Part shown: positions 1-64,000 of the stretch, one piece after another | Position numbering within the stretch: the first letter of the stretch is position 1 | Layout of the letters: each line of letters opens with the position of its first letter | DNA from: a bacterium | GTDB lineage: Bacteria; Patescibacteriota; Minisyncoccia; Phycocordibacterales; CAIZLB01 | Direction: 5' to 3' | Assembly (NCBI GenBank): GCA_027490575.1 | Contig: JAIXXV010000032.1 | Coordinates: 13,211 to 77,210 of the forward strand | Length of the DNA: 64,000 bases | Notes under the pieces: generated by a model | Database searches by the model: none | What the model was told of the DNA's origin: nothing | Seen by the model: the letters and a program-made list of their open reading frames with translations, nothing else | Program-made: the position numbers and the translations under genes

Positions 1-189
1 TGGCACCTTATCTCCATAAGTGAAATCTTCACCGCCGTTCATATCCGGGTGCTCTAGAGTCTGAAGCACAATATCTGCACCAAACTTATTTATCTTAAAA
101 GGTGAATTTTTAGATGGAGGATTGATAGCTATAGTCAAATCTCCATATTGAATCTTAAAACATTCGTGTCCAAAGTATGTAACAATCAT
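1..189 (-). CDS. MBL-fold (beta-lactamase-like) metal-dependent hydrolase, first 63 codons; gene continues past the window start
   Basis: Own minus-strand translation from ATG at 187-189: MIVTYFGHECFKIQYGDLTIAINPPSKNSPF... This MxxTxxGHxCFxI opening is typical of UPF0173/MBL hydrolases. It is absent from the ORF track because the window edge truncates it. Confidence 0.5.
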   Translation of the reverse strand, partial: MIVTYFGHECFKIQYGDLTIAINPPSKNSPFKINKFGADIVLQTLEHPDMNGGEDFTYGDKVP

Positions 190-273
190 ATGCCGACTAT
201 TTTACATTAGTTTTGAAAATGGTGCTAGTTGATGCGTATTTACGCATTCTAGATAAACATACTCAAACTGTAA

Positions 274-295
274 ATCAACTGTACATCAACTGTAC
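274..295 (+). repeat. 11-bp tandem direct repeat ATCAACTGTAC x2 upstream of the S1 gene
   Basis: Read directly: atcaactgtac atcaactgtac atc. An extended -10-like TGTATAAT follows at 311-318. Confidence 0.7.
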
Positions 296-413
296 ATCCC
301 GCCATTTTTATGTATAATACTGGGACAATCTTTTATTAACCGAAAGTACGTGTAATCCCTGCTGTGCCATTCAGTCAATCCATGCAGAAGCTCGTATTTT
401 CAAAAACTAACAA

Positions 414-1541
414 ATGACAAATACAAAAGATTTGGAAAATGTGTCAGTTTCTAAAGAAGAAATGGCTCAGGCTCCCGTAAACCCAACGTACATGGGTAAA
501 CTATTAGCAGATACAGCCAATCCACCTAGTGTTGGAGACCTTGTAGAGGGTCCGGTTATCGCCATCGACAAAAAAGGTGTATTCATAGACCTGAAGCCGT
601 ATGGTACTGGTATTATCTTCGGAAGAGAGTACATCAACGCCAGAGATATCATCAGAAAGGTAAATGTTGGTGACAATATTGCCGCTAAGGTTGTAGAAAT
701 CAGTAATACTGATGGATACGTAGAACTTTCACTTAAAGAAGCTAAACAAGCCCTTATTTGGAATGAGGCTGAAGACGCTATCAAGTCAAAAGTCACATTT
801 GATATACCTGTACTTGAAGCAAACAAAGGAGGTCTACTACTATCATGGCAAGGTATTCACGGATTCCTTCCAGCATCTCAACTTAAAGCTGATCACTACC
901 CACGTGTAGAAGATGGTGATAAAGACAGAATCCTAGAAGAACTAAAAAAGCTTGTAGGCCAAAAGCTTTCAGTTACTATCATTGGTGCATCTCCAAAAGA
1001 AGGTAAACTTATCTTCTCTGAGAAAAACCCTGAGACTAAGGAGAAAGAACAAGCAGCTGGTAAGTACTCTGTAGGTGATGAAGTTGAAGGTACTGTTACA
1101 GGTGCAGTTGATTTCGGAGTCTTTATCAAGATAGAAGAAGGTCTAGAAGGACTTGTTCACATATCTGAGATAGACTGGGCACTTGTTGAGGACCCTAGAC
1201 TTCTATACAAAGTCGGAGACAAAGTTAAAGTTAAGGTTATAGAAATCAAAGACGGCAAGATATCTCTATCTATCAAGGCTCTAAAGGAAAATCCTTGGAA
1301 AGAAGCTGAGAAGAAATACAAGAAAGACGATATCGTTAAAGGTGTTGTTATCAAATTCAACAAGCACGGTGCACTTGCTAGTATCGAAGAAGGTGTTGCA
1401 GGACTTGTACACGTTTCAGAATTCGGTAGTGATATCAAACTTAGAGAAAAACTAGAGCTAGGAAAGATTTACACATTCAAGATCAATCTATTTGATGCAA
1501 AAGATCAAAAGATGGCGCTTGGGTTTGTCGACAAAAAATAA
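414..1541 (+). CDS. rpsA: S1 RNA-binding domain protein (ribosomal protein S1-like, four S1 repeats)
   Basis: 375-aa ORF with repeated GxxVxGxVxxIxxxGxFVxL-type S1 motifs (GDLVEGPVIAIDKKGVFIDL, GDEVEGTVTGAVDFGVFIKI, DDIVKGVVIKFNKHGALASI). TAA stop. Confidence 0.8.
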   Translation: MTNTKDLENVSVSKEEMAQAPVNPTYMGKLLADTANPPSVGDLVEGPVIAIDKKGVFIDLKPYGTGIIFGREYINARDIIRKVNVGDNIAAKVVEISNTDGYVELSLKEAKQALIWNEAEDAIKSKVTFDIPVLEANKGGLLLSWQGIHGFLPASQLKADHYPRVEDGDKDRILEELKKLVGQKLSVTIIGASPKEGKLIFSEKNPETKEKEQAAGKYSVGDEVEGTVTGAVDFGVFIKIEEGLEGLVHISEIDWALVEDPRLLYKVGDKVKVKVIEIKDGKISLSIKALKENPWKEAEKKYKKDDIVKGVVIKFNKHGALASIEEGVAGLVHVSEFGSDIKLREKLELGKIYTFKINLFDAKDQKMALGFVDKK

Positions 1542-1568
1542 AAATCTTCGCAACTATTTTTAGAGAAC

Positions 1569-1600
1569 AAAACCTCGAAACAATCGGGGTTTTTGTTTTT
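1569..1600 (+). terminator. Rho-independent terminator after rpsA
   Basis: Stem aacctcg (1571-1577) / cggggtt (1585-1591) followed by tttttgttttt. Confidence 0.6.
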
Positions 1601-1664
1601 CCTAATACTAGTAAATGCTATTTGATGGCCATATTTAAGCCCTATCTTGAGCCACATTTTGTAT

Positions 1665-1692
1665 TTGACAAGCCATATAGTGCTGGTATAAT
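1665..1692 (+). promoter_or_regulatory. Near-consensus sigma70-type promoter (TTGACA, 16-nt spacer, TGgTATAAT)
   Basis: TTGACA at 1665-1670. TATAAT at 1687-1692 with TG at 1684-1685 (extended -10). Confidence 0.6.
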
Positions 1693-1793
1693 ACTATTCC
1701 AGTACAAGGCGCAAGTTTTGTACAACCTCAACAATTTAGAAGGTGTTCATGTGATCACCTTAGCACCCGAATTGAAAGGCGGGTTTGAACATT

Positions 1794-1991
1794 ATGGCAG
1801 CCATGTTTAACGACGGAAGACCTATTCAAAACGTCTTCCAAGTAAGTCAGAGAGCATTGCTTTCGGAGGAAAGCCTACTTCTTGAAGAAATGAGAGAAGC
1901 ATCACTTGCTGATTTCCATCCAGTTCACGCTGGATTCGCTGGTGCCCTCGCACTAATTCTGGAGGTAGGTGCCGACGACAACGAACTCTGA
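1794..1991 (+). CDS. Small orphan protein (65 aa), islet A
   Basis: ATG at 1794 preceded by GAAAGGCGGG. The ORF lies between the consensus promoter at 1665 and the hairpin terminator at 2011. TGA stop. No recognisable motif. Confidence 0.4.
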   Translation: MAAMFNDGRPIQNVFQVSQRALLSEESLLLEEMREASLADFHPVHAGFAGALALILEVGADDNEL

Positions 1992-2010
1992 GCCTCAAAA
2001 GCTCCCAATA

Positions 2011-2049
2011 GCCGACTCTCACCCTCGTGGTGGCAGTCGGCTTTTTTTA
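2011..2049. terminator. Hairpin terminator between islet A and the convergent pth
   Basis: gccgact (2011-2017) / agtcggc (2035-2041) followed by tttttttt. Confidence 0.7.
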
Positions 2050-2087
2050 TTTCCCAAAGATTGCTACTGGTCAGACTCACACTTAAA

Positions 2088-2699
2088 CTAACCCTGATTA
2101 AACTCACCCATTGCCTTTTCCCTACCTTCACTTATACACATGTAAATTGCTTCTGCGACTTTTTTTGATATTTTCTTTATCTCATCAAACTCAGCTGGCT
2201 TGAACTCACCTACTATAAAATCCATGATTTTATCTGAACCTGGCTTTTTGGGTTTACCAGAAGGAGTTGTTGGACATATGCCGACTTTTATTCTGGCAAA
2301 TGCTTCTGTCTTTATAGCTTTTTTTATTGACTCTATACCCCTGTGCCCACCTGATCCTCGATTGAAAAGTATTTTTATCTTTCCAATGGGCATATCTAGG
2401 TCGTCTTGCACGACTATCAGCTTTTCAGCTTTTTTTGCACTTGTCACCAAGGGTGCGACACTGGCACCAGACTTGTTCATATAGGTCTCAGGTAAAACGA
2501 GAGTGACTTTTTCTACACCTGTTTTTGCGTTTTCTGAATCAATCTCATCTTGAGAAATCATTGCCGAATACTTAGAACTTTTTACAAACTCAGGAAACTT
2601 ATACTTTTTTGCAAATTGTTCAACTCCAATACGACCAGCATTATGTCTGGTATTTTTGTACTCTTCACCTGGGTTTCCTAGTCCAACGACAATATACAT
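2088..2699 (-). CDS. pth: Peptidyl-tRNA hydrolase
   Basis: N-terminus MYIVVGLGNPGEEYKNTRHNAGR is the canonical Pth signature. 203 aa. Confidence 0.9.
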   Translation of the reverse strand: MYIVVGLGNPGEEYKNTRHNAGRIGVEQFAKKYKFPEFVKSSKYSAMISQDEIDSENAKTGVEKVTLVLPETYMNKSGASVAPLVTSAKKAEKLIVVQDDLDMPIGKIKILFNRGSGGHRGIESIKKAIKTEAFARIKVGICPTTPSGKPKKPGSDKIMDFIVGEFKPAEFDEIKKISKKVAEAIYMCISEGREKAMGEFNQG

Positions 2700-2751
2700 A
2701 TTATTTTATTTATATTTTGATTATAACATAAAAGTGTAGTATCATGCTGAT

Positions 2752-3303
2752 ATGAGTTTTTTATCAAGACAATTTAAAGAGTGGCGTTATACGATTTTGC
2801 TTTTCATTGTATTGATATCTATCCGACTATTTGTTGCAGAGCCATTTCTAGTTTATGGAAGTTCTATGGATCCCACGTTTACATCCGGTGATTATCTGGT
2901 GGTTGATGAGATAAGTTACAAGCTAGAAAATCCAAAGAGAGGTGAAGTCATAGTTTTCATACCACCATATGACAACACCAGACATTTTATAAAAAGGATT
3001 ATAGGGCTTCCAGGTGAGACAGTTATAGTTGATGGTTCAGTTATAAAGATTATAAATGACCAGAATCCAAAAGGATTTATCTTGGATGAGCCATATGTAA
3101 AGTTCCAGAGCAATAGAAAATCCACAGTAAAACTCAGCGAAAATGAGTATTATGTGGCTGGTGACAACAGAAATGTCAGCTACGACTCTAGAAGCTGGGG
3201 TGCCTTGCCATCTGAGAATATTACTGGTAGAGCATTATTGAGATTGTATCCTTTCCAAAGTATAGGTATACTCCCTGGAAATGAGCACATTACGGCTGAA
3301 TAA
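2752..3303 (+). CDS. lepB: Signal peptidase I
   Basis: N-terminal TM segment, catalytic-Ser box GSSMDPTF, KRIIGLPGE box and GDNRNVSYDSRSWG box. Confidence 0.9.
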   Translation: MSFLSRQFKEWRYTILLFIVLISIRLFVAEPFLVYGSSMDPTFTSGDYLVVDEISYKLENPKRGEVIVFIPPYDNTRHFIKRIIGLPGETVIVDGSVIKIINDQNPKGFILDEPYVKFQSNRKSTVKLSENEYYVAGDNRNVSYDSRSWGALPSENITGRALLRLYPFQSIGILPGNEHITAE

Positions 3304-3432
3304 GGGCCAAATCCTGCATAATAGCCTTACATAGGCCGCAGACAGCTCAATGCAGGGCCAAGGGTCCAGATTTAGACGCAATATCGGACACAGCATATAG
3401 CTGGATTTAGCATAAATAAATCAAACAAAAAA

Positions 3433-4713
3433 ATGGCTGAGAAGAAAACAAAAAGCAAAACTGACCAAAAAAACATTTTGACTGATAAAAACCCAATTTT
3501 CAAAGGACATGAACATGCAAGCCACACTGCAAAACACTATGGCTTTCACCCATTTGCAGGACTACAGGTAGAAAAACAAGACCTGGTAAAAGCTAAAAAC
3601 TTCAAAGATAGTAAGAAAACCGCCTTCAACGACAAGGACTCTCTTTTGAGTTTTGATAAGTTACTTGAAGAGAAGATTGCCATCATGAGAATGTATGTCG
3701 AGAAACAAATGGCTGACATTCATCAACCACCGATGATTTCATACAGTGGTCCTCTTACTGGAAACCCTCATGCATCTGATAAAACTAAACTCAAGACATT
3801 TAACCTTGATATAGTTGCCAATCCAAAAAGTATTGCCGATGCACTAGTTATCGAAACAGCTTTTGTTATTTTGAAAGAGCAGATTGATGCTGATTCTGAG
3901 TTAATGATTGAGATAAACTCTATTGGAGATAAAGAATCATTCCAAAAATTCACTAAAGACTTGATAGTATTTTCAAAAAAGAGAGCGCCGGATATGCCGA
4001 CTAGCATCAGGCAAGCATTTAAGAAAGACCCTTTTACTTTGTACTCATGTAAAGACGAAGAGTGTCTAGCTATACAAGAAGAGGCTCCAAAGCCCATGAG
4101 CTACCTTTCAGAAGAAAGTCGTGATCATTTTAGAGAAGTACTTGAGTATATTGAGTCATTGTCTATCCCCTACACCATCAATCATTCACTTATAGGCAGT
4201 AGACACTATTCTTCTGGGACAATATTTCAAATCGTGAAAGTTCCGAAAGCAGGCAAAGGTCCAAAAGATGGCAAGATAAAAAGAGAGGTATTGGCTATTG
4301 GCGAAAGATACAACAATGTATCAAAGAAAGCTTGGAACAAAAAAGAAGTTCCTGCTGTTGGTGTAACAATGCTAATAGATGAAAAAGCTATAAAGAATCT
4401 ACCACCAAAAAAGATTATCATTGAAGAGGCAAAGTTTTACTTTATACAGCTTGGTTATGATGCAAAGCTAAAGAGTCTTTCTATTATAGAAATGCTTCGT
4501 GTTGCAAATATCCCTGTTCATCAATCTCTATCTAGAGATAAGATAACGAGCCAGCTTGCTGCCGCGGAGAAACTAAACGTACCGTATATCATCTTGCTTG
4601 GCCAAAAGGAGGCTATAGAAAACAGTGTAACTATTAGACATGTCCAGACTAGAGTACAGGAAACAGTAAAACTCCATGAACTAGTGGATTATATAAAGAA
4701 ATTATTAAAATAA
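3433..4713 (+). CDS. Histidyl-tRNA synthetase-like class II aaRS homologue with degenerate catalytic motifs
   Basis: HisRS-type layout with a C-terminal anticodon-binding domain (VPYIILLGQKEAIENSVTIRH). HisRS boxes are recognisable but altered: GGRYD becomes GERYN, RGLDYY becomes GSRHYS, and the motif-2 arginines are not seen. Confidence 0.6.
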   Translation: MAEKKTKSKTDQKNILTDKNPIFKGHEHASHTAKHYGFHPFAGLQVEKQDLVKAKNFKDSKKTAFNDKDSLLSFDKLLEEKIAIMRMYVEKQMADIHQPPMISYSGPLTGNPHASDKTKLKTFNLDIVANPKSIADALVIETAFVILKEQIDADSELMIEINSIGDKESFQKFTKDLIVFSKKRAPDMPTSIRQAFKKDPFTLYSCKDEECLAIQEEAPKPMSYLSEESRDHFREVLEYIESLSIPYTINHSLIGSRHYSSGTIFQIVKVPKAGKGPKDGKIKREVLAIGERYNNVSKKAWNKKEVPAVGVTMLIDEKAIKNLPPKKIIIEEAKFYFIQLGYDAKLKSLSIIEMLRVANIPVHQSLSRDKITSQLAAAEKLNVPYIILLGQKEAIENSVTIRHVQTRVQETVKLHELVDYIKKLLK

Positions 4714-4833
4714 TATTAAGAAAGGCTCAAATATACCTAAATATATCTTTACGGCGCATTAGGATTGCTAGAATTGGTAATAATTCTATATGATTTGCAA
4801 GAATTAGCCATTCATGATATATTTTGAAACCAT

Positions 4834-5076
4834 ATGATAAACGTTAATATCCAGAAGAACCCAACAGAAAGTGCTGCTTCTATTTTGAGAAGATTTACTA
4901 AGAAAGTACAAGAGTCAGGTGTACTTAACAGAGTTAGATCTATCAAATACGCAGAGAGAAACCTTTCATACTACAAAAAGAAAAAAGGTGCTCTTGAAAA
5001 GCTTAAAAGACAACTTGAAAGAGAGAACTTGATCAAGCTTGGAAAACTCACAGTTGTTACAAGAAAAGGTAGATAG
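4834..5076 (+). CDS. rpsU: Ribosomal protein S21
   Basis: 80 aa, basic, S21-like ILRRFTKKVQESGVL..YYKKKKG pattern. Confidence 0.85.
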   Translation: MINVNIQKNPTESAASILRRFTKKVQESGVLNRVRSIKYAERNLSYYKKKKGALEKLKRQLERENLIKLGKLTVVTRKGR

Positions 5077-5164
5077 TTGGTCACTAGATAACTAAGTTCA
5101 CTTATCTAGTATAAGTGTCTTCAAGCCTTAGTGCTGTCTAAAAGTCATAGTCAAAGTTACAATT

Positions 5165-5569
5165 ATGAATACTTTATACACACAAGACACATTCGAAATA
5201 TCTACAACCGTAAAAAAGGCGCCTAAGATTGATGGCGCTCTTTTTTATAAGTTAAAAAACCATGTTTTAGGTAAGAACTATGACCTGAGTTTTGTTTTTA
5301 TCGGACAAAAGCGTATGAGACACCTGAATAACACTCATAGACGAAAAGATTATGCGACTGATATTTTGAGTTTTACTATTGATAATGAGAACGGAGAAAT
5401 ATTTATTTATCCAAAAAAAGCAGAACAAAAATCAAAAGATTTTGATAAAACTTTTAAAGAATATTTACCTTTTTTATTTATCCACGGGTTAATGCATTTG
5501 AAAGGATTCGAACATGGTAGTATTATGGATAGTGAAGAAGCTCGAGTTAGAAGCTTGTTCAAAGTTTAA
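5165..5569 (+). CDS. ybeY: rRNA maturation endoribonuclease YbeY
   Basis: Zinc-binding motif HGLMHLKGFEH (HGxLHLxGxxH). Confidence 0.85.
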   Translation: MNTLYTQDTFEISTTVKKAPKIDGALFYKLKNHVLGKNYDLSFVFIGQKRMRHLNNTHRRKDYATDILSFTIDNENGEIFIYPKKAEQKSKDFDKTFKEYLPFLFIHGLMHLKGFEHGSIMDSEEARVRSLFKV

Positions 5570-5593
5570 ATAATCTTTTCAAGAAATATACAA

Positions 5594-6781
5594 ATGGCAT
5601 TAGGTCGAAATACAGCTGTCGGCATTGACGTAGGAACTCATCAAGTAAAAGTGATCGTCGGTGAATCTGACCCTAAAAATGAAAAATCTATGCCTCGAAT
5701 CATTGGCTCTGGTATCGCAGAATCAAAAGGTATTCGTCATGGATTTGTAACAAACGTTGATGATATTGCAAAGAGTATCAGGACAGCGGTATCTATGGCC
5801 GAGAAATCATGTGGTTCCCCTATCAAAAAAGCCTATATATCAGTAGGTGGTGTAGGACTAGGTGCCATCATATCTTTTGGAAGTGTAGCAACCACCAAAG
5901 CAGACTCAGAGATCACAGAGCTAGATATCAAACGTGCCATAGAGGAGAGCGAAAAGGAGCTACCAAACACATACATACAAAACAGAAAGATTATACATAC
6001 AGTACCGCTCGAGTTTAGAGTAGACGGAAAAAGGATACTGGGCAGACCTGTTGGCCTAAAGGGCGTCAAACTAGAAGTGAAAGTTTTATATATCACATGT
6101 CTATCGCACCACCTCAACGACTTACTATCTGCATTTGACGAAGCAGACATAGAAGTTCTAGACGTCACAGCTTCACCTATAGCAGCAAGTCTTGTCACCC
6201 TAAGTAAAACTCAAAAGATTGCAGGTTGTATACTAGCTAACATTGGCGCTGAGACTACATCTATCATAGTATTTGAAAACAACACACCAGTTTCTATGGA
6301 GGTATTTCAGATAGGTTCAAATGATATAACCAACGACTTGGCATTAGGTCTCAAGATATCAATAGAAGAAGCCGAGGATATAAAGCGAGGTACAGGACGC
6401 ATTGGAGAATTTTCAAAAAGAAAGATTGAGGAAATCATCGTCGCTCGTCTATCAGACATATTTGACCTAATAGAAGATCACCTAAAACGTATAGATAGAA
6501 ACGGCCTACTTCCAGCAGGTATCATCATGACAGGTGGAGGATCAAATATCCACAGTATCGAAGAGTTAGCAAAAGTAACACTTAGACTACCTTCAAAACA
6601 ATCAAGGCTGCGCTTCGAAGGAAACATAAAAAACATGCAAAATGACACTGAATGGGCGGTTTGCTATGGTTTAGCCCTTTTGAACCTTACAGACACTCCA
6701 GGAGACGATTTTAAGCCTTTAAACGAGTTTAAAAAGGTCAGTAGATTCATGATTAGATTCTTTAAGAAGTTTCTACCTTAG
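5594..6781 (+). CDS. ftsA: Cell division protein FtsA (actin-like ATPase)
   Basis: 395 aa. Starts AVGIDVGTHQVKVIV, has the later GGGS phosphate loop (IIMTGGGSNI), and lies immediately upstream of ftsZ. Confidence 0.85.
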   Translation: MALGRNTAVGIDVGTHQVKVIVGESDPKNEKSMPRIIGSGIAESKGIRHGFVTNVDDIAKSIRTAVSMAEKSCGSPIKKAYISVGGVGLGAIISFGSVATTKADSEITELDIKRAIEESEKELPNTYIQNRKIIHTVPLEFRVDGKRILGRPVGLKGVKLEVKVLYITCLSHHLNDLLSAFDEADIEVLDVTASPIAASLVTLSKTQKIAGCILANIGAETTSIIVFENNTPVSMEVFQIGSNDITNDLALGLKISIEEAEDIKRGTGRIGEFSKRKIEEIIVARLSDIFDLIEDHLKRIDRNGLLPAGIIMTGGGSNIHSIEELAKVTLRLPSKQSRLRFEGNIKNMQNDTEWAVCYGLALLNLTDTPGDDFKPLNEFKKVSRFMIRFFKKFLP

Positions 6782-6824
6782 TTACATAGGGCTACTTGTT
6801 GCACCTTGGCATATTTAGACGTCC

Positions 6825-6980
6825 TTTACATGTCTTTTAAAATACTTATATTTTAGGCAATACTTTGCCATTATTGTCGCCTTTTACATTTAAAATGGTA
6901 GTGGTATTATTGTCTCATATTAACCAGTGCGGTTGATTTGTCTGTTTGACTTTTACATGCTAGAAAAAACTTTATAAATA
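6825..6980 (+). promoter_or_regulatory. Three tandem TTTACA/-10-like promoter candidates in the 278-bp ftsA-ftsZ spacer
   Basis: TTTACA occurs at 6825, 6883 and 6952. The first two are followed 16 nt later by TATATT and TATTAT; the third has a weaker TATAAA/TAAATA 15-17 nt downstream. The CTTTTACAT context is repeated. Confidence 0.4.
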
Positions 6981-7058
6981 ATTCATTATTTATAAGTATC
7001 ATTGTGTATGACAAGTTTAAGACATTGTCCGTAATTATTTCAGAATTTTATAAATACT

Positions 7059-8315
7059 ATGCCTCAAGTAAAACCAGAAATAGAAACATTCGCTAGAATC
7101 AAAGTCATCGGTATCGGTGGCTCAGGAAAAAACGCAACTAATCACATGATTAATGCGAAAGTTAAAAGTGTAGACTTCTTAGCTATCAATACTGATGCTC
7201 AAGATCTACACCACTCACTTGCAAAGAAAAAAATTCACATTGGAAAAAATCTAACACGAGGACTAGGTGCTGGTATGAATCCTGAAGTAGGTAAAAGAGC
7301 TGCTGAAGAAACAAAAGAAGAGATTCAAGAGGCTTTGAAAAACTCTGACATGGTGTTTGTTGCTGGAGGTCTAGGTGGTGGTACTTGTACTGGTGCTTCC
7401 CCTATCGTAGCAAAGATTGCTAGAGAGATGGGTGCTTTGACTATCGGTGTAGTTACAAAACCTTTCATGTTCGAAGGTCAATCTCGTATGAGACTTGCAG
7501 ACCAAGGCCTAGAAGAACTAAGTAAAGCCGTTGACGCTCTAGTAGTTATCCCTAACGACAAGCTTCTAGCCGCAGTTGGCAAAGACACTACTGCAAAGCA
7601 AGCTTTCAGTATGTGCGATGAGGTTCTTAGACAAGCAGTAGAGGGTATTTCAGACCTTATCACTATGCCTGGTACAGTCGGAAACATTGACTTTGCTGAC
7701 ATCAGAGCGGTCCTAGAGGACGCTGGATCAGCACTTATGGGTATTGGTAGTGCTAGTGGTGAAAAGAGAGCTGAGGAGGCCGCTAAAGCCGCTATCAGTT
7801 CCCCACTTATCGATATTTCTATCCATGGTGCCAAAGGAGTACTATTCTCTATCGCATCTGGAGACGACCTCACTATGTGGGAGATCCAGGAAGCTGCCAA
7901 GATCATTACTGACTCAGTTGATCCAAATGCCAAGATTATCTTCGGTACTGTAAAAGACGAAAAGCTCAAGAAAAATGAAATAAAGATCACTGTTATCGCC
8001 GCCAACTTCCCTGATTCATCAGCTTCTAGGAGATCATTTTCTATGAATCCAACTCAAGTAGTAGAGAGAGAAGAGATTGTTGAACCAAAAAGAGGTATAT
8101 TCAACTCATTTGGAGGAGGTTCATCTTCACAACCAGTACAGCAACAACCTCAGCCAGAACAAGCACCTGCTCCAGCTCCAGTGCACACACCTACTCAAGC
8201 AAGCCCTATAGTGGAGACAAAGCGCACTGAGGCTCCTACACCTATACAGACAGTACAAGATGATGACGACGAATGGGGTGCTGTGCCAGCGTTCCTAAGG
8301 AGAAGTAAGAAGTAG
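7059..8315 (+). CDS. ftsZ: Cell division GTPase FtsZ
   Basis: GIGGSGKNA and GGLGGGTCTGASP tubulin signature. P/Q-rich linker and C-terminal peptide DDDEWGAVPAFLRR. Confidence 0.95.
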   Translation: MPQVKPEIETFARIKVIGIGGSGKNATNHMINAKVKSVDFLAINTDAQDLHHSLAKKKIHIGKNLTRGLGAGMNPEVGKRAAEETKEEIQEALKNSDMVFVAGGLGGGTCTGASPIVAKIAREMGALTIGVVTKPFMFEGQSRMRLADQGLEELSKAVDALVVIPNDKLLAAVGKDTTAKQAFSMCDEVLRQAVEGISDLITMPGTVGNIDFADIRAVLEDAGSALMGIGSASGEKRAEEAAKAAISSPLIDISIHGAKGVLFSIASGDDLTMWEIQEAAKIITDSVDPNAKIIFGTVKDEKLKKNEIKITVIAANFPDSSASRRSFSMNPTQVVEREEIVEPKRGIFNSFGGGSSSQPVQQQPQPEQAPAPAPVHTPTQASPIVETKRTEAPTPIQTVQDDDDEWGAVPAFLRRSKK

Positions 8316-8322
8316 TATTAAT

Positions 8323-8408
8323 AATAACCTTTTTCAAGAGAACAGAGATTTTCTGCTGAAAATCTCTTCTGTTCGTTACAACTACCAAGTCTCTTGAAAA
8401 AGGTTATT
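8323..8408. terminator. Nested inverted repeat (19-bp perfect outer arms) downstream of ftsZ
   Basis: aataacctttttcaagaga (8323-8341) pairs with tctcttgaaaaaggttatt (8390-8408). An inner hairpin agagattttc/gaaaatctct is also present. Confidence 0.5.
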
Positions 8409-8573
8409 ATTTTATATACAAAAGGAGACAACCGACACTTGCAACTCGCAAGCCTATCTAAAACACTTGTTTATCATTTAATGACAAGAACATTTGAAAC
8501 AACAATATTTACTGAATAAAAAAGAAGCTGGTGGGTTTGATTACCCTACCAGCTTTTTGATTTTGATTTTTGG

Positions 8574-8954
8574 TCAAGTGAAAGAACTTGCTGAGGAGCG
8601 GGATCTTTTGATAAAAACCAGCCTGCTAACAACTTGACCCAAGTACATAGCAGAAAAGGCCAGCATCATCCCTACAAATGAAGATATTGTTCGACTAAAA
8701 GCTATAACAACATCAGAATACGTGTATCCTAACTTGTGATACAAATCAAAAATACCAAGGTCTTTTGTCACCCTCCCGCCTGTCTCCTGCATTATATACA
8801 TGTAGATATACGGGTATCCGATATAGCTTTGGAAAATCCTGTATCCATTGTACCAAAGGCACAAAAATACAAGACAAATAATCACCTTGGCCAAATTGAT
8901 TGTGGTTGCTGTGACAAGTGGTTTATCCTCCATCAGGAATCGATGCTTGCTCAT
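8574..8954 (-). CDS. Hypothetical multi-pass membrane protein (126 aa)
   Basis: The ORF has 3 hydrophobic segments and a TGA stop. Hairpin agctggt/accagct at about 8527-8557 lies downstream. No family motif recognised. Confidence 0.4.
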   Translation of the reverse strand: MSKHRFLMEDKPLVTATTINLAKVIICLVFLCLWYNGYRIFQSYIGYPYIYMYIMQETGGRVTKDLGIFDLYHKLGYTYSDVVIAFSRTISSFVGMMLAFSAMYLGQVVSRLVFIKRSRSSASSFT

Positions 8955-9162
8955 ATTATATTAATTTTGGTTTTAATTTTGGTTTTTGAATTAGCGTTGT
9001 TTTTTATATTATTGTTTTTATTATTTTACTTGTGCTTGTTTATAGTTGTCTTTGTATGAAAATGTGCATTTAAATATGCATAGGAACAAAGAACAAAACT
9101 GCAATGAGAGTACATCTGTTATGGTACAAAATCAAGTGACGTGGTGACGAAAAAATTATATA

Positions 9163-10143
9163 ATGTGCTTTATGAATTCTTCAGAAAATATTTATGATCT
9201 TATCATTATTGGTGGTGGTCCTGCAGGCGTTGCAGCAGGTGTTTATGCATCTCGTAAAAAGCTTCGCACGCTCTTTTTGACAACAGACTTTTTAGGACAG
9301 AGCTCTGTTTCAGAAGGCATTGAAAACTGGATTGGTACTATCAAGATTAGTGGCACAGATCTATCAAAAGACCTTGAGGCTCATTTGCGTGCCTATGCTG
9401 GCGATATTGTGGATATAAAGACAGGTATATGGGTTAAGGATATCAAAAATCTCTCAGAACCTTCGCCTGCATCTACCCTATTTGAAGTAACAACAAAAGA
9501 CTATTCAGAAAAAGAAAGCTCGTACAAAGGCAAGACGGTACTTATAACCACTGGTAGTACACGTCGAAAACTTCCAGCTAAAAATGCTGATGTATTTGAG
9601 CATAAAGGTCTTACTTATTGTGCAACTTGTGATGGGCCTATCTTCTCTGGACAAGATGTTGCAGTCATCGGTGGAGGTAACGCTGCTTTTGAAAGTGCGG
9701 CTCAACTCGCTGCTTACTGTAAATCAGTGACTATAGTTAACCGTACTGACAAGTTTAGAGCTGACCCTGTTACAGTTGAGAAAGTTTGTGCTATGCCAAA
9801 CATGAAGGTTGTGACAGGTGTAGTTGTCGAAGAAATACTTGGAGATAAGTTTGTCAGTGGTTTTACATACAAAAAAGACGGATCAGATGTACTCGAGACA
9901 CTAGCGGTTACCGGTATCTTTGTGGAGATAGGACTAATACCAAACACTAGTTTCGCAAAGGAGGTAGTAGAGATAGACGCATATGGAAAGATAGCCGTTG
10001 ACCCTCGAACACAACAGACCAAAACAGCTGGCATATGGGCAGCTGGTGACTGTACAGATGGACTTTACCACCAAAACAACATTGCAGCAGGTGATGCAGT
10101 GAAGGCTTTGGAAGATATATATGTGAATTTGTTTACGAGGTAA
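9163..10143 (+). CDS. trxB: Thioredoxin-disulfide reductase
   Basis: FAD motif IIIGGGPAGVAAG, redox centre CATCDG, NAD(P)H motif VIGGGNAA. The start could instead be the ATG at 9172. Confidence 0.85.
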   Translation: MCFMNSSENIYDLIIIGGGPAGVAAGVYASRKKLRTLFLTTDFLGQSSVSEGIENWIGTIKISGTDLSKDLEAHLRAYAGDIVDIKTGIWVKDIKNLSEPSPASTLFEVTTKDYSEKESSYKGKTVLITTGSTRRKLPAKNADVFEHKGLTYCATCDGPIFSGQDVAVIGGGNAAFESAAQLAAYCKSVTIVNRTDKFRADPVTVEKVCAMPNMKVVTGVVVEEILGDKFVSGFTYKKDGSDVLETLAVTGIFVEIGLIPNTSFAKEVVEIDAYGKIAVDPRTQQTKTAGIWAAGDCTDGLYHQNNIAAGDAVKALEDIYVNLFTR

Positions 10144-10220
10144 TTTCAGCACTTCAGAAACTTTAAAAAACAATCTTTATTTTATTTGACACCCCTTTGT
10201 CAAAATGGTTTTATATATCA

Positions 10221-10361
10221 CAGAAACGACTGTCGGGTCGCTAGCGATATGGTATAAAAAGTGGTCTGGCTTTCAGTCAGCTCTCTTAGGGTAGCAATTT
10301 CCCTACCTATCAGGATCATTCAAAAACATAGGGGCCGACAACCCTTAGGAGGATAATAATC
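10221..10361 (+). promoter_or_regulatory. Structured 5' leader of 2-TM gene B1 with conserved boxes
   Basis: Boxes: CAGAAACGACTG (10221-10232), TGTCGG (10231-10236), palindrome TCGCTAGCGA (10238-10247), CATTCAAAAACATA (from 10317), GGGGCCGACA (10331-10340), SD AGGAGG (10347-10352). TGTCGG can pair with CCGACA (10335-10340), enclosing 98 nt. Confidence 0.45.
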
Positions 10362-11222
10362 ATGCAAAGCGAATTAGAAAAACAAGTAGAAGGAGCAGAA
10401 GATGGTGCAGAAAAAGACGAAATCGACTCGAGCATCTCGAGTGAGGTAGTTACCACGACAACAACAGCGCAAGGTGTCAAGCTTACCGAGCGAGAGCTCA
10501 GGATGCTGTTTGTCAGGACAAATCTGATTGACGACCTTGTCATGAGTATCGCAGGGAAAGTCCCTAAGAATGAAAAGGATGCCGGCCGGATCAAGAAACT
10601 CATTATTGCGACTCCTGCACAAATCTTGATCTTTGTTATCATTATGATACTGGCAATATTCACAATTTCGTCAGCGAAACATCTTGATCAACTATTCACA
10701 GGGACTGTGTCCAGTGCACTACTCAGTGTATCAGCAATCATGCTAGTTTTTTCCATCATCTTCACGTTGATTTCTGCGATTCGATGGTGGTATGACTACA
10801 AAAAAGAGCAGATTGACGGTTTGAAGAAGGTTGAACTCTTCATCGAGCACTTCCTCGATTCAATCATCCCAATAGAACGAGTCGATCAGGATAAAGTAAT
10901 CCATGAACTAGATGAGTTCGTCTTGGAAAGACTAACAAAAGTCTATCTTCATCTGCAAGCATATGTGGAATATTGCTCTATAAATCACATGATTTCTGTG
11001 TACGGTGTTCCGGAAAATTACGCTGAGTACGAAGAAGAGTGTGAAGTCATGTTTGATATTGCAATTAAAATTGGATGGAGCGTTGGAAATATTAGCCATT
11101 CAAGAGGTCGAATTGCAGGTGCTATCAAACGTCGAATCGATGAACTTGGAGGAGACGGTCTCTGGTCTAATACCTACTACCAGAGATGTGTTCATGGGCA
11201 CACTTGGATATTCCCAACATAA
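10362..11222 (+). CDS. Orphan 2-TM membrane protein B1 (acidic N-terminus, two central TM helices, helical C-domain)
   Basis: 286-aa ORF with a strong SD. TM helices ILIFVIIMILAIFTI and LLSVSAIMLVFSIIFTLI. C-terminal box YEEECEVMFDIAIKIGWSVGNIS is shared with B2. Confidence 0.6.
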   Translation: MQSELEKQVEGAEDGAEKDEIDSSISSEVVTTTTTAQGVKLTERELRMLFVRTNLIDDLVMSIAGKVPKNEKDAGRIKKLIIATPAQILIFVIIMILAIFTISSAKHLDQLFTGTVSSALLSVSAIMLVFSIIFTLISAIRWWYDYKKEQIDGLKKVELFIEHFLDSIIPIERVDQDKVIHELDEFVLERLTKVYLHLQAYVEYCSINHMISVYGVPENYAEYEEECEVMFDIAIKIGWSVGNISHSRGRIAGAIKRRIDELGGDGLWSNTYYQRCVHGHTWIFPT

Positions 11223-11260
11223 GTACATGGTATAACCCGGTTTGTTTGATGATCCAGTAT

Positions 11261-11290
11261 GCGCTCCGCCTGAAAATGGCGGAGCGTTTT
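11261..11290 (+). terminator. Rho-independent terminator of B1
   Basis: gcgctccgcc (11261-11270) / ggcggagcg (11278-11286) followed by tttt. Confidence 0.75.
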
Positions 11291-11347
11291 AATTATTTAC
11301 CTATTTACTTATAGTACAAAAATGCTTTAATCTACCTAGATTTTGGT

Positions 11348-11481
11348 TGTCGGACCATATCTCCAAACACGTAGCATGGAGTAACGGCCGAAAACCGTTG
11401 TTTCCTGGACCCGAAAAGTCCCGTTAATTTGGCACATTCAAAATACAAATGAGGGGCCGACACTTCTCGCACTCAAATACA
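11348..11481 (+). promoter_or_regulatory. Structured 5' leader of 2-TM gene B2, homologous to the B1 leader
   Basis: TGTCGG (11348-11353), two hairpins with identical CCGAAAA loops (11383-11399 and 11407-11421), CATTCAAAATACAAA (from 11435), GGGGCCGACA (11453-11462). The spacing from TGTCGG to CATTCA is 82 nt, against 81 nt in B1. Confidence 0.45.
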
Positions 11482-12249
11482 ATGAAACTCAGTGAAATCA
11501 ACTACCGCTTTACAGTCGAACCTGTATTGAGACTAATCCAATCCATGATGAAAAATGGCAATTACATCACTCCACAGAGCTCAAGCAGAACTCTGTCGAT
11601 GATGTTTTGGCTAAATTCGTCCATACGAAACGAGCTGATGCAATGGACTTTCAAAATTGGTCCATCGTGGCCAGAAGATCCAAATCCTCTAAAATCAATT
11701 ACAGGCGCAATGATTGCATTCATCATTGCATTAGCAGCAGGAGTGGCGCAGTACTTATTTCCAAATTTAGTACCATTTTTGATCATTTTCTTGCCCTCAG
11801 CAGTACTGTGTATTTACTGGACCACACTGTCTTTAGCCGCTGTGGTAGTCAGAATCAAAAAAGCATGCTTTCTTACTGACTTTATCAACATAGTTGGTAC
11901 AATACCGCTAATAAGGAGGCAGCATCTCATAAACCCTGGACATCGTGAAAGTAGCTATGATTACCTTGTCGTGGTGATGCTTTTGCAACAACTCATGAGT
12001 GTTTCCAAAAAGGTCAAAGGTAATACTGAAGACCCGAAGCTAAAAGATGAAGAGAAAAGGCTATATGACTCAGCCTTCAAACTTGGTGTACTAGGAGATG
12101 ACATCTCGGCCGTATACACGTTGGTATATCGGTTGATTGAGGAAAAGGAGCAAGGTAAACCTATAGGATCGGGTCAAAATAGCGGCGGAGATGGAGACGG
12201 CTTTCCAGAACCTGACCCAGACGCACTCCCGACAAGCGTCCTTGGTTAA
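11482..12249 (+). CDS. Orphan 2-TM membrane protein B2, tandem paralogue of B1
   Basis: The track ORF starts at 11449. ATG 11482 is preferred because it lies 29 nt after the GGGGCCGACA box (31 nt in B1). It has two TM helices, and its box DEEKRLYDSAFKLGVLGDDIS aligns with the B1 box. Confidence 0.55.
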   Translation: MKLSEINYRFTVEPVLRLIQSMMKNGNYITPQSSSRTLSMMFWLNSSIRNELMQWTFKIGPSWPEDPNPLKSITGAMIAFIIALAAGVAQYLFPNLVPFLIIFLPSAVLCIYWTTLSLAAVVVRIKKACFLTDFINIVGTIPLIRRQHLINPGHRESSYDYLVVVMLLQQLMSVSKKVKGNTEDPKLKDEEKRLYDSAFKLGVLGDDISAVYTLVYRLIEEKEQGKPIGSGQNSGGDGDGFPEPDPDALPTSVLG

Positions 12250-12307
12250 AGAGACAACGGAAGAGCGCCTGAGAAATCTGAGTAATAGAACGAGATTCTA
12301 GGACTGT

Positions 12308-12346
12308 GACCACTGTACCTGATAGCAAAGGTATGGTGGTTTTTTA
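12308..12346 (+). terminator. Rho-independent terminator of B2
   Basis: gaccactgtacct / aggtatggtggt (2 mismatches) followed by tttttatttg. Confidence 0.65.
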
Positions 12347-12381
12347 TTTGTAAATTATTAGCACCACCCACCTTTTGCACC

Positions 12382-12465
12382 CAATTCTTAATCCTTAATT
12401 CTTAATTTGCCGGTTCTGTTAATTCTGCGGGCAATTGTCAATTGCTAATTACTAATTACTAATTG
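12382..12465 (+). repeat. 7-nt periodic spacer, TAATTNN/CAATTNN class (12 heptads)
   Basis: caattct taatcct taattct taatttg ccggttc tgttaat tctgcgg gcaattg tcaattg ctaatta ctaatta ctaattg. The array overlaps the antiporter stop codon. Confidence 0.7.
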
Positions 12466-13832
12466 CTCACCTCCAACTTCCTCGCAACCCATTTAGTCAA
12501 AGGCGGTTGTATCACCAGAGTCATAATTATCACCCACATACCTATTGAGATAAGCATTTCAGGGTTACCAATATCGTATTTTGTCAAAAGACCACTGTAT
12601 GCAACTTGCACAAGAAGTACTGCTGGGATAACGCCAGTCTCTCGGACCCATGACATGAAGAGAAGCTCGCGAGTGTTAAGATCAATCTTCTTTGAAAAGA
12701 AACCGAGTGATAGAAATACTGAGGCAGGACGCACGATGAACATAAAGACAAGTCCGGCGAGTATTCCAAACCAAGCGTATTGTAGTAGCATTTGCACATT
12801 GACCAATGCTCCTAGGAGTATAAAGATACTTGGCTTTGCAATCCCCTCCACCAGCTGATTGAAAAATGTTTCTGTCTTGTGCACTTTTTCGTTCAATACA
12901 ACTAGAAGCCCTGCGATGAATGATGCTAAGTAACCACTTCCGCCAAACAGTACCGCAAATGCATATGCCATAATAGGGATAGCGATGAAGAAACCGATGT
13001 CGGCGTGGCACTCCGCACGCATTACCCTTTGTCTAACAAAAAATCGGATTGCAAAGAATCCGATAATACCAACTATTGACCCTACTACTAGCTCTTTTGA
13101 TAGGAAAATCATTGATTCCATAGAGACTAGTGCGCTAATACCTTGTGACATGTGCGTAAAAGCCCCTGCTCTTTCTACATACGTGATAAATGCCAATGTG
13201 ACCAAAGTACCAACCACGTCCGTCAATGCACTTTCTGAAACCAAGATGTCTTTGATACGGTCTTTCTTGAGCTTAAGCTCTTTGAACACAGGGATGATGG
13301 CTGCTGGATCAGTCGATGCAAGTATTGCCCCCAAAAGTAGTGCTAGCGACACGGACATTGTCATACCTGTCACTGTGCCGAGGACCGATAGACCTTGTGC
13401 CATAAAGAGAGTAGATGCCACAAGTCCGATGAAAGATAGTAGTACGGTAGGTAAAACTATTTTTCTAAATGATGAAAACGATATCTCCAAGCCTCCACCA
13501 AAAAGTATATATACCGCTGATATAGTAACTATCATGTTTAGAGCTGCGCTGTTTTCTATAAGTGGTTCCAACAAGTTGTGCATACTTAAACCTATAAACA
13601 AGGCAACTAGAAACGATGGAAATATTGTCCCCCTAGAGAGCGAGTGACAGATGGTACCCAGAAGAAACATTCCTCCTATCAAAAACAGTGGGGTTATACC
13701 CCCTACATGATCCACAGGAATCATTTCCGAATACTGTACAAACAATGCATTGAATATTGCAAAAACCGTAACACTGGTCAAAAGTATAAATGATGATGAA
13801 TGTCTCTTAAGCTTGCTTAGTTTGGCTATCAT
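12459..13832 (-). CDS. Monovalent cation:proton antiporter (CPA1/NhaP-type Na+/H+ exchanger)
   Basis: 457 aa with about 11-12 TM segments. The ASTDPAAIIPVF motif is typical of the Na+/H+ exchanger family. Confidence 0.8.
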   Translation of the reverse strand: MIAKLSKLKRHSSSFILLTSVTVFAIFNALFVQYSEMIPVDHVGGITPLFLIGGMFLLGTICHSLSRGTIFPSFLVALFIGLSMHNLLEPLIENSAALNMIVTISAVYILFGGGLEISFSSFRKIVLPTVLLSFIGLVASTLFMAQGLSVLGTVTGMTMSVSLALLLGAILASTDPAAIIPVFKELKLKKDRIKDILVSESALTDVVGTLVTLAFITYVERAGAFTHMSQGISALVSMESMIFLSKELVVGSIVGIIGFFAIRFFVRQRVMRAECHADIGFFIAIPIMAYAFAVLFGGSGYLASFIAGLLVVLNEKVHKTETFFNQLVEGIAKPSIFILLGALVNVQMLLQYAWFGILAGLVFMFIVRPASVFLSLGFFSKKIDLNTRELLFMSWVRETGVIPAVLLVQVAYSGLLTKYDIGNPEMLISIGMWVIIMTLVIQPPLTKWVARKLEVSN

Positions 13833-14024
13833 ATTGGTGATTAATTTTTAATATATCTTTTCTAAAAAATCAAAAAACCACATGGCGCGCGGCTTTTGTA
13901 TCTGAGGAGAAAATGATCGATGAGCTGATTTGAGATCAGACCACCAACTTTCTCAAACTGAGTTCTAAACCTTTTAGTTACATCAGTACTCAAGTCGTGG
14001 AGGCTATAATTATATTGATTCTTG

Positions 14025-14157
14025 TGGGCGGTAGAGGATTCGGTCCTTACAGGACCAGTACAGGTTTCCTATTTTCTCAAAGCTCGACAAATCTCGCTTT
14101 TCAAAAATATAGGATAACCTTTTCGAATCCTCCAGAAGCGATGCTTCTGCCGCCTAT
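14025..14157 (-). other. tRNA-fragment mosaic folding into a ~130-nt rod; carries a copy of the tRNA-Val 3' end
   Basis: 14023-14042 is identical to 14179-14198, the last 18 nt of tRNA-Val plus 2 flanking nt. ggcggtagaggattcg (14027-14042) pairs with cgaatcctcc...gccgcc (14124-14154). Inner helices are aggttatcctat/ataggaaacct and the hairpin cagaagc/gcttctg. Confidence 0.35.
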
Positions 14158-14180
14158 AACCGTACTTCGTACGATCACTG

Positions 14181-14253
14181 TGGGCGGTAGAGGATTCGAA
14201 CCTCTGACATCAACAACGTCAATGTTGCGCTCTACCAACTGAGCTAACCGCCC
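14181..14253 (-). tRNA. tRNA-Val (anticodon GAC)
   Basis: The reverse complement folds as a cloverleaf: GGGCGGT TA GCTC AGTTGGTA GAGC G CAACA TTGACGT TGTTG ATGTC AGAGG TTCGAAT CCTCT ACCGCCC A. 73 nt, CCA not encoded. Confidence 0.9.
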
Positions 14254-14361
14254 ATGCCCTGTTTTTGTCTAGTTTTACAGCTTTATATCTTACCTTTCAG
14301 TAAATATATCGACTAGTAATTTTTAACAAAACGCATTTTTTAGTGTAGCAAATACACGTAA

Positions 14362-15195
14362 TTATTTCAACATAAATTGACACATTATTGCCATATGATC
14401 TGAAACATTACCTACAACCTTTGCTTTGTCTAGGTAAAACCTATTTCCTGAGAACATACAGTCTACCACTAGCATTAACCCGCCTGCTCTATGCAAGGTT
14501 TTATCAATTGTGGTTTTACAATCTTTTGGAACATTGTCGTTAAGGATACTGGACAAGCTATCGTACAGACACTTCCCTCTTGGTGAATTCAGGTCACCGC
14601 AAAGTATCGTGTTTTCTAAATCTTTTTTTGATAAAAAGTTTATAAGATTTTCATAATGACGCATTTGTTCACCTGTAACCCCCCCTTTACCAGACCAAGT
14701 AAAGTGAATATTTGCTATTGAAAAAGACGTTTCCCTTTCCTTCCCATTTACTACAAAATTTGCCAAAGTTAAATTTCTTCGATAAGTTTCCGAGTGTTTA
14801 TTTTTGTCATGGTAAACAATCTCTTTATCTGGAAAATCTCCATAGGAAAAAATCTCACTTGAGCCTATTTTGTGTTTTGAAAGTATCAATGTCCCTGATT
14901 TTGAGAAATCATACTTTTCTAAAGCACCTTTTTCTTCATTTACTACTATTTCATAATGATTCATCAGCTTACTATAAAGAAAATCACCTGTAGGCGTCAT
15001 GGTCTTTTCCTTGTAAGGTAAAATGGTTGCCGGCGAAAATAAATGGTGATGCATATTCAAGGAATGAGAGAGGTAATCTATATCTTTCTCAAAGACCTCC
15101 TGTAGACAAGCAACGTCTGGGTTTTGCTCTTTTATGAAAGGTATAAATTTGTCAAAATGCTTATCCAGTTCAATGTTTAATGTTATAACTTTCAT
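14362..15195 (-). CDS. Endonuclease/exonuclease/phosphatase (EEP) family protein
   Basis: N-terminus MKVITLNIE...VACLQEV and a C-terminal SDH motif (NVSDHMAI) are typical of the EEP fold. 277 aa. Confidence 0.7.
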   Translation of the reverse strand: MKVITLNIELDKHFDKFIPFIKEQNPDVACLQEVFEKDIDYLSHSLNMHHHLFSPATILPYKEKTMTPTGDFLYSKLMNHYEIVVNEEKGALEKYDFSKSGTLILSKHKIGSSEIFSYGDFPDKEIVYHDKNKHSETYRRNLTLANFVVNGKERETSFSIANIHFTWSGKGGVTGEQMRHYENLINFLSKKDLENTILCGDLNSPRGKCLYDSLSSILNDNVPKDCKTTIDKTLHRAGGLMLVVDCMFSGNRFYLDKAKVVGNVSDHMAIMCQFMLK

Positions 15196-15322
15196 AGATT
15201 TATGATTACTAATATATCATAAGTCAGAAAATCACCTTACCTTTATATATTTTGCTTTTTTTAACAAAAATGTTATATTGTTGACCACGCAATGGCTGTA
15301 TAGTACAGCTTGAGCAAACCAT

Positions 15323-15371
15323 GGCCCTATCGTCTAACCTGTTTAGAATATAGCGGACACGGCCTTTTCAA
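15323..15371 (+). pseudogene. Duplicated 5' half of tRNA-Glu with a 16-nt replacement in the D-loop
   Basis: ggccctatcgtctaac (15323-15338) and ggacacggccttttcaa (15355-15371) are identical to tRNA-Glu positions 1-16 and 22-38. ctgtttagaatatagc replaces ggtta. There is no T-arm or 3' acceptor. It is followed by the self-complementary ccttttca a tgaaaagg. Confidence 0.7.
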
Positions 15372-15403
15372 TGAAAAGGTAGGTTTGGTAAAAAACAATA
15401 TAT

Positions 15404-15475
15404 GGCCCTATCGTCTAACGGTTAGGACACGGCCTTTTCAAGGCTGTAATCGGAGTTCGATTCTCCGTAGGGTCA
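15404..15475 (+). tRNA. tRNA-Glu (anticodon TTC)
   Basis: Cloverleaf: GGCCCTA TC GTCT AACGGTTA GGAC A CGGCC TTTTCAA GGCTG TAAT CGGAG TTCGATT CTCCG TAGGGTC A (G2-U71 wobble). 72 nt. Confidence 0.9.
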
Positions 15476-15584
15476 CAGATTTTAACGAACAAAGTGAGTA
15501 TAAAATCGTGATGCAGGGGTACTTCATATTTTCGAGCTTGCAATGAAAATATGTTAGTACCAGCTGCGCACAGATTTTAACGAA
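15474..15584 (+). repeat. 16-bp direct repeats CACAGATTTTAACGAA flanking a 79-bp hairpin-containing insert at the tRNA-Glu 3' end
   Basis: DR1 at 15474-15489 overlaps the last 2 nt of the tRNA. DR2 is at 15569-15584. The insert contains the perfect inverted repeat catattttc...gaaaatatg. Confidence 0.6.
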
Positions 15585-15684
15585 ACAGTTCTCAAGCATA
15601 TAAATCTTTTTTTGCTTACATAGCTATCACAATCATAAGTAAAAAGGGGTTGAAAATCAGATTATTTGATATACTTACTTCTAT

Positions 15685-16128
15685 ATGGAAACCAAAAAAG
15701 TAGGAGCTGGTTTTGGAATAATGATACTCCGAGACAATAAAGTATTACTCGGACAAAGACACATTGACCCCGAGAAAGCTGACAGTGAATTAAACGGCGA
15801 AGGCACGTGGACTATGCCCGGAGGAAAACTAGAGTTTGGAGAAAGCTTCGAGGAAGGAGCAGTGAGAGAAGTTCAAGAAGAGACGGGTATAGATTTAGAC
15901 ATAAAGGATGTAAAGGTTATTAGTCTTTCCAATGATATGGTTCCGACTGCTCATTTTGTAACTATCGGTCTTTTGTGTTTAAACTGCCCACAAGATCCGA
16001 AAGTAATGGAACCTGACGAAATAACCCAGTGGAACTGGTTTGACTTAGAAAATCTTCCTGAACCACTTTTCGAGCCAAGTAGAAAGATTATTCAAAATTA
16101 TTTGAGCGGTGTGTTTTATAATGGTTAA
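15685..16128 (+). CDS. Nudix hydrolase (MutT-like)
   Basis: Intact Nudix box GGKLEFGESFEEGAVREVQEETGI. Confidence 0.8.
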   Translation: METKKVGAGFGIMILRDNKVLLGQRHIDPEKADSELNGEGTWTMPGGKLEFGESFEEGAVREVQEETGIDLDIKDVKVISLSNDMVPTAHFVTIGLLCLNCPQDPKVMEPDEITQWNWFDLENLPEPLFEPSRKIIQNYLSGVFYNG

Positions 16129-16218
16129 TGTTGACTACATCTTTTTATAATTGTAACATCTTCGGCAGAACCCAGAGTTCCAAATACAAACCTCAAAACA
16201 TGAAAGGAAACGACATAG

Positions 16219-16860
16219 ATGAACATTTCAGAAGAGATTTCAATTAGGGTCAACAGAAACTTGACAGATCGCCTTGGCGGCCTGGAAAGCCAACTGGTTG
16301 AAACAATGAGTAAGGAGAGGGTAAAAATGGCCAAAAGGCAAATGCTTTCAAAGTACACAGCTGCCATTGCAGTCAATTTCACCGATTGGATAGGAAAAAC
16401 CTACCCGTGGACAAGAAGCCTTGAAGCTCAGTTGGCGCTCATGGATCTTCTTAACCAAGAGCAGACTAATGATCGAATCGGGGCGCTGCACAGGCTTGCT
16501 AAACAATGCCAAGCAATGCCACAGGAAGAGCATTTTGCCGTCGTTGAAGAAAAAGTTTCTGCTGTTCGCCACCTACTCACGAACATCAAGACAGTAGGTA
16601 TTAGTGGTTTAGCCGTAATAGCAATACTTGAAAATGCATCTGAGGTTTTTATGCCCACACTTGAAAGTTGGGCTATATCACTTGGTTGCATCGACTTTGA
16701 GTATTTTGAAGTGAAGGAAAAGCCAAACGGCAAACATGCTAGTTCCCTGCTAAATGGTCTAGAAATCGAATTGTCTCGGAATTATCGCAACTTGGACCAA
16801 CTTCTCAGTACTGCAGAAGCTCACAGTCTCAAGCTATTATCCAGCATCTTCAGTATCTAG
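16219..16860 (+). CDS. Orphan helical protein (213 aa), islet C
   Basis: The ORF has AAAGGAA 9 nt before the ATG and its own terminator. The sequence is helix-rich. A heme-oxygenase-like helical fold is only a weak guess. Confidence 0.45.
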   Translation: MNISEEISIRVNRNLTDRLGGLESQLVETMSKERVKMAKRQMLSKYTAAIAVNFTDWIGKTYPWTRSLEAQLALMDLLNQEQTNDRIGALHRLAKQCQAMPQEEHFAVVEEKVSAVRHLLTNIKTVGISGLAVIAILENASEVFMPTLESWAISLGCIDFEYFEVKEKPNGKHASSLLNGLEIELSRNYRNLDQLLSTAEAHSLKLLSSIFSI

Positions 16861-16892
16861 ATTGTGGCCAAAGTCCTGTTTATCGTACCCCT

Positions 16893-16925
16893 ACCCTGCC
16901 ACTTCACGGTGCGCAGGGCTTTTAT
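16893..16925 (+). terminator. Terminator of islet C
   Basis: ccctgc (16894-16899) / gcaggg (16913-16918) followed by cttttat. Confidence 0.6.
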
Positions 16926-16943
16926 ATAAAGAAGCAACATGCA

Positions 16944-17237
16944 TTAGGCCTTGGACATATACTCAGTATTAAATATTTCTAGCATTTCAGACTCAGTAAA
17001 ATCTTCTTGTTTGTAACAATCATCGTGGTTCTCATTTGCGAAAGCCAGAGTATATTTTCCATCATCTTGTTTTTTCACACCATACAAACTTATAGCACCG
17101 TACTCTATTGAGTGAATGATTTGAGACATAGTACCAATCAACTCTTCCTTATCCTCCTGATACTCATGATCATGAAAATGATACATAAGCAGCGCTTTGT
17201 CGATTGGTGGGTTTTCACCTTGGTGTGGATTTTCCAT
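16944..17237 (-). CDS. Hypothetical acidic protein (97 aa)
   Basis: ORF only. No motif recognised. Confidence 0.4.
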   Translation of the reverse strand: MENPHQGENPPIDKALLMYHFHDHEYQEDKEELIGTMSQIIHSIEYGAISLYGVKKQDDGKYTLAFANENHDDCYKQEDFTESEMLEIFNTEYMSKA

Positions 17238-17296
17238 TTGTTTTGATTATAACATTATCTGACAACTACTACACGTTAACATATATCTGCTACTTG

Positions 17297-18016
17297 CTAA
17301 CACCCTCCCCACAACCCAACTCCCGCACTCTTTGCAACTCCCTCAGCCGTCCTAAACACATTTTGCATCTTTGTATCTGGCTTATATGCCTTAGCACGAG
17401 CGTAACCACCCTCAACTAGTTTTAGGTTTACAAAACCGACATCAACGTACTCACCTGTCACATTATCTTTTTCGACTACATAAACATAACGAAGCAGTCT
17501 TCCAAAACGGTCCTTGTCGCTGACATCTTTTTCTAACCTAACTACTTTTCCAAAAACCAACTCTTCGTTTTTCAACTTCGCATTCAGACCATAGCACTGT
17601 ACCTCCTCAGTCGGATGCGCCGTCTCAGGTGCATCGATACCGATATATCGAACCTTCCACTCACCTTCTCTGTTTCGTACCTCTACAGTGTCACCATCGA
17701 CAATCCTAGTCACTAGATATTGCCCTGCTTGAAGTTGATTTAAAGTATTTTGAACAAATGATTCGTCCAAGACGCGCACATTTGGAGTATCTACTTCTGT
17801 GCCTTTATTATTCTCCGCTTCAGAATCATTAAGCTGTGTTGATTGATTTAGAGATTTATTTCCAATATTAAAATTTTCAGAAAGTATGTTGTTCGCAAGG
17901 ATGTCATAACCAAAAAACACCAAAAGTAAGGCGACTATCAAATACAGTATTTTTTTGGTGTTTTTAGAGCTCATTATGTTTAGTGAAGGTATTATATTAT
18001 AATCAGACCAGAACAT
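17297..18016 (-). CDS. Secreted or membrane-anchored thermonuclease (staphylococcal nuclease family)
   Basis: VDGDTVEV...VRYIGIDAPE...DRFGRLLRYVYV...EGYA matches the SNase core. It has an N-terminal TM/signal segment. The start may be the internal MSSKNTKK (17974). Confidence 0.8.
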   Translation of the reverse strand: MFWSDYNIIPSLNIMSSKNTKKILYLIVALLLVFFGYDILANNILSENFNIGNKSLNQSTQLNDSEAENNKGTEVDTPNVRVLDESFVQNTLNQLQAGQYLVTRIVDGDTVEVRNREGEWKVRYIGIDAPETAHPTEEVQCYGLNAKLKNEELVFGKVVRLEKDVSDKDRFGRLLRYVYVVEKDNVTGEYVDVGFVNLKLVEGGYARAKAYKPDTKMQNVFRTAEGVAKSAGVGLWGGC

Positions 18017-18086
18017 GAAACTCGGTCAGGTAAAAAACAGTTAAAAAAACCGACATATTAGTACAAATCATTAACTACACAAAATC

Positions 18087-18443
18087 ATGCCACTACCTAT
18101 GCCAAATGCTGTTCCTGAACCAGGATACTACTATCACTACAAACATGACGCAGAGGGTTCTGTAGACAACTACGCCTACTATGTTGTTGGAGTCGGATTC
18201 CACACTGAGGATGATCCACGTGAAGGAGAGGCTCATTTCTTGATTTACCAACCTCTTTATCCTGCCGCTGTCTATACAGCATCTACAGAACTTGGACTAC
18301 CTTGCTTTGACGCTCGGCCACTGAGTATGTGGATGGAATCTGTTGAGTACAAAGGTCAAACATTGCCAAGATTTAGCAAAATCACTGACCCAGCAGTGCT
18401 GTCACAGTTGGAAGCAAAGCGTGCGGAGATGTATGGTGTTTAG
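18087..18443 (+). CDS. DUF1653-like small protein
   Basis: Pattern GYYYHYKHD...YYVVGVGFHTE...FLIYQPLY...RPLSMW...LPRF resembles the DUF1653 consensus. Confidence 0.55.
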   Translation: MPLPMPNAVPEPGYYYHYKHDAEGSVDNYAYYVVGVGFHTEDDPREGEAHFLIYQPLYPAAVYTASTELGLPCFDARPLSMWMESVEYKGQTLPRFSKITDPAVLSQLEAKRAEMYGV

Positions 18444-18487
18444 TTGTATTGAATGATTAAGAAGCTCTATTATTAAATATTGAAACG

Positions 18488-18976
18488 ATGACACCAGAAA
18501 TAAAAAGCAGGAAAGATTACCTCAAAAAGCTCAACTATTTAAACAAGGAAAAAATCTGCGGATTTTGTAATATTAAAAAAGAATTTATCATTAAAGAGTT
18601 CAAAAATTGGATATGGGTATTTAGTGAGTTTCCGTACTGGAAGTACAATACGATTATCATCTCAAAAAAGCATAAGACCAATTTTTCAGAACTAACATCT
18701 AGAGAAGTATCTGAATTAAAAGATATTTTTGTATTTGCTGAAAATAGTTACAAAAAAGCAGATATAGTAAAAGACGATTCTACTTGGGGAATGGATATAT
18801 TGTGGAGACAAAGAGCAAAGACCAATGGTTACGAGACAAGGTCACATATTCATATACATTTATGCCCACAACCCGAAGGCAGGTTTAATCCTATTCTAGA
18901 CAACAAATCACATAAAATAAAGCCAGAACTACTAATTAGCGCTGCAAAAACATTGAGAACAAAGCAGATAAAGTAG
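18488..18976 (+). CDS. HIT (histidine triad) family nucleotide hydrolase/transferase-like protein
   Basis: C-terminal histidine triad SHIHIHLCP (HxHxHxx) and N-terminal CGFC. Confidence 0.55.
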   Translation: MTPEIKSRKDYLKKLNYLNKEKICGFCNIKKEFIIKEFKNWIWVFSEFPYWKYNTIIISKKHKTNFSELTSREVSELKDIFVFAENSYKKADIVKDDSTWGMDILWRQRAKTNGYETRSHIHIHLCPQPEGRFNPILDNKSHKIKPELLISAAKTLRTKQIK

Positions 18977-18978
18977 AC

Positions 18979-19509
18979 CTAAACCAAACTCCCCCACCTC
19001 TCCACATGACACGTATACCCACCTGGATTCTTCTGTAGGTAGTCTTGGTGATAATCCTCAGCTGACCAAAACTTTTTAAATGGTTCTAGTGTAGTGACGA
19101 CTGGATCTTTCCAAAGACCACTTTCATTTACAATCTTTATCATTTTTTCAGCATCTTGTTTTTCTTCTTCATCTTGATAGAAAATTGCGGATCTGTATGA
19201 AGAACCGATATCATTTCCCTGACGATTGACCGTAGTTGGATTATGAATTCTGAAGAAATAATCAAGTATTTTTAAATAACTCGTAACTGCTGGGTCGTAT
19301 GTTATTTCCATTGCCTCAGCGTGCGATTCTGCAGAATCGTGTCGCGCAATGTCCATTGAAGCGCGACCGTGACGCTCGTATGTAGGATTATCATTTTGTC
19401 CACCACTATAACCTACCTCAGAATCAATCACACCTTCTTGCTTTCTAAATAGCTCTTCCATTCCCCAGAAACATCCACCTGCAATATATGCTTTTTTATA
19501 GTTGTTCAT
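18979..19509 (-). CDS. msrA: Peptide-methionine (S)-S-oxide reductase
   Basis: Active-site GGCFWG near the N-terminus. 176 aa. Confidence 0.9.
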
Positions 19510-19543
19510 AATTACTAATTGTTAACTACCAATTGATAATTGC
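19509..19543 (+). repeat. msrA-msrB intergenic spacer made of exactly five TAATTNN-class heptads
   Basis: taattac taattgt taactac caattga taattgc. The array abuts the msrA start (cat 19507-19509) and the msrB stop (cta 19543-19545). Confidence 0.7.
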
Positions 19544-19947
19544 TATTCCTCCTTTTTAAAATCCAAAGAAATACTATTGATACAGTACCTATCACACACT
19601 CCGCCACTTGCTTTCACGGGACCATCTGGAAAAACATGACCTAGGTGTGCTCCGCATTTTTTACACAAAACCTCAGTCCTTCTCATACCATGCGTATCAT
19701 CTGGCACCAAAGTCACAGCTTCTACATCAGCAGGGTCTGTAAATGATGGCCATCCCGAACCACTGTCAAACTTTGTATTCGAAGAAAAAAGCTCAGTACC
19801 GCATACGGCACAGTGATACATACCGTTACCTTTCTCATTTACATGTTTCCCTACAAAAGGCGCCTCGGTTCCTTTTTCAAATGCGACTTTGTATAGTTCC
19901 GGATTTTTTTCTTTTAATTCCTCATGATTAGTGTTGGTGTTATTCAT
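19543..19947 (-). CDS. msrB: Peptide-methionine (R)-S-oxide reductase
   Basis: Two CxxC zinc motifs ([20 protein letters not shown]) and the SelR core. Confidence 0.9.
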
Positions 19948-20050
19948 GTACTAATTATACTCCTATTGATCGAAATTGTTATTAAGTAATAAATATGGCA
20001 TTATGTTTTATCTAAATAAATTGGCTTTTGCCGTAGCCTGTAAGCACCAA

Positions 20051-21379
20051 ATGACTAAAAACAAGGATAAATTGAGAATATTATCAATAGAAACCAGCTG
20101 TGACGAGACAGCAGTTTCAATAATAGACGCTGAAGGAGGTGTTGATACACCTGTTTTCAAAGTTCTTGGAAATGCACTCTACTCACAAATAGACTTACAT
20201 GCCGAATACGGTGGTGTATTCCCGATGCTTGCCAAAAGAGAGCATGGTAAAAATCTGGTTCCACTACTTGATCAAGCAGTTGATATTGCTTTAAAATCAG
20301 CTGACATAACTGACAGTACTGCACAATCCACAGAATCACAAAACTCATTCACAAACCTCACCGAGCAAACTACTCTCATCACAAGCATCCTAGAGAAAGA
20401 GCAAGGTCTATCAGAGACTCTACTAAAATACCTTGAAGAAAATATAAATAAATTATCAAGTTTAAATATAGATTATATTGCGGTAACAAAAGGACCAGGG
20501 CTTGAACCCGCTCTTTGGGTAGGTATTAGTTTTGCAAAAGCACTTTCTATAGCTGTGCAAAAACCATTGATACCTATAAATCACATGGAAGGTCATATTG
20601 TTTCTGTTTTGACTGACGATACTCTGAACGGAGCCCCTAGCGACTCGGTAGAGCACAGAGTAAACTTCCCCGCTCTCGCATTACTAATCTCTGGTGGCCA
20701 CACCGAGCTAGTAGAATGCAAAAACTGGAATGAATACAAGATAATCGGACACACTGTGGATGATGCTATAGGTGAAGCCTTCGACAAAGTAGCTAGACTC
20801 ATCGGTATACCATATCCCGGTGGACCAGTCATATCAAAGCTTGCAAAGGAAAGTCGAGATCAAGACACAACTGCTGAATACGAAAGAACTCATGGAAACA
20901 GACCATGGTCACTCCCTCGACCAATGATACATAGTAAGGATTTAAACTTTTCGTTTTCAGGTATCAAGACCGCTGTTCTATACGCTGTTAGGGAAAAAAC
21001 AGCACAATCAAAGGGTGCAGAACTATCGGACACTGACAAAAAAACATTAGCAGAAGAATTTGAAAATGCTGTAACTGAAGTTATTATCAAAAAAACTGAA
21101 AGGGCCATTGAACAAACTCACTCCGAAACACTCATAGTGGGTGGCGGTGTTATTGCAAATACATACATACGAAATGAACTGAAAAAAATGATTTCAGAAA
21201 AGTTCTCACATGTATCACTTTTGATACCGACCCTTGATATGACAACAGATAACTCAGTCATGATTGGAGTTGCTGGGTATTTGAAAGCTATTTCTAAACC
21301 TGAAAACATCATCCTGCCTGGTGATATAGAAAAACTCACTGCACTTGGTGCCAAAGGTAGTCTTGGACTAGAAGAATAA
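20051..21379 (+). CDS. tsaD: tRNA N6-adenosine threonylcarbamoyltransferase TsaD (Kae1/Gcp) with lineage-specific insertions
   Basis: ILSIETSCDETAVSIID, GPGLEPALWVG, HMEGH. The ATG at 20051 is preferred over the TTG at 19976. An insertion of about 60 aa lies after NLVPLLDQAV. Confidence 0.85.
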   Translation: MTKNKDKLRILSIETSCDETAVSIIDAEGGVDTPVFKVLGNALYSQIDLHAEYGGVFPMLAKREHGKNLVPLLDQAVDIALKSADITDSTAQSTESQNSFTNLTEQTTLITSILEKEQGLSETLLKYLEENINKLSSLNIDYIAVTKGPGLEPALWVGISFAKALSIAVQKPLIPINHMEGHIVSVLTDDTLNGAPSDSVEHRVNFPALALLISGGHTELVECKNWNEYKIIGHTVDDAIGEAFDKVARLIGIPYPGGPVISKLAKESRDQDTTAEYERTHGNRPWSLPRPMIHSKDLNFSFSGIKTAVLYAVREKTAQSKGAELSDTDKKTLAEEFENAVTEVIIKKTERAIEQTHSETLIVGGGVIANTYIRNELKKMISEKFSHVSLLIPTLDMTTDNSVMIGVAGYLKAISKPENIILPGDIEKLTALGAKGSLGLEE

Positions 21380-21429
21380 TCCGACTTGCGTTCAATCACA
21401 CCGTGAGTTTTCAGGTGGGATTTTCTAAT

Positions 21430-21771
21430 CTACATCACAAACTCAATACTCAAAGTACAAGTATCTCCTTGTTGCAAACCTTCAGCTCTCCGTATTTTCG
21501 CATTTATAGGTAAAATGTATTCTGTGACACCTTTAGTATTTAAAGTCTTAGTCGGAAATACTGATGATGACCATGTCGACTTTCCCACCAAAACATTTAC
21601 CTTTACAGTACCAAAATCTCTACCAACTTTCTTTATCTCTTTTCTACGATTGTTAATGATCTCCGAATACCCGCTCGGCAAAGTCACAAAATGCCAACTC
21701 GCCGATTCACTCGGATATATCCATATTTGAGCTGTGAATGGTTTTAACTTCACTTTCACATATTTTGCCAC
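21430..21771 (-). CDS. DUF1905-like small beta-barrel protein
   Basis: WHFVTLP...GTVKVNVLVGKSTWSSSVFP...YILPINAKIRR...GDTCTLSIE resembles the DUF1905 pattern. Confidence 0.5.
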   Translation of the reverse strand: MAKYVKVKLKPFTAQIWIYPSESASWHFVTLPSGYSEIINNRRKEIKKVGRDFGTVKVNVLVGKSTWSSSVFPTKTLNTKGVTEYILPINAKIRRAEGLQQGDTCTLSIEFVM

Positions 21772-22009
21772 ATATTCTATTAATTATGTAATAAATCTAT
21801 CTATTTACAAATATATGTATTAATGATATAATATAGGCACTTTTGGTTTAGTTAAAAGCTTCCCTTTTGTCTAAAGGTGAGCTCATAAGCCCAAGGTATT
21901 GTTCATTGAAAAGTATAAGGTGGCGCATTAGTCATCTTTACCAAAAAACAAAAAAGAAAGGATTAGAAAAGTGAAATCATTAAGGCAACTAAGTGTTGAG
22001 GTGAAAAAA

Positions 22010-23038
22010 ATGGGCCGTGAACTCAGAGTGGTCACCCACGACGGCATGAGCCATCCAGATGAAGCATTTGTACTCGCCATGATCAAGTGGCTCTGTATCA
22101 ATGTTTTGAATGTCAAATACAAATTCAAACGCACACGGGATCCAGGCCTCATAAATGCTGCGGACATTGCAATCGATGTCGGCAACGTTTATGACCCTGA
22201 GCATTTCCGGTACGATCATCACGGTCCAGAAGGTGCTGGAAGGCGTCCTGAAAAGGCAGGTCACCAAGGAATCAGCTACTCTTCTTTCGGGATCTTTTGG
22301 AAAGATCATGGTCTAGAATTCGTATCAGGTGTCGTAAAAAAGCTTACTGATTACGAAATTCCAACATGGATACTTGAAAAAGCCGTTGGAGAAGTCGACA
22401 GAAATCTGGTTGAAGGGACATGCGCCTTAGATACCGGAGAAGCGAAGGTCAGGTCAAACAACATCAGAGTACCTTCGTTGCATTCAGCTTTTTCAGTAAT
22501 AAACCCGACGTGGATTGAGGCTTCCGGAAAAGATGCACGTGACAACGCGCTCTGGAACTCTCTTCCTATGATGGGTGACATACTGATTGGCTACATCATG
22601 AGGTCGGTCGAACATCACTACTCCGAAAGCTACGTGATGCAAGGAATCAATTCATGTCGTGACGGGATCTTGGTACTCAAAACACCGACCCAGGCATGGA
22701 GAAGACTTGTCAACAAATCAAGACGAGGGAATGAAATCCTTACTGTGGTTCAGCCACAGATGGATGACGCTCAAACTTGGTGTGTTCATGCGGTAGAGGA
22801 TGGAGAAGGTACTCTGAGGATTCGCTTTCCTGAAGAGTGGGGTGGTCTGGAGCAAGATAGCTTGCGTAGTGTCACTGGTAACGAAAAAGTAACCTTTGTA
22901 CACACAGCGGGTTTTATCGCTGCAGCTGAAGACAAACAAAGCGCGATTATGTTAGCAAAGCTGGGTATCGCCAAGTATCAAAAAGAAGACGAATACGAAG
23001 GGGCAGGTTTGGATTCAGAAACTGCTACCGTAAACTAA
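22010..23038 (+). CDS. MYG1/UPF0160 family metal-dependent hydrolase/exonuclease
   Basis: N-terminal THDGMSHPDEAFVLAMIK (HxGxFHxDE-type motif) and DHHG. GAGGTG lies 6 nt before ATG 22010. Confidence 0.65.
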   Translation: MGRELRVVTHDGMSHPDEAFVLAMIKWLCINVLNVKYKFKRTRDPGLINAADIAIDVGNVYDPEHFRYDHHGPEGAGRRPEKAGHQGISYSSFGIFWKDHGLEFVSGVVKKLTDYEIPTWILEKAVGEVDRNLVEGTCALDTGEAKVRSNNIRVPSLHSAFSVINPTWIEASGKDARDNALWNSLPMMGDILIGYIMRSVEHHYSESYVMQGINSCRDGILVLKTPTQAWRRLVNKSRRGNEILTVVQPQMDDAQTWCVHAVEDGEGTLRIRFPEEWGGLEQDSLRSVTGNEKVTFVHTAGFIAAAEDKQSAIMLAKLGIAKYQKEDEYEGAGLDSETATVN

Positions 23039-23069
23039 CAATCTCACTGACATAAGTCAGTCGAGGTCG

Positions 23070-23106
23070 TAGGGCTCCCCCAGTGGGAGCCCTATATTTT
23101 TTTATA
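23070..23106 (+). terminator. Terminator of the MYG1-like gene
   Basis: tagggctccc / gggagcccta followed by tatttttttt. Confidence 0.75.
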
Positions 23107-23138
23107 TAAAACTTGCTTAAATAGATAGATGCATAAAT

Positions 23139-23172
23139 AAAAACCCACCGGCGAAACAAGTCGCTCGGTGGG
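23139..23172 (-). terminator. Terminator of the convergent gene 23252-23878
   Basis: On the minus strand: cccaccga...ccggtggg followed by ttttt (plus-strand a-run at 23139-23143). Confidence 0.7.
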
Positions 23173-23251
23173 CACACTAACTTGTTGATACACTTGTGGA
23201 CAGACAAATGCATGCAAGCAGGTAGCAAAGCTAACGAGACTGGCCAACTCT

Positions 23252-23878
23252 TCAAGGTACAGGATTCGCAAGTACAGTTAAGAGCCAAATTAGACCCACA
23301 ACACTAGCGAGGACAGAACCTACTGTAAGTACGAGTACCCATCTGAACCTTGAAGATTTGCTTTCCTTCATCTCCAATATCAAGGATTTTCTTTTCACCA
23401 GTCTTTCAGCAAGAAGCTTGCAAAAAGTATCCATCAGCTTTGTTCCACTGCCTGCCAATCTCAACTCTTCAGATGTTGGCTTAGGTACCTTGATTGAATC
23501 ATTGAAAAATGTCCAATCTTTTGAGAAGAGATGAGAATGAGAGTAAAGCCTGATCAAACTCGACAACCTCGGCACATCCCCCCAAGTAAGATTGTTCCAA
23601 AAAGAAGCAATGTGACTTGAATGCATGCTTCCTGGACCGAAAGGATCGGTGACCATATCAACAATCTTCTCGTAGACATAGTCAAAACTCGAATTCATCG
23701 TGCGAGGGATTTCCTGATCTGGATTGAATGGTCTTTTCTTACCCCTACGACCCAGTACTCTTCTTATCGCATTGTTACGACGACGTAACTTTTCCCTTCG
23801 TCTCGCTTCCTCTTTCTTTGCCAGTTTTCTTTGTTCCGACACCGCCTTTTCACTGTGCTTAATTCCACTAAGATTCAT
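23252..23878 (-). CDS. Orphan tail-anchored protein with an Arg/Lys-rich N-terminus
   Basis: 208 aa. AAGGAGG lies 6 nt before the ATG. N-terminus KLAKKEEARRREKLRRRNNAIRR. A single C-terminal TM (WVLVLTVGSVLASVVGLIWLL). TGA stop. Confidence 0.5.
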   Translation of the reverse strand: MNLSGIKHSEKAVSEQRKLAKKEEARRREKLRRRNNAIRRVLGRRGKKRPFNPDQEIPRTMNSSFDYVYEKIVDMVTDPFGPGSMHSSHIASFWNNLTWGDVPRLSSLIRLYSHSHLFSKDWTFFNDSIKVPKPTSEELRLAGSGTKLMDTFCKLLAERLVKRKSLILEMKESKSSRFRWVLVLTVGSVLASVVGLIWLLTVLANPVP

Positions 23879-24082
23879 AAACAGCCTCCTTTTTTATTGG
23901 TTTAGTTTTGACTTGAGAATGAGCTATACCGACGGACATGTGTAGCCGAGGTAACTGTATTTTCCTGACTACATATTACATAATATCTAGACATTATCAA
24001 TGTGTCCGCTATCTACTAACGGCACCCCTACTCCTACTATCTGCAAACTGACAACCCCTTAAAAATCTGATAATATCTACCT

Positions 24083-26560
24083 ATGACCAATAATACAAAT
24101 AGTGGTGGTCCTGGTTTTGAACATAACCAAGAGCCTGCCACTCAAAACAATCCTAAAAACAATATCCGAGACACAGACAAGCCTATTTACAAAGAGCCTA
24201 ATATCCCTGCGCCACTACTCTCACCTTACAACCCTGCATTATCAGAACCTGTTGCCATATCTATCAACGAGAAAAGTGGACTTGCTAATCCTGATAAATG
24301 CATAGAGCTTGGACTGACATCAACAGACGCACCGCACTACTCCATAGTACTTCCCCCACCAAATGTTACAGGCACACTTCACTTAGGACATGGTCTGATG
24401 GCGACTCTACAAGATATCAGTATTCGTTTTGAGCGTATGCGTGGCAAGCAGGCACTTTGGATACCAGGTACCGACCACGCTGCCATTGCTACTCAATCAA
24501 AAGTAGAAAAAGATATTTCAAAGAAAGAAGGTAAAAGCCGTTATGACCTTGGTCGCGATGAGATGCTTAAGCGCATAGACGCATTTGCAACTGAAAGTCA
24601 TGACACTATAGTCACTCAGATAAAGAGAATGGGTGCATCTTTGGATTGGTCACGAGAAGCATTTACACTCGATGAAGCTCGTAACAAAGCAGTGAGAACA
24701 GTTTTCAAAAAAATGTACGACGATGGTTTGATATATCAAGGATCGCGCATAGTAAACTGGGACCCAAAAGGACAGACTACGATTTCTGATGATGAGATTG
24801 TGCATGAAGAGAGGAAAGCAAAGCTATACACATTTAAATACAGCAAAGATTTCCCTATCTCTATCTCAACGACTAGACCTGAGACAAAGGTTGGAGATAC
24901 AGCAGTAGCAGTACACCCAGAAGATGAAAGATATGCAGAGTATGTTGGTAAAACATATGACCTAGATTTTTGTGGGTCAAAGATTTCTGTAAAGATTATT
25001 GCTGATCATGCAGTTGAAAAAGACTTCGGTACAGGTGCTCTCGGAGTAACACCTGCCCACAGTATGGTTGACTGGGAAATGTCTCGTAGACATGACTTGC
25101 CAGTTGTACAGGTCATAGATGAAAAGGCTCGAATGATTGTTTCTCAAGACTCCCCTCTCTATGACAAAGAAAAAAATATCGGTATGAAGACTACTGATGC
25201 ACGCGAAAAGGTCGTCGAGTGGTTACGTGAGCAAGGTCTTCTAGAAAAAGAAGAAGATATTATACAAAGAATCGGTACAGCAGAGAGAACAGGTGGTATC
25301 ATCGAGCCTCTTCCGAAGAAACAATGGTGGGTAGCTGTTACAAAACCATTTACAATCAAACACTCAAATATCAGTGGTGTACAAAGCGGTCAACAAACAA
25401 CTCTAAAAGAGATAATGCAAAAAGCTGTTTCAGAAGGACAGATTGCTATTATGCCCGAGCATTACAATAAGACTTATTTCCACTGGATAGATAACCTCAA
25501 CGACTGGTGTATTTCTAGACAGATTTGGTATGGGCATAGGATACCTGTTTGGTACAAGATGGGTTCAAGCGACCAAAGTTCAGGTGCGATTTCTAGCTCA
25601 GCAAAAAGCGAAGTGTACTGCGATGTTCTATCACCTACCGAAGCTGGTCTACCTGATGCTGACATGTATGTACAAGATGAAGACACCCTAGACACTTGGT
25701 TCTCATCTGGTCTTTGGACTTTCTCGACGCTTGGATGGCCAGACAACATTGACGCTAAAACTGGAGAAACAATGGCTGGCTCTGACCTTTCTCGTTTTCA
25801 CCCTACAAACCTGCTTATCACTGGACCTGACATACTTTTCTTCTGGGTTGCACGAATGATCTTGATGACAGGATACGCACTTGGTGAAATACCATTTTCA
25901 AAAGTATACCTAAACGGTATCGTTCGAGATATCAAGGGTCAAAAGATGAGTAAGTCACTTGGAAACGGTGGAGACCCGGTAGAGATATCTGAAAAGTACG
26001 GCGCGGATGCACTTCGTATGTTCTACGCTATGAGTACAGCGCCAGGAACTGATTCTAGGCTAGATGAAAACAAGATAAAGGGCTTTAAGCATTTTGCAAA
26101 TAAGATTTGGAATATCGTAAGGTTCGTGCTGACTGCAACAGAAAACCATACATATGATAAAAGCTTCAGTGGATGGACAGAAAAAGACTCAGTACTGCGC
26201 GCAGAGAGAGATGATATTTTCAAAGCTGTAACCAGAGAGATAGAAGAGAGCAAATACCACCTAGCATCTGAAAAAGTTTATCAATATACATGGAGTACCC
26301 TTGCTGATGTAATACTTGAGGATAGCAAGTTCGTATTCGCAGGTAATGACGAGGAGGCAAAATTATCTCGAGCAAAGTTTCTACTTGAGACAATCAGACT
26401 TATCACGATAGTCGCGCACCCTTTCATGCCACATGTCACTGAAGAAGTTTGGTCATTGTTAACCACAGGTAAAAGTCTAATAGAGCGAGTACAAAACGAT
26501 ACTTCACATGCTACAATAAATCCAAGCGATCTATTGATGGCACAAAAATGGCCTTTTTAA
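24083..26560 (+). CDS. valS: Valine--tRNA ligase
   Basis: Class I HIGH variant PPPNVTGTLHLGH and KMSKS. 825 aa. Confidence 0.95.
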   Translation: MTNNTNSGGPGFEHNQEPATQNNPKNNIRDTDKPIYKEPNIPAPLLSPYNPALSEPVAISINEKSGLANPDKCIELGLTSTDAPHYSIVLPPPNVTGTLHLGHGLMATLQDISIRFERMRGKQALWIPGTDHAAIATQSKVEKDISKKEGKSRYDLGRDEMLKRIDAFATESHDTIVTQIKRMGASLDWSREAFTLDEARNKAVRTVFKKMYDDGLIYQGSRIVNWDPKGQTTISDDEIVHEERKAKLYTFKYSKDFPISISTTRPETKVGDTAVAVHPEDERYAEYVGKTYDLDFCGSKISVKIIADHAVEKDFGTGALGVTPAHSMVDWEMSRRHDLPVVQVIDEKARMIVSQDSPLYDKEKNIGMKTTDAREKVVEWLREQGLLEKEEDIIQRIGTAERTGGIIEPLPKKQWWVAVTKPFTIKHSNISGVQSGQQTTLKEIMQKAVSEGQIAIMPEHYNKTYFHWIDNLNDWCISRQIWYGHRIPVWYKMGSSDQSSGAISSSAKSEVYCDVLSPTEAGLPDADMYVQDEDTLDTWFSSGLWTFSTLGWPDNIDAKTGETMAGSDLSRFHPTNLLITGPDILFFWVARMILMTGYALGEIPFSKVYLNGIVRDIKGQKMSKSLGNGGDPVEISEKYGADALRMFYAMSTAPGTDSRLDENKIKGFKHFANKIWNIVRFVLTATENHTYDKSFSGWTEKDSVLRAERDDIFKAVTREIEESKYHLASEKVYQYTWSTLADVILEDSKFVFAGNDEEAKLSRAKFLLETIRLITIVAHPFMPHVTEEVWSLLTTGKSLIERVQNDTSHATINPSDLLMAQKWPF

Positions 26561-27333
26561 GCACACTAAATAATCTAGCATCGACACCGGTTGAGAGTCT
26601 GATAAGTACTCCTAGTATTTTTAGCCTGGAAGTTTTCGGTATTGCACTTATAGGAGGACTCCTACCCGCACTGGTATGGCTTTGGTTCTGGATGCATGAA
26701 AGTCATGACCACCATGAGCCAAAAAGCGTGCTTTGGAGTGTATTCATACTTGGCATGGCCAGTGTTTTTTTAGTACTACCAATACAAGCACTTTTGTCTA
26801 GGTATATGGACTTACCAATGGTGCCCGATAACTCATTCAGCATTATACTTTGGGCTGGTATTGAAGAAATTATAAAATACTCAGTTGCATTTGCTGCAGC
26901 ACTTAGATTTAAACCTGATGTATTTGATGAGCCTATAGACGCATTTGTCTATTTGATGACGGCGGCACTTGGCTTTGCTGCTATGGAAAATATACTTTTC
27001 TTGATTGGGCCACTACTACAAGGCGAGACAATCCTGACTATCATGACAGGTAATATGCGCTTTATGGGTGCCAACTTATTGCATGTTGCTTCATCAGGTG
27101 CACTGTCTATATTTATAGCCTATGGATATTACAAATCAAAAACTGCTCAACTTGGATACTTGATATCAGGACTTGCTGCGGCTACTCTATTGCATGCATT
27201 GTTTAATTTTCTTATAATACTATTAACAGAAATACAAAAGGAAATGATCTTTGTTGCATTCTCATACGTTTGGGTCACTCTGATCATTCTGATTCTGGCA
27301 CTTGAAAAGGTGAAAAAGATAAAACAATTTTAG
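26548..27333 (+). CDS. PrsW-family intramembrane metalloprotease
   Basis: Multi-TM protein with the GIEEIIKY (EExxK) and FAAMEN...H motifs. Overlaps the valS end by 13 nt. Confidence 0.65.
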   Translation: MAFLSTLNNLASTPVESLISTPSIFSLEVFGIALIGGLLPALVWLWFWMHESHDHHEPKSVLWSVFILGMASVFLVLPIQALLSRYMDLPMVPDNSFSIILWAGIEEIIKYSVAFAAALRFKPDVFDEPIDAFVYLMTAALGFAAMENILFLIGPLLQGETILTIMTGNMRFMGANLLHVASSGALSIFIAYGYYKSKTAQLGYLISGLAAATLLHALFNFLIILLTEIQKEMIFVAFSYVWVTLIILILALEKVKKIKQF

Positions 27334-27334
27334 T

Positions 27335-27390
27335 CAGTTAGCAGGTATCAGATGACAGATATCAGTTGTCAGATAGCAGGTATCAGTTAG
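27335..27390 (+). repeat. 7-nt periodic spacer, CAGNTNN class (8 heptads)
   Basis: cagttag caggtat cagatga cagatat cagttgt cagatag caggtat cagttag. Starts directly after the prsW stop. Confidence 0.75.
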
Positions 27391-27447
27391 GGGCAAAAAA
27401 AGGCGGGCAAATTAATAATTAGTAACTTCAAGCATTAAGCAAAAACC

Positions 27448-27933
27448 ATGAAAAAAAGATCATTTTTTGAAAGACTGACAGGTAGTGTAAATCTCGATGA
27501 TGACGATTTCATCTTGGACGAAGATGCAGAGGCTAGCGAACCAAAAGAGATCCGTCGAACAATACAACCAGGCGCGTCTTCATGGATGGATGAGCAGGCT
27601 GGTGAAGGTGAGCTTTCTGTAGATGTGTACCAAACTCCTGATGAAATAATTGTAAAAGCCCTTATACCTGGTGTTAGAAAAGATGATGTTGATATATCTA
27701 TATCTCGAGACTCTATAACTATTCGCGGTAGCAGAAAAGAAGAAAAAACTATCTCAGACGATAACTACATTGTTCAAGAGCTATATTGGGGAGCATTTTC
27801 AAGAACTGTTAGACTTCCCCATGAAGTAGACATCGAGCACTCAGATGCTACTGAAAGCCAAGGGGTGCTTACGATAAAACTTCCTCGAGTAGACAAGGAC
27901 AGACAAGCGAAGCTTAGGGTGAAGTCTGTTTAG
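27448..27933 (+). CDS. Hsp20/alpha-crystallin small heat-shock protein
   Basis: Alpha-crystallin domain pattern (LSVDVYQTPDEIIVKALIPGV...FSRTVRLPHEVD...GVLTIKLPR). Confidence 0.85.
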   Translation: MKKRSFFERLTGSVNLDDDDFILDEDAEASEPKEIRRTIQPGASSWMDEQAGEGELSVDVYQTPDEIIVKALIPGVRKDDVDISISRDSITIRGSRKEEKTISDDNYIVQELYWGAFSRTVRLPHEVDIEHSDATESQGVLTIKLPRVDKDRQAKLRVKSV

Positions 27934-27981
27934 GTTTAGGGTTGATGTTGAGCTCTTTGGATAAGTTAAATATATACACAA

Positions 27982-28010
27982 GAAAAAAGACCCTAAACGG
28001 GTCTTTTTTA
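27982..28010. terminator. Bidirectional terminator between hsp20 and rpsP
   Basis: aaaaaa agaccc taaac gggtct ttttt. Confidence 0.75.
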
Positions 28011-28029
28011 CATCTCTTTATATCTTTGA

Positions 28030-28332
28030 CTATGCAGCTACCGCTTCTTCTTTCTTTGCAACAGTCTTCTTTGGAAGTACGTTTTTCTTTTTAGCATCTA
28101 GAACCTTGCTAGTAACTAGTAGGTTGTGAGCAGTATCAGAAACTTGGGCTCCTTTTGAAATCCAATGCTTAATCCTATCAGCTTTTATAATAGTACCATC
28201 CTTTCTAAAGTTGTGAGAACCTAGGATCTCAAGAAACTTACCGCTTTTTGTAGAGTTTTGAGATTCAGTCAAAACAAGTCTAAAAGACGGCTCGTTTTTC
28301 TTCCCTACTCTTTGTAGTCGTATTTTTAACAT
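28030..28332 (-). CDS. rpsP: Ribosomal protein S16
   Basis: MLKIRLQRVGKKNEPSFRLVL is the canonical S16 N-terminus. The ATG at 28332 is preferred over the track start at 28353. Confidence 0.9.
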   Translation of the reverse strand: MLKIRLQRVGKKNEPSFRLVLTESQNSTKSGKFLEILGSHNFRKDGTIIKADRIKHWISKGAQVSDTAHNLLVTSKVLDAKKKNVLPKKTVAKKEEAVAA

Positions 28333-28448
28333 AAGTGGCTTAGATAGTATCAAAAAAGCCCCTAAGCGTCAATGACCATTATGAAATTGGCCTGTTTTCT
28401 GGTAGCATATACACAATAAACGCCCGATAAACATAAAATCAATACAAT

Positions 28449-30569
28449 ATGAACAATAAAAGAATAGGTACAATATCCCTAAACTCCAAGGGAAAAGGCT
28501 TCGTCGAGATAGAGGGTCAGGAGCTAGATATACCGGTAGAGCCTAGGGACATATCTACAGCGCTTCCAAGCGACACAGTTGAGATAGAGCTATACAGCGG
28601 TTTTAGAGGCGCTGAATACGGCAAAGTACTTCGGGTGATAGAGCGCAAGAAAACCCAGTACGTAGGGACGATCATAAAGGGTGAAAATACGTCTTGGTAC
28701 AACCAGGACCCTGAAAGCTATGCCGACCTAAAAGATGTTTTGGTTTTGGCACCAGATGACAAGAGGGCTAATATAATCATTAAGATAGATCAAGATGGTT
28801 TCGAAGACGAATCTCATGACAAAGACATCGCGCTTACGGGTGCTGGCGCAGTCATAAACAATGTCACCAAGCACGAGATACGTGAGAGCTTTAAAGCTAT
28901 AGCAAAAATAGACCTTGAGACATGGTCAGATAGAGATGGTCGAGTTCCTCATGGATACATCACTAGGGTTATTGGAGAAAAAGGCGAAAACAATGCCGAA
29001 ATGGAGTCTATAGTACTAGAAAGAGGTTTTGATACGACTTTCTCATCAGAGGTTATCAGAGAGGCCGAGGAAGCTGCCAAGGACTATAGTTCTCTATCCC
29101 CTTCTGCAGAAGAGCTGTCTTCGAGAAGAGACATGCGAGGAGTATTCACATGTACTATCGACCCATTTGATGCAAAAGACTTCGACGATGCTCTTTCCAT
29201 AAGAGTTCTTTCTGACTCAGAGAAAAAGGCTTGGTCTGACGAGACGAAGAGTTATAGTGGTACGGACTTACCTGAGGCTCATTTTGAAATAGGTATACAC
29301 ATCGCTGACGTTGCACACTATGTACGTCCCGGGACTGCACTTGATATGGAAGCAAGACGTAGAGCTTTTTCTGTGTACTTAGTAGATAGAACTATCCCTA
29401 TGCTTCCATCAGTACTTTCAAATGGTATGTGTAGTCTAAACCCGCATGAGGATAGATTCGCATTTTCTACTATTTTCCTGATGACAAAAGACGGGCGTAT
29501 TTTGGACAAATGGTTTGGGCGGACAATCATTTACTCAGATAGACGTTTTTCATACGAAGAGGCCCAAGATGTTTTAAATGGCAAACTAGAAAGTGAATAT
29601 GCACAGCAGATAAAAGATTTTGACCATATTGCAAAGATAATGCAAAAGCAAAGAAAAGATAAAGGTTCTATCGACTTTGAGACAACTGAGATAAAGTTCA
29701 AACTAGACGAGCAAGGTCGCCCTATAGCTGTATACAAAAAAGAAAGACTTGATGCTCACAGACTTGTAGAAGAATACATGCTCTTGGCCAACAGAGAAGT
29801 TGCCGAGTATATCTCAAAGAAAAATAAAGAAATAAAAACTGAAAAAGCTGGAGTATACCGTGTCCACAATTCACCAGACTTTGAAAGACTTACTGACCTT
29901 GGTATCTTTGTGAGAGCACTAGGATTTGAATTTCATCCAACCAAAAACATTACCCCTAAGGACGTACAGAAGCTTCTCAGTGACGTTGAAGGTTCGCCTG
30001 CCGAAGCCGTCATCAAAGTAGCAACTCTACGCTCTATGGCAAAGGCCACTTATGCTACTTCCAACACTGGTCACTTTGGACTAGCTTTTGATTTCTACAC
30101 CCAGTTCACTTCACCTATCAGACGTTACCCTGACTTGATGGTTCACCGTATTCTTGCCCTGCTACTAGAAGGTAAAGTTGTACCGCACCAGATGGCTATA
30201 ACACTTGAAAAGATATGTCTCGACTCATCAAAACGTGAAGTAGAGGCCGCCGATGCAGAACGCGCATCTGTAAAGTACAAACAAGTAGAGTTTATGATGA
30301 ATAAGATTGGTCAGACTTTCGAAGCAACAGTTTCTGGTATCTCTGATTGGGGTATGTATGTTGAGGAGCCTGAGTCAAAAGCAGAAGGTCTCATAAGACT
30401 TAAGGACCTAAAACCTGACGACTTCTACAGCGTAGATCAAAAGAACTACAAGATCATTGGTCAAAATACTAAAAAGGAATTCAATATTGGTGACAAGATA
30501 ACTGTAAAATTAGTTAGTGCTGACTTGGATGCGAAGATGTTGGATTTTCAGGTTGTGACTCAAAGCTAA
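28449..30569 (+). CDS. rnr: Ribonuclease R (RNB-family 3'-5' exoribonuclease)
   Basis: RNB motifs DPFDAKDFDDALS and IHIADVAHYV, plus a C-terminal S1 domain. 706 aa. Confidence 0.9.
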   Translation: MNNKRIGTISLNSKGKGFVEIEGQELDIPVEPRDISTALPSDTVEIELYSGFRGAEYGKVLRVIERKKTQYVGTIIKGENTSWYNQDPESYADLKDVLVLAPDDKRANIIIKIDQDGFEDESHDKDIALTGAGAVINNVTKHEIRESFKAIAKIDLETWSDRDGRVPHGYITRVIGEKGENNAEMESIVLERGFDTTFSSEVIREAEEAAKDYSSLSPSAEELSSRRDMRGVFTCTIDPFDAKDFDDALSIRVLSDSEKKAWSDETKSYSGTDLPEAHFEIGIHIADVAHYVRPGTALDMEARRRAFSVYLVDRTIPMLPSVLSNGMCSLNPHEDRFAFSTIFLMTKDGRILDKWFGRTIIYSDRRFSYEEAQDVLNGKLESEYAQQIKDFDHIAKIMQKQRKDKGSIDFETTEIKFKLDEQGRPIAVYKKERLDAHRLVEEYMLLANREVAEYISKKNKEIKTEKAGVYRVHNSPDFERLTDLGIFVRALGFEFHPTKNITPKDVQKLLSDVEGSPAEAVIKVATLRSMAKATYATSNTGHFGLAFDFYTQFTSPIRRYPDLMVHRILALLLEGKVVPHQMAITLEKICLDSSKREVEAADAERASVKYKQVEFMMNKIGQTFEATVSGISDWGMYVEEPESKAEGLIRLKDLKPDDFYSVDQKNYKIIGQNTKKEFNIGDKITVKLVSADLDAKMLDFQVVTQS

Positions 30570-30641
30570 TATTTTCCAAGAAGAGATACTAGCTTGACGA
30601 TTTTATGCCGTTGAGTATTATGTAGGTGTAAAGCTAGTATA

Positions 30642-30740
30642 TTTTGATTGGGGCGAAGAGCAGAAAATCGGCTCGGCTGCCAGCGACTCATTCATGAGTT
30701 ATGCGATGGAGGAATTGCCGACCTCCCACCTCAATCAATC
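30642..30740 (+). other. G+C-rich ~100-nt segment with nested helices; candidate small RNA or 3'-UTR structure (strand uncertain)
   Basis: ggggcgaagagcag...tcggc...ccagcg actca ttca tgagt tat gcgatgg...gccga cctccc. Nested pairs are TCGGC/GCCGA, CCAGCG/GCGATGG and ACTCA/TGAGT. A promoter-like TTGACG-N16-TATTAT lies at about 30594-30625. No T-run follows on either strand. Confidence 0.2.
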
Positions 30741-31015
30741 TGTATTAGCTTTTTGAATTTCCTACGTGTATATTTTATATCGACAATCATTGCAGTTACA
30801 GCGCTGTTTATTCCATTTACTTCGATTACCACACCTACGTACCTGTCATTCACTCTAGACACCAGTATAAACCTTCTTTTGGCTAGGTCTTTTAAACTTT
30901 TTTTATCACTTATATATATTTCACTACAATTGTTTAATGTGTTTTGAATATTGTTAATTAAATATTCATGTACAACATGTTTACACATAATATGATTCAG
31001 TGTTCTACCAGACAT
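30731..31015 (-). CDS. Hypothetical small protein (94 aa)
   Basis: ORF only. AT-rich, TGA stop. Its 3' end overlaps the structured segment 30642-30740. Confidence 0.35.
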   Translation of the reverse strand: MSGRTLNHIMCKHVVHEYLINNIQNTLNNCSEIYISDKKSLKDLAKRRFILVSRVNDRYVGVVIEVNGINSAVTAMIVDIKYTRRKFKKLIQID

Positions 31016-31252
31016 GTATAAACTATGCCTTTTAATTTTAAACTTTAATTACACTGGTTGACAACTCAAACTCACTATCATTTTCTTTACACATCAAAAA
31101 ATACTACCGCCATGTGTATTAAGAAAACTTGAAGGAAATATAAATAAAAAAGCAGATACTAGAGGATCCAACAGACTGGAGCCTATTGTTTCTTAGTATC
31201 CGCCTTGGGCGAGGGTTGTTAGTGTTGGGATGACTGCTCCACCTATGTGGAT

Positions 31253-31666
31253 TTAGATCCGTTGCAGAACTGACTTGGATGTTACTTTACCAGCTAATCC
31301 GAGAGAGAACCAGCGGTCAATTTTCAACGCCGCCTCGTGAGTGTCGCATTTTTCCATCACGGCAACGAAATCAAGTTGGTTACCACGGCACCTACATGCA
31401 TGGTTGTGACAGACCCAGCGATTCCTGGAGAGAGTCACTTTAAATACGTTTCCGCTATCGCCTGGGTGAATAGGACAAGGACCAACCAGACTACTGCCAT
31501 TGCGAGTTGGCTGCATTTTTGATTTGAAGCCGTAGTATCCCAACAACCTCTCTAGGGATACAGCGGCCTTAACCGCTTTAAGATCAATAGATATTCTCTT
31601 CATATACAGAACGAACAATTTGAGTTTATTGGGTATCTGCACTTTACAGACACTTCCACTACTCAT
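31253..31666 (-). CDS. Stand-alone CHC2 (DnaG/primase-type) zinc-finger protein
   Basis: GPCPIHPGDSGNVFKV...WVCHNHACRCRGNQLDFV fits the CHC2 zinc finger (C-x2-H...C-x4-C). The start ATG overlaps the upstream Nudix TGA (ATGA). Confidence 0.6.
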   Translation of the reverse strand: MSSGSVCKVQIPNKLKLFVLYMKRISIDLKAVKAAVSLERLLGYYGFKSKMQPTRNGSSLVGPCPIHPGDSGNVFKVTLSRNRWVCHNHACRCRGNQLDFVAVMEKCDTHEAALKIDRWFSLGLAGKVTSKSVLQRI

Positions 31667-32151
31667 ATTACCAGACCGTTGGCTTTATGTAAATTTGACA
31701 CCGGAGAAATGGATTGAAGGATTAACTCTTTATGTGATGGAATTAATCCGTCAGGAAGGTTGTTTAAGTTGAAAAATTCCGCTTCGATTATTTCCTTAGG
31801 ATCAAGCAATTGTGTTCCACCGGTGAGCCGTGCAACGAATGTAATCTCCAGACGCAATTTAAAGCCACTTTTAATTCGTAGTAATCGCTCCACATGAACC
31901 TCGTACCCAGTTTCTTCCTTTAACTCTCGTTGGACAGTCTGTTCTATTGTTTCGCCGGAAATTGCATACCCACTCGGTAACCCCCAAGAACCGGATTTCC
32001 AAAAACGGTGCCTTAAAAGTAAAATCCGACCATCATTATCAAACACCACTGCCGATGTACCTAAAATAAATTTTGAATGGAAAATCCAAAGTATTCTCCA
32101 CTGAAGATATCCTCCCATTTTTCTCCAAAAAGTTGCTAGTGTTGAATACAT
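31663..32151 (-). CDS. Nudix hydrolase with a hydrophobic N-terminal segment
   Basis: Nudix box GLPSGYAISGETIEQTVQRELKEETGY. TGA stop overlapping the next start. Confidence 0.75.
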   Translation of the reverse strand: MYSTLATFWRKMGGYLQWRILWIFHSKFILGTSAVVFDNDGRILLLRHRFWKSGSWGLPSGYAISGETIEQTVQRELKEETGYEVHVERLLRIKSGFKLRLEITFVARLTGGTQLLDPKEIIEAEFFNLNNLPDGLIPSHKELILQSISPVSNLHKANGLVI

Positions 32152-32160
32152 GGTGGTAAT

Positions 32161-34515
32161 TTATTTAGCAACCGCCACCGCCTCATCAAAAGCTATAGAC
32201 AACAACTTAGAGTATCCCTCACCTCCCATCGTCACTCCGTATATAACACCAGCACGTGACATTGTCTCTCTATTGTGAGTTATAAGTATAAGCTGTGAAT
32301 GTTTAGACAAAGCCTCAATCATATCTCCATACTTTCTAGAGTTAGCCTCGTCGAGCGCTGCGTCTGTTTCATCTAGTATTACAAATGGTGGTGGATTTAC
32401 CTGTGACATTGCAAAGAGTAGTGCAATAGATGTTAGCGCTCGTTCACCTCCTGAGAGCATTGTAAGTCCCTTTATGCGTTTATGTGGCAAAGAAACATTG
32501 ATCTCAATACCTTCTTCGGCCGGTTCGTCACCATCTAGCTCTTCAGCAAGAGCAACTGACAAGTCACCACTGTCATCCTCCAGGTCACCCTTCTTTTTCT
32601 TTCGCTTTATTTCTTTTATGAGTTTAAGCTCGGCTGTACCACCTCCAAACATTAGTCCAAAAAACTTTCCAAACTCTTTATTGATTTTAGAAATACCATC
32701 CTTGAAAAGTTCACTGAGTTTTTGATTTAACTCATCTATCAGAAGTTTCAATGATTCTGAAGAAGTTATCAAATCTTGTAGCTCTTTCGCCAAGAAAATA
32801 TCCCTTTCCTCCGCATCTTTGTATTCTCGAACTATATCGTCGCCTCCACCGCCACCCATTTCCTCAAGTCTGATCTTTGATTTTTCCACAGCACGTCTTC
32901 TATCCACTTGGGCATGTCTATCTTCGACAACAGAGAAGTCAACTTCGGCGTTTTCATAATCCACAGCGTCTCTACCAACAAGCATGTGCGCCTCTTGTAT
33001 TTCACTTTTAAATTCTTCCTCCTCAACTCGAAGTCTTTCTTCTTTGGCCTTTACGGTCTCTATATGAGAATGTAACTCATTTTGCTTGGACATTATCACA
33101 AGTACAGCCTTTTCACTTTCAACATTCTTATCACGTTCTTTGTCTATATCCACTTTTATCTGTGTATATCTTTCTGATTGCTTTAATTCTTCTTCAGAAA
33201 ATGTTCTGAGTTTTTCCTCAAGAGTTTTCATTTCCTCGGATATGCGCTTTATCTCAGCTTCCTCTGTCTCAGTGCTGTTTTGCGGCTTCTCAACGTGATC
33301 TGATTCTTTGTGATAATTTACAAAACTACTAATACGCTCATGAATATCTTGGATAGATTGTTTTACGTAAGCCAATCTTTGTTCTGGAGATGCATTTGCA
33401 TGATCACCAATGCCGTCTATGGCTTCCAGAGCAACAGTTGCTTTGACGTCTATATCTTTTTGAATGAGCTCCACATCTTTCAAGTAGACTTGCTTAGTAC
33501 TTTGCACATCAATGTGGTTTTCTGACTCCTTTATCTTTTTATCTATAACTCTTTTTAGATATGAAATCTCACCTTCTAGTCGCCCTATCTCCCTGGTGCA
33601 AGAGTCTTTCTTGGCTCTAGTATCTCGCATCTCTTGCTCAAGTGACAAGAGTCCAGACATACTACTGCTTTGCCCTAGGTTGGCCTTTGCTTCATCCAGT
33701 ATAGACTTGTGGTGAACTAGCTCTTGGTGCAACTTTTCTAGCTCTTCTTGCGGAGCTTTCTTTTCATTTGACAGTCTAGCTTTCTCCATTTTTATATAAT
33801 GATTTTCACGAGCAAAATACTCTTTGTACATACCAACCAACTCTTGGCGCAAAACCACAGCCTTTTCAATCTTCTCCACCTGCTTCTTCAAAAATTTTAT
33901 ATGTGGTGCGATCTCACGCCTAAGTGACTCAATCTCTTTGATGTGATTACCCGTTTTCTCTAGCTTCTTTTCACTTTCTTGTTTTTTGTATTGATACACC
34001 TTTAGACCTAGTGCATCCTCTATCATCTCTCGCCTATCTTTTGGTTGAGCTGACAAAAGTCTATCAGCTTCACCTTGCGAAATGATATGGTGACCAGACG
34101 AGCCTATATTGGCATAAGCCAAAAGCTCCACGACATCTTTTAGTCGCACAAGCGTGCCGTTTATAAAATACTCATTAACACCATCTCTATGGACCACACG
34201 CTCTATAGAAATCTCATCGAAGTCCATGTTGAACATCCGGTTCGTATTATCGAAAACAACTTTCACTGACGCCCTGTTTGCACGCGCACTGTCCTTACCT
34301 CCGTTGAAGATAAGATCCTCGCCTTTTTTCCCTCTCATAGACTTGAGTGATTGCTCACCAAGCACAAAACGAAAAGACTCCGCCACATTTGACTTACCCG
34401 AGCCGTTTGGACCAACAATAGATGTTATAGGAGAAGTGAAGGTCAAAGATCCCTTTTTTGAAAATGATTTGAATCCGTTTATTTCTAGGGATTTTAGACG
34501 TGAGACGAAGGACAT
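32161..34515 (-). CDS. smc: Shortened SMC-family chromosome segregation ATPase
   Basis: N-terminal head FKSF...GPNGSGKSNVAESFRFVLGEQS. C-terminal head LSGGERALTSIALLFA...VILDETDAALD. A coiled-coil-like middle. 784 aa from ATG 34515. Confidence 0.8.
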   Translation of the reverse strand: MSFVSRLKSLEINGFKSFSKKGSLTFTSPITSIVGPNGSGKSNVAESFRFVLGEQSLKSMRGKKGEDLIFNGGKDSARANRASVKVVFDNTNRMFNMDFDEISIERVVHRDGVNEYFINGTLVRLKDVVELLAYANIGSSGHHIISQGEADRLLSAQPKDRREMIEDALGLKVYQYKKQESEKKLEKTGNHIKEIESLRREIAPHIKFLKKQVEKIEKAVVLRQELVGMYKEYFARENHYIKMEKARLSNEKKAPQEELEKLHQELVHHKSILDEAKANLGQSSSMSGLLSLEQEMRDTRAKKDSCTREIGRLEGEISYLKRVIDKKIKESENHIDVQSTKQVYLKDVELIQKDIDVKATVALEAIDGIGDHANASPEQRLAYVKQSIQDIHERISSFVNYHKESDHVEKPQNSTETEEAEIKRISEEMKTLEEKLRTFSEEELKQSERYTQIKVDIDKERDKNVESEKAVLVIMSKQNELHSHIETVKAKEERLRVEEEEFKSEIQEAHMLVGRDAVDYENAEVDFSVVEDRHAQVDRRRAVEKSKIRLEEMGGGGGDDIVREYKDAEERDIFLAKELQDLITSSESLKLLIDELNQKLSELFKDGISKINKEFGKFFGLMFGGGTAELKLIKEIKRKKKKGDLEDDSGDLSVALAEELDGDEPAEEGIEINVSLPHKRIKGLTMLSGGERALTSIALLFAMSQVNPPPFVILDETDAALDEANSRKYGDMIEALSKHSQLILITHNRETMSRAGVIYGVTMGGEGYSKLLSIAFDEAVAVAK

Positions 34516-34522
34516 GGTTTTA

Positions 34523-34578
34523 CAGTTATCAGTTAGCAATTAACAGTTAAAGAATTAAGAAATCAATAGTTAATCCAA
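34523..34578 (+). repeat. 7-nt periodic spacer (CAGTTAN grading into AATTAAN), 8 heptads, directly upstream of smc
   Basis: cagttat cagttag caattaa cagttaa agaatta agaaatc aatagtt aatccaa. Confidence 0.65.
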
Positions 34579-34655
34579 TGTTGATTGTTGGCTATATTTT
34601 AGCATCTTTGAAGGAGGATACAAAGGAGGGTTTGCGCTAATTTAAAAGTTAATGA

Positions 34656-35348
34656 CTACACCTCCCATCCCTTCAACTGTATAGCCTTCTGCGCCGCATC
34701 TTGTTCAGCCTCTTGTTTAGATTTACCCTCACCTGTTGTCACTAAGTCATCTTTCAAGTAAACACCAACTGTAAAAACTTTGTTGTGGTCTGGACCGATT
34801 TCTTTGATGATTTTATAAGATGGTGTTATAGCTGTTTTTTCTTGAGCTAATTCTTGGAAAAAACTTTTTGAGTCTATGAACTTTCTCTCAGCAATCATAT
34901 CGTCTGTAAGATCAAATAGCTGGCTGGCAACGAAGTCACGAGCTTTGTCATAACCACTGTCTATATATATGGCACCAATGATAGCCTCGAAAGCATTTGC
35001 AAGTATAAACTGCCTAGCGCGTCCCGTATCTTTTGCCTCACCTTTTGAAAGCATCATGAAAGAGTTCACGCCAAGCTTTTCAGCTGCAGTTGCCAATGTA
35101 TTTGAGTTAACCAGAGCCGATCTGTACGCAGTCAAATCACCTTCTGGCTTATCAGGGTACTTGTTGTATAGATAATCAGTGATGACGAGTTCGAGTACAG
35201 CATCACCCAAAAACTCCAGACGCTCATTGTGCTCCAGCTTTGTGTTTTTATTTTCGTTTAGATATGAACGATGGATAAATGCTTGCCTAAGCAAGTCTTT
35301 ATTGTTGAATTCTATAGCTATACTTTTTTCGAATATATTGAAATCCAT
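34656..35348 (-). CDS. rnc: Ribonuclease III
   Basis: Signature NERLEFLGDAVLELV plus a C-terminal dsRBD. Confidence 0.9.
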   Translation of the reverse strand: MDFNIFEKSIAIEFNNKDLLRQAFIHRSYLNENKNTKLEHNERLEFLGDAVLELVITDYLYNKYPDKPEGDLTAYRSALVNSNTLATAAEKLGVNSFMMLSKGEAKDTGRARQFILANAFEAIIGAIYIDSGYDKARDFVASQLFDLTDDMIAERKFIDSKSFFQELAQEKTAITPSYKIIKEIGPDHNKVFTVGVYLKDDLVTTGEGKSKQEAEQDAAQKAIQLKGWEV

Positions 35349-35396
35349 TTTGTTAATTCGTATTTATATTTTTGTTTGTTTTTGTCTTTTGTCGGG

Positions 35397-35438
35397 CCAA
35401 CTGTTAACTGCTATCTGATATCTGTCATCTGACACCTG
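35397..35438 (-). repeat. 7-nt periodic spacer, CAGNTNN class (6 heptads, minus orientation) abutting the nusB stop
   Basis: Minus strand reads caggtgt cagatga cagatat cagatag cagttaa cagttgg. Confidence 0.75.
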
Positions 35439-36362
35439 TTAAGCTACCACGTTCTGTTTTTTAAGCAATATCTGTACCGCCTTCGTAACTATTGGCAAAA
35501 TGTCATTATAAAAATTGAGCGTTAGTAGATCTTTTGCATTAAACCACCTTGCATCTGTTAGTCCTCCACTGGTTCCAAGTGTAAGCGGTATAAAGTCGGA
35601 CTTTGCCAGGTAGTAACAAACTTGCTTTCGAATCTTGCCATCTTCTGGATGAGATGCAATGTACTCATTGTTAGCCAACTCTTCCTCTATCTCAATATCT
35701 ATACCCATCTCCTCCTTAATCTCACGCATGATGCCATCTTTCATATCTTCGTCACCTTCTAATTTACCTTTTGATAGAGTCCAGTGCCCAAAAACATCAT
35801 GAACTAGAGCGAACTGCATCTCACCATCGTGCATGGCATATACCACAGCACCTCCTAGTTTTTGTATTGGCATTTCTTCATAAGGAACTTCCTTTTTCTC
35901 CTTTTTTTGCTTTTTTGTAGAAACCTCCTCCTTTCCTGGCTCGCCCATCTCTTTGTAGACAGCACCGAGTACTCCGTTTACGAACTTGCCGGATGTTTCC
36001 CCTCCGAAAGACTTCGCCAGCTCAATAGCCTCGTTGATGGCCACTTTAGCTGGTACCTCCTTCCTATCGCCAAAAATTAGCTCAAAAAGGCCTATTCTGA
36101 GCACATTTCGATCAACTATCGCAATCTTGGGTATTGGCCACTCAGGAGCTGCTTTTTCAATGATTAGGTCTATTTCAGGGTTCTTTTTAACCACACCATC
36201 TACAATGTTTTTAATAAACGAAAAATCGCCCATACCAGGAGCGAATTCTTCAACATTTCTTTGAACAATTTCACCAACAACAGCAGAGTCTGAAATACCT
36301 CGAAAGTCTCTTTCGAAAAGTGATTGTAGTGCTATTGATCGTGAAAGGTGCCTATTTGCCAT
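35439..36362 (-). CDS. nusB: NusB antitermination factor fused to a C-terminal Nudix hydrolase domain
   Basis: N-terminal ~140 aa are NusB-like (RSIALQSLFERDF...AINEAIELAKSFG). A K/E-rich linker follows. The C-terminal domain has an intact Nudix box GKLEGDEDMKDGIMREIKEEMGI. Confidence 0.8.
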   Translation of the reverse strand: MANRHLSRSIALQSLFERDFRGISDSAVVGEIVQRNVEEFAPGMGDFSFIKNIVDGVVKKNPEIDLIIEKAAPEWPIPKIAIVDRNVLRIGLFELIFGDRKEVPAKVAINEAIELAKSFGGETSGKFVNGVLGAVYKEMGEPGKEEVSTKKQKKEKKEVPYEEMPIQKLGGAVVYAMHDGEMQFALVHDVFGHWTLSKGKLEGDEDMKDGIMREIKEEMGIDIEIEEELANNEYIASHPEDGKIRKQVCYYLAKSDFIPLTLGTSGGLTDARWFNAKDLLTLNFYNDILPIVTKAVQILLKKQNVVA

Positions 36363-36447
36363 ATCAAAGATATATTTTTGTAACCAACCGAATATACTTT
36401 TAGTATATATTAAGTCGTATTGTTTATCAACCGTCTATATCAACCGC

Positions 36448-36678
36448 TTACTTTGTCTTTGTAGTCTTTTTAGCTTTACTTGTGACTTCTGCTTTGTCAG
36501 CTTTAGCTTGAATACCTAGAATATCTTTCCCTTTGTAAAAACCACAATGAGAACATGCGAGGTGTTTCTTCTTCGGCTGACCACATTTTTCACATAGGAT
36601 AAAGCCTACTCCAGAAAGGGCGTGGTGACTTCTTCGGTTCCGAGTGTGACCTCGGGTATGTCGCATTTGATTTACCAT
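36448..36678 (-). CDS. rpmF: Ribosomal protein L32
   Basis: RHTRGHTRNRRSHHAL plus a CxxC...CxxC zinc ribbon (CEKCG...CSHCG). Confidence 0.85.
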   Translation of the reverse strand: MVNQMRHTRGHTRNRRSHHALSGVGFILCEKCGQPKKKHLACSHCGFYKGKDILGIQAKADKAEVTSKAKKTTKTK

Positions 36679-36784
36679 AGATGACTATTATACTGATTTT
36701 AAGAAGGTTTGCAACAGGGCCAATGCGCTTGGTATTACGCGCGCATTTCCACGAGTTTTTCAGCGTACTTAGGAGTATTTGCAT

Positions 36785-36817
36785 AAAAAAAGGCTCTCCG
36801 GTACTGGACCGGGAGCC
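36785..36817 (-). terminator. Terminator of the small basic-protein gene
   Basis: Minus strand: ggctcccgg tccagta ccggagagcc followed by ttttttt. Confidence 0.7.
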
Positions 36818-36898
36818 TAGGGGTTGATTAGGGCGAAATTCAATCATTATTTGTGAGACTTGGCTCAATGATTGGTTTCTATGTTCTTAGAAAAACTA

Positions 36899-37051
36899 TC
36901 AGCTTGCTCGGCCAGGCCTGCGACGAATGTGCCCGCCTGGGTTATCACGTTCGTCCAGGTAGTGAACCACCCTGTCGTGCTCGTTTCTTGGTGTACGCGG
37001 CCGCTTGTGGCCGTTTCTTGGATTCCGCTTTAACTGACGTCCTTGTGCCAT
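36899..37051 (-). CDS. Very basic 50-aa orphan protein (MAQGRQLKRNPRNGHKRPRTPRNEHDR...)
   Basis: ATG 37051 is preceded by AAGGAA at 5-6 nt. Visibly G+C-rich, TGA stop, own terminator. Rich in Arg/Pro/His/Asn. An RNA-gene alternative cannot be excluded. Confidence 0.4.
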   Translation of the reverse strand: MAQGRQLKRNPRNGHKRPRTPRNEHDRVVHYLDERDNPGGHIRRRPGRAS

Positions 37052-37114
37052 ACGATTTCCTTTTTTTTCGATTTTATGTGTGACCATTGTCGACTCCTGC
37101 TACCAAGCAGAAAT

Positions 37115-37888
37115 TTAGATGGATTTACGTATATTACGACAATAACTCTCTCTATGCAAGTCAGATAATCCATGTTGTGATATAAGGCGCCGGTGAGACT
37201 CCGTACCGTACCCTTTGTGCTTTTCAAAGCCATATTTTCCGTATTCTGGATTATTCGCACATTTGGCCATATTTAGATCCCTTTTCACCTTTGCATAGAT
37301 AGAAGCAAATGATATGACCATCTCTTTTTCATCACCTTTTGTAAATGTTTCCTGGTTTTCGAAATCCGCCGGAGCTTTCAGTCCACCGTCGAGTAAAATG
37401 CAATATTCAGATTCAGTTGATCCAGTATCTCTCATGTGTTTTTGAAGACCGTCACCGATGCAACTTTTTATACACATACTTATACCTTGGTTATCAATTT
37501 GCCTAGCTGTTTTTGATAGGTAAATGAAACTTGCAGAGGAGCCTAGCTCTGCGTCCTTAAAAAATCTTGACCAAGATTCCCTCAGCGCTGATGAAAGTTT
37601 TTTTGAATCTTTTTCATACACATATGAGAGTTTATGCTTTTTAAGATTCTCTTTGTTTTTCTTTAAAAATTCTTTATATGAATTTGAGACATTCTTCACA
37701 AAGGGCATGAAGCAGATACCTACACCTACTGGACCTGCCAGAGGCCCTCTTCCTACCTCATCTATACCTACGAGCCACTTTGGTTTATGACTTTTCAGTG
37801 TGTTTTTTGGTGTACTTTTTCTCGCCCGTATTTGCACAGGTTTTTGCGCAGGTCTTTTCACGATCATTTGTTTAGCCATTAGTGTCAT
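37115..37888 (-). CDS. rnhB: Ribonuclease HII with a basic N-terminal extension
   Basis: GIDEVGRGPLAGPV catalytic motif and HKGYGT. Confidence 0.85.
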   Translation of the reverse strand: MTLMAKQMIVKRPAQKPVQIRARKSTPKNTLKSHKPKWLVGIDEVGRGPLAGPVGVGICFMPFVKNVSNSYKEFLKKNKENLKKHKLSYVYEKDSKKLSSALRESWSRFFKDAELGSSASFIYLSKTARQIDNQGISMCIKSCIGDGLQKHMRDTGSTESEYCILLDGGLKAPADFENQETFTKGDEKEMVISFASIYAKVKRDLNMAKCANNPEYGKYGFEKHKGYGTESHRRLISQHGLSDLHRESYCRNIRKSI

Positions 37889-37962
37889 TATTTACCCATT
37901 ATACAACACACAAACCTTATCCACTTCTTTATGTTTCTTAATAAAAATTTTATAATAGCTTC

Positions 37963-40900
37963 ATGACTTCTAAGGACCCTATCGTTCCCGACAATGAAAC
38001 AGCAAAAAAGAGATTTGTGCACTTGCACACTCACACTCACTATAGTCTACTCCAAGCACTACCAAAGATCCCGGATTTGATAAAAAAAGCAAAAGAGTCA
38101 GGTATGGACGCATTGGCAATCACTGACAATGGAAACATGTATGCAACTATCGAGTTCGTAAAAGAAGTTGATGGGAAAGATATCAAACCAATCATCGGTG
38201 TAGACTTTTTCGTGGCAGTCAGAACAAGACATGACAAAGAGCCTCGCATAGACAATCGTAGTAAAAAACTTTTATTGTTGGCAAAAGATTCTGTTGGTTA
38301 TCAAAGTCTAAAGATGCTTGTGACTCGTTCAAACTTTGAAGGTTTCTATTATCGTCCACGTATTGATAAGGAACTTATAGAAGAGTACAAAGATGGTGTG
38401 ATTGCTATCATGCCGTCTTTCGGTGGTGAAGTCGCGTCTTTAGCTAGCACAGGTAACATAGATGAAGCCAAGAAAGTATTAGAATATTATAAAGAAGTAT
38501 ATGGTTCATCAAAAGACCCTAAAGAGAGTAACCTATTCATAGAAATCACAAAACATGATGATGTGGAAGATCATAAAGTGACTATGGAACGCATGATAGA
38601 GATTGCGAGAGACTGTGATGTACCTATAGTTGCTGCTCATAACATTTTCTATACAAATCCTGACGATAAAAAAGCACGTACGACCCTACTCTCAGTTCAG
38701 AAAAGCTTTTCAAGTGGCCCGGTTGAAGATGCTGAGGGAGATTTTTCATTTCAAAGTACAGATCAAATGCTTGAGCATTTCAAAGACTTACCTGAAGCTA
38801 TAGAAAACACTGGTATCATAGCTGACAGATGCAACCTTGAGATACCACTTGGAAACTGGGTTTTTCCAAAACTAGAAGTAAGTGATCATCATAAAAATTC
38901 TGAAAAACCATATGATGAGGAGTTGCGCGAAGTTGTATATAAAGGATTCGCCAGAAGAAAAGTAGAAAAAACTGAAGAAGTTATAAAGAGAGTTGAATAC
39001 GAATTGGAAGTTATACGAAATAAAGGTTATGCACCTTACTTCTTGGTGGTAGCCGACCTTCTAAGGTATGCAAAAGAAAATGGCATACTCTCAAATATTA
39101 GAGGATCTGTATCTGGTTCGATGGTGACTTACCTTTCTGGTATTACAAATATTGACCCTATTGAGTACGAAATACCATTTGAAAGATTCCTAAACCCCGA
39201 TCGTCCATCAGCTCCCGATATCGATATGGACTATGCCGATAACCGTAGAGATGAGATGGTGGAATACACAAGACAAAAATACGGTAGAGACAAAGTGGCA
39301 CAGATTGGAACTTTCGGTACGATGGCAGCCCGCGGATCAGTTAGAGATGTGACACGTGCACTTGGCTTTCCTATCTCACTTGGAGATCAAGTCGCCAAAC
39401 TTATACCTATGGGTAAGCAAGGTTTTCCTATGACTATAGAGTTAGCGCTTGCGACAGTTCCAGAGCTAGCTGACTTGTACAAAGAAAATGCTGATGTAAA
39501 GCAAGTGATAGACATGGCAAAAAAGATTGAAGGTTGTGCAAGACATATCTCTATCCACGCAGCAGGTGTAGTTATTTCCCCAACTGATATCACTGACTAT
39601 ACACCTTTGCAATACGACCCTAAAGGTGAGATGAAAATCATTACTCAATACGATATGTACTCTATCGAGGATGCAGGTCTTTTGAAGTTTGACTTCCTCG
39701 GCTTGAAAAACCTCTCTATCATCGCCGATGCCATAGAGATTGCCGAGGCTCGTAACAAAGATAAAAACTTGCACATTGATATAGACACGATACCTCTCGA
39801 TGATGTTAAGACTTTTGAAATGCTTCAGCGTGGTGAGACGGAAGACTTGTTCCAATTAAACGGCGATGGTATGACACGTTTCCTAAAAGAGCTAAAACCC
39901 AACTCTATCCACGACATCAATGCGATGGTGGCACTATATCGTCCCGGACCACTTCAGTTCATCCCAGACTATATCGAGAGAAAGCATGATCCGAAAAAGA
40001 TTCCTGACATGGACCCTGATGTTTATGAAATCTTGAAGAAAACTTTTGGTGTACTAGTGTATCAAGATGACCTTTTGATGATGGCGCACAAGCTAGCTGG
40101 ATATAGTTGGGGCGAAGTAGATAAGTTCCGTAAAGCTGTAGGAAAGAAGATTCCAGAGGAAATGGCAAAGCAGAGAGAGAAGTTTATCCAGGGCTGTATA
40201 GAACACAGTGGTTGGGACAAAAAGCGTGCAGAGGAAGTGTGGGTAAAGATAGAACCATTTGCATCATACGGTTTCAACAAAGCTCACTCTGTATCATACG
40301 GACGAGTTGCGTATATCACGGCATATCTAAAAGCCAACTATCCCGCTGAGTATATGAGTGCTGTACTTACTCATGAATCAGGTGACGTTGAAAAGATTGC
40401 AGTATCTGTACAGGATTGTAAAAGAATGAAGATAGAGGTATTGCCTCCAAATGTAAATGAGAGTTATGGAAACTTTGGTGTGGTCGAAGATAAGATAATA
40501 CGTTTTGGACTATACAGTGTGAAAAACTCTGGTGAAGGCATAGCGGATGCGATTATCGCTGAGCGTAAGAAAAATGGAAAATATAAAACTCTTGAAGATT
40601 TTCTAAAGAGAGTTAAGGACCGAAACCTCAACAAGAAGTCTATGGAATCTTTGATCAAGGCTGGTGCTTTTGATGAGTTTGGAGACAGAGGAATCCTACT
40701 TGCCAACCTCCCTGACCTTCTCGAATACAACAAGGAACTTGCAAAGATGCCAGAAAACCAAGATTCACTCTTTGGCGCATTTGGCATGGATGACTCCGAC
40801 GGCTTGAGTACAGATGCAAATCATCTAAAACTTCAAGATGCACAGCCCGCCGATCCTACAGAAAAACTTCTTTGGGAAAAAGAGCTTCTCGGTTTGTACA

Positions 40901-41517
40901 TCTCAGGTCACCCTCTCGACAAACATCGCGCAACTTTGGACCAGCGTGAGCACAACATCGCTCGAGTAAAGCGAATGATTATGGAAGACGCTGAAGCCTT
41001 TGAGGCAAAGCAACAACGCGATGCTGAAAAAGCAGCTTTCCGACTGGCTCAAATGATACAGTATCGAAAAGAGCGAGGTCTACCTATAGAAGACATGGAC
41101 ATTGATGCAAGTGATGATGGAAAGTTGGCAGCGAGCGCTGGTAACAACGGTGTTGCGGAGGCAAACGGATCGGCGGAAAAAGGTAATGAACCAAAACCAA
41201 CAAAACCTGCTAAAAAAATGACACGTGAAGAAATACGAAAACAACAAGAAGCATCTCGTCCGAAAGAAAGAGTCTTGGTTATTGCAGGTATCATTGAATC
41301 AGTAAAAGAAATCCCTACCAAAAAAGATCCTACTCAAAAAATGATGTTCCTAAACGTCGCCGACTTCACTGGTTCTATAGAAGTAGTGGTCTTTCCAAAA
41401 TCATATGAACTCCATAAAGCCATGTTAAAACCTGATGCATGTGTAGCCATAAAAGGCAGGACTTCTAGTAGAAATGGTACACCGAGTTTGATGTTGGAGA
41501 ATATTAAGGTTTTGTAA
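37963..41517 (+). CDS. dnaE: DNA polymerase III alpha subunit
   Basis: PHP domain FVHLHTHTHYSLL, followed by polymerase core and OB-fold regions. 1184 aa, unbroken. Confidence 0.95.
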   Translation: MTSKDPIVPDNETAKKRFVHLHTHTHYSLLQALPKIPDLIKKAKESGMDALAITDNGNMYATIEFVKEVDGKDIKPIIGVDFFVAVRTRHDKEPRIDNRSKKLLLLAKDSVGYQSLKMLVTRSNFEGFYYRPRIDKELIEEYKDGVIAIMPSFGGEVASLASTGNIDEAKKVLEYYKEVYGSSKDPKESNLFIEITKHDDVEDHKVTMERMIEIARDCDVPIVAAHNIFYTNPDDKKARTTLLSVQKSFSSGPVEDAEGDFSFQSTDQMLEHFKDLPEAIENTGIIADRCNLEIPLGNWVFPKLEVSDHHKNSEKPYDEELREVVYKGFARRKVEKTEEVIKRVEYELEVIRNKGYAPYFLVVADLLRYAKENGILSNIRGSVSGSMVTYLSGITNIDPIEYEIPFERFLNPDRPSAPDIDMDYADNRRDEMVEYTRQKYGRDKVAQIGTFGTMAARGSVRDVTRALGFPISLGDQVAKLIPMGKQGFPMTIELALATVPELADLYKENADVKQVIDMAKKIEGCARHISIHAAGVVISPTDITDYTPLQYDPKGEMKIITQYDMYSIEDAGLLKFDFLGLKNLSIIADAIEIAEARNKDKNLHIDIDTIPLDDVKTFEMLQRGETEDLFQLNGDGMTRFLKELKPNSIHDINAMVALYRPGPLQFIPDYIERKHDPKKIPDMDPDVYEILKKTFGVLVYQDDLLMMAHKLAGYSWGEVDKFRKAVGKKIPEEMAKQREKFIQGCIEHSGWDKKRAEEVWVKIEPFASYGFNKAHSVSYGRVAYITAYLKANYPAEYMSAVLTHESGDVEKIAVSVQDCKRMKIEVLPPNVNESYGNFGVVEDKIIRFGLYSVKNSGEGIADAIIAERKKNGKYKTLEDFLKRVKDRNLNKKSMESLIKAGAFDEFGDRGILLANLPDLLEYNKELAKMPENQDSLFGAFGMDDSDGLSTDANHLKLQDAQPADPTEKLLWEKELLGLYISGHPLDKHRATLDQREHNIARVKRMIMEDAEAFEAKQQRDAEKAAFRLAQMIQYRKERGLPIEDMDIDASDDGKLAASAGNNGVAEANGSAEKGNEPKPTKPAKKMTREEIRKQQEASRPKERVLVIAGIIESVKEIPTKKDPTQKMMFLNVADFTGSIEVVVFPKSYELHKAMLKPDACVAIKGRTSSRNGTPSLMLENIKVL

Positions 41518-41563
41518 TGAAAACACCCTCCCAAAACCCCAAAAATCTGCTATCATAGACACC

Positions 41564-43405
41564 ATGAATAAAGATAACCAAGAAGCGCAAAGCGCTCAAA
41601 ACATAGAACATATTCGCCATTCCCTAGCCCACCTATTGGCGACGGCGACCTTGGAAATCTTTCCTGACACTCTTTTGACTATAGGCCCTGCCGTGGACGA
41701 TGGATTCTACTATGATATGGATTTTCAAAAACCTCTTGTTGAGAGTGACCTAAAAAGTATAGAGGAAAAGATGGGGGATATTTTGAAACAATGGTCTAAA
41801 CTACCCGATGGAGAAAGAGGTTTCAGACACAAGGAGGTTTCAGTCGATGAGGCTCGAGCACTTTTTGCCAACAACCATTACAAGCTAGAGCTTATAGAAG
41901 ACATCGCCAAAAAAGGTGAAGCTATCACTTTATATACATGTGGTCACAGTATAGATACTTCTGCGCAACCAACGCATCCTAAAAATCACATTCCCGAATT
42001 TACAGACTTATGCCGTGGAGGACATGTTGAAGACTTGTCAGAGATTGATCCAAAATCATTTAAGCTAACTCGTATTGCAGGAGCATACTGGCGAGGTGAT
42101 GAAAAGAACAAGATGTTAACTAGAGTTTACGGTATTGCTTTTGGAAGTAAAGACGAACTTCAAGCGTATATAACTCAACAAGAAGAAGCTAAAAAGAGAG
42201 ATCATAGAAAACTCGGACGCGAACTAAAACTTTTCACTATATCTGATCTTGTAGGATCTGGCCTTCCCCTTTTCCAACCAAAAGGTACAGTGCTCAGAAA
42301 AGCACTTGAGGATTATCTATGGGAACTACATGAACCTAGAGGCTACAGCAGAGTATGGACACCTCACCTTGCAAAAGCTGACCTATATATGACATCAGGT
42401 CACGGTATGCACTATCTTGCGGATATGTTCTCAGTACATGGTGGTACTAGTAAAGAAGACTTCTATGTAAAACCTATGAACTGTCCTCACCACATGCAGT
42501 TGTTTGCTGACAATCAGTTTTCATACAGAGATATGCCTGTAAGATACTTCGAACCTGCTACAGTATATAGAGACGAAAAAACGGGACAACTAGGAGGTCT
42601 TACTCGTGTGCGTTCAATCACCCAAGACGATGGCCACCTTTTCTGCAGAGTATCTCAACTTCACGAAGAAGCGTCTAGTATAGTTGATATCATTAAAACT
42701 TTTTATGGGACTATGGGAATGCTCGATGGTTACAAAGTCCGTCTATCACTACGAGGCGACGACAAAGAAAACTATTTAGGGAGCGATGCGGTTTGGGAAA
42801 CAGCTGAAAACGCACTGACTGAAGTATGTAAAAGCAAAGACCTTCCTTATTTCGAAGGTAAAGGTGAGGCGGCTTTCTACGGACCAAAGCTAGACTTCAT
42901 GTTCAAAGATGCTATCGGCCGTGAGCACCAACTGGCAACTGTACAGTGTGATTTCAACTTACCTGAGAGGTTCGATTTGTCATTTGTTAACGAGAAAGGC
43001 GAAAAAGAAAGACCTGTCGTTATCCACCGAGCAATATCAGGTTCACTAGAGAGATTCTTAGGAGTAATGATAGAGCACTTTGCAGGAGCATTCCCACTTT
43101 GGATGTCACCCGTTCAAACAAAAGTCGTACCTATTGGCGAAAGACAATTTGAGTATGCACAAGAAGTTCAACAGCAACTGCGTGCGAAAGGTATCAGATC
43201 AGAAGTAGATCTGTCTGGAGACTCATTAGGTAAAAAAATCCGTAATGCAAAAACTGAAAAAATTCCATATGTACTCGTACTAGGAGACAAAGAGGTTGAA
43301 ACAAAAACTGTGACTATCGAAAGTAGAACTGGCAATGAAGGTGCTGTTTCTGTTGAAGACTTTTTGGTGAGATTGAAGAGTGAGATTGATGGCAGGGAGT
43401 TATAA
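41564..43405 (+). CDS. thrS: Threonine--tRNA ligase
   Basis: Class II core with RDHRKLG, the editing-domain HxxxH region and a C-terminal anticodon-binding domain. 613 aa. Confidence 0.95.
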   Translation: MNKDNQEAQSAQNIEHIRHSLAHLLATATLEIFPDTLLTIGPAVDDGFYYDMDFQKPLVESDLKSIEEKMGDILKQWSKLPDGERGFRHKEVSVDEARALFANNHYKLELIEDIAKKGEAITLYTCGHSIDTSAQPTHPKNHIPEFTDLCRGGHVEDLSEIDPKSFKLTRIAGAYWRGDEKNKMLTRVYGIAFGSKDELQAYITQQEEAKKRDHRKLGRELKLFTISDLVGSGLPLFQPKGTVLRKALEDYLWELHEPRGYSRVWTPHLAKADLYMTSGHGMHYLADMFSVHGGTSKEDFYVKPMNCPHHMQLFADNQFSYRDMPVRYFEPATVYRDEKTGQLGGLTRVRSITQDDGHLFCRVSQLHEEASSIVDIIKTFYGTMGMLDGYKVRLSLRGDDKENYLGSDAVWETAENALTEVCKSKDLPYFEGKGEAAFYGPKLDFMFKDAIGREHQLATVQCDFNLPERFDLSFVNEKGEKERPVVIHRAISGSLERFLGVMIEHFAGAFPLWMSPVQTKVVPIGERQFEYAQEVQQQLRAKGIRSEVDLSGDSLGKKIRNAKTEKIPYVLVLGDKEVETKTVTIESRTGNEGAVSVEDFLVRLKSEIDGREL

Positions 43406-43488
43406 TTAGGAACTAACAATTGAAAATTGTCGATTGACACAAAGTCTGTCCGTGATAAAATACAATCACAATGGACTACAAAATGTAG

Positions 43489-43926
43489 TCAGTCGAGGAA
43501 GCCATCTCTAGTAAATAGAGATGGCTTTCGATCTTTTAGGGCTGCTATTATAAGGTTCTTGATATTTTTAAAGTCTAGGTTTGAAATCCTACTTATATTA
43601 TTAACTTGCCTAAGAAATCTCTTTGAGCTCATCATCTTAATCTGTGATATCAGAACAGTATAAGGTTTATTATCAATGTGAATCCTGTAATCAAATATTC
43701 CGAGATTAGTTTTTGAGGACAAAGGTAAAACCCAAGCCATATTTTTGCTAAACTTCCTAAGGATTAATATCGGCCACTCAAAGTTTTGATTTTTTCCATC
43801 TTGTTCATGGCCAACATTCAAACCAATGGAAGACCACCAAATTTCTCTTTCTCTAAAAAAAATCAGGGAGTCATCTCTCTGATTAATTACTGACTTTAAA
43901 TCACCCCAATCTGAAAAATCCTTCAT
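43489..43926 (-). CDS. PemK/MazF-like toxin-fold protein, no adjacent antitoxin ORF
   Basis: REIWWSSIGLNVGHEQDGKNQNFEWPILIL resembles the MazF/PemK N-terminal beta core (GxIxW..fg.n.G.Eq.G..RP.lIl). TGA stop. The last ~13 codons run through hairpin 43499-43527. Confidence 0.55.
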   Translation of the reverse strand: MKDFSDWGDLKSVINQRDDSLIFFREREIWWSSIGLNVGHEQDGKNQNFEWPILILRKFSKNMAWVLPLSSKTNLGIFDYRIHIDNKPYTVLISQIKMMSSKRFLRQVNNISRISNLDFKNIKNLIIAALKDRKPSLFTRDGFLD

Positions 43927-43986
43927 GTATACAATTTAGCACTTAAACACTTAAGAAATATTAAATTTTTTATAAATTAAACATTG

Positions 43987-44727
43987 ATGTATAGTTACAG
44001 GACCAAAGCAATGACACCCTTAAACCTCGACATATCATGGAAAAACCCTCTCTCTGCCGAACTACAAAAGCCCTATTTCATAGATCTTATGAAAGTTGTA
44101 GATGACCTGTACGAACAAAACCCAGACAGTGTATTCCCCTCCCACCAAAACCTATTTAAGGCTTTTGAGGAGTGCTCATTTGATAATGTGAAAGTGGTAA
44201 TACTTGGCCAAGACCCATATCACCGCACTGACAGCAAAGGAGCGCCTCAGGCAACAGGTCTAGCATTTGCTGTGCCCTGCGACCAAAAGCTACCGCCATC
44301 TCTTAAGAATATCTTTAAGGAAATTTCATCTGACTTGTGCATAGACACTAGCGACAACACCAAAAACCAGACTAATGGTGACCTAACTCGCTGGGCAAAG
44401 CAAGGGGTGCTTTTGCTAAACTCCACACTGGCTGTCGAGCATGCGAAGCCTGGTTCACATTATGGATATGGTTGGGAAACATTTACAGACTCAGTCATAA
44501 AAGTACTTTCAGACCAAAGAGAAAACTTAGTCTTTATGCTTTGGGGAAATTATGCAAGGGAAAAGTCACAGCTTATAGACAAAACAAAGCACCTAGTCCT
44601 AGAGTCATCTCATCCATCTCCTTTCTCGGCACATAACAAGATAGATGGATTTATCGGATGCAAGCATTTCAGTAAAGCAAATGATTATCTGGTACAGCAC
44701 GGCAAGCGAATTATAGACTGGCGCTAG
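43987..44727 (+). CDS. ung: Uracil-DNA glycosylase (family 1)
   Basis: GQDPYH water-activating loop, GVLLLN, HPSPFSA. The start could be 43984 (TTG), 43987 or 44011. Confidence 0.9.
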   Translation: MYSYRTKAMTPLNLDISWKNPLSAELQKPYFIDLMKVVDDLYEQNPDSVFPSHQNLFKAFEECSFDNVKVVILGQDPYHRTDSKGAPQATGLAFAVPCDQKLPPSLKNIFKEISSDLCIDTSDNTKNQTNGDLTRWAKQGVLLLNSTLAVEHAKPGSHYGYGWETFTDSVIKVLSDQRENLVFMLWGNYAREKSQLIDKTKHLVLESSHPSPFSAHNKIDGFIGCKHFSKANDYLVQHGKRIIDWR

Positions 44728-44754
44728 AACAAAACACGAATCACTACACGCACA

Positions 44755-44788
44755 AAAAGACCGCACACAAGGCGCGGTCTTTTGTTTG
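44755..44788. terminator. Bidirectional terminator between ung and the surface-protein gene
   Basis: aaaa agaccgc acacaaggc gcggtct tttgttt. Confidence 0.7.
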
Positions 44789-44817
44789 AAAATTGTAGAT
44801 ATTTTCTCAGCAGATTA

Positions 44818-46161
44818 TTAACCGATAATCCCCTTTTTCAACATGTTTTGTCTTTTGAATTCAGCAATTCTATTGTCGATACTTGGTTTGTTGTATTTGT
44901 AGAATGCATAACCAGCGATCGAACTCCACAGTATCATTGCCAATGTTATAACTATCATCTTTGGACCAAAGTCTATACCTGTTGCAGGTACTTGGTTTAG
45001 GAATACTCCAGATACAGGTACACCAGTTACAGGTGTTTGATCTCTGATAACTGTTACGTTAGAAGCTACAGTGTTTGCAAAGATGGTTGTAGCACAAGTA
45101 GCGCTTACACTTTGACCATTTACAAATGCAGTAACACTCGCTGTCTTGTATCCAGGTATGTTGTAAGATCTAGTTAACTGAGCAGAATTTCCGAAAAGTC
45201 CATCAGTTCCTGACCAGTTGTATGAAGTTGCACCCCAGATATTTCCATTTACATACATAGTCCATGTAACGTTTTGGTTTATGAATGCAGTTGCAGGTGT
45301 AGCTACACAGTAAGCTCCGATAGGATTTACAGGTGGTACATAAGTGTCTTGTATAAGAACATTACATGATCTAGTGATTGATTGATTACCAGATGTGATA
45401 GTTACATAAGCTGTCTTGTATCCAAGTGATGCAAATCTTCCCGTAAATGATTGACCTGATGCACTTATACCATCACTTCCTGACCATACGTATGTGTAGT
45501 TTCCAGAACCTCCAGAAGCAGTTGCCATGAAAGTTAGGTTTTGATTAACAAATGCAGTTGAAGGACTAATGATACAGTTACCATTTAGAGTAGGTTCGGA
45601 AGGAGTGTTTGTATTTGAACCACCGCCACCTAGTACAACTAGACTGATGTTGTTGTTGTTTACAGGGTTAAATGTGTTTGAGTTGTTGTTTGTTGCACTA
45701 GCTGTACTGTTGTTTGTGTTAGTGTTTGTATTTCTGTTGGTATTTGTGTTTGTATTAGTATTTGAAGTATATACATACGAAAGCTGAGGGGCAGGTGTAA
45801 ATCCAAAACCTCCTCCACCACCTACATTGTTGTAGACATATCTTTGAGCTGGGGCCGCAACGAATCCTCCACCTACACGGTTTTGAACAGGTTGTACGTA
45901 TCTTTGCGTAGGGGCTGAAAATACAGGGTTTGAATATGTTGTATTCAATCTATATCCTGAAGAAGGACTTGAGTATACAGGGTTAGAGTAAGTTGTATTC
46001 AATCTATACCCAGAACCCGTTGTTCCAACACCTGACAAGCCAGAGCTTGTTTTAGATGCAAAAGTAACTCCTGGAAACAGCGTCACAGAAGAGACCAAAA
46101 TGGCTAGAAATATGAATTTCCCCGCTTTTTGTAGACTTTTTATATTTGTAATTGTTTTCAT
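44818..46161 (-). CDS. Cell-surface protein: signal peptide, low-complexity Asn/Thr/Gly region, two PKD-like Ig domains, conserved C-terminal anchor module
   Basis: The repeat C-x-P-x-A-F-x-NQ...GSGNYTYVWSGSDG...GYKTAYVT occurs twice. The C-terminus is PVSGVFLNQVPATG + TM + KYNK...AEFKRQNMLKKG. Confidence 0.7.
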   Translation of the reverse strand: MKTITNIKSLQKAGKFIFLAILVSSVTLFPGVTFASKTSSGLSGVGTTGSGYRLNTTYSNPVYSSPSSGYRLNTTYSNPVFSAPTQRYVQPVQNRVGGGFVAAPAQRYVYNNVGGGGGFGFTPAPQLSYVYTSNTNTNTNTNRNTNTNTNNSTASATNNNSNTFNPVNNNNISLVVLGGGGSNTNTPSEPTLNGNCIISPSTAFVNQNLTFMATASGGSGNYTYVWSGSDGISASGQSFTGRFASLGYKTAYVTITSGNQSITRSCNVLIQDTYVPPVNPIGAYCVATPATAFINQNVTWTMYVNGNIWGATSYNWSGTDGLFGNSAQLTRSYNIPGYKTASVTAFVNGQSVSATCATTIFANTVASNVTVIRDQTPVTGVPVSGVFLNQVPATGIDFGPKMIVITLAMILWSSIAGYAFYKYNKPSIDNRIAEFKRQNMLKKGIIG

Positions 46162-46200
46162 AATGTCAAAACTATATATTATATTTAAATAAAGTCAAGT

Positions 46201-46229
46201 AAAAAGGCCGACGTCCTGGGACGCCGACC
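46201..46229 (-). terminator. Terminator of lipoprotein gene 46251-46781
   Basis: Minus strand: ggtcggcgtcc cagg acgtcggcc (with G-U pairs) followed by ttttt. Confidence 0.65.
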
Positions 46230-46250
46230 TTGTTGCTCTTTTTGTTTTTT

Positions 46251-46781
46251 TCACCTTCGTGCATCGGGAGGTGGTTGGTAGAGCGAACCAACCGTCCTGC
46301 CTGCCTGTGGAATCATCTGCGGAGGTCCATTTTGACCCTGAAGGTCACCGGGTGCGTAGATCATGCCAGTGGCATGATCCATGAACCATGGTTTGGAATC
46401 GTCCAGTGTCACCTTACTTTCGCGAGGAGCTCCGTGGGTCCTTTGGAACTCACGGAGTTGCTCGTCGTTGAAGTGATGGACGGTGCCGTCGTCCATAGTG
46501 ACGGTGTGTGTACGCGTAGCATAGCCGAGCAGACGTCTACCGTCTGGCATAGCCTGGCCGACATGATTGTCGGCTGAGCCTTGGACCACTTGTCCATGGC
46601 CCCACTGGTGATTTGGAGGTTGACCTCCGTTTTCTACAGTTTGACCATTGAATGCCATGGGCGCTTGACCCATAACCACCCCAGGTTGTTGGACAACTTG
46701 GCGCCGCTGTGGAACAGCAATGCAAGAGACGAAGCTGATCATGGTGACCAGTGCCAATACTAACAATTTCACTTTTTTCAT
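46251..46781 (-). CDS. G+C-rich secreted/lipoprotein-like orphan (Gln/Gly/Pro/His-rich)
   Basis: MKKVKLLVLALVTMISFVSC signal with a Cys at the end of the h-region. ATG 46781 is preferred. TGA stop. Confidence 0.5.
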   Translation of the reverse strand: MKKVKLLVLALVTMISFVSCIAVPQRRQVVQQPGVVMGQAPMAFNGQTVENGGQPPNHQWGHGQVVQGSADNHVGQAMPDGRRLLGYATRTHTVTMDDGTVHHFNDEQLREFQRTHGAPRESKVTLDDSKPWFMDHATGMIYAPGDLQGQNGPPQMIPQAGRTVGSLYQPPPDARR

Positions 46782-46975
46782 GATAATGAACGATTTTAGG
46801 GTTTGCTGAATGTACACTTTCGGTGCTTTACCGTGTGTAGTTGACTAGTATAATAGTATATTATGTCATATTTGTCAATAGTAATAATTGACTTTTATTA
46901 AAAATAGTGATATTAATATAAGCAGACAGATTCATTCTGAAATACCCTCAACCCAAAAATCCAAGACAAAACGAG

Positions 46976-47728
46976 ATGTCAGAAAACATGAAAAGCGCGT
47001 TCCTTACATACATCATGCTAGGTTTTACCAGCTTGATGGCCCAATACAACATCATAGTAGACGCAAGTCTGCAGATGGCCACCCTCTTCCAGGATGGCAA
47101 AATAGTTCAAGGTTTTGCCGAAATACCCATTGCCACCGGCATGCTAGGGCACGAGACCCCGGAGGGTACATGGAGTGTGCTGTCAGCTAAAGCCAGCGAC
47201 CGATCCAACAAATTTGGAGTGAATATGCCTTACTGCTTCAGAACCAACGCGATTGGTGGTGGTATCTGCATGCATGAAGGGCCGGTTTATCCAGGAGCAG
47301 CATCACACGGGTGCATTCGTATTCGTCACGACTTCGCCAAAAATCTTTTTGATAAAGTTGGCGATAACTGGAAATCTATGAAGATTGTAGTGGTTGGGTC
47401 AATTAAGGATTACATCAAGACAAGACTTGGTGGACTGGTGAGCTTTGACAAAGACGGTAGACCTGTAAAGTTTATCAGGGATTCGTCAGGTAGGCTTCCA
47501 GATGAGTTCCTAAAAGCTCTACATGACGGAAGAGTTACGCTCTTCTGCGAGAATAAAAGTGGTACGATTTCATTTGACCAAAATCAATGGTTCATATCGC
47601 TTGAATTTTGGCAAGACAAGAGGTTAAAAGGAGTGACTCTATCAGAGCTACAATCAAGATTTGGCCAAAGGGTTAACCTCACTGAGAACCAAATCAAAGA
47701 ACTTCACAGGAGAGTTGAAAGGTATTAG
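46976..47728 (+). CDS. L,D-transpeptidase (YkuD domain) protein
   Basis: Catalytic motif GICMHEGPVYPGAASHGCIRIRHDF (SHGCIR). N-terminal hydrophobic segment. Confidence 0.75.
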   Translation: MSENMKSAFLTYIMLGFTSLMAQYNIIVDASLQMATLFQDGKIVQGFAEIPIATGMLGHETPEGTWSVLSAKASDRSNKFGVNMPYCFRTNAIGGGICMHEGPVYPGAASHGCIRIRHDFAKNLFDKVGDNWKSMKIVVVGSIKDYIKTRLGGLVSFDKDGRPVKFIRDSSGRLPDEFLKALHDGRVTLFCENKSGTISFDQNQWFISLEFWQDKRLKGVTLSELQSRFGQRVNLTENQIKELHRRVERY

Positions 47729-47748
47729 TTACCAAATCAACCCTCAGA

Positions 47749-47778
47749 GGCGCCGCCCAAAAGGTGGCGCTTTTTTTA
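47749..47778 (+). terminator. Terminator of the L,D-transpeptidase gene
   Basis: ggcgccgcc caaaa ggtggcgc followed by ttttttt. Confidence 0.7.
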
Positions 47779-47903
47779 ATGCACTGATTTTTATCTCGTA
47801 CGATTTATATAAAAAACCTATTGATAAATATAAAAAACCGCCCACTCCACGAATGGAGCAGACGGGCTTTGAGGGTATCTAAAGTCCTCACACCTAGAGA
47901 CAA

Positions 47904-48356
47904 CTACCAGAACCCTGGCTGGCACCCGCCACCAATACCACTACGGTCTGGATTCTGGTTGTAGATGTACTGCAGCTGGCCATAAGGATTCTGTGACCCG
48001 ATATGCGGTATAGGTCCACCACCGTGTAGATAGATAGGGTGACCAGATCTGGAGAATCCTCCGAATACCTGACCGCCTCCCCATCCACCAAAGCCTTGGT
48101 TGAAACCTTGGTTGATCCAAGGGTCAGCACAAGCACCGACAGGTGCAAGGCCTACACCGTCAAAGACAGGAAACCCGTCATCACAGATGACTGCACCTCC
48201 TCCGAAGCCATCGTCTAGAACGAGACAACTCGGCAAAGCCAAGCTACACACCAAAGCCATCAAGACAAGCTTGATTGCCTTTAGGAAGCGCACTGACCGC
48301 GAGACCAAGGGTAGCCGAGCTCCAGTGACAACACAACTGACTGATTTGTTTTTCAT
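47904..48356 (-). CDS. Gly-rich secreted/lipoprotein-like orphan (150 aa)
   Basis: ATG 48356 is preceded by GAAAGGCGGG. The signal segment ends LALPSC. Gly/Phe/Asn/Gln-rich mature part. Confidence 0.5.
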   Translation of the reverse strand: MKNKSVSCVVTGARLPLVSRSVRFLKAIKLVLMALVCSLALPSCLVLDDGFGGGAVICDDGFPVFDGVGLAPVGACADPWINQGFNQGFGGWGGGQVFGGFSRSGHPIYLHGGGPIPHIGSQNPYGQLQYIYNQNPDRSGIGGGCQPGFW

Positions 48357-48581
48357 ACTGACAACCCGCCTTTCAACCGGGTTCGAGCAAGGTTTTTTAG
48401 ACCCACTCTTTTGGTTTGGTTTTTGATTTCGATTTGATACCAATGTCTGACATTTTCACGCCAAATAAAGTTGGTATATTTCAAGCGAACACTGCCCCTA
48501 AAGAAGAATGCTCGTAACTAACCTGTAAAAATATTGCATTAGTTGAGACTAACTGTCAACCCCAACTTAGCCTGACACCGA

Positions 48582-48863
48582 TTATTTAAAACCGCCCATC
48601 ACAGCACCCTCCTCTTTCAATATCTCAATCTTCTTTTCCTTTCCCCTATTGTACCCGCCCGCCTTACCATCCGACCTGACAACTCTATGACACGGTACAG
48701 CAGTATTGTAGTTTTTGTTTAATATATTTCCCACAGCACGAAAAGCATTTGGACTTCCAGCACGAAGAGCCACCTCTTTATAAGTCAAAGTCTTGCCTTT
48801 TGGTATGGACCTGACAGCATCGTATACGCTTTCAGAAAAAGTTTTTATTGTTTGAGACTTCAT
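48582..48863 (-). CDS. ogt: Methylated-DNA--protein-cysteine methyltransferase (MGMT/Ogt DNA-binding domain protein)
   Basis: Active-site PCHRVV. 93 aa. Confidence 0.8.
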   Translation of the reverse strand: MKSQTIKTFSESVYDAVRSIPKGKTLTYKEVALRAGSPNAFRAVGNILNKNYNTAVPCHRVVRSDGKAGGYNRGKEKKIEILKEEGAVMGGFK

Positions 48864-48979
48864 CGTTATTATTTTTTATAAAATTATCTCATTGTTTCGC
48901 GAGGGTTTGGCACAGCCCGCCCTTTTTTCTCTCACATACAGTCATCCTTTTTTTCTTTCGCCTTTTTTCTTTCGCTCAT

Positions 48980-49726
48980 TTACCCCCTAGTCCCAACATA
49001 ATCCGCCTCCACCACATATCTATCATTCTTTGTTCCAAAACTATCACATGTCGATATGGTTAGCATATTTCTTGTTGTATCAAACTTTATCAAAGCTTCG
49101 TTTTTGTCTACCTTATTAACACTTTTTACTTTGTATACAAAAGTAGTACTACCTGATTGCAAAAGTATCTCGTCGCCAGCTCTCACTTTGTGGAGCTCAT
49201 TGAAAACCCTATATGCTTGGTTTTGCACAACTCTAAAACCAGTACTATGCCCGAAGATAAACATATTACCTTTTCCTATAGACCCTGATCCAGGATATCG
49301 CACAGCTCCCTTTTTAAGCTCATTATCAAGTACGGTAATACTAGTTGAGCTAGGATTTTTTACTATAGTGTTTATATCAAGTGAAGGTACTATCAATCTA
49401 TCTGGCACAATGATTTTTCCGTCACCAATACCTGGGCCACTTGTTCCACCAGAACTATTGGCGTCTGAAGATTGAGCAGATGGATTTGTTGAGTTTAGTA
49501 TTCCCAAGGCTGAATGACCCGGTCTATCACCCGCCAAAGGCTCCTGTCCTGAAGTAGGATTATTGAAAAGAGTGTCTACGATGCCGCCATCGGAGCTTTG
49601 TCTAAGTTCACTCGGCAATAAGCCTGTGACAGCCAATAACAAAGCCGATCCTAAAAATACCATGGCAAAAAAACCGATAAATCGGACCTCATTAGTTGAA
49701 AATATATTTTTGAACCATTTTTCCAT
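48980..49726 (-). CDS. Sortase-family transpeptidase
   Basis: N-terminal TM, conserved His (IFGHSTGF), catalytic Cys in LTISTCD and a downstream Arg. ATG 49726 is preferred over the track start at 49804. Confidence 0.8.
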   Translation of the reverse strand: MEKWFKNIFSTNEVRFIGFFAMVFLGSALLLAVTGLLPSELRQSSDGGIVDTLFNNPTSGQEPLAGDRPGHSALGILNSTNPSAQSSDANSSGGTSGPGIGDGKIIVPDRLIVPSLDINTIVKNPSSTSITVLDNELKKGAVRYPGSGSIGKGNMFIFGHSTGFRVVQNQAYRVFNELHKVRAGDEILLQSGSTTFVYKVKSVNKVDKNEALIKFDTTRNMLTISTCDSFGTKNDRYVVEADYVGTRG

Positions 49727-49873
49727 ATTATTTATATGTATTTTATATGAGCTATGTTTATACAAGTATTTTAAACAAGCGTTTATAAGAGTATTATAGC
49801 CCAACCTTTACCTGTATTATAGCCCGAATCCCAAAGATTGACAATATATCTATATATGATATAATTTATTTAT

Positions 49874-51127
49874 ATGAAAAACTTTATTAAAATCATTATC
49901 ATAGTAGCAATACTGGTTATACTGGTATTTCTAAGTGTTGGTATAGTGCGTATTGTACCTAGAGTAGTGTCTTCCCTAGCCTCAGCTACGGTGTCACTTG
50001 GCTCATTTTTTACTGGTGGTTCAGACAGCAATGCCACTTCAACTTCAAGTAGTGGTAACAGTACTAACAATAATGGTACTCAAACATCTACATCTACAAG
50101 TGGAAATGGTTTTGTAGTGATTAATGGAACATCAACAAATTCTAGCAATGAAGATGATAGATCATTGGTCAATATACTTAGACCAAACAATACTTCAGGG
50201 CAACCTACTCAAGGTTCAAACAATTCAAACACTTCGAATGTAAAGAACTCTGTAAACAATTCTGCAAACGCAGGTACAGGCAACGTCTCTTATGTTGCAA
50301 ATACATGTACTAACGGTCGTGTATCTGATCTTGCCGTGAGAGTGCTTTCTCGTGGTGTTATGAACAAGGCTACAGGTCAATACATAGAGACCAACTCATT
50401 TACATCAGCTGACACTGTCATCGTAAAGTTTATAGCTGAAAACAGAGGAAGCTGTCCTACGGGCACATGGAGTCTAAGAGTAGACATGCCATCACAAAAC
50501 ACAGCTGATAGAGTTAGAAATATAGTAAACGTAGCTAGTCTTCCTGCTGGTTCTACAGTAACAGGTGAAGTTAACTTCACTACACCTGTAGTTGGAAATT
50601 CAAATGTAACTCTAACAGTAACTGATAACTCAGGTAGAGATTCAAATCTTTCAAACAATACAGTACCGACTTCGATTACGACTATTGCTACTAACACAGG
50701 TACAAATCCTGGAACACCTATCACAGGTGATGGAAGACCTGACCTGGCAGTGCGAATACTTAGAATGGGTACACTTGGATTCAATAACCAATTCGTCCCT
50801 ATCGCAAATACTTCATCTAACTTCGGCGGTAACTTCAGAGTTGGTGAAAGAGTTGCAGTACAATTTGAAGTCATTAACCAAGGACAAACACCTACTGGTG
50901 CATGGACATGGAGAGCTGACTCTGTAGCATTTCAAAATGGAAGCTATACAAACAATCAGTATGAAAATTCAATCCCTGCAGGAGGCAGACTTGTATACAC
51001 TATTGGATTTGATAGTCAGACTATAGGTACAAACAATATCTCTGTCACAGCAGATCATTTGAACCAAGTAAATGAGTTCAATGAATCAAACAATATCGCT
51101 GGTGTTAGTTTCAATGTTGGATACTAA
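49874..51127 (+). CDS. Secreted protein with two CARDB-like domains
   Basis: N-terminal TM/signal and an S/T/N-rich linker. Two units begin with DLAVRxL and the second ends with NEFNESNN (CARDB-type). Confidence 0.6.
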   Translation: MKNFIKIIIIVAILVILVFLSVGIVRIVPRVVSSLASATVSLGSFFTGGSDSNATSTSSSGNSTNNNGTQTSTSTSGNGFVVINGTSTNSSNEDDRSLVNILRPNNTSGQPTQGSNNSNTSNVKNSVNNSANAGTGNVSYVANTCTNGRVSDLAVRVLSRGVMNKATGQYIETNSFTSADTVIVKFIAENRGSCPTGTWSLRVDMPSQNTADRVRNIVNVASLPAGSTVTGEVNFTTPVVGNSNVTLTVTDNSGRDSNLSNNTVPTSITTIATNTGTNPGTPITGDGRPDLAVRILRMGTLGFNNQFVPIANTSSNFGGNFRVGERVAVQFEVINQGQTPTGAWTWRADSVAFQNGSYTNNQYENSIPAGGRLVYTIGFDSQTIGTNNISVTADHLNQVNEFNESNNIAGVSFNVGY

Positions 51128-51194
51128 TTTACAGGTAAACATCTTCTCCATAAGTACGGCGCTATAAAAATCCAATATCTTACATAAAAAATAA

Positions 51195-51232
51195 GTAAAC
51201 CTCAGTAGAAATACTGGGGGTTTACTTTTTTG
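51195..51232 (+). terminator. Terminator of the CARDB-like gene
   Basis: gtaaacctcag tagaaata ctgggggtttac followed by tttttt. Confidence 0.7.
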
Positions 51233-51255
51233 TATCTGTATGACAACATTATGTT

Positions 51256-51416
51256 CAGAAAGCGACTGAAAAGTTGCAATCTCTGAGCATAGCCTTATGG
51301 GCCGTATCCTCAGGGGTATAGCTTAAATGGTCAAATGTTCTGTTAAAAGTTCAACAAATTCAACAAAAATCAAACCGAGCGAAAGCTCACGGCCTTTAGA
51401 AAGGGGCCTTTAGTAT
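51256..51416 (+). promoter_or_regulatory. 5' leader of 2-TM gene H sharing boxes with the B1/B2 leaders
   Basis: CAGAAAGCGACTG (51256-51268; compare B1 CAGAAACGACTG), ATTCAACAAAAATC (from 51358), hairpin ggccttt aga aaggggcc, GGGGCC at 51403-51408. Confidence 0.4.
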
Positions 51417-52052
51417 ATGAGCAATGACAATGTTACTGGTATTGATTGTACAAATTGTGCTAAGGCCAAGCTAGCCGCTTGGTTTATGCAACAGTGGATA
51501 AACGAACATGTAGGTCACTACATCTCGTGTGATCCAATGCAACTTGAAGGCAGGGTTTGGTGGCAACAACTGTCATCGAAGACAGCAATCATTTCGTTTA
51601 TAATTCTTGTGGCATTTTGTTTAGTGACCGCATTTATTGGACCCGAGGAGACTGAAAAGCTGCGCTTTTTGGTAACTTACGGATTGTTCGTATTGTGCTT
51701 GCTAGCAGTGTCATTCATCGGCAACCTTGCCTTCATGACCTCTCAAGAACACATTGCAATGACATTGGCTTGGATGAAACACTTCAAGCACCTGTCTAAG
51801 ACCAGGGCATACTTGTTCTTGGTCCAACAAATGAAAGTACCGAAAGCGAATAGGCAACCGGGTTTCTGCAGGGAAACTCAGAACAAGTTCGAAGAACGGT
51901 TGCGTGCTGAGTTAGCCGATCTTGCAGGCAGATCCAGAAAAGGTAAACCAGGTTCAGCTGGACCATGCCACAAAACAAGCAAAGAGTTCAGGCACAAGCG
52001 AGAGGCCGCTGAAGCATTCGGTATTGTGGCGCGCTCTACTGGTACACCCTGA
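51417..52052 (+). CDS. Orphan 2-TM membrane protein H (third member of the B1/B2 architecture)
   Basis: 211 aa. A Cys-containing N-domain, two central TM helices (IISFIILVAFCLVTAFI, LFVLCLLAVSFIGNLAF) and a basic helical C-domain. TGA stop. Confidence 0.5.
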   Translation: MSNDNVTGIDCTNCAKAKLAAWFMQQWINEHVGHYISCDPMQLEGRVWWQQLSSKTAIISFIILVAFCLVTAFIGPEETEKLRFLVTYGLFVLCLLAVSFIGNLAFMTSQEHIAMTLAWMKHFKHLSKTRAYLFLVQQMKVPKANRQPGFCRETQNKFEERLRAELADLAGRSRKGKPGSAGPCHKTSKEFRHKREAAEAFGIVARSTGTP

Positions 52053-52069
52053 GTAAGTAATGGTACGAC

Positions 52070-52101
52070 ATGCCGTGTGGAAAACCCACACGGCATTTTT
52101 A
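52070..52101 (+). terminator. Terminator of gene H
   Basis: atgccgtgtgg aaaa cccacacggcat followed by ttttt. Confidence 0.75.
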
Positions 52102-52179
52102 TGTATTTAAAACTTGTGTATAAATAGTATTTTTAGTGGTGCAACATTATTACACAACTATGCCAGTCTATGGATCAAA

Positions 52180-54363
52180 CTAGAAATCAATATTAGCCAT
52201 CTTGGCATTTGTTTGGATGAATGTTTTTCTTGAAGGAACGTCATTACCCATCAACACTTCGATGATTTTGTCAGCATCAACCGCATCTTCAACAGTAACC
52301 TGCTTCAATACTCTCTGTTTGATGTCCATAGTAGTTTCTCCAAGCTCTTCGGCATTCATTTCTCCAAGACCCTTGTAACGTTGGATATGAATCTTTGATG
52401 ATTTTACCTTTTCCTTATCACCTTTACCTTTTTTCTTTGCAGAAGTTTCTCCTTCCTCACCCTCTTCTTCTGATTCTTCTTCGTCACCTTCATTTTCACC
52501 AGACCCATCCTCCACTTCTTGGACCTCACTGATATCTACTCCCTCCTTTTTCAAGAAAGTATTTTTTTCATCATCGTTGTAGAAATAGTGAACCTCTTTA
52601 CCTTTCTTAACCTTGTACAAAGGTGGTTGAGCAATATATACAAAACCTCCGTCGATAAGTGGTCTGAAATATCTGTACATCAAAGTAAGGATAAGTGTAC
52701 GAATGTGTGCACCGTCAACGTCGGCATCGGTTGCTATGATGATCTTGTGGTATCGAAGTCTCGATATATCAAATGTGTCACCAATAGCAGTACCAAGTGC
52801 GATGACTAAGTTTCGGATCTGCTCTGAAGCAAGCATCTTGTCGAGTCTGGCTCTCTCGATGTTTAGGATCTTACCTCGCAAAGGCAAGACCGCTTGAGTA
52901 CGTCTGTCACGTCCCATCTTTGCTGTACCACCCGCTGAGTCTCCCTCCACTATGAAGAGCTCTGACTCCTCTGCTCGTTTACTTTGGCAGTCTGCGAGCT
53001 TACCAGGGAGTGTCATGCCTTCTAGTGCACCCTTTCTAAGAACTGAGTCCTTTGCAGCTTTAGCAGCCTTTCTAGCTCTTAGGGCAAGAAGTCCTTTGTT
53101 AATGATAGCCTTAGCATCGTCTGGATTCTCCTCCATGAACTCACTAAATGCTTCTGCGAATACAGACGCTGTAGCAGCTTGTGCCTCAGTCGATCCAAGC
53201 TTGGCTTTTGTCTGACCTTCGAATTGGATTTCAGGTAGTTTTACAGAAACAACAGCAACCAAGCCTTCCAGTACGTCTTCACCCGCTAGGTTATCTTCTG
53301 ACTCTTTTATCAGATTATTTTTCTTTGCGTACTGGTTGATAGTACGAGTAAGTGCTGTACGAAAACCTGCTATATGAGTACCCCCCTCTGAGTTGTATGT
53401 ATTGTTGGCGAATGCAACTATCTTTGTATTGATATCGTCTACATACTGAAGTGCTACCTCTACAAACACACTAGCGTTTCGAGCTTGATTGGCATCAGCA
53501 GAACCTTTCTCAAGTACGTACTCTTTGTCTGTATGGAAAATGTTTTTATGGACCGCCTTTTGAGTTCGGTTATAAAAAGCCACAAGCGATCGTAGTCCTC
53601 CTTCAAAGAAGAATGTCATAGACGGAACATCAAGACCTGCTTCTTTTACAAAATATGCATCGTCTTCTTTTGGATCCAAAATCTTTTCTATAGCTTTTGC
53701 ATCATATCCACGTGCATCAACGACGTTTATCTCAACACCTCTCACAAGGTACGCTTGCTGTCGCAGGTGGTTAACAATCTTACTCCAGTCAAAGTTTATA
53801 CCTTCTTTGAAAATCTCAACGTCTGGCTTAAACATCACAACTGTTCCATGTCTCTTTGATGTACCAATCTTCTTAGTAGGAGCTTTAGGCTTACCTATAT
53901 TGTACTCTTGCATGTGAAGACCTCCGTCTTGGTGAACTACAACTTTTGTATGCACTGACAAAGCATTTACAACCGATGCACCTACACCGTGAAGACCTCC
54001 AGAAACCTTGTATGCATTGTTATCGAACTTACCTCCGGCGTGAAGAACGGTCATGATTGTCTCCAGTGCAGAAACTTTTGTCTTTGGGTGAATACCTACG
54101 GGAATACCGTTACCATTGTCAGCAACACGAACATAACCATCCGGCAAAAGCGCTACCTCTATATGACTACATCTACCTGCCATAGCCTCATCTCTGGCAT
54201 TGTCAAAAATCTCCCAGATCAAGTGGTGAAGACCCTCAGGACCTGTTGTACCAATGTACATACCAGGACGCTTTCGTACGGGTTCTAGGCCCTCTAGGAC
54301 CGTGATCGACGATGCGTCATATACGTCCTCTTTCTTTGTTTTTTTGGTTTCTTCTTTTGCCAT
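52180..54363 (-). CDS. gyrB: DNA gyrase subunit B
   Basis: GHKL ATPase N-terminus (LEGLEPVRKRPGMYIG), Toprim EGDSAGG, PLRGKILNIE. An acidic insertion lies near the C-terminus. 727 aa. Confidence 0.95.
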   Translation of the reverse strand: MAKEETKKTKKEDVYDASSITVLEGLEPVRKRPGMYIGTTGPEGLHHLIWEIFDNARDEAMAGRCSHIEVALLPDGYVRVADNGNGIPVGIHPKTKVSALETIMTVLHAGGKFDNNAYKVSGGLHGVGASVVNALSVHTKVVVHQDGGLHMQEYNIGKPKAPTKKIGTSKRHGTVVMFKPDVEIFKEGINFDWSKIVNHLRQQAYLVRGVEINVVDARGYDAKAIEKILDPKEDDAYFVKEAGLDVPSMTFFFEGGLRSLVAFYNRTQKAVHKNIFHTDKEYVLEKGSADANQARNASVFVEVALQYVDDINTKIVAFANNTYNSEGGTHIAGFRTALTRTINQYAKKNNLIKESEDNLAGEDVLEGLVAVVSVKLPEIQFEGQTKAKLGSTEAQAATASVFAEAFSEFMEENPDDAKAIINKGLLALRARKAAKAAKDSVLRKGALEGMTLPGKLADCQSKRAEESELFIVEGDSAGGTAKMGRDRRTQAVLPLRGKILNIERARLDKMLASEQIRNLVIALGTAIGDTFDISRLRYHKIIIATDADVDGAHIRTLILTLMYRYFRPLIDGGFVYIAQPPLYKVKKGKEVHYFYNDDEKNTFLKKEGVDISEVQEVEDGSGENEGDEEESEEEGEEGETSAKKKGKGDKEKVKSSKIHIQRYKGLGEMNAEELGETTMDIKQRVLKQVTVEDAVDADKIIEVLMGNDVPSRKTFIQTNAKMANIDF

Positions 54364-54439
54364 TGATTTGAAAGTTTTCTTGAAAGTGTTGATAATTTAT
54401 ACCGTTATATTATAACAGATTGCGGACATTTGGTGGTTA

Positions 54440-54467
54440 TTGACATGATGGTGGTTTGTTGTACTAT
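54440..54467 (+). promoter_or_regulatory. Sigma70-type promoter of islet gene 54517
   Basis: TTGACA (54440-54445), 16-nt spacer, TACTAT (54462-54467). Confidence 0.5.
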
Positions 54468-54516
54468 GTCGTAGGTTCTCAATAATGTTCCTAAAAATCT
54501 AACCCGGGAGGTATTT

Positions 54517-55074
54517 ATGCCGATTAATACGAATTATAGAGTTTATGACAGTTTTTCTCAAGGTGACAGGAGGTTGTTCTCAATGATATTAAGGTTTTGT
54601 CTGGAAATACAAAACAATCTGATTGAAAAGTCTAAGTCTGGTAAGGAAATTCCTAGCTGGGAGTGTCACACAATGGCAAGATTGGTCCACCTAGCCTATC
54701 CTTCTACAATTGTTACCGATGGAAGAATGGTCGGCTTCAAAAGGATTGAAATGTTTTCAAAGCCTGGCGAACCTGAGGGTGAACTTGTACCGAGTATGTC
54801 AGCTGAATTCTCTGTACCAAGAACGACATTGAGAATGTTTACATGTGCTCACTCTTGGTTAAAAACACCGGATGGGAACATTATTGATGTCTATCCATGC
54901 GGTATCTATGCAATAGGACCTATAATGGTTACCGCCGACGATACTTACGGACATTTTGGTGCAAACCAGTACCAAGAGCTTGCTGAAGCAAAAGGCCAGT
55001 TCGATGAAGAGGGATCCCTTAGCACAGCAAAGAAATTGCTAGAAATTGCAGGGATTACTTATCCAGTCGTCTGA
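54517..55074 (+). CDS. Orphan protein with a possible transglutaminase/papain-like Cys-His-Asp arrangement
   Basis: GGGAGG lies 5 nt before the ATG. SWECHTMARLV (Cys), then CAHSWLKTPDGNIIDVYP (His, Asp) in the order and spacing of transglutaminase-like cysteine peptidases. TGA stop. Confidence 0.45.
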   Translation: MPINTNYRVYDSFSQGDRRLFSMILRFCLEIQNNLIEKSKSGKEIPSWECHTMARLVHLAYPSTIVTDGRMVGFKRIEMFSKPGEPEGELVPSMSAEFSVPRTTLRMFTCAHSWLKTPDGNIIDVYPCGIYAIGPIMVTADDTYGHFGANQYQELAEAKGQFDEEGSLSTAKKLLEIAGITYPVV

Positions 55075-55112
55075 TAGCATTCCTAAGTATACAGCCCCGA
55101 TGAGCAAATCGG

Positions 55113-55141
55113 CCGCACTCCACCCGGAGTGCGGTTTTTTA
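55113..55141 (+). terminator. Terminator of gene 54517-55074
   Basis: ccgcactcc accc ggagtgcgg followed by tttttt. Confidence 0.8.
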
Positions 55142-55329
55142 ATTCAGTATTTTTAAAATTGTTACTGGTATCGGGACTCAAGATGATGCAAAAGACCTTT
55201 GGTTCACAGGTCAATACAAAACATACCTCTTTTAGAAAATCATGCTAAAATAACAATTGCTAGATCTTTTCACTAAAACATTCTCAGTAGAATACAAAAT
55301 AAACATCGAAACAAAAGGAGGACTAAATA

Positions 55330-55992
55330 ATGAAATCAAAAAAGTACCCTTATTTGATCACACAGGCACAACAATGCATTGTATTCATGGCAATCCCGAA
55401 AAGCCGTGAAGGTGGCAGTCTAACTGAAATCGATCAAAATAGATTGCAGGCTGTTACCAGAAGGGTTGTTGCAGACATCCTAATTCGGACAGTTTTAGGG
55501 ACTGACAGCTACGCATTGCGCAAAAATCTGCTCATGAGGCAATCACGGATAGTCGATACCTGCGGCGGACCGGATATCAGCACCACCTGCGGCATCGTTT
55601 GCATGGAGGTTGCAAAATCAGAATCCCAAATATTTCAATTTGAACCTTGCGGTGAAGGTCTGAGTGATAACCCTGAACATTTTGCTGCACTTGAAGAGTT
55701 TATCAAAGGCTGCTTTTCAACCGGGTCGATTGCTGAAGGGTCACTAGCTATGTTTACATGGATCCCCGTCAAAATGCGAACAGAAGAGCGAGGTACACTG
55801 ACAGATGGTATCTACAGCTATCCAGTACACAGCTTTCTCAAGGAAGTCTTCCCTGACGCAAGCAAAGGCATGGATTTCATTAAGCTGATGAGGCTCTGTT
55901 ACGCTGATGACCCGCATGCGATAGTCGTCTACCCAGACACAGAGCGAGTAGCATTGATGACAGAGTTTACCACCGAAAGGCTTTCATACTGA
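55330..55992 (+). CDS. Orphan protein (220 aa), no recognisable motif
   Basis: AAGGAGG lies 8 nt before the ATG. Own terminator. TGA stop. Confidence 0.5.
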   Translation: MKSKKYPYLITQAQQCIVFMAIPKSREGGSLTEIDQNRLQAVTRRVVADILIRTVLGTDSYALRKNLLMRQSRIVDTCGGPDISTTCGIVCMEVAKSESQIFQFEPCGEGLSDNPEHFAALEEFIKGCFSTGSIAEGSLAMFTWIPVKMRTEERGTLTDGIYSYPVHSFLKEVFPDASKGMDFIKLMRLCYADDPHAIVVYPDTERVALMTEFTTERLSY

Positions 55993-56008
55993 TTTCAATC
56001 TACCCCTT

Positions 56009-56042
56009 GCCGGTCACCAATCACACGGTGACCGGCTTTTTA
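56009..56042 (+). terminator. Terminator of gene 55330-55992
   Basis: gccggtcacc aatcacac ggtgaccggc followed by ttttt. Confidence 0.8.
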
Positions 56043-56119
56043 TTTTATTTTTATTTTATCTAGAACATGTAGTCCTGCATATAGACGGGTGCATTCTGCG
56101 CACATTTATAAGAATAAGA

Positions 56120-56920
56120 CTAGGCCTTAGTCGCCTCAATACACATAAACAATGGGATCTCCTTTCTTGCCAAATCTTCTATCTTTGCCTTTGGGCCACT
56201 TTGACTCTTTTTATGTGATGACCATTCTTCAAGCTTTGTTATTGAAAAGCCGTTCTTTGTAAGCCATTTTACAAAAACCTGTAGAGGTCTGTGATATGAC
56301 ACTGTGTATTGTTTTAAGTCTTTCTTGTGAGAAGGCACGCTTGGATTCATATCTATCTTTATCATTCCTTCACTTAGATATCTGTATACTACCCTGCCTT
56401 GTTTGCCGATATTTGGATCATCGCCCACTCTTTTGCTTTCATTGAAATACCAATCAGAACTTTGGGGTATGCGAAACGATGGATGGTTTAGAACCAAAAC
56501 AAGTCTTCCACCTTTAGCTAATACACGTGAAGTTTCTTTAAAAACAATATCAAGCTCTTGGATATTTTGAGCAGCTAGTATGCAAATTGCCACATCCATT
56601 GAGCCTGTTGCGATCTTTGATAGATCATGAGCTGGAGAAACTAAAAATCTAGCGTTCTTGTGATTCATCTTTATGGACTGCTCTTTTGCCATAGATACCA
56701 ACTCAGATGATATATCTAACCCTACCAGACTTTTAACCTCAGGTGCGAATTGCATACTAAAAAAACCTTGTCCACAGGCAATATCTAACAATGACTGATT
56801 CTTGTTCAGAGAAAGTATCCTCTTTAGATTCGGAAGGATTACCTTGTTTTGATAAGAGTCCTCATCTTTTAAATACTGATCGTACCAATTCGCTACACCA
56901 CCCCATGAAGTTTTTGACAT
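56120..56920 (-). CDS. Class I SAM-dependent methyltransferase
   Basis: Motif I LLDIACGQGFFS and a later acidic-loop pattern. 266 aa. Confidence 0.75.
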   Translation of the reverse strand: MSKTSWGGVANWYDQYLKDEDSYQNKVILPNLKRILSLNKNQSLLDIACGQGFFSMQFAPEVKSLVGLDISSELVSMAKEQSIKMNHKNARFLVSPAHDLSKIATGSMDVAICILAAQNIQELDIVFKETSRVLAKGGRLVLVLNHPSFRIPQSSDWYFNESKRVGDDPNIGKQGRVVYRYLSEGMIKIDMNPSVPSHKKDLKQYTVSYHRPLQVFVKWLTKNGFSITKLEEWSSHKKSQSGPKAKIEDLARKEIPLFMCIEATKA

Positions 56921-56961
56921 TAATTCTTAATTGCTATCTGATAACTGTTATCTGCTACCTG
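56920..56961 (-). repeat. 7-nt periodic spacer, CAGNTNN class (6 heptads, minus orientation) running into the methyltransferase start codon
   Basis: Minus strand reads caggtag cagataa cagttat cagatag caattaa gaattaa followed by tg (ATG). Confidence 0.75.
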
Positions 56962-56972
56962 TAACCGTTTTG

Positions 56973-57422
56973 TTATTTTACTGCGTTGACTGCTTTGTTT
57001 GCTACTTTCTTGGCAACCTTAGTAGCCTTTTTTACTGTCTTCTTGGCAACTTTAGAACCTACAGAAAGTTCTTTTTTAATATTTTTCCAGTGACTCTTAA
57101 GCTCATTTGCAATAGACTGAACCTCAGTTGTATCAATGTTTTTAACATTTTGATAACGAGTCATAACGGCATCTACAGCTTTGTTGTACAAGTCTTCATT
57201 CACCTCCTTTAGAGATTCTACTTTTTGAAGAACCTCGCCCTTAGCTTTTAGGGCCCATCCTTTTACTTGTTTTATCTTCTTTTGAGCTGGTTTGTTGCCG
57301 TGTATAAAGTAAGCACCTGCAATAGCTGCAGCGGCAAGTCCCCCTAGTATTGCTAGACCGTGACCAGAACCATTATCTGAAGCTTTTGCTGTCTTGTTTG
57401 TTTTTGAATTATTTTTTGGCAT
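56973..57422 (-). CDS. YtxH-like membrane-anchored Lys-rich helical protein
   Basis: Gly/Ala-rich TM LAILGGLAAAAIAGAYFI followed by a K-rich helical region. Confidence 0.4.
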   Translation of the reverse strand: MPKNNSKTNKTAKASDNGSGHGLAILGGLAAAAIAGAYFIHGNKPAQKKIKQVKGWALKAKGEVLQKVESLKEVNEDLYNKAVDAVMTRYQNVKNIDTTEVQSIANELKSHWKNIKKELSVGSKVAKKTVKKATKVAKKVANKAVNAVK

Positions 57423-57499
57423 ATGTTTATTTGTTTATGAGTTTATTATATCACATATAAAAAGCATACACCGCAAACTCCCACTATCAGACCGACACA

Positions 57500-57799
57500 T
57501 TAATCCTCCTTCTTTTTCCGAGCCTTCTTGTAAACTGCTTGTCCGAAAAGAAATGCTGATATCCATTTACCAAGACCTGAAACCTTTTGACCTTCCTCCT
57601 TTATACGCGTCCTGAGGTTTTCGATATCGTCTGCCACTTTTTCACTTTCTAACTCTATTCTTTTTACAATACGACTCATTGATCTGGCAACTTTAGCTAC
57701 GTAAAACAAGACTATTGCTAAAATAATAGCCATTACCACAAATCCAATCGATGCAATGAAGAAAAATATGTCTGCTTGTATAATATTTGATGTATTCAT
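57500..57799 (-). CDS. DUF948-like single-TM stress-type protein
   Basis: N-terminal TM followed by a helical segment VARSMSRIVKRIELESEKVADDIENLRTRIKEEG. Confidence 0.45.
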   Translation of the reverse strand: MNTSNIIQADIFFFIASIGFVVMAIILAIVLFYVAKVARSMSRIVKRIELESEKVADDIENLRTRIKEEGQKVSGLGKWISAFLFGQAVYKKARKKKED

Positions 57800-57841
57800 T
57801 TTATAATTTTAAATGATGTTTATAGATACTAACTATCTGTA

Positions 57842-58609
57842 CTATAGGTTGAATATACGTCTGAAAAAAGATCCTTTACTCTCCGGATGAGCGCCGTGTA
57901 AGTTGGGTTCTGGATGACCTTTTTTTGTTATCATAAGTACAAATAAAACCACCATAGCCAAGTAAAGCGCAAGTATCAATGGATCAGCTACCACAAAAGA
58001 TGTAGGTAAGAAAAATACTAGAAATAGCCAACTAAGATTGCCTGGTAGCTCAAGGTTGTGTAGCCTCCTAGTAATCATTGACATCATCATAAGCGTAACT
58101 GGCGCAAGTATAAATGGGATGGTTGTGATAAAGAGCCCTTCTTGGTCTGACTCAATAGCCGTAGTGATTGCTTCCCAAAGATTTGGAGAAAGTACAGATA
58201 TAGCAACAGCTCCTATGACGAGCGATAGATAGCCGACACTAAAGAAAAACAGAAAACCTAATATGAAGTCCTTTCTGCGAAGTCTACCGGCAAAAAGACC
58301 TTCGTGCTTTGCCACATGAGCGATTTTGCTCTTAGATACGCCTTCGATATGCCTAGTATCAACACGCCCTGATTCACTTGGTACACTGGATGCACTAGGT
58401 GTACCAGGCATACTTAGCGGTGGCAAGAAATCATTTTGAGCAACTAGGTCTTGATGGATATTTTTGTGCTGTCTCCTAACCTCATTGAATCCGTCCGTAA
58501 TATCTGCTTCTGAAAAACCAGCTCTTAGAAGCATCTGCTTTATATGCTCAGGAGATGTTGAATGCTCTAACTTTAGTCTTATAAAAGAAACTATTCCTTG
58601 TTCAGTCAT
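57842..58609 (-). CDS. DUF805-family membrane protein
   Basis: GRLRRKDFILGFLFFF motif followed by 4 TM segments. Confidence 0.55.
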   Translation of the reverse strand: MTEQGIVSFIRLKLEHSTSPEHIKQMLLRAGFSEADITDGFNEVRRQHKNIHQDLVAQNDFLPPLSMPGTPSASSVPSESGRVDTRHIEGVSKSKIAHVAKHEGLFAGRLRRKDFILGFLFFFSVGYLSLVIGAVAISVLSPNLWEAITTAIESDQEGLFITTIPFILAPVTLMMMSMITRRLHNLELPGNLSWLFLVFFLPTSFVVADPLILALYLAMVVLFVLMITKKGHPEPNLHGAHPESKGSFFRRIFNL

Positions 58610-58645
58610 GTAAAAATTATATCACAGAAAAATTATTCAACTACA

Positions 58646-59173
58646 CTAAACAATACTTAGGATGTGATTAAAGTGCTTTTCTGAAACTGGTTGTATGGAA
58701 AGTCTGCTACCTTTTTGACAAACAATCATATCTTTCAACACAGGATCCATTTTTAAATGTTTTAAACTTATCGGCTTGTTAAACTTTTTGACGAACTTAA
58801 AATCAACCAGTACCCAAATTGGCACAAAATTATTTCCATCTTTTTCTGCTTGCTTTTTAAGCTTAAGTGACCTGGGATCAAAGTGCTCATCTTTTGCATC
58901 AAGAGCACTTGGGTCACCGTACGGTGAAGATGCAACCTTTGCCAAGCCATATATACCGGTGGGGTTATCTATATATTTTGAGTTTGAATGATAAAACAAA
59001 GCCAAATCACCAATCTTCATGCTATCCCTCATAAAGTTTCTTGCTTGAAAATTTCTAACACCTGTCCACGGAGAAACACTTTCTCTTTTTAGGTCGTCTA
59101 TTGAAAAGCAATCTGCCTCTGACTTTATCAGCCAAAATGATTTTGCAGGGGTTTTACTCATCTTTTCTACCAT
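58646..59173 (-). CDS. EVE (PUA-like) domain protein
   Basis: FWLIKSEADCFSIDDL...WTGVRNFQARNFMRDSMKIGDLALFYHSN matches the EVE/ASCH-like pattern. Confidence 0.7.
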   Translation of the reverse strand: MVEKMSKTPAKSFWLIKSEADCFSIDDLKRESVSPWTGVRNFQARNFMRDSMKIGDLALFYHSNSKYIDNPTGIYGLAKVASSPYGDPSALDAKDEHFDPRSLKLKKQAEKDGNNFVPIWVLVDFKFVKKFNKPISLKHLKMDPVLKDMIVCQKGSRLSIQPVSEKHFNHILSIV

Positions 59174-59188
59174 TCTTTATCGTCCTTA

Positions 59189-60058
59189 TTATTTAGTTAA
59201 TAGGGTAAATTCAGTAACTGAGATGTTTGATCCGCTTACCGCATAGCTTACCGCTGCATTATAAGTAGAACGTCCGTCCGTGTATGTAACCACAGCTCTG
59301 TTTGTACCATCGAATCTAATACTTGCTATTGTGAATGGAGAAGCAGATTTTACTGGAGACAAAGAATTAATGTTTTGCTTTATAAATGCATTAAACAACT
59401 CTCTTGCTGTAGGCGCTCTTGATGGTTGATTTGTAGTAGTGTCAACCGGTCTGTTCTGAATAGGATTAGCAGTTACAGCACTAGGGAAAGCTGATCTGTT
59501 ATTTTCATCAACAACAACTTCAGCTTCAGGTATAGTACTCATTGAATAAAAATAATATCCTACTCCAGCTAATGCAAGAATGACGAATATAGAAATAATA
59601 GTCCACCATACCTTGGCCATACTGTGAGGAGTGGTACTAACATGGGTATTAGTATGAGTAACTGGAGTGAATGCAGAAACTGAAGGCGTGGAATTTGAAA
59701 AAGTAGTACTTGTTACTGAAGGCTGTGGCTTGAGAGCCGAATAGCTAGATGCAGGTTTTGGTGAGTCTTGAACAGGTGTTTGAACTGGTGATTGAACAGA
59801 TGTAACTGGTATATGTTGAGGTGCAACACGAGAAGAAGATGTATTCATACCGATAAATGCAGGTGTTGTTTCTACAGTCGCTTTGTCATTGTGATCTGCC
59901 ACAGGCATAGCACCTGGTAAAACCACATCGCTCTTAGTAACTGGTTCGTGAGAAAACCCAGTAGATTGCCCTTGGTTCTGTATAGTATTAATTTGACCCA
60001 GACCAGTTGTATTACCAGCTAAATTTCCGTCTTGTTTAGGTATTAAATTATCATTCAT
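59189..60058 (-). CDS. Single-pass membrane protein with a disordered S/T/P/Q-rich N-terminal half
   Basis: ORF with a central TM (WWTIISIFVILALAGVGYYFY) and a small C-terminal domain. Confidence 0.45.
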   Translation of the reverse strand: MNDNLIPKQDGNLAGNTTGLGQINTIQNQGQSTGFSHEPVTKSDVVLPGAMPVADHNDKATVETTPAFIGMNTSSSRVAPQHIPVTSVQSPVQTPVQDSPKPASSYSALKPQPSVTSTTFSNSTPSVSAFTPVTHTNTHVSTTPHSMAKVWWTIISIFVILALAGVGYYFYSMSTIPEAEVVVDENNRSAFPSAVTANPIQNRPVDTTTNQPSRAPTARELFNAFIKQNINSLSPVKSASPFTIASIRFDGTNRAVVTYTDGRSTYNAAVSYAVSGSNISVTEFTLLTK

Positions 60059-60080
60059 GATACGACAATTGTAACATAAA

Positions 60081-60656
60081 CTATAATTTACGTATAACCG
60101 CTTTAACTACAGCAGCAATTTTGAGGTCATACTCAGGGTATATATTTTTAAATTTTTTATTTGCCGGTTCAAGGTATATCTGACCTTTTTTATCTCTCCT
60201 AAAATACTTCATCGTCCAACCTCCGTCGACTTCTGCGATTACAATATCTCCCACCTTTGCATTTTCAGTTCTCTCAACAAGAACAAGGTCACCTTCAGCT
60301 ATGTGAGCTTCTATCATTGATTCCCCTTTCACTTCGAGCATATACGTTGAGCCTTTTGTACCTTCCAAAAGGAGCTCGTCTATAGAAGTAGAATCAAGTA
60401 CATCTTCTTCTGCCACTGTTGGCATACCAGCTTCTACTAGTCCAAGTAAAGGAATCTCATTTGAAAGCTTTTGGGGTGTAAGCTTGCCCCTCGAGTCCTT
60501 GTTGAATACACCTTCCTCTACAAGTTTGTTAATGAGTTTATAGACAGCATTTTTGGACTTGAATCCAAGCATATCCATAATCTCATTATACCCAGGCACA
60601 CGCCTATTGGTCTTATAGAAATTAAGTATTTTTTGTTTGTAATCTTGGTAAGTCAT
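60081..60656 (-). CDS. lexA: LexA repressor (S24 peptidase)
   Basis: N-terminal winged HTH. Cleavage/catalytic region VKGESMIEAHIAEGDLVLVER...GDIVIA...TMKYF. Confidence 0.85.
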   Translation of the reverse strand: MTYQDYKQKILNFYKTNRRVPGYNEIMDMLGFKSKNAVYKLINKLVEEGVFNKDSRGKLTPQKLSNEIPLLGLVEAGMPTVAEEDVLDSTSIDELLLEGTKGSTYMLEVKGESMIEAHIAEGDLVLVERTENAKVGDIVIAEVDGGWTMKYFRRDKKGQIYLEPANKKFKNIYPEYDLKIAAVVKAVIRKL

Positions 60657-60662
60657 TTTTTG

Positions 60663-60753
60663 CAGTTATCAGGTGGTGGTTAGCAGATATCAGGTATCAG
60701 ATGACAGATATCAGGTATCAGGTATCAGGTATCAGATGACAGATATCAGGTAT
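60663..60753 (+). repeat. Longest 7-nt periodic array, CAGNTNN class (13 heptads) immediately upstream of lexA
   Basis: cagttat caggtgg tggttag cagatat caggtat cagatga cagatat caggtat caggtat caggtat cagatga cagatat caggtat. Confidence 0.8.
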
Positions 60754-60787
60754 CCATTAAATGCTAATGCTTAGATGCTGGAGTCTA

Positions 60788-60985
60788 TTAAAACATGAAT
60801 GAGGCGAGTGAGAATGTTCTAGCTAATGAAGCCTCACTTTCAAGTCTTCTCAATTGTAGCATGAGGTTCTTATGCTTTCGAGATTCCTTTTCATATGATT
60901 CTCCTTTTATGATTTTAAAATCTATTCTTTTGTTGATTGAGTTAAGCTCTCTTCTTATTGCAAACATAATTGTCATTTTTCTCAT
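60788..60985 (-). CDS. Hypothetical small basic protein (65 aa), first ORF behind the SOS-type promoter
   Basis: ORF only. No SD. Position between promoter 61038-61066 and lexA. Confidence 0.3.
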   Translation of the reverse strand: MRKMTIMFAIRRELNSINKRIDFKIIKGESYEKESRKHKNLMLQLRRLESEASLARTFSLASFMF

Positions 60986-61037
60986 GGTATTTATTTTGTT
61001 ATTTTTTAATGTTCTTTGTCTTTCCTTGTATGTTTAT

Positions 61038-61066
61038 ATAATAGGTGAACTATAGTTCACTGTCAA
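61038..61066 (-). promoter_or_regulatory. Consensus promoter with a LexA-box-like palindrome filling the spacer
   Basis: Minus strand: TTGACA gtGAACtataGTTCacc TATTAT. -35 is at 61066-61061 and -10 at 61043-61038. The palindrome GAACTATAGTTC (61047-61058) matches the Gram-positive SOS box core GAAC-N4-GTTC. Confidence 0.55.
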
Positions 61067-61102
61067 ACATTTAGTATAAAAATACTGTGGATAAGTCTTA
61101 AA

Positions 61103-61144
61103 CAGATAACAGTTGGTAATTATCAGGTGACAGTTAGCAGTTAG
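61103..61144 (+). repeat. 7-nt periodic spacer, CAGNTNN class (6 heptads) overlapping the helicase stop codon
   Basis: cagataa cagttgg taattat caggtga cagttag cagttag. Confidence 0.7.
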
Positions 61145-62610
61145 GTGCTTATCAAAAAATCAACAACTCTCTGGTCTACTTGTATATCTCTTCTCGTTAT
61201 AGGTTTGGTGAGCTGAATCCCCTCGAGACTTCTAACGCGACTTAGCGCCACATAAGCTTGTCCATGTGCAAAAGTCCCCTTTCCAAAATCTATGATTGCA
61301 TTATCGAACGTTTTACCTTGACTCTTGTGTATAGTAACTGCCCAAGCAAGTTTTACCGGTATTTGTATGTACTTTCCAACAACCTCAGAAGAAACTCTGT
61401 TTTGCTTTGAGTCAAATTCATATCTAACTGATTCCCAACTTTCACTTTCAACTTCCTCGGTCTTGCCATTACGAAGTTGTACATTGATGGAAGTTGAGTT
61501 TAGCTTTTTTACAATACCAAGATCTCCATTGACCCATCTGCCCATAGGATCATTTCTAAGCATCATGACTTGTGCGCCAACTTTCAGCACCAGAGCTTCA
61601 GGCGCTGGTGTAGTTTTTCTATCAAAAGCTCCTTGTACATGACCTTTGTATGTTTTAGCGGCACCATATATTTCAGTTAGCTTTTTGTTATTGATTACCT
61701 CAGCTGATGCATTGGTAGAAACTAGATATATGGCATCACTTGGCATTTTTTTCTTTTTATTTAAACTGCTTTTGCCTGCATTTTTTGAATGAGCGCCAGA
61801 CTTAGTTTTTCCACCAATCCCCTCACTACTATCATTGTCCATATCAATCACTAGCTCATAATCACCTCCGAATTGATAGTCAGACTCTGATTGAAATCCA
61901 CCTGAATCTGACACGGAGTCTTGATTGAAATTTTGTGAAAAATCTAGACAGCACACTGAATTGATTTTATAAAGATCATTTTCATCCATACGACCTGTAC
62001 GAATCCTATCAAGGATAGAGACGAACTCAGTATCACTTTGTCTATAAACTTCTGTAAGCTCAGCTATCTGGAAATTGCCCTTGGGATATGACTTTGAATC
62101 AAAAAAGTATGGGCTCTGATAATGATCTATGAAGACGTACTGTTCATGTGGAGCAACTACCGGAGGCAACTGAAACATGTCTCCAATAGCCACCATTTGT
62201 ACACCACCAAAAAACTCACCAGGCTTTGGACCGTTGAGTCTAAGGAATCTCTCAACACAATCAAAAAGATCTGCACGGACCATAGATATTTCATCTATTA
62301 CAAGTGTGTCTAGCTTTTTGTAAAGCTTAGATAAGGTCTCATCTGAGATAATGCTTATATCTCTATCTATCACACCTATCTTAAACTTAAAGAAGCTGTG
62401 TATGGTCTGACCTTTGATATTTAGTGCTGCTATGCCTGTGGGTGCAACTACGGCTATGTTTTTCTTGGTGGTATCTCGAAAATGTTGCAGCAAAGTAGAT
62501 TTACCAGTACCAGCTCTACCAGTAATGAATATGTTTTGGCTAGAATTTTCAAGCAAATCTAATATATCTTTTGACTCGTCAGATAATTTCATATCTGAAT
62601 AATACTCCAA
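61141..62610 (-). CDS. PIF1/RecD-like superfamily 1 DNA helicase
   Basis: Walker A ITGRAGTGKSTLL, Walker B VIDEISMV, and a C-terminal WAVTIHKSQGKTF motif. A low-complexity insertion lies in the middle. Confidence 0.8.
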   Translation of the reverse strand: MEYYSDMKLSDESKDILDLLENSSQNIFITGRAGTGKSTLLQHFRDTTKKNIAVVAPTGIAALNIKGQTIHSFFKFKIGVIDRDISIISDETLSKLYKKLDTLVIDEISMVRADLFDCVERFLRLNGPKPGEFFGGVQMVAIGDMFQLPPVVAPHEQYVFIDHYQSPYFFDSKSYPKGNFQIAELTEVYRQSDTEFVSILDRIRTGRMDENDLYKINSVCCLDFSQNFNQDSVSDSGGFQSESDYQFGGDYELVIDMDNDSSEGIGGKTKSGAHSKNAGKSSLNKKKKMPSDAIYLVSTNASAEVINNKKLTEIYGAAKTYKGHVQGAFDRKTTPAPEALVLKVGAQVMMLRNDPMGRWVNGDLGIVKKLNSTSINVQLRNGKTEEVESESWESVRYEFDSKQNRVSSEVVGKYIQIPVKLAWAVTIHKSQGKTFDNAIIDFGKGTFAHGQAYVALSRVRSLEGIQLTKPITRRDIQVDQRVVDFLIST

Positions 62611-62615
62611 TCAAT

Positions 62616-63764
62616 CTAACCCTGCATCTTCTTTTTTGTCTTTTGTTGTTGCATTAGTTTAAATGCAGTAGCTATGTCTGAAACAGAGGCTTGTGCATTG
62701 GCACTAGATGATACAGTTGACGCATCAGACGCATTTGAGAAAGACACGAGTCTCTGATTTCCAAATGAGTAATATTTATGGAATACAAGTGCACCCAGTA
62801 AACTACTTAGCATTAAGCCCGTAAGCAAGATTGCGCTTTTTACGCCAGGAGTTACTCCTGTTGCAGGAACTTGGTTTAGGAATACACCCGAGACCGGCTG
62901 TCCAGAAACACCAGAAGTGTACTGGTACGTAGGTTGAACATAAGTATAAGTAGTCGGTTGTGTATATACAGGTTGTGTATATGTTTGTTGGTAGTTGTAG
63001 TCGTAAGGATAATAGTATTGATTTGGATTTTGATATTGCCAATTCCAAGTTTGATTTTGCCAAGTATTGTTCCAACTACTATTATTCCAGCCATTATTCC
63101 ATGTATTGTTCCAATTATTATTCCAGTTGTTATTTGTTCCATAACCAACTTGTACAAATAAACTTGCACAAGAAGTATTATTAAATGATGAGCAAATTGT
63201 GTAAGACATTGTACCTAATTGATTACCTGTAACTGTTATCTGGCTACCACTTATATAAGCACTAGCAATACTTGAGTTATTGTTATTTGAAATAAAATAT
63301 CCTCCGCCAGTACCTGAGATATTTACAGATTGAGTTTGCCCCACATTCAGAGTAAGACTTGTCTGACTTAAGCTTATGGTTTGATTATTCCATGTTCCAC
63401 CTGTCACATTGACCTGAAGCGTTGCACAAGGAGCCATAGACGCTTGCGAACATATAGTTAGACTTGATGTTCCTTGAGATAGACCTTGAACTTGCACTAG
63501 TCCACTTGATGATCCTGCACTTACCACGGTACTGTTTGAGTTTGCTGATACGTAGTAGTTACCTGATCCACCTGACACATTTACAGTAACTGTTTGACCT
63601 GAGTTTATATTTATAAATGACTGACTAAGATATATTGGTCCGTAGTAAGGGGTTGACTGTGCACTAGCAAAACCACCTGGCACCAAAAAAGATAGTGCAG
63701 ATAGGCATACTGAAACTGCGAAAATGGTGCTTTTTATAGCTATTTTTTTAGATATATTTGTCAT
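62616..63764 (-). CDS. Cell-surface protein: signal peptide, two Ig-like repeats, Trp/Asn- and Tyr/Gln/Thr-rich tract, and the same C-terminal anchor module as 44818-46161
   Basis: Repeats ...GQTVTVNVSGGSGNYYVSANSN... and ...GQTQSVNISGTGGGYFISNNNN... WNNNWNNTWNNGWNN tract. C-terminus PVSGVFLNQVPATG + TM + HKYY...AFKLMQQQKTKKKMQG. Confidence 0.65.
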   Translation of the reverse strand: MTNISKKIAIKSTIFAVSVCLSALSFLVPGGFASAQSTPYYGPIYLSQSFININSGQTVTVNVSGGSGNYYVSANSNSTVVSAGSSSGLVQVQGLSQGTSSLTICSQASMAPCATLQVNVTGGTWNNQTISLSQTSLTLNVGQTQSVNISGTGGGYFISNNNNSSIASAYISGSQITVTGNQLGTMSYTICSSFNNTSCASLFVQVGYGTNNNWNNNWNNTWNNGWNNSSWNNTWQNQTWNWQYQNPNQYYYPYDYNYQQTYTQPVYTQPTTYTYVQPTYQYTSGVSGQPVSGVFLNQVPATGVTPGVKSAILLTGLMLSSLLGALVFHKYYSFGNQRLVSFSNASDASTVSSSANAQASVSDIATAFKLMQQQKTKKKMQG

Positions 63765-63891
63765 AATGAGCCTATAGTACGCTTATTATTTATAATTTCA
63801 AGTAAAAAACACCGTATTTAATCGGTGCTTTTTACTTAATTTAGACCCAATAAACCATTTACACGGAGATCTGTGGAGGAAATGATTGAGC

Positions 63892-64000
63892 TTATATCTC
63901 AAATACTACTTGCTCTTTTGGATATCTAACTTTTGCATACTTTGCTGATTCATCACTTTCGTCTCTATAACCTAAAGCAATAACTACTTTAGACTTTAGA
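63892..64000 (-). CDS. C-terminal 35 codons of a nitroreductase-family protein (gene enters from beyond the window end)
   Basis: Own translation: LKSKVVIALGYRDESDESAKYAKVRYPKEQVVFEI*. The xxALGYxxE...K.R.P.EEVV ending is typical of nitroreductases. Confidence 0.45.
   Translation of the reverse strand, partial: LKSKVVIALGYRDESDESAKYAKVRYPKEQVVFEI

Follow-up and report, generated by a model that had tools for sequence, protein, structure and literature searches.

Why should a bacterial genome hold two sets of genes that begin translation in different ways? The question is raised by a window of 64,000 nucleotides (the whole stretch of DNA analysed here), in which a first-pass annotation had described conserved backbone genes without a Shine-Dalgarno (SD) motif alternating with SD-led orphan genes, termed islets, either acquired from SD-using donors of higher GC or forming a distinct regulatory class. 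The window belongs to an ultra-small Paceibacteria (Patescibacteria/CPR) genome, whose SD-poor and TGA-poor style is a clade trait; the relatives of its GyrB are all Patescibacteria/Paceibacteria MAGs.

Results

The window contains 47 conserved backbone genes interspersed with 13 orphan islet genes (Table 1), and the existence of two populations, an SD-less backbone and SD-led orphans, is real and statistically solid. The backbone genes have no SD and stop at TAA or TAG, with one exception, and in about 16 of the 47 a -10 box precedes the ATG by only 6-11 nt, a sign of leaderless mRNAs. The position of the promoter of the gene at 49874, so close to the ATG, likewise implies a leaderless mRNA, and this layout is also present in siblings L010-L013.

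SD pairing was calculated as the energy of the duplex formed with an assumed 16S tail, ACCUCCUUU; a search for rRNA in the window and in 1.55 Mb of related loci found none. For nearly all backbone genes the energy lies between 0 and -4.8 kcal/mol, weaker than in an internal-ATG control (mean -3.0 kcal/mol, with 3.3% at or below -8). The claim that backbone genes are SD-less thus stands apart from msrB (19543-19947, minus strand), with an AGGAG overlapping a -10 box, and rpsP, an exception with an uncertain start. The claim that orphans are SD-led holds for 10 of the 13 islet genes and fails for 11449, 46781(-) and 46976 (YkuD). Four SDs are very strong (-10 kcal/mol or below, spacing 3-8 nt), namely those of 10362 (AGGAGG), 23878(-) (AAGGAGG), 54517 (GGGAGG) and 55330 (AAGGAGG). 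The others are moderate: -7.5 kcal/mol each for 1794 and 48356(-), both preceded by the motif GAAAGGCGGG, -7.3 for 51417, -6.9 for 22010 and -5.9 for 16219, and 37051(-), with AAGGAA, falls in the same class.

The two populations also differ in composition. GC is 0.466 in the 13 islet genes versus 0.393 in the 47 backbone genes (p=7e-7) and GC3 0.456 versus 0.329 (p=2.6e-7), and islet genes fit backbone codon usage less well (p=6e-6); the GC and GC3 distributions overlap, as had been anticipated. TGA ends 7/13 islet genes and 1/47 backbone genes (Fisher p=2e-4, computed with 6/13, when the stop of the small ORF was not yet counted as TGA). TGA is therefore rare in the backbone and not absent from it, the sole case being a NUDIX gene (31663-32151) with an ATGA overlap. 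No in-frame TGA was found within conserved genes. Two ORFs listed earlier, 36590-36868(-) and 36853-37083(+), proved spurious; this region in fact contains rpmF, which escapes notice when only the longest ORFs are listed, and the 50-aa ORF of islet gene 7. Another TGA-ended ORF, 30648-30947, is probably spurious.

Individual transcription signals, also proposed by the first-pass annotation, were confirmed. All eight top-ranked terminators with GC-rich stems (11261, 12308, 23069, 46231(-), 47865(-), 52070, 55111 and 56009) lie directly 3' of islet ORFs, and seven contain 7 or more G-C pairs, the exception being 12308 (13 pairs, 5 G-C); two more hairpins were recognised by eye (Table 1). Consensus -35/-10 promoters occur 30-165 nt upstream of 1794, 16219, 21971, 46781(-), 48356(-) and 54517. 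The islets are thus supported as a coherent second population that is SD-led, GC3-richer, TGA-enriched and individually promoted and terminated. Islet proteins gave no informative match in Pfam, PHROGs or PDB, and their AlphaFold models have a pLDDT of 35-40.

Table 1. Islet genes and cassettes of the window, with examples of backbone genes
Feature	Position	Strand	Description
Islet cassette 1	1665-2048	+	perfect TTGACA-16-TATAAT promoter 1665-1692; leader ~100 nt
Cassette 1 hairpin	1772-1785	+	GAAAGG in loop
Cassette 1 ORF	1794-1991	+	65 aa, TGA; terminator hairpin 2010-2042 (by eye) + T-run
Islet cassette 2 (earlier 'B1')	10332-11297	+	AGGAGG 9 nt 5' of ATG 10362
Cassette 2 ORF	10362-11222	+	286 aa, two transmembrane helices (by eye), TAA
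Cassette 2 terminator	11261-11287	+	8 G-C pairs
Islet gene 3	11449-12341	+	266-aa membrane ORFan, no SD, TAA, GC3 0.43; terminator 12308-12341
Islet gene 4	16131-16860	+	promoter-like site 16131-16159; weak SD AAAGGAA
Islet gene 4 ORF	16219-16860	+	213 aa, TAG, GC3 0.44
Islet cassette 5	21804-23095	+	promoter 21804-21832 (11/12); leader ~135 nt; terminator 23069-23095
Cassette 5 ORF	21971 or 22010 to 23038	+	MYG1/UPF0160 hydrolase, TAA; SD GAAAGG or GAGGTG
Islet gene 6	23252-23900	-	AAGGAGG 6 nt 5' of ATG 23878; 208-aa ORFan, C-terminal membrane anchor, TGA
Islet gene 7	36792-37070	-	AAGGAA SD; basic 50-aa ORF 36899-37051, TGA; terminator hairpin 36817-36792 (by eye)
Islet cassette 8	46204-46878	-	promoter 46878-46850 (11/12); no SD; terminator 46231-46204
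Cassette 8 ORF	46251-46781	-	176 aa, lipoprotein-like, Gly/Pro/Gln-rich, GC 0.54, TGA
Islet gene 9	46976-47728	+	YkuD L,D-transpeptidase, GC3 0.47, no SD, TAG
Islet cassette 10	47838-48559	-	promoter 48559-48530; leader ~165 nt; terminator 47865-47838
Cassette 10 hairpin motif	48376-48363	-	GAAAGGCGGG, common to cassette 1
Cassette 10 ORF	47904-48356	-	150 aa, Gly-rich, lipoprotein-like, TAG
Islet cassette 11	51391-52096	+	AAAGGGG SD within hairpin 51391-51408; terminator 52070-52096
Cassette 11 ORF	51417-52052	+	211 aa, two transmembrane helices (by eye), TGA
Islet cassette 12	54440-55136	+	promoter 54440-54467; GGGAGG 5 nt 5' of ATG 54517; terminator 55111-55136
Cassette 12 ORF	start 54517	+	185-aa ORFan, TGA
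Islet cassette 13	55300-56036	+	AAGGAGG 8 nt 5' of ATG 55330; 220-aa ORFan, TGA; terminator 56009-56036
Backbone example	49838-51127	+	TTGACA-16-TATAAT ends 8 nt before ATG 49874; no SD, TAA
dnaE, backbone example	37945-41517	+	TATAAT ends 6 nt before ATG 37963; no SD, TAA
rpmF (ribosomal protein L32), backbone style	36448-36700 (ORF 36448-36678)	-	TATAAT ends 8 nt before ATG 36678; TAA

The association of SD, orphan status, TGA, terminator and GC recurs across 108 independent related loci, a set that excludes the window. ORFs were called simply there (first ATG, at least 80 aa), and for this reason the orphan class includes some spurious ORFs. Conserved genes of these loci have an SD in 0.8% and a TGA stop in 8.8% of cases, and the gyrB of L013 itself ends in TGA. 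Hexamers resembling the -10 box peak 6-11 nt 5' of the ATG (25% of conserved genes versus 5-9% in control bins), and A is enriched and G depleted at positions -13 to -1. An SD of -8.5 kcal/mol or below precedes 36 genes, 69% of which are orphans, compared with 29% among the remaining genes (p=1e-6). TGA stops (31% versus 15%, p=0.017) and strong terminators (42% versus 14%, p=7e-5) are likewise more frequent among the 36, and their GC exceeds the mean of the locus by 3.2 points (p=3e-5). Only five SD-led cases belong to genomes whose GC is 50% or more. The -10 boxes of SD-led genes in these loci are found 27-69 nt upstream and do not adjoin the ATG.

Database searches with three islet genes returned very few relatives: two for 55330 among 1.84 billion representatives, three for 54517 among 5.8 billion clusters, and one besides itself for 23252(-). 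Every relative with a readable context occupies the syntenic position in a close sibling, and the databases searched held no donor for these three genes. Phage families and viral contigs gave no match for the islets, and no flanking repeats or mobility genes were found around them. Comparison with siblings shows the islets to be accessory: those around gyrB are absent from siblings with 83-88% GyrB identity, where other genes occupy the spots, and the presence of cassettes varies even at 98-99%. L041, with a GyrB 99% identical, lacks the whole unit 54474-55222, L125 has extra SD-led orphans that the window does not, and homologs of the YkuD islet occur in L011 (52%) and L012 (30%).

Four islet genes at two loci were compared between siblings. 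Syntenic orthologs of 55330 are 69% (L041) and 65% (L042) identical and keep SD and terminator; relative to L041, dS is 0.71 and dN/dS 0.26, with dS of 0.5-2.0 for the flanking backbone neighbours, and the GC3 of the two lineages' copies is 0.46 and 0.47. The neighbour-like dS, equal GC3 and retained signals indicate that 55330 is resident and co-diverging, and not recently imported. Between alleles of 54517, third codon positions hold 100/188 differences, and the divergence of both genes has been shaped by purifying selection. In L044, the interior of the 54517 CDS is an allele with 61% aa identity (46-74% nt identity) set in flanks 99-100% identical, with 98-100% across the upstream 150 nt and about 94% across the final CDS stretch. 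In L125, the MYG1 CDS has about 45% nt and 38% aa identity to the window allele, within a 5' region 90-92% nt identical and a terminator that is kept in a region of 75-80%; the same sibling has an ortholog of 23252(-) at 58% identity, with SD and TGA kept. Exchange does take place, as swapping of alleles or cassettes inside conserved flanks among related Paceibacteria. By these sequence comparisons, the cassettes are shown to encode real, selected proteins that evolve several-fold faster than their neighbours and are gained or lost between near-identical strains. The SD was kept in all orthologs seen; its conservation between siblings is no greater than that of surrounding non-coding DNA.

Discussion

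Our results are probably best explained by two expression architectures, in which the islets constitute a recombining accessory gene pool, internal to the clade, with leadered, SD-dependent expression. Core genes would be expressed as leaderless mRNAs, from a -10 box that precedes the ATG by 6-11 nt, or with short A-rich, G-poor leaders. Between them would lie 13 monocistronic accessory cassettes, each with a -35/-10 promoter, a 5' UTR of 30-165 nt, an SD usually 5-9 nt before the start, a lineage-restricted ORFan CDS whose GC3 exceeds that of the core by about 13 points, often a TGA stop, and a GC-rich intrinsic terminator. This flexible pool may be exchanged by homologous recombination among related Paceibacteria. 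A cassette presumably needs autonomous expression wherever it sits, and so would carry a leader; the leadered mRNA would in turn depend on an SD for recruitment of the 30S subunit, provided that the 16S rRNA keeps its anti-SD. SD function in the islet genes is to that extent putative. The raised GC3 and TGA stops may reflect the history of the pool, through exchange with sibling lineages whose GC reaches 52%, and recombination-associated GC bias may be an alternative or added source; recent import from an unrelated donor would not be part of that history. The presence of divergent alleles within conserved flanks is suggestive of balancing or frequency-dependent selection, speculatively like that acting on interaction or defence genes.

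A recent arrival of the islets from unrelated SD-using donors of higher GC (such as a host or co-resident bacteria), with donor signals not yet ameliorated, seems unlikely. It would account for the atypical composition and codon usage, for signals that are those of classical SD-using bacteria and for the absence of islets from siblings at 83-88% GyrB identity, and frequent HGT has been reported in Patescibacteria, with up to 13% of genome length ascribed to it (PMC12455944). The individual transfers in that report, however, are mostly between Patescibacteria (PMC12455944), and the searches described above gave neither a homolog beyond the immediate lineage nor any phage, repeat or mobility gene, while 55330 has diverged in step with its neighbours. 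Of the horizontal acquisition first proposed, exchange among related Paceibacteria is retained and the foreign donor is not. Synteny with the same SD, which by the first-pass annotation's own reckoning would speak against its account, was seen in close siblings only; the companion sign, an SD on backbone genes elsewhere, is lacking, with 0.8% of conserved genes clade-wide having one. Explaining the islets as artefacts, whether as spurious ORFs of non-coding DNA, as chimeric assemblies or as the sign of an alternative code that does not use TGA as a stop, is very improbable and largely refuted. Spurious TGA-ended ORFs do exist in the window, as noted above, and the backbone almost never uses TGA; but the islet ORFs have 150-342 codons and purifying selection has shaped the divergence of the two compared across siblings. 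Independent assemblies match positions 45330-63944 at 100% identity, excluding a chimera, and an alternative code is contradicted by the lack of in-frame TGA and by conserved genes that end in TGA, here and clade-wide.

The islets may instead be a native regulatory class, with leadered, SD-led mRNAs translated only in a particular ribosome state or growth condition, and with GC and TGA differences as side effects of high local recombination; we consider this quite unlikely as a full account. The model would be the Flavobacteriia, in which bS21/bS18/bS6 occlude the anti-SD and special regulation applies to the few genes with a strong SD. The regulatory class allowed for in the first-pass annotation does fit, in that islets are leadered with an SD, and conserved genes either are leaderless or have leaders rich in A and poor in G. 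SD-led genes form a small minority that differs from both core styles, the SD persists in orthologs and lies in or adjoining a hairpin in three cassettes, and ORF 4834-5076 weakly matches rpsU (bS21; 23 bits, below the Pfam cut-off of 27). The hairpins of cassettes 1 and 10, however, do not exceed shuffled sequence in stability (z -0.05 and -1.0), and regulation by itself leaves orphan status, turnover and the codon-usage shift unexplained. This reading overlaps with that of a recombining accessory pool, the SD being explained by regulation and not by mobility.

Among the closest known systems is 'group C' of GeneMarkS-2 (Actinobacteria, Deinococcus), which is rich in leaderless genes and has dual gene-start models, with a Pribnow box about 10 nt before the start of many first-in-operon genes and a second class of leadered genes with an SD (PMC6028130). 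In that group, operon-internal and leadered genes are generally SD-led (PMC6028130). Here, in contrast, conserved genes of these kinds are also SD-less (an SD in 0.8%), and only accessory genes specific to the lineage are SD-led. Bacteroidota ('group B' of GeneMarkS-2) initiate independently of SD, with A-rich Kozak-like leaders and an occluded anti-SD, and their few described SD-led genes are core genes such as rpsU. The A-rich, G-poor start regions and SD motifs rarer than chance are alike in our loci, but the phylum is another, there is a strong leaderless component, the weak rpsU-like ORF lacks an SD, and it is ORFans that are SD-led.

As for mobile gene classes, the cassettes resemble the genomic islands and transferred genes of Patescibacteria in their deviant composition and codon usage, patchy distribution and location between conserved genes (PMC12455944). 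They differ in being single-gene units, 0.4-1.3 kb long, that lack integrases, tRNA anchors and repeats, in being GC-richer and not AT-richer, and in having their own initiation signal and stop codon. Phage 'morons' are autonomous promoter-gene-terminator units inserted between genes; the cassettes share their own promoter and terminator, different composition and placement between unrelated genes, but have housekeeping neighbours, lie outside any prophage and match no PHROG or viral contig. Divergent alleles, for example of surface or specificity genes, also lie between conserved flanks in replacement-type flexible genomic islands and balanced polymorphisms. The scale here is that of a single small gene, and at least the 54517 and MYG1 proteins have no signal peptide by eye; the likeness lies in alleles of 38-61% aa identity sharing a slot whose flanks are 75-100% identical.

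Results

Backbone and islet genes appear to begin translation in different ways. Each start was scored as the duplex energy between the 16S tail and the preceding 22 nt. The conserved genes of the window gave values near zero, weaker than the internal ATGs used as control (mean -3.0), a result of upstream regions rich in A and almost free of G. The first-pass annotation, which had seen no SD before backbone genes, was therefore right on this point. Its companion claim, that the islets are SD-led, held in part. Four islet genes (named by their start coordinates 10362, 23878(-), 54517 and 55330) reach -10 kcal/mol or lower with canonical spacing and six more (1794, 48356(-), 51417, 22010/21971, 16219 and 37051(-)) have moderate motifs; three islet genes have no SD. 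Near 36.6-37.1 kb, two TGA-ended ORFs are spurious and conceal rpmF and a 50-aa SD-led ORF. Most bacteria retain the anti-SD (PMC6107228); no 16S rRNA or 3' end of it occurs in the window or in the fetched loci (1.55 Mb of relatives), and for bS21 (rpsU) the window gave just one weak match, below Pfam's cut-off.

The islets also differ in composition, as hand counts had indicated. GC is 0.466 in the 13 islet genes and 0.393 in the 47 backbone genes, GC3 is 0.456 against 0.329 (p=2.6e-7), and the fit to backbone codon usage differs between the two sets (p=6e-6). TGA is the stop codon of 7/13 islet genes and 1/47 backbone genes. Most islets had been described as having their own terminators, often with promoters, and this is supported by the eight top-ranked matches of a scan for terminators with GC-rich stems, all directly after islet genes, and by good -35/-10 promoters 30-165 nt upstream of six islet genes. 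TAG is unusually common as a stop, ending 22/47 backbone genes and accounting for 26% across the clade (loci L010-L124). Reassignment of TGA (codes 4 or 25) was rejected: the standard code leaves conserved ORFs intact, with 0 in-frame TGA, and real TGA stops end the NUDIX gene at 31663-32151, the gyrB of the sibling locus L013 and 8.8% of conserved clade genes. Loss of RF2 was rejected as the cause of rare TGA stops, given that TGA ends conserved clade genes.

The backbone consists of housekeeping genes identified by Pfam, among them rpsA, pth, lepB, ybeY, ftsA, ftsZ, trxB, msrA, msrB, tsaD, valS, rpsP, RNase R, smc, rnc, nusB, rnhB, dnaE, thrS, ung, gyrB, sortase and Pif1 helicase. The 64-kb window has 40% GC and a high coding density. 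In species-representative genomes, all GyrB relatives belong to Patescibacteria/Paceibacteria MAGs, the closest being L010 and L011 (88% identity, 52% GC), followed by L012 and L013 (83%, 40% GC). The difference of 12 GC points (52% vs 40%) between L010/L011 and the window, despite 88% GyrB identity, points to a fast shift of base composition within the lineage. Searches of JGI metagenomes with TsaD found no close sibling (best identity 60%), and these matches entered the clade statistics only. DNA identical to 45330-63944 occurs in the NCBI MAG GCA_027484805.1 and in four Logan assemblies, so the islets are not assembly chimeras, a possibility raised earlier.

The same division recurs in the clade when 108 independent loci of Paceibacteria (1,199 ORFs) are analysed together. 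A strong SD (-8.5 kcal/mol or lower) precedes just 36 of these ORFs. Orphans make up 69% of the 36 SD-led genes and 29% of the others (p=1e-6), TGA stops 31% and 15% (p=0.017), and genes followed by a strong terminator 42% and 14% (p=7e-5), while GC exceeds that of the gene's own locus by 3.2 points (p=3e-5). The -10 boxes of SD-led clade genes lie 27-69 nt upstream and do not adjoin the ATG. This association indicates that the coherent second gene population proposed from the window alone is a recurring feature of the class.

A TATAAT-like hexamer ends 6-11 nt before the ATG in about 16 window genes (16/63 examined), including dnaE, thrS, rnhB, rpmF and 49874. Among 642 conserved genes of the 108 loci, the counts at 6 to 11 nt are 40, 20, 22, 35, 18 and 16 over a background of about 5, a sharp peak that comprises 25% of the genes (control bins 5-9%). 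Of the conserved Paceibacteria genes, 50% have a T directly before the ATG (position -1). Conserved genes without an ATG-proximal -10, operon-internal ones included, lack an SD, and the sequence before them is rich in A and depleted of G. Between -13 and -1, G amounts to 9-18% in conserved clade genes, and window genes without SD have 0-17% G and 29-62% A. Across the clade, an SD of -8.5 kcal/mol or lower is found in 0.8% of conserved genes, 1.8% of internal-ATG controls and 6.9% of orphans. Since conserved genes keep to 0.8% strong SD and 8.8% TGA also in genomes near 50% GC, the SD-less backbone with TAA/TAG stops is a property of the clade and not of one genome.

Family searches recognised few of the islet proteins. 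Pfam and PHROGs searches with ten of them gave no significant match except MYG1, and a separate Pfam scan identified a YkuD protein (see the table). No mobility genes were among the Pfam and PHROGs matches, all-vs-all BLASTP found no islet paralogs, and a repeat search found neither mobile-element nor flanking repeats at islets, the sole shared element being a 14-nt 5'UTR motif. Structured RNA genes were discarded as the source of GC-rich islets, as Rfam gives two tRNAs only. A phage or prophage origin was also rejected: PHROGs yielded no significant matches, IMG/VR scans were negative and the neighbours are housekeeping genes.

Homology searches did not bear out the suspected foreign source, since 55330, 54517 and 23252(-) (the ORF of 23878(-)) had no homologs outside sibling genomes. 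Exhaustive HMMER against 1.84 billion representatives returned only two relatives of 55330 (69% and 43% identity), and a word-indexed search of 5.8 billion clusters returned three of 54517 and one of 23252(-). Every relative with readable context is syntenic in a close sibling: L041 (GyrB 99% identical), L042 (98%) or L125 (backbone proteins 90-97%). A further locus, L044, is an 825-nt contig only, with flanks that match the window. Siblings at 83-88% GyrB identity keep the backbone synteny and have other genes in the islet gaps, one of which (L012, 9305-9772) is another SD-led, GC-richer orphan. L125 has additional SD-led orphans without window counterpart, including one inserted at window position ~21759. 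Islets are thus patchily distributed among relatives (L041, L125 and the 83-88% siblings).

The islet gene 55330 differs from its ortholog by a dS of 0.71, within the range of its neighbours (0.5-2.0); its dN/dS is 0.26 (neighbours 0.01-0.18). GC3 stands at 0.46 in one lineage and 0.47 in the other (neighbours ~0.3), and the ortholog keeps the SD and the terminator hairpin. 55330 is a genuine gene under selection; it has diverged in step with the chromosome and maintained its odd composition.

Other islets show presence or absence and divergent alleles. In L041, 75 nt stand in place of the 54517 cassette. L044 differs from the window by a single base in the 150 nt upstream of 54517; inside the CDS, identity falls to only 46-74% and rises again to ~94% over the final 60 nt, and the differences are concentrated at third codon positions. 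Judged from this alignment, the L044 copy is a functional allele of old age, introduced by recombination between near-identical flanks, and not a product of hypermutation. A DGR target was rejected, as the differences span ~480 nt, comprise every one of the 12 substitution types and mostly hit third codon positions; the window holds no reverse transcriptase. The MYG1 CDS of L125 is ~45% identical in nucleotides and 38% in amino acids, its 5' region 90-92% and its terminator region 75-80%. The L125 ortholog of 23252(-) is 58% identical and keeps SD and TGA. An abrupt return from divergent alleles to high-identity flanks is therefore seen in 54517 (vs L044) and in MYG1 and 23252(-) (vs L125).

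The 54517-55074 protein has invariant WECH (Cys50), AHSW (His112) and IIDxYP (Asp124) motifs. Structure models of 54517 and 55330, built on 3-sequence alignments, reach a pLDDT of only 35 and 40, which does not suffice for a fold search; in the low-confidence 54517 model, the three motifs are at a helix N-terminus and on two adjacent strands. By eye, and as a guess, the protein resembles a papain or transglutaminase-like Cys-His-Asp enzyme (WECH...AHSW...IIDV), for which profile searches gave no support. With 54517 and 55330 as queries, neither profile searches of PDB nor relaxed searches of Pfam gave a match.

Discussion

Taken together, the data fit best with islets that form a flexible pool of single-gene cassettes, passed between related Paceibacteria through homologous recombination. 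Every such unit would bring autonomous, leadered, SD-dependent expression signals, as read from its sequence, into an SD-independent core. Divergent alleles between conserved flanks, as in replacement-type flexible loci or balanced polymorphisms, suggest balancing or frequency-dependent selection. It has been reported that HGT is frequent in Patescibacteria and that most individual transfers occur between Patescibacteria (PMC12455944), in agreement with a clade-internal cassette pool.

Recent import from unrelated, SD-using, higher-GC donors, the origin favoured by the first-pass annotation, would also account for atypical composition and codon usage and for a patchy distribution, features that the islets share with horizontally acquired genomic islands. 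Such islands are recognised by mobility signatures (integrase or transposase, flanking direct repeats, a tRNA target) or by an identifiable donor; the islets showed no such signature, and the three islet genes searched gave no donor. They lie outside prophages and lack viral relatives, unlike phage morons or prophage cargo, and for at least one cassette residence goes back to a dS of ~0.7. Import, a less likely reading of the ultimate origin, is thus left without positive support.

Several features of the backbone have parallels elsewhere. In GeneMarkS-2 'group C' genomes, a Pribnow box close upstream of starts is the signature of leaderless transcription (PMC6028130), and here too a -10 box lies ~10 nt before many start codons; leadered and operon-internal genes generally use SD in that group, whereas the conserved ones here do not. 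The A-rich, G-poor upstream regions and under-represented SD are also like the SD-independent initiation of Bacteroidota, in which bS21, bS18 and bS6 sequester the anti-SD that the rRNA retains.

Leaderless genomes, SD-poor lineages, atypical gene classes and islands in CPR genomes are already known singly. In the literature, we found no report tying SD usage or leaderless initiation to Patescibacteria, nor one of initiation style, stop codon and terminator type splitting along their core/accessory divide. It is conceivable, if rather unlikely, that Paceibacteria, and perhaps the wider CPR, keep two regimes apart: a leaderless or SD-independent core, and hypervariable, recombining ORFan cassettes translated via SD pairing. 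SD pairing would in that case serve as a channel, or a switch, reserved for strain-specific genes of interaction or defence, whose ancient divergent alleles would be maintained by frequency-dependent selection. One could then read from a genome, by initiation style, which genes belong to the symbiosis or defence pool of uncultured episymbionts.

Gene finders and start-codon callers built around a single initiation model will mis-handle one of the two CPR gene populations. The combination of SD, TGA, GC3 and terminator offers a cheap, sequence-only marker of fast-turnover accessory genes in uncultured Paceibacteria, genes that are the likeliest mediators of host, phage or competitor interactions and have no homologs for annotation. 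The alleles of 38-61% identity between near-identical flanks, an unexpected finding at the population level, would point to strong diversifying selection in very small genomes. SD-dependent and SD-independent initiation coexisting on one ribosome would also constitute a natural experiment.

Further elements of the window

Features of the window and their coordinates
Feature	Coordinates	Strand	Remarks
MYG1 islet	21971 or 22010 to 23038
YkuD islet	46976-47728
54517 cassette	54474-55222
5'UTR element of ~30 nt, ACCCG-N2-3-TTGAAAGGCGGGTT	1764-1790; 48382-48358	+; -	in two islet genes that are not related and lie 46 kb from each other
Stable hairpin GGCCUUUAGAAAGGGGCC	51391-51408		pairs the SD-like AAAGGGG of 51417
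PemK/MazF-like toxin ORF	43489-43926	-	Pfam E=8e-6; TGA stop; GC 0.34; no SD
NUDIX and DnaG-type CHC2 zinc-ribbon genes	31253-32151	-	ATGA overlap
126-aa membrane ORF	8574-8954	-	no homologs; GC3 0.45; TGA stop; TATAAT abutting ATG
Two large Thr/Asn/Ser-rich proteins	44818-46161; 62616-63764	-; -	no Pfam domain in either
Tandem heptamer repeats	27321-27400; 35399-35442; 56920-56976; 60656-60770; 61096-61147; also 17256-17292; 34522-34550		intergenic

The shared 5'UTR element lies immediately before the ATG and can fold into a hairpin of 5-6 bp whose loop contains GAAAGG and whose stability is not above that of shuffled sequence. Its exact 14-mer has two copies, where 0.37 matches with up to two mismatches are expected by chance, and among 1.55 Mb of relatives the element belongs to this genome only. 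The 51417 hairpin (z = -2.2) could exert translational control by sequestering the SD.

The PemK/MazF-like ORF has no obvious antitoxin beside it, and at the 3' end it runs into the thrS terminator hairpin (43497-43529). Within the backbone set, the NUDIX/CHC2 pair deviates most from backbone codon usage, with a GC3 of 0.47 in the zinc-ribbon gene; in L125 the pair is missing from this spot, and only a few bases separate the end of smc from the RNase R gene. The two genes may form another accessory unit, one without SD. The 126-aa membrane ORF may be another islet gene, or no gene at all.

The two Thr/Asn/Ser-rich proteins are probably surface proteins. Common to both is a conserved C-terminal segment with a membrane anchor at its end, where they agree in 50% of 46 aa and, at the DNA level, in 80% of 54 nt. 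The heptamer repeats have the units CAGATAT, CAGGTAT, CAGTTAG and CAGATGA, with a period of 7 or 14, and lie between backbone genes, often just 5' of start codons; similar repeats occur in L041 upstream of its LexA-like gene.

What the first reader, a model, noticed from the sequence alone, without database searches (positions are those of the whole stretch)
3433..4713. HisRS homologue with eroded catalytic signatures but an intact anticodon-binding domain
Seen: the overall HisRS layout is present, but the boxes I can align are altered. PPMISYSGPLTGNPHASDKTKLKTFNLDIV stands where motif 2 (fRyErPQxGRxRqFxQ) is expected, LIGSRHYSSGTIFQI stands for LVRGLDYYtxTvFE, and AIGERYNN stands for GGGRYDxL. 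Established: these residues bind ATP and histidine in HisRS, and HisZ-type paralogues lose them but also lack the anticodon domain. Inference: either a highly divergent functional HisRS or a repurposed tRNA-binding paralogue.
Basis: partly seen in the sequence, partly recalled or inferred. Interest (0 to 1): 0.35.

Follow-up and report, generated by a model that had tools for sequence, protein, structure and literature searches.

The report
Catalytically dead hisS orthologue, tRNA-His-specific
In a large group of tiny-genome (Patescibacteria) bacteria, the gene sitting exactly where histidyl-tRNA synthetase belongs has lost every residue needed to activate histidine but keeps perfect tRNA-His anticodon-reading residues and is under very strong selection, which raises the question of how these cells charge tRNA-His.

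Summary

It is not a dispersed paralogue. In about 130 Patescibacteria loci whose upstream flank is visible, the slot Pth-LepB-[X], usually followed by S21-YbeY-FtsA-FtsZ, holds either a canonical HisRS or this eroded form. So this gene is the positional orthologue of hisS.

The eroded form defines a large clade: 76 of 80 GTDB loci and about 380 50%-identity clusters. It is under strong purifying selection (dN/dS 0.012, tighter than FtsZ). It keeps the GUG-anticodon-decoding residues at 97-100%, unlike the Gcn2 pseudo-HisRS. ThrRS and LeuRS in the same window are normal.

Best reading: a non-catalytic, tRNA-His-specific pseudo-synthetase. I could not determine whether these genomes carry another HisRS. 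None was found in the window, in the 1.4 Mb of flanks scanned, or through contig matching. That gap decides between an interesting new pseudo-enzyme and a real puzzle in translation.

The parts
3433..4713 (+). Eroded HisRS orthologue (426 aa + stop): HisRS catalytic-core fold, insertion domain and HGTP anticodon-binding domain
3535..3582 (+). Motif 1 equivalent (HYGFHPFAGLQVEKQD); the motif 1 proline is replaced (L44)
   Evidence: Alignment to E. coli P44. Canonical-invariant positions in the N-terminus/motif 1 are retained at only about 0.2.
3649..3696 (+). Equivalent of the RPEGT box (SFDKLLEEKIAIMRMY): E79 aligns with E. coli E83 (binds the histidine alpha-amino group) and is kept; T85 becomes K81
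   Evidence: E83 is E in 96% of close family members; T85 is K in 86%.
3727..3816 (+). Eroded motif 2 and loop (PPMISYSGPLTGNPHASDKTKLKTFNLDIV): R113, E115, R121, R123 and Q127 lost; E131 becomes D126
   Evidence: These positions are 100% conserved in 118 canonical relatives and variable or deleted in 258 eroded sequences.
4189..4233 (+). Eroded HisA (LIGSRHYSSGTIFQI): catalytic R259 becomes G255 (Gly in 100% of the close family); Y264 becomes S260; R257 is a non-invariant basic residue at +2
4294..4317 (+). Modified HisB (AIGERYNN): G290, R292 and Y293 kept; G286 becomes E291 and D289 becomes N294 (both 99% in the close family)
   Evidence: G285 is 100% and R287 is 97-99% across the whole eroded clade.
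4351..4392 (+). Eroded motif 3 (PAVGVTMLIDEKAI): G308 becomes L314; the E310-R311 pair becomes D316-E317
4435..4704 (+). Intact anticodon-binding domain (residues 335-424). GUG-decoding residues: E393 (nt 4609-4611, = T. thermophilus E388, reads G34), R402 (4636-4638, = K397, reads G36), Q409 (4657-4659, = Q404, reads U35), L388 (4594-4596, = F383)
   Evidence: Pfam PF03129 E 2e-14. Decoding residues conserved at 97-100% in canonical and eroded sequences alike. Their roles are taken from PMC11363354.
2088..3303 (.). Upstream half of the conserved hisS slot: pth (2088-2699, -) and lepB (2752-3303, +)
   Evidence: the same neighbours flank canonical HisRS in related lineages.
4834..8315 (+). Downstream half of the slot: rpsU/S21 (4834-5076), ybeY (5165-5569), ftsA (5594-6781), ftsZ (7059-8315)

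Best explanation
The gene is the in-situ descendant (positional orthologue) of hisS in a large clade of Paceibacteria/Parcubacteria. It has become a pseudo-synthetase. It keeps the HisRS fold, part of the histidine pocket (E83, E131 as D/E, Y263, and the HisB Gly-x-Arg-Tyr) and a fully competent anticodon-binding domain specific for GUG. It has lost the whole ATP-binding and transition-state apparatus, so it most likely cannot form histidyl-adenylate. It therefore most likely acts as an essential, non-catalytic protein that binds tRNA-His specifically through the anticodon. Shown: the homology and fold, the residue losses, positional orthology, strong purifying selection, and retention of the decoding residues. 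Inferred: catalytic inactivity and tRNA-His binding. Not determined: what it does with the bound tRNA. It could present tRNA-His to a separately encoded catalytic enzyme, or it could sense, sequester or protect tRNA-His while a xenologous HisRS elsewhere in the genome does the charging.
For: (1) Full-length HisRS homology and fold. (2) The residues R113, H114, Q118, R121, R123, Q127, R259, G260, Y264, G286, G308 and R311 are 100% conserved in 118 sequences of the nearest canonical lineage. In 117 close and 141 distant eroded sequences they are replaced and differ between sublineages; the motif 2 loop is often deleted and R259 is Gly in 100% and 60% respectively. No conserved substitute set exists, which is the signature of a released constraint and not of a remodelled active site. 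In the window's subfamily, G286 becomes Glu (99%), which places a carboxylate in the adenylate pocket. (3) The ABD is preserved: invariant-site retention is 0.80-0.86, against 0.2-0.5 elsewhere. The GUG-decoding residues E388, K397 (as R) and Q404 are conserved at 97-100% (roles from PMC11363354). (4) It is not a relic. dN/dS is 0.012 (149 synonymous and 13 non-synonymous differences) against the orthologue on a 771,708-bp contig, compared with FtsA 0.022 and FtsZ 0.040. The eroded motifs are themselves conserved within the subfamily. (5) Positional orthology: the S1-Pth-LepB-[HisRS]-S21-YbeY-FtsA-FtsZ order holds in all 91 loci first fetched, whether canonical or eroded, and in the Patescibacteria-type canonical loci from metagenomes (direct look-ups). 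(6) The erosion is specific to this gene, because ThrRS and LeuRS in the window are canonical.
Against: No second HisRS was found. There is none in the 64-kb window, none within +-10 kb in the 91 loci first scanned or, by a gene-level HMM scan, in the loci fetched later. No lineage-type canonical copy lies outside the slot, apart from one unassignable locus, L128. No contig-length match links canonical and eroded proteins. Histidine makes up 2.3% of residues in the window's proteins, so His-tRNA-His must be made somehow. If no other enzyme exists, this protein would have to take part in charging. Essential-grade purifying selection and perfect retention in the hisS slot are also what one would expect of a working synthetase. 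Inactivity and tRNA binding are inferred from sequence only.
Confidence: 0.6

Rival explanations
1. It is still the cell's only histidyl-tRNA synthetase, working through a radically remodelled active site, for example with shifted basic residues replacing the three canonical arginines.
For: It is the sole occupant of the hisS slot. No other HisRS is seen in the window or the flanks. Purifying selection is very strong. The tRNA-His-specific ABD is intact. An R/K sits two residues after the lost R259 in 72% of close and 58% of distant members. The motif 2 loop is K/R-rich, and the motif 3 position is K/R in 44% of distant members. Part of the histidine pocket is kept.
Against: None of the candidate replacement residues is invariant; position 261 is Gly in 22% of the close family. 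The motif 2 loop is deleted in many members. Different sublineages carry different residues at every ATP-contacting position. In the window's subfamily, G286 becomes Glu and R311 becomes Glu or Asp, putting acidic groups where ATP phosphates bind. No active class II synthetase lacking both the motif 2 and motif 3 arginines is known (my own knowledge).
Confidence: 0.15
2. It is the tRNA-recognition subunit of a two-component histidylation system. A separately encoded catalytic protein makes His-AMP and this protein supplies anticodon recognition, loosely comparable to the alpha/beta division of labour in bacterial GlyRS or PheRS.
For: This would explain together the essential-grade constraint, the invariant decoding residues, the dispensable ATP site, the retained HisRS fold and the lack of any lineage-type canonical HisRS outside the slot.
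Against: No candidate partner was found. No protein family is enriched near eroded loci beyond the shared syntenic genes, and the window has no extra class II core. The motif 1/dimer-interface region is the least conserved part. There is no precedent for a split HisRS.
Confidence: 0.15
3. It is a HisZ-like regulatory subunit of ATP phosphoribosyltransferase, acting in histidine biosynthesis.
Against: It has an intact, anticodon-specific ABD, whereas the HisZ chains matched are 275-380 residues long. NCBIfam HisZ models score 12-19 bits against cut-offs of 450-643. It sits in the hisS slot among translation and cell-division genes, and no HisG family appears among the called genes of any locus looked up. 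It descends directly from the lineage's own HisRS. Patescibacteria generally lack amino-acid biosynthesis (my own knowledge).
Confidence: 0.02
4. It is a decaying relic or pseudogene of hisS with no function.
For: The catalytic signatures are lost.
Against: The ORF is intact in more than 80 species. dN/dS is 0.012. The ABD and the subfamily-specific core motifs are highly conserved.
Confidence: 0.01

Closest known systems
Bacterial histidyl-tRNA synthetase (HisRS, class IIa; TIGR00442 / PF13393+PF03129), specifically the Patescibacteria-type HisRS of Yonathbacteria, Vogelbacteria and Pacebacteria
   Same: Same domain order and fold, same genomic slot, and the same GUG-decoding ABD residues. 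It is 37% identical in the core and 51% in the ABD to the canonical sister lineage.
   Different: It lacks the motif 2 Arg/Glu and loop, the HisA Arg, the motif 3 Arg and Gln127. It scores far below the family cut-offs. It has also lost five of the seven invariant cysteines in the lineage's insertion domain.
Gcn2 HisRS-like domain (eukaryotic pseudo-synthetase that senses deacylated tRNA; PDB 8T7T, 9C9Q)
   Different: Gcn2 lost the anticodon-decoding residues and binds tRNAs non-specifically; this protein keeps them at 97-100%. Gcn2's domain is fused to a kinase, whereas this is a stand-alone bacterial protein that replaces hisS at its own locus.
HisZ (HisRS paralogue, regulatory subunit of short-form ATP phosphoribosyltransferase)
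   Same: Adenylation capacity is lost while a HisRS-like core and the GGRYD-type HisB are retained (PMC9437257).
   Different: The HisZ chains matched are 275-380 residues long, and by my own knowledge HisZ lacks a functional anticodon-binding domain and works with HisG. This protein has an intact tRNA-His-specific ABD, shows no hisG association in the loci examined, and fails the HisZ family models.
Other non-catalytic class II aaRS derivatives that keep an HGTP-type domain (for example the mitochondrial DNA polymerase gamma accessory subunit)
   Different: They are unrelated in origin (GlyRS-like), do not act on tRNA, and are eukaryotic.

Membership tests
Histidyl-tRNA synthetase (HisRS) | Full-length homology and class IIa HisRS fold (core + insertion + HGTP ABD) | tested here: met
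Histidyl-tRNA synthetase (HisRS) | Score above the curated family thresholds (TIGR00442 286.75 bits; Pfam PF13393 / PF00587 core models) | tested here: not met
   123.4 bits against 286.75. No PF13393 or PF00587 hit even at E <= 1. PGAP names relatives only 'His/Gly/Thr/Pro-type tRNA ligase C-terminal domain-containing protein'.
Histidyl-tRNA synthetase (HisRS) | Motif 2 (fRxE...GRxRxFxQ): Arg113/Glu115 for ATP, loop Arg121/Arg123/Gln118, Gln127 | tested here: not met
   All are 100% conserved in 118 canonical relatives, except E115 (E 86% / D 11%). All are lost or deleted in the window protein and in 258 eroded relatives.
Histidyl-tRNA synthetase (HisRS) | HisA (RGLDYY) with catalytic Arg259 and Tyr264 | tested here: not met
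   R259 becomes G255 (Gly in 100% of the close family and 60% of the distant). Y264 becomes S/C/A.
Histidyl-tRNA synthetase (HisRS) | Motif 3 (GxGxGxER) with Arg311 | tested here: not met
   G308 becomes L314 and R311 becomes E317. The clade shows E/D/gap or K/R/P at this position with no consensus.
Histidyl-tRNA synthetase (HisRS) | HisB (GGRYD) | tested here: inconclusive
   The sequence is G290-E291-R292-Y293-N294. Gly, Arg and Tyr are kept (97-100% clade-wide), while the second Gly and the Asp are changed.
Histidyl-tRNA synthetase (HisRS) | Anticodon-binding domain with GUG-decoding residues (T. thermophilus E388, K397, Q404, F383) | tested here: met
   E393, R402, Q409 and L388 in the window protein. 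Conservation is 97-100% in canonical and eroded sequences alike.
Histidyl-tRNA synthetase (HisRS) | Occupies the lineage's hisS locus (orthology) | tested here: met
   Same Pth-LepB-[X]-S21-YbeY-FtsA-FtsZ slot as canonical HisRS.
Histidyl-tRNA synthetase (HisRS) | Histidine activation and tRNA-His aminoacylation activity | not testable with these tools
   Needs ATP-PPi exchange and aminoacylation assays.
HisZ (ATP-PRT regulatory subunit) | Match to curated HisZ models | tested here: not met
   NF008940 scores 18.6 bits against a cut-off of 450; NF008942 scores 12 against 643.
HisZ (ATP-PRT regulatory subunit) | No functional anticodon-binding domain; short protein | tested here: not met
   The protein has an intact ABD with decoding residues. 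The HisZ chains matched are 275-380 residues long.
HisZ (ATP-PRT regulatory subunit) | Genomic or functional association with hisG / the his operon | tested here: not met
   No HisG family appears among the called genes in any locus looked up. The neighbours are translation and cell-division genes. This was not tested genome-wide.
Gcn2-type HisRS-like pseudoenzyme | Catalytically null HisRS fold retaining core + ABD, with HisB kept and HisA diverged | tested here: met
   criteria from PMC11363354.
Gcn2-type HisRS-like pseudoenzyme | ABD has lost anticodon-specific side chains (non-specific tRNA binding) | tested here: not met
   The decoding residues are retained at 97-100%.
Gcn2-type HisRS-like pseudoenzyme | Embedded in a multidomain eIF2-alpha kinase | tested here: not met
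   This is a stand-alone 426-aa protein, and Pfam finds no other domain.

The most novel reading that the evidence does not exclude
A whole clade of Paceibacteria (at least 76 GTDB species, about 380 50%-identity clusters) has no conventional HisRS at all. On this reading, His-tRNA-His is made by an undescribed route in which this dead-core, anticodon-specific protein serves as the tRNA-recognition module for a separate, unidentified catalytic partner, or the route depends on the host cell.
Probability: 0.2. Interest if true: 0.92.

Novelty: new variant of a known kind. Interest (0 to 1): 0.7.

Why it matters
aaRS-derived pseudo-enzymes are known (HisZ, the Gcn2 HisRS-like domain). This one would be a bacterial, stand-alone example that arose by in-place conversion of the organism's own hisS, that keeps tRNA-His-specific anticodon reading, and that is conserved as tightly as FtsZ.

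It matters in three ways.

1. Annotation. JGI calls these proteins 'histidyl-tRNA synthetase'. Pipelines that count them as HisRS may be mis-scoring a large part of the Parcubacteria. hisS (TIGR00442) is, to my knowledge, also a bac120 marker gene, and this protein scores below that model's cut-off.

2. Biology. Either a xenologous HisRS displaced the native enzyme and freed it for a new essential tRNA-His-linked role, or these symbionts charge tRNA-His in an unconventional way. Both are directly testable.

3. Evolution. The clade is a natural experiment in how a synthetase loses catalysis while retaining tRNA specificity. Semi-eroded forms (P0222, P0202) branch at the transition.

Tried and rejected
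1. Second HisRS in the window. phmmer with E. coli HisRS and an HMM of the canonical lineage against all six-frame ORFs found only the target and the ThrRS ABD.

2. Co-occurrence by matching 'longest_contig' lengths between eroded proteins and canonical proteins. There was no real match. One shared value, 2160 bp, is too short to hold two genes.

3. Tandem or nearby second copy. None lies within +-10 kb in the 91 loci first fetched.

4. Duplicate of the lineage's own HisRS elsewhere in the genome. All Patescibacteria-type canonical genes with visible upstream context are in the slot. The one exception, L128, belongs to the hisS family of Azambacteria, Portnoybacteria and Nealsonbacteria and shows no link to eroded genomes.

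5. Off-slot, lower-scoring HisRS loci as candidate xenologues. They are high-GC or unrelated bacteria.

6. Partner-gene enrichment near eroded loci. Only the shared syntenic genes came up.

7. tRNA-His features. No tRNA-His gene is in the window or in the 91 loci scanned.

8. RNA leader or T-box. Rfam finds only two tRNAs in the window.

9. AFDB structure search for organism-level co-occurrence. The library was unavailable.

10. Literature. I found nothing on aberrant or missing HisRS in CPR/Patescibacteria.

11. HisZ and pseudogene readings were rejected (see rivals).

Full report

**Residue-level check.** R113 aligns to a gap or Gly, E115, R121, R123 and Q127 are lost, R259 becomes G255, Y264 becomes S260, G286 becomes E291, D289 becomes N294, G308 becomes L314 and R311 becomes E317. 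Retained are E83 (E79), E131 (as D126), Y263 (Y259) and HisB G285/R287/Y288. So the residues are absent, not shifted. The only hint of a shift is an R/K two positions after R259, present in 72% of close and 58% of distant relatives and replaced by Gly in 22% of the close family.

**The erosion is gene-specific.** ThrRS (41564-43405) and LeuRS (24083-26560) in the same window hit their catalytic-core models at E 1.7e-41 and 2e-117, and ThrRS keeps its motif 2.

**A large family, not a one-off.** The protein has hundreds of relatives in Patescibacteria MAGs labelled Taylorbacteria, Pacebacteria and Parcubacteria. Of the 120 best, 119 lack a precomputed PF13393 hit. JGI names them 'histidyl-tRNA synthetase', while PGAP names them only by the C-terminal domain. 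An exhaustive search of 1.84 billion representatives finds 380 clusters at E <= 1e-30. Of 144 full-length representatives examined, about 140 lack motif 2, HisA-Arg and motif 3-Arg, often with the motif 2 loop deleted. Three (P0191, P0242, P0254) are fully canonical and two (P0202, P0222) are semi-eroded. Within the window's subfamily the 'eroded' motifs are themselves conserved: PPMIxYSGPLxGNPH, KTFNLDI, IGSxxYxSGTIF and AIGERYN.

**Relationship to canonical HisRS.** The canonical relatives carry every HisRS signature and have an ABD very like the window protein's. Searching with them recovers thousands of canonical HisRS from Yonathbacteria, Paceibacterota, Pacebacteria and Minisyncoccota. 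In an NJ tree of 208 sequences, a single split separates all eroded sequences from the canonical ones plus E. coli. The eroded clade has longer branches (0.83 against 0.65). The acceleration is mostly in the core: identity to canonical sequences is 0.38 in the core and 0.49 in the ABD, where the canonical lineage shows 0.65 and 0.62 internally. Long-branch attraction could exaggerate the apparent monophyly.

**Key finding: positional orthology.** Canonical HisRS of Yonathbacteria, Pacebacteria and another MAG lies in the order gyrA...Lactamase_B_3-S1-pth(-)-lepB-hisS-S21-ybeY-ftsA-ftsZ. That is exactly the window's arrangement around the eroded gene. A GTDB scan with the eroded family returned 80 species-level loci labelled Paceibacterota, Taylorbacteria, Nomurabacteria, Vogelbacteria and Zambryskiibacteriota. 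HMM scores are bimodal. On the canonical HMM, canonical loci score 700-800 bits and eroded loci 213-380 bits, giving 76 eroded and 4 canonical loci. All 91 loci fetched up to that point show the same gene order, whichever form is present. A metagenome scan with the canonical profile gave about 49 Patescibacteria-type canonical genes. Where the upstream flank is visible they sit behind Pth-LepB, apart from one unassignable locus, L128. Canonical and eroded forms are therefore alternative occupants of one ancestral locus, and the eroded gene is the orthologue of hisS, not a dispersed paralogue.

**Selection.** Against the 98%-identical orthologue on a 771,708-bp JGI contig, the gene shows 149 synonymous and 13 non-synonymous differences, so dN/dS is 0.012. 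Neighbouring genes give FtsA 0.022, FtsZ 0.040, Pth 0.045 and LepB 0.055. Within the close family, mean pairwise identity is 0.73 in the ABD and about 0.60 in the core. This is an essential-grade gene, not a relic.

**What is kept and what is lost.** I took positions that are at least 95% invariant in 118 canonical relatives and measured how often the eroded clade keeps the same residue. Mean retention (close / distant members) is 0.20 / 0.23 in the N-terminus and motif 1, 0.40 / 0.32 and 0.41 / 0.49 in the two core segments, 0.51 / 0.55 in the insertion domain, and 0.86 / 0.80 in the ABD.

The Gcn2 structure paper (PMC11363354) lists the residues with which authentic HisRS reads the GUG anticodon: T. 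thermophilus E388 (G34), F383 and Q404 (U35) and K397 (G36). It shows that Gcn2 has lost them. In the eroded clade they are essentially invariant. E388 is E in 100% of close and 99% of distant members. K397 is R in 100% and 97%. Q404 is Q in 100% and 99%. F383 is I or L in 97-98%. The canonical sister lineage has the same residues. In the window protein they are E393, R402, Q409 and L388. The protein has therefore lost the adenylation machinery but kept sequence-specific recognition of tRNA-His.

**Mechanism.** The best-supported reading is a non-catalytic pseudo-synthetase that binds tRNA-His through its anticodon. The absence of any conserved replacement for the ATP and transition-state residues, with different residues and deletions in different sublineages, argues for released constraint and not for a remodelled active site. 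In the window's subfamily, Glu at the G286 position and acidic residues at the R311 position should disfavour ATP binding; this step is inference.

The role of the bound tRNA is open. HisZ-like function is unlikely. The ABD is intact, the HisZ models fail, no hisG appears in any locus looked up, and HisZ acts with HisG (PMC9437257).

**The unresolved point.** Histidine is 2.3% of residues in the window's proteins, so His-tRNA-His must be made. I found no second HisRS by any route:
- none in the window;
- none within +-10 kb in the 91 loci first scanned, and none by a gene-level HMM scan of the later loci;
- no lineage-type copy off the slot that can be tied to eroded genomes;
- the off-slot L128 type is unlinked to eroded genomes;
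- no contig-length match between eroded and canonical proteins;
- no partner family enriched near the gene.

The tools cannot scan whole genomes, so a xenologous HisRS elsewhere remains the most economical assumption. The alternatives are a two-component enzyme or a still-active but remodelled enzyme. I give these about 0.15 each.

**Comparison and novelty.** The protein works like the known HisRS-derived pseudo-enzymes but fails the membership tests for both. Unlike HisZ, it has an anticodon-specific ABD and no HisG link. Unlike Gcn2's domain, it keeps the decoding residues and is a stand-alone bacterial protein. It also fails the catalytic criteria for HisRS while meeting the criteria for fold, ABD and orthology. 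I found no description of it in the searchable literature. I classify it as a new variant of a known kind. It would become something more radical if the complete genomes turn out to lack any other HisRS.

Noticed in passing
A3 alignment (P0288 numbering C183, C203, C206, C220, C225, C240, C243) compared with window residues 161-245 (nt 3913-4167): The Patescibacteria-type canonical HisRS has seven invariant cysteines in the insertion domain, arranged as CxxC ... CxxxxC ... CxxC, which suggests a zinc site. The eroded protein keeps only the central pair (SCKDEEC). Loss of this putative metal site accompanies the loss of catalysis.
   Followed up: partly
window 414-8315 compared with L172: Synonymous divergence between the window and the 771-kb JGI contig varies about tenfold between adjacent genes: dS is 0.10 for S21 and 0.18 for S1, but 1.06 for pth and for the HisRS-like gene. 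This could reflect a recombination mosaic between strains or strong codon constraint on highly expressed genes.
   Followed up: no
window 35439-36362 (-): A single 307-aa ORF combines a NusB domain (residues 7-137) with a NUDIX hydrolase domain (172-285), an unusual fusion.
   Followed up: no
window 19976-21379 (+): The TsaD homologue (467 aa) has an N-terminal extension of about 145 residues before the TsaD domain, with two matched stretches. It may be a fusion with a TsaB-like half.
   Followed up: no
window 1542-2087: A 550-bp gap between S1 and pth holds two small overlapping ORFs (1622-1810 and 1785-1991). They are called as genes in other assemblies of the same species but are only partly conserved in L172. 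No Rfam family matches there.
   Followed up: partly
window 44818-46161 (-), 49874-51127 (+), 62616-63764 (-), 10362-11222 (+), 11449-12249 (+), 59189-60058 (-): Six sizeable ORFs (266-447 aa) have no Pfam match at E <= 1e-5. None resembles a class II synthetase core.
   Followed up: partly
L128 2933-4300 (metagenome contig Ga0209542_10062317): A fully canonical Patescibacteria-type HisRS lies outside the conserved slot, downstream of an M50-like peptidase and a KH-domain protein. Only about ten close relatives were found, with the next tier at 51-57% identity in Azambacteria, Portnoybacteria and Nealsonbacteria.
   Followed up: yes
L012, L014, L017, L024-L026, L028, L031, L068 and others (GTDB loci): Many MAG records titled 'uncultured Candidatus Saccharibacteria bacterium', and one titled 'Bdellovibrionales', carry the Paceibacteria-type locus and the eroded gene. 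These record titles look like placeholder or wrong taxonomy.
   Followed up: no
P0202, P0222, P0164 (representatives): These are semi-eroded forms at the base of the eroded clade. P0222 keeps HisA (LVRGLDFY) and HisB (GAGGRYDGL) but lacks motifs 2 and 3. P0202 keeps the motif 2 Arg but has Thr for the motif 3 Arg. They may record the order in which catalytic elements were lost.
   Followed up: partly
window 3304-3432: The 129-bp leader of the gene ends in an A-rich tract (AAATCAAACAAAAAAA-ATG) with no recognisable Shine-Dalgarno sequence.
   Followed up: no

Follow-up and report, generated by a model that had tools for sequence, protein, structure and literature searches.

The hok and tisB mRNAs adopt inert folds in which the 5′ end is paired with the translation-initiation region. 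Like these mRNAs (through the fbi element in the case of hok) and that of zorO, the leader RNA described here, from a Paceibacteria (Patescibacteria/CPR) bacterium, has a 5′-terminal sequence complementary to a segment near the translation start and belongs to the mRNA of a membrane protein, and by this likeness a plausible role would be to hold the mRNA in a compact, long-lived form with little translation. The hok, tisB, and zorO toxins are under 60 aa, come with antisense RNAs, and rely on extended helices, whereas the proteins here have 234−286 aa and the complementarity lies in six loop bases. The L2−L3 kissing contact of the purine riboswitch resembles the leader in its conserved complementary loops, its covarying stems, and its location in a 5′ UTR; here, however, the two hairpins are about 100 nt apart with two or three others between them and are not arms of a three-way junction. 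Unlike riboswitch aptamers, the leader matches neither RF00167 nor another Rfam family, and it has no conserved junction core and no terminator platform. The stabilizers of ompA, aprE, and ermC share with it a hairpin a few nucleotides from the (here predicted) 5′ end, and such a hairpin could block 5′-end-dependent RNases; those stabilizers need neither a conserved loop nor a distal partner, whereas the leader loop is invariant and is matched by a second loop. Fully complementary six- or seven-nucleotide loops are also found in ColE1 RNAI/RNAII, CopA/CopT, and TAR-TAR*, and because these known kissing complexes use loops of this size, a 6-bp hexaloop kiss is sterically feasible. Their contacts are intermolecular, whereas both leader loops lie on one transcript; pairing in trans between the mRNAs of the two genes described below, B1 and B2, is conceivable.

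The stretch of DNA analyzed, 64 kb long and called the window below, carries two adjacent orphan genes, B1 and B2, flanked by trxB and a Na+/H+ antiporter gene. Each is best explained, from its sequence, as an independent plus-strand transcription unit with a promoter, a ∼135−140-nt structured leader, an ORF, and a terminator. The B1 promoter is predicted at 10186−10214, which reads TTGACA (10186−10191), a 17-nt spacer, and a TGn-extended −10 element, TTTTAT (10209−10214), and would place the transcription start at about 10220−10222. For B2 the predicted promoter spans 11304−11331 (TTTACT, a 16-nt spacer, and the TGn-extended −10 element TTTAAT at 11326−11331), with a start expected at about 11338. 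Neither was called by the consensus scanner, which missed the B1 promoter because its −10 rule demands an A at position 2; both are consensus-like reads of the sequence, and that of B2 is kept in the loci L001, L003, L004, and L005, even where the DNA upstream differs. The B1 CDS (10362−11222, 286 aa) follows an AGGAGG Shine−Dalgarno (SD) sequence at 10347−10352, and the B2 CDS (11482−12249) encodes 255 aa from the ATG at 11482. Gene callers differ on the B2 start (266, 264, or 253 aa), and an alternative in-frame ATG at 11449, at the base of the 3′ hairpin, would give 266 aa. A separate terminator for each gene, as proposed in the sequence-only reading, is present: 10 pairs, 8 of them G−C, and a T-run at 11261−11287 (B1), and a hairpin at 12308−12341 (B2) that is kept in L001, L004, and L005. 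An SD sequence occurs at 8 of the 47 window genes, and because most upstream regions are very short, A/T-rich, and SD-less, the long, GC-richer B1 and B2 leaders are exceptional.

The two leaders share a set of short boxes, each of which lies exactly where the sequence-only reading had placed it. TGTCGG is found at 10231−10236 (B1) and 11348−11353 (B2), the A-rich box CATTCAAAA (CAUUCAAAA in the RNA) at 10317−10325 and 11435−11443, and GGGGCCGACA at 10331−10340 and 11453−11462; these are the only copies of GGGGCCGACA in the window, even at one mismatch. The gap from TGTCGG to CATTCAAAA is 80 nt in B1 and 81 nt in B2, that from TGTCGG to CCGACA is 98 and 103 nt, and GGGGCCGACA starts 31 nt before the B1 ATG (10362) and 29 nt before that of B2 (11482). 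The homology reaches upstream into the promoter, where a common −10 block, AAAATGnTTTnAT, lies 16 nt from TGTCGG in both units. When banded collinear exact matches of at least 6 nt were scored, the chain of AAAATG (−10 region), TGTCGG, CATTCAAAA, and AGGGGCCGACA scored 32; since 1 of 2000 dinucleotide shuffles reaches this score, the collinear arrangement is unlikely to have arisen by chance. The 11-mer alone is weaker evidence, as a shared run of at least 11 occurred in 9 of the 2000 shuffles. A third leader that had been counted along with these two is absent from the window, and the palindrome TCGCTAGCGA reported for B1 is indeed present at 10238−10247 but is not conserved, reading TCGACTAAAT in L001 and L003.

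In the structure model, the boxes at either end of the leader form the loops of two local hairpins. The B1 5′ hairpin (10227−10240) has the stem CGAC/GUCG around the hexaloop UGUCGG (10231−10236) and is predicted independently by RNAalifold, which from three B1 leaders also predicts a central domain (10250−10308) where helix P2 (10250−10254/10304−10308) encloses H2 (10263−10271/10275−10283) and H3 (10289−10294/10298−10303). The A-rich box is unpaired and conserved in both leaders, and in B1 it is followed by the 3′ hairpin (10329−10347; stem UAGGGG/CCCUUA, loop CCGACAA), which abuts the SD sequence just outside it. In B2, the 5′ hairpin (11344−11357) has the stem UGGU/ACCA around UGUCGG (11348−11353), and the internal hairpins (11361−11421) are H1 (11361−11365/11377−11381), H2 (11382−11387/11395−11400, in the same alignment columns as B1 H2), and H3 (11407−11410/11418−11421). 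H2 and H3 are the two hairpins with CCGAAAA loops that had been noticed before, and they are found as described (AACGG/CCGUU at 11383−11399 and GGAC/GUCC at 11407−11421). The B2 3′ hairpin (11450−11469) has the stem UGAGGGG/CUUCUCG and the hexaloop CCGACA at 11457−11462.

The leaders diverge slowly. Between the window and L001, synonymous divergence (dS) is 0.57−0.93 in ftsZ, trxB, and the antiporter gene and 0.28−0.42 in B1 and B2, whereas the leader distance is 0.156 for B1 and 0.063 for B2; in L004, the B2 leader has a single change in 148 nt against a dS of 0.23−0.25. Overall, the leaders evolve 4−35 times more slowly than neighboring synonymous sites. The L005 allele is a mosaic with conserved ends, and its B2 leader is 93% identical to that of the window while its protein is only 45% identical. 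The A-rich box CAUUCAAAA is identical across all B1 and B2 leaders.

The substitutions that do occur respect the stems. In an alignment of seven leaders, 96.6% of hairpin cells are paired and 8 pairs have changed on both sides, compared with 26−55% paired in slid controls; G·U accounts for about 15% of the hairpin cells. Between B1 and B2, 4−5 pairs of H2 have changed on both sides, and P2 of B1 shows one compensatory change, A−U to G−C. Among four B2 leaders, the substitutions in H1 (A·A to A−U or G·U), H2 (U·G to C−G and A−U to G·U), and H3 (G−C to G·U plus a new C−G) maintain or improve pairing. Changes also preserve the B2 3′ hairpin (G·U to A−U in L004, G·U to G−C in L001), and in the B1 3′ hairpin of L001 and L003 a G-to-U change produces a U−A pair that closes an exact CCGACA hexaloop. 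Pairing of 4 bp around TGTCGG occurs at 2 of the 19 TGTCGG sites of the window and at about 3.6% of roughly 640 non-leader sites in 1.34 Mb.

The covariance model of the leaders called for in the sequence-only reading was built and yielded a third leader, from a related species. Model R1, trained on the B1 and B2 leaders only, was run against the ftsZ neighborhoods of 80 related species, syntenic loci that we had gathered by an FtsZ genome scan and none of which encodes B1 or B2 (0/80). It matched locus L044 at 10142−10010 on the minus strand over its full length (34.5 bits, E about 4e-5 in 1.16 Mb), and the match ends on the ATG of an unrelated 234-aa orphan, also a two-TM protein. The L044 unit is on the minus strand between ftsZ and trxB, whereas the window units are on the plus strand after trxB. 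The L044 leader sets the stems GUUAC/GUAAC and GGAGA/UCUUCC around the same two loops, has a CCAGAAG loop in H2, and carries CUAAAAUAAAAUA at the position of the A-rich box. UGUCGG and CCGACA loops are present in all 8 leaders, which are of 3 types. Comparison of B1, B2, and L044 shows two-sided changes at all 4 stem pairs of the 5′ hairpin and, once L044 is in the alignment, at 12 of 16 hairpin pairs in total, a score that no shuffle reached; the alignment (A10) was fitted to the structure model, and the covariation draws on only three independent lineages with a structure derived from the same sequences. A second model, R2, with L044 in its training set, recovered no additional members, even in filters-off runs on six loci. 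The conclusion that the leader is a conserved structured RNA holds on this sequence evidence, namely slow divergence relative to synonymous sites, stem covariation, and a third leader recovered by the model.

The leader appears to be narrowly distributed. In the 64-kb window and 1.16 Mb of related loci there were no dispersed copies beyond the window pair and L044, and the metagenome pattern TGTCGG-N70-95-CATTCAAAA-N4-14-GNCCGACA returned 28 loci, 27 of them chance matches and the other L004 again. A genome scan with the B2 alignment found no relative, the phage database gave no match, and a literature search on the box sequences gave nothing relevant. Rfam 15 at gathering thresholds returned only two tRNAs for the whole window, and for the region 10100−12450 at E up to 10 only two snoRNA chance matches (17−18 bits), in keeping with the earlier remark that it could be matched to no familiar riboswitch class; this leader RNA family, without an Rfam match, is previously undescribed. 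A generic search for complementary hexaloops 70−130 nt apart gave about 100 chance pairs in 2.3 Mb (both strands), so this criterion is unspecific without the box sequence. L087 and L092 were inspected as complementary-hexaloop candidates and rejected. A T-box was also considered and dropped after a search for tRNA complementarity revealed none. At L050, a two-TM orphan lies between ftsZ and trxB behind a structured leader, with CATTCAAAA 4 nt upstream of its likely ATG (9432); this leader lacks both loops and scores only 9−12 bits, and it is possibly a distant relative.

The proteins encoded downstream are orphans. B1 has two clear TM helices, at about residues 81−99 and 119−137, as had been claimed for both proteins, while B2 has one continuous hydrophobic stretch (residues 71−123) that is compatible with such an architecture. 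Neither BLASTP (E = 1.1) nor hhalign (E = 0.018, probability 2.6%) detects significant similarity between B1 and B2, and the only region that hhalign aligns is the box the sequence-only reading had named, so the labels "paralogous" and "family" find no support in protein statistics. Paralogy is nevertheless plausible, since the genes are neighbors with homologous promoters and leaders and the proteins have an architecture and two short collinear motifs in common. Three homologue searches and an exhaustive profile search found close relatives only, the B2 profile retrieving just B2 itself and P0007 among 1.84 billion representatives. Against Pfam, PHROG, PADLOC, NCBIfam, and PDB, the B1, B2, and L044 proteins gave only weak matches, which hydrophobic segments account for, and the AF2 models (pLDDT 49 for B1 and 42 for B2) were too poor for fold search or comparison. 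In these lineage-specific membrane proteins dN/dS is 0.3−0.4, compared with 0.04 in neighboring genes.

Taken as a whole, we lean toward the view, with somewhat better than even confidence, that this is a new, narrowly distributed cis-acting leader RNA of Paceibacteria in which a loop−loop contact joins the 5′ end to the initiation region and controls output. From 5′ to 3′, the leader would comprise the UGUCGG hairpin, which starts ∼6 nt into the predicted transcript, two or three internal hairpins with unconstrained sequence, the unpaired A-rich box, and a G-rich/pyrimidine-rich CCGACA hairpin ending 9−15 nt before the start codon. The two loops would pair in a 6-bp intramolecular kissing contact, tying the 5′ end to the translation-initiation region, and in an alternative state the 5′ box would be released to pair with a CCGA/CCGGCA-like segment in H2. 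The compact fold or its release could set ribosome access and/or shield the 5′ end from 5′-end-dependent decay, and the outcome would be control over the output of fast-evolving two-TM membrane proteins. The start sites, the loop−loop contact, and the direction in which control acts are predictions of this model, as are any signal to which the leader responds and what that signal may be. The earlier proposal of a cis-regulatory RNA thus stands in that the leader is conserved, structured, and unmatched in Rfam; its regulatory role, most likely in translation or mRNA stability, is one we infer.

Folding energies point both ways. Folded one at a time, the leaders have MFE structures that are not more stable than those of shuffles (z = +0.16, −0.62, and −0.07), and those of the window B1, B2, and L044 leaders do not include all the proposed hairpins; the MFE fold of the L001 B1 leader includes both terminal hairpins. 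For B2, RNAalifold favors an alternative fold with which nearly all substitutions agree just as well. Pairing of the loops contributes a duplex of −7.8 kcal/mol, and the hairpin fold plus this duplex falls below the MFE for B1 and L044 and lies about 2.5 kcal/mol above it for B2. The six loop−loop pairs are invariant in all leaders and hence show no covariation of the contact itself. We found no sense-strand terminator within either leader, the single site from the scan being on the minus strand (10344−10332), and no clear SD-sequestering helix, the B1 SD sequence lying outside the hairpin and B2 and L044 lacking one; the only start codon within a stem is the optional B2 ATG at 11449.

The sequence-only reading had instead paired TGTCGG with CCGACA in a long-range helix closing a multibranch domain; in a bistable version of that model, the helix would alternate with pairing of the 5′ box to the H2 pseudo-box on a ligand or protein signal. 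We regard both versions as doubtful. In B1 and B2 the helix can grow to 8−9 of 9 pairs, the G-to-U change of L001 and L003 makes it 9 of 9, and forced folds lie 1.4−6.5 kcal/mol above the MFE. In L044, however, complementarity ends at exactly the six loop bases, both flanks are held in local 6-bp stems that covary, and apart from the loops and the A-rich box no conserved multihelix junction core was identified in the leaders; the boxes form hairpin loops rather than strands of one long closing helix. As for the alternation, the 5′ box of the window B1 and B2 leaders and of the L044 leader does pair in the MFE fold with the 5′ arm or loop of H2 (GGCCGA in B2, UCCGGCAG in L044), through G·U-rich helices roughly isoenergetic with the hairpin fold, but a G-to-A change weakens this helix in the L001 B1 leader. 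Rather unlikely, too, is a CPR-specific bistable sensor RNA (a riboswitch or a protein- or temperature-responsive element), in which the 5′ box would toggle between the H2 pseudo-box and the RBS-proximal loop and so gate diversifying membrane proteins.

Two DNA-level explanations are weaker. It is improbable that the promoter−leader or the whole unit is a mobile or recombining cassette with the hairpins as recombination or transposition signals. The units do occupy differing sites and orientations around trxB, the trxB−antiporter junction of relatives is either empty or occupied by an FBA gene or a tRNA, the ORFs downstream have no detectable homology to one another, the loop order is identical on both DNA strands, and the L005 mosaic keeps its ends. 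Against this, dispersed copies were not found in the 64-kb window or in 1.16 Mb of related loci, the neighbors are ftsZ, trxB, and the antiporter gene with no transposase or integrase nearby, the leader always ends a fixed short distance before the ORF start, and B1/B2 homology extends into the promoter. Still less credible is an operator role, in which TGTCGG and its inverted copy would each serve as a half-site for a repressor that loops about 105 bp of DNA across the promoter-proximal stretch. The first box lies exactly 16 bp past the −10 element in both units, the second box is the first one read from the other strand, and a fused palindrome, TGTCGGGCCGAC, occurs downstream of B2 in L001, with a degenerate copy at window 35388−35400 beside heptad arrays. 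Yet the box flanks are unconserved and nonetheless complementary, a signature of RNA rather than of protein−DNA recognition, the internal hairpins covary as well with frequent G·U pairs, and the start-to-start spacings of 102, 104, 106, or 109 bp are out of helical phase.

A type I toxin−antitoxin-like or antisense-controlled locus, in which a folded 5′ UTR and an antisense RNA acting through kissing loops would block translation of a membrane-damaging protein, is very improbable. It would suit orphan, fast-evolving membrane proteins, the pairing of 5′ end and initiation region recalls the inert hok and tisB folds, and an antisense transcript would bear loops of the same kind. The proteins, however, have 234−286 aa, no minus-strand promoter was found in 10000−12600, the covariance model strongly favors the sense strand (111−155 bits against 13−17), and the PADLOC match is weak and to a generic 2TM effector (E = 0.013). 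Analysis of coding potential in all six frames of the B2 leader showed a 46-aa antisense ORF that stays open, but its substitutions are almost all nonsynonymous. Finally, the already disfavored reading that the boxes lack a function and are left over from a tandem duplication, preserved through chance or recent interstrain recombination, merits hardly any credence: the lower dS of B1 and B2 suggests more recent exchange of the segment and the B1 leader as a whole, at 86% identity, is no better conserved than the B1 CDS, yet divergence of the B2 leader is 7−35 times below that at synonymous sites in the B2 CDS, the boxes persist although the remaining B1/B2 leader and proteins are randomized, and L044 has the same loops on different stems before an unrelated ORF.

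To our knowledge, gene regulation in the Patescibacteria (CPR) is almost unexplored, because their genomes are tiny, regulators are few, and most do not grow alone. Here, a conserved structured leader marks lineage-specific, fast-evolving membrane proteins as specially controlled; if the bistable-sensor reading were true, the gated membrane proteins may act at the episymbiont−host interface. If the loop−loop contact that we favor is true, it would provide a compact example, simple to test, of how the 5′ end of a bacterial mRNA can communicate with its initiation region. These leaders also indicate that a regulatory RNA can outlast recognizable similarity of the proteins downstream and so offer a handle for finding such orphan genes.

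The regions upstream of B1 and B2, the two neighbouring orphan membrane-protein genes, share four exact blocks that are collinear and at near-constant offset: AAAATG in the −10 region, TGTCGG (box 1, near the 5′ end of the leader), CATTCAAAA, and AGGGGCCGACA. This chain of four blocks is equalled in 1 of 2000 dinucleotide shuffles; the shared 11-mer by itself is weaker evidence, a run at least as long being shared in 9 of 2000 shuffles. GGGGCCGACA has only two copies in the 64-kb window, and both genes end in a good intrinsic terminator. All of the sequence features on which the sequence-only reading was built are present and correctly placed. The palindrome it pointed out in B1 is among them but is not kept in relatives, the sequences of the related loci L001 and L003 being different, and where it counted three leaders in the window, box searches and R1, a covariance model built from the B1 and B2 leaders, find only two.

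Single-sequence MFE folds of the leaders have ordinary stability (z about 0) and differ between B1 and B2. Box 1 is flanked by four complementary bases, CGAC/GUCG in B1 and UGGU/ACCA in B2, an arrangement found at 2 of 19 TGTCGG sites in the window, those of these two leaders, and at about 3.6% of ~640 non-leader TGTCGG sites in 1.34 Mb. CCGACA, the complement of box 1 shortly before the start codon, is a hairpin loop too, on stems UAGGGG/CCCUUA (B1) and UGAGGGG/CUUCUCG (B2), and homologue changes keep or improve this 3′ hairpin stem: G.U becomes A-U in L004 and G-C in L001 B2. A G to U change in L001/L003 B1 closes an exact hexaloop in the same hairpin. H2, one of the two or three internal hairpins (H1–H3), falls in matching columns of the alignment for B1 and B2, its sequence differing between them. 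Given the three B1 leaders, RNAalifold independently recovers the 5′ and 3′ hairpins along with H2, H3, and an enclosing helix in which an A-U pair is replaced by G-C. For B2 alone it favours another fold, which accounts for the few substitutions nearly as well; the sole discriminating change, G to A in L004, gives an A-U pair in the fold proposed here and a C.A mismatch in the alternative. Over seven aligned leaders, 96.6% of the cells in the proposed pairs can pair, against 26–55% in slid controls, and 8 pairs are changed on both sides. With the third leader, from locus L044, added to an alignment that is fitted to the structure model, 12 of 16 hairpin pairs are changed on both sides, 96.6% are paired, and 0 shuffles reach the observed score, the structure being supported by just three independent lineages.

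The two boxes could instead be a pair of DNA operators, which is unlikely because their flanks covary rather than being conserved and the box spacing of 102–109 bp is unphased. G.U pairs make up about 15% of the hairpin cells, and model scores are 111–155 bits for the sense strand and 13–17 bits for the antisense strand; together these suggest that the functional molecule is the sense RNA.

The sequence-only reading had TGTCGG and CCGACA closing the leader as a helix. The complementarity holds, being perfect and invariant over six bases in all eight leaders, but an extended helix is disfavoured, as both boxes are hairpin loops whose flanks pair locally. Because the six loop pairs never vary, covariation cannot test a loop–loop contact. 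Three observations favour such a proposed contact over the closing helix: the local stems at both boxes covary, complementarity in L044 stops exactly at the six loop bases, and the loop duplex is worth −7.8 kcal/mol. The hairpin fold with its loop duplex is as stable as the MFE or more so for B1 and L044, and is within about 2.5 kcal/mol of it for B2. The MFE folds of L044 and of the two window leaders instead pair the 5′ box with a CCGA/CCGGCA-like segment in H2 through helices rich in G.U, so loop–loop and H2-paired states could alternate; the idea is no more than suggestive, since the 5′ box–H2 helix is weaker with the L001 B1 sequence.

The L044 leader (10142–10010, minus strand) was first noticed by box search, and its R1 score gives an unbiased measure: 34.5 bits, with an E-value of about 4e-5 that is rough owing to a shortened calibration. 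It is the sole significant R1 match in 1.16 Mb of related loci apart from the training sequences. The match spans the full length of the model and stops at the ATG of a 234-aa ORF, which lies between ftsZ and trxB; FtsZ of this species shares 74% identity with that of the window. The leader comprises a 5′ hairpin, AGUUAC-UGUCGG-GUAACU, then H1, H2 (loop CCAGAAG), and H3, an A-rich stretch, CUAAAAUAAAAUA, and a 3′ hairpin, GGGAGA-CCGACA-UCUUCC, nine nt before the ATG, and a plausible promoter is predicted. In the encoded protein the first TM helix is strong and is followed by a weaker hydrophobic segment and a basic stretch; no similarity to B1 or B2 could be detected, and a homologue search returns no relatives. 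R2, the model that also includes L044, finds no further members in the window and the related loci searched, and the matches listed from a box-pattern scan of metagenome contigs include no true copy except L004 again. The distribution appears narrow, with at least two species-level lineages among those examined. There is no support for a dispersed mobile element: the window and 1.16 Mb of related loci hold no other copies, and no transposase lies nearby; movement of whole promoter–leader–ORF cassettes within the ftsZ–trxB neighbourhood is possible.

FtsZ-anchored loci place the organism in Patescibacteria, class Paceibacteria (Parcubacteria, near Taylorbacteria and Zambryskibacteria), and its FtsZ is at best 86% identical to that of any species representative. 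Contigs from JGI, NCBI, and Logan supplied loci syntenic with the window (L001/L002, L003, L004, and L005). The ftsZ–trxB order is widely conserved, and in the closest relatives a convergent Na+/H+ antiporter gene follows trxB. The trxB–antiporter junction varies between species: the genes nearly abut with nothing between in L039 (11082–11099), a class I fructose-bisphosphate aldolase gene intervenes in L034 (10464–11414) and L036 (10393–11280), a tRNA gene does in L037 (10540–10620), and B1 and B2 occupy the junction in the window. Given this variable content, and since none of 80 related loci encodes B1 or B2, the pair is a lineage-specific insertion at a variable spot.

Further small orphan two-TM ORFs adjoin trxB (L050 9296–10094; L039 9492–10070, minus; window 8574–8954, minus). 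The L050 ORF has a GC-rich leader of ~130 nt with CATTCAAAA 4 nt 5′ of its likely ATG (9432) and without UGUCGG and CCGACA loops, and the 126-aa window ORF has no structured leader. Degenerate 7-bp repeat arrays (CAGATAT, CAGGTAT, CAGTTAG; AATTACT and AATTCTT variants) are scattered through intergenic regions, in the window at 12383–12407, 12440–12464, 27334–27390, 35413–35439, 56935–56962, and 60684–60754 and in relatives at L001 8040–8095, L005 1050–1142, and L004 1640–1715. They lie 3′ of B2 in all relatives and often just 5′ of genes (e.g., minus-strand ATGs 60656, 56920, 34515, and 19509). In both L001 and L002, the array 3′ of B2 begins with a palindrome that fuses box 1 and box 3, cTGTCGGGCCGACt (L001 8039–8052); the window has a degenerate copy, TGTCGGGCCAAC (35388–35400), next to another array. 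Two unrelated metagenome contigs, chance pattern matches, carry dense arrays of the 9-mers TGTCGGACA/TGTCCGACA at 10–20 bp spacing that look like iterons or operators (L006 1090–1450; L028 760–960 and 5080–5400).

With dS as the neutral yardstick, the leaders change slowly. Between the window and L001, dS is 0.57–0.93 for flanking genes, 0.28 for B1, and 0.42 for B2, against leader distances of 0.156 (B1) and 0.063 (B2); the B2 leader has 1 change in 148 nt relative to L004 (dS 0.23–0.25) and a distance of 0.077 from L005 (dS 1.3). This comparison and the L044 instance contradict a neutral remnant of duplication. Neither strand of the leader encodes a conserved peptide. A 46-aa antisense ORF across the B2 leader (window 11332–11472, minus) is open in all four homologues; it is probably non-coding because nearly all substitutions are non-synonymous. 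A type I toxin-like system does not fit: the proteins are too large, and no antisense promoter was found.

Two TM helices are clear in B1, and B2 has a 50-residue hydrophobic stretch compatible with two; AF2 models of both are all-helical and of low confidence. The similarity proposed between them is non-significant (BLASTP E = 1.1; hhalign E = 0.018, probability 2.6%), although hhalign aligns precisely the box named in the sequence-only reading. Both are orphans: searches of 5.8 billion clusters yield three or four relatives, a B2 profile finds nothing beyond these in 1.84 billion representatives, and neither protein has a relative in Pfam, PHROG, PADLOC, NCBIfam, or PDB. B1 and B2 are fast-evolving, with dN/dS of 0.29–0.43 versus 0.04–0.05 for ftsZ, trxB, and the antiporter gene. 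The L005 B2 allele (227–946, versus window 11482–12249) is a mosaic with 45% overall amino-acid identity and a dS of 1.3: promoter, leader, first ~25 codons, last ~50 codons, and terminator are near-identical to the window, the centre including the TM region has diverged, and the gene or terminator 5′ of B2 also differs. This mosaic suggests cassette-like replacement or diversifying selection. We note that the B1 homologue on the Logan contig L003 has an in-frame TAG (1138–1140) where the window has TGT, 11 codons short of the normal end, and that similarity runs on past it.

No Rfam model matches the leader, in keeping with the earlier view that no known class fits; it is a structured mRNA leader, probably cis-acting, outside every Rfam model. 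By analogy it would work most like leaders with loop–loop or 5′-end-to-RBS contacts, such as the purine-riboswitch L2–L3 contact, the closures of hok and tisB mRNAs, and 5′ stabiliser hairpins, and is a member of none of these.

The leaders contain no sense-strand terminator, the scan's sole site there being on the minus strand, so transcription attenuation is unlikely. Predicted transcription starts lie near 10220–10222 for B1 and 11338 for B2. The 3′ hairpin ends 9–15 nt before the start codon, and in B1 the region's only strong SD lies directly 3′ of it. B2 and L044 lack an SD, as do about 80% of window genes; an SD-like motif stands at −7 to −16 in 8 of 47 long window ORFs. Upstream regions in the window are A/T-rich, with many TATAAT-like −10 boxes within about 10 nt of the ATG, and sequence suggests that leaderless or very short-leader mRNAs are widespread in the window. 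The start codon of B2 is uncertain between ATG 11449 and ATG 11482, and gene callers disagree. The former is in frame, directly 3′ of the A-rich box (the usual initiation context in this genome) and in the base of the 3′ hairpin; between 11449 and 11481, 6 of 9 substitutions are at third codon positions, and the changes also fit the hairpin. Control would be post-transcriptional: the 5′-terminal hairpin would dock on the 3′ hairpin, which borders the ribosome-binding region, and docking may alter 30S access and/or shield the 5′ end from degradation.
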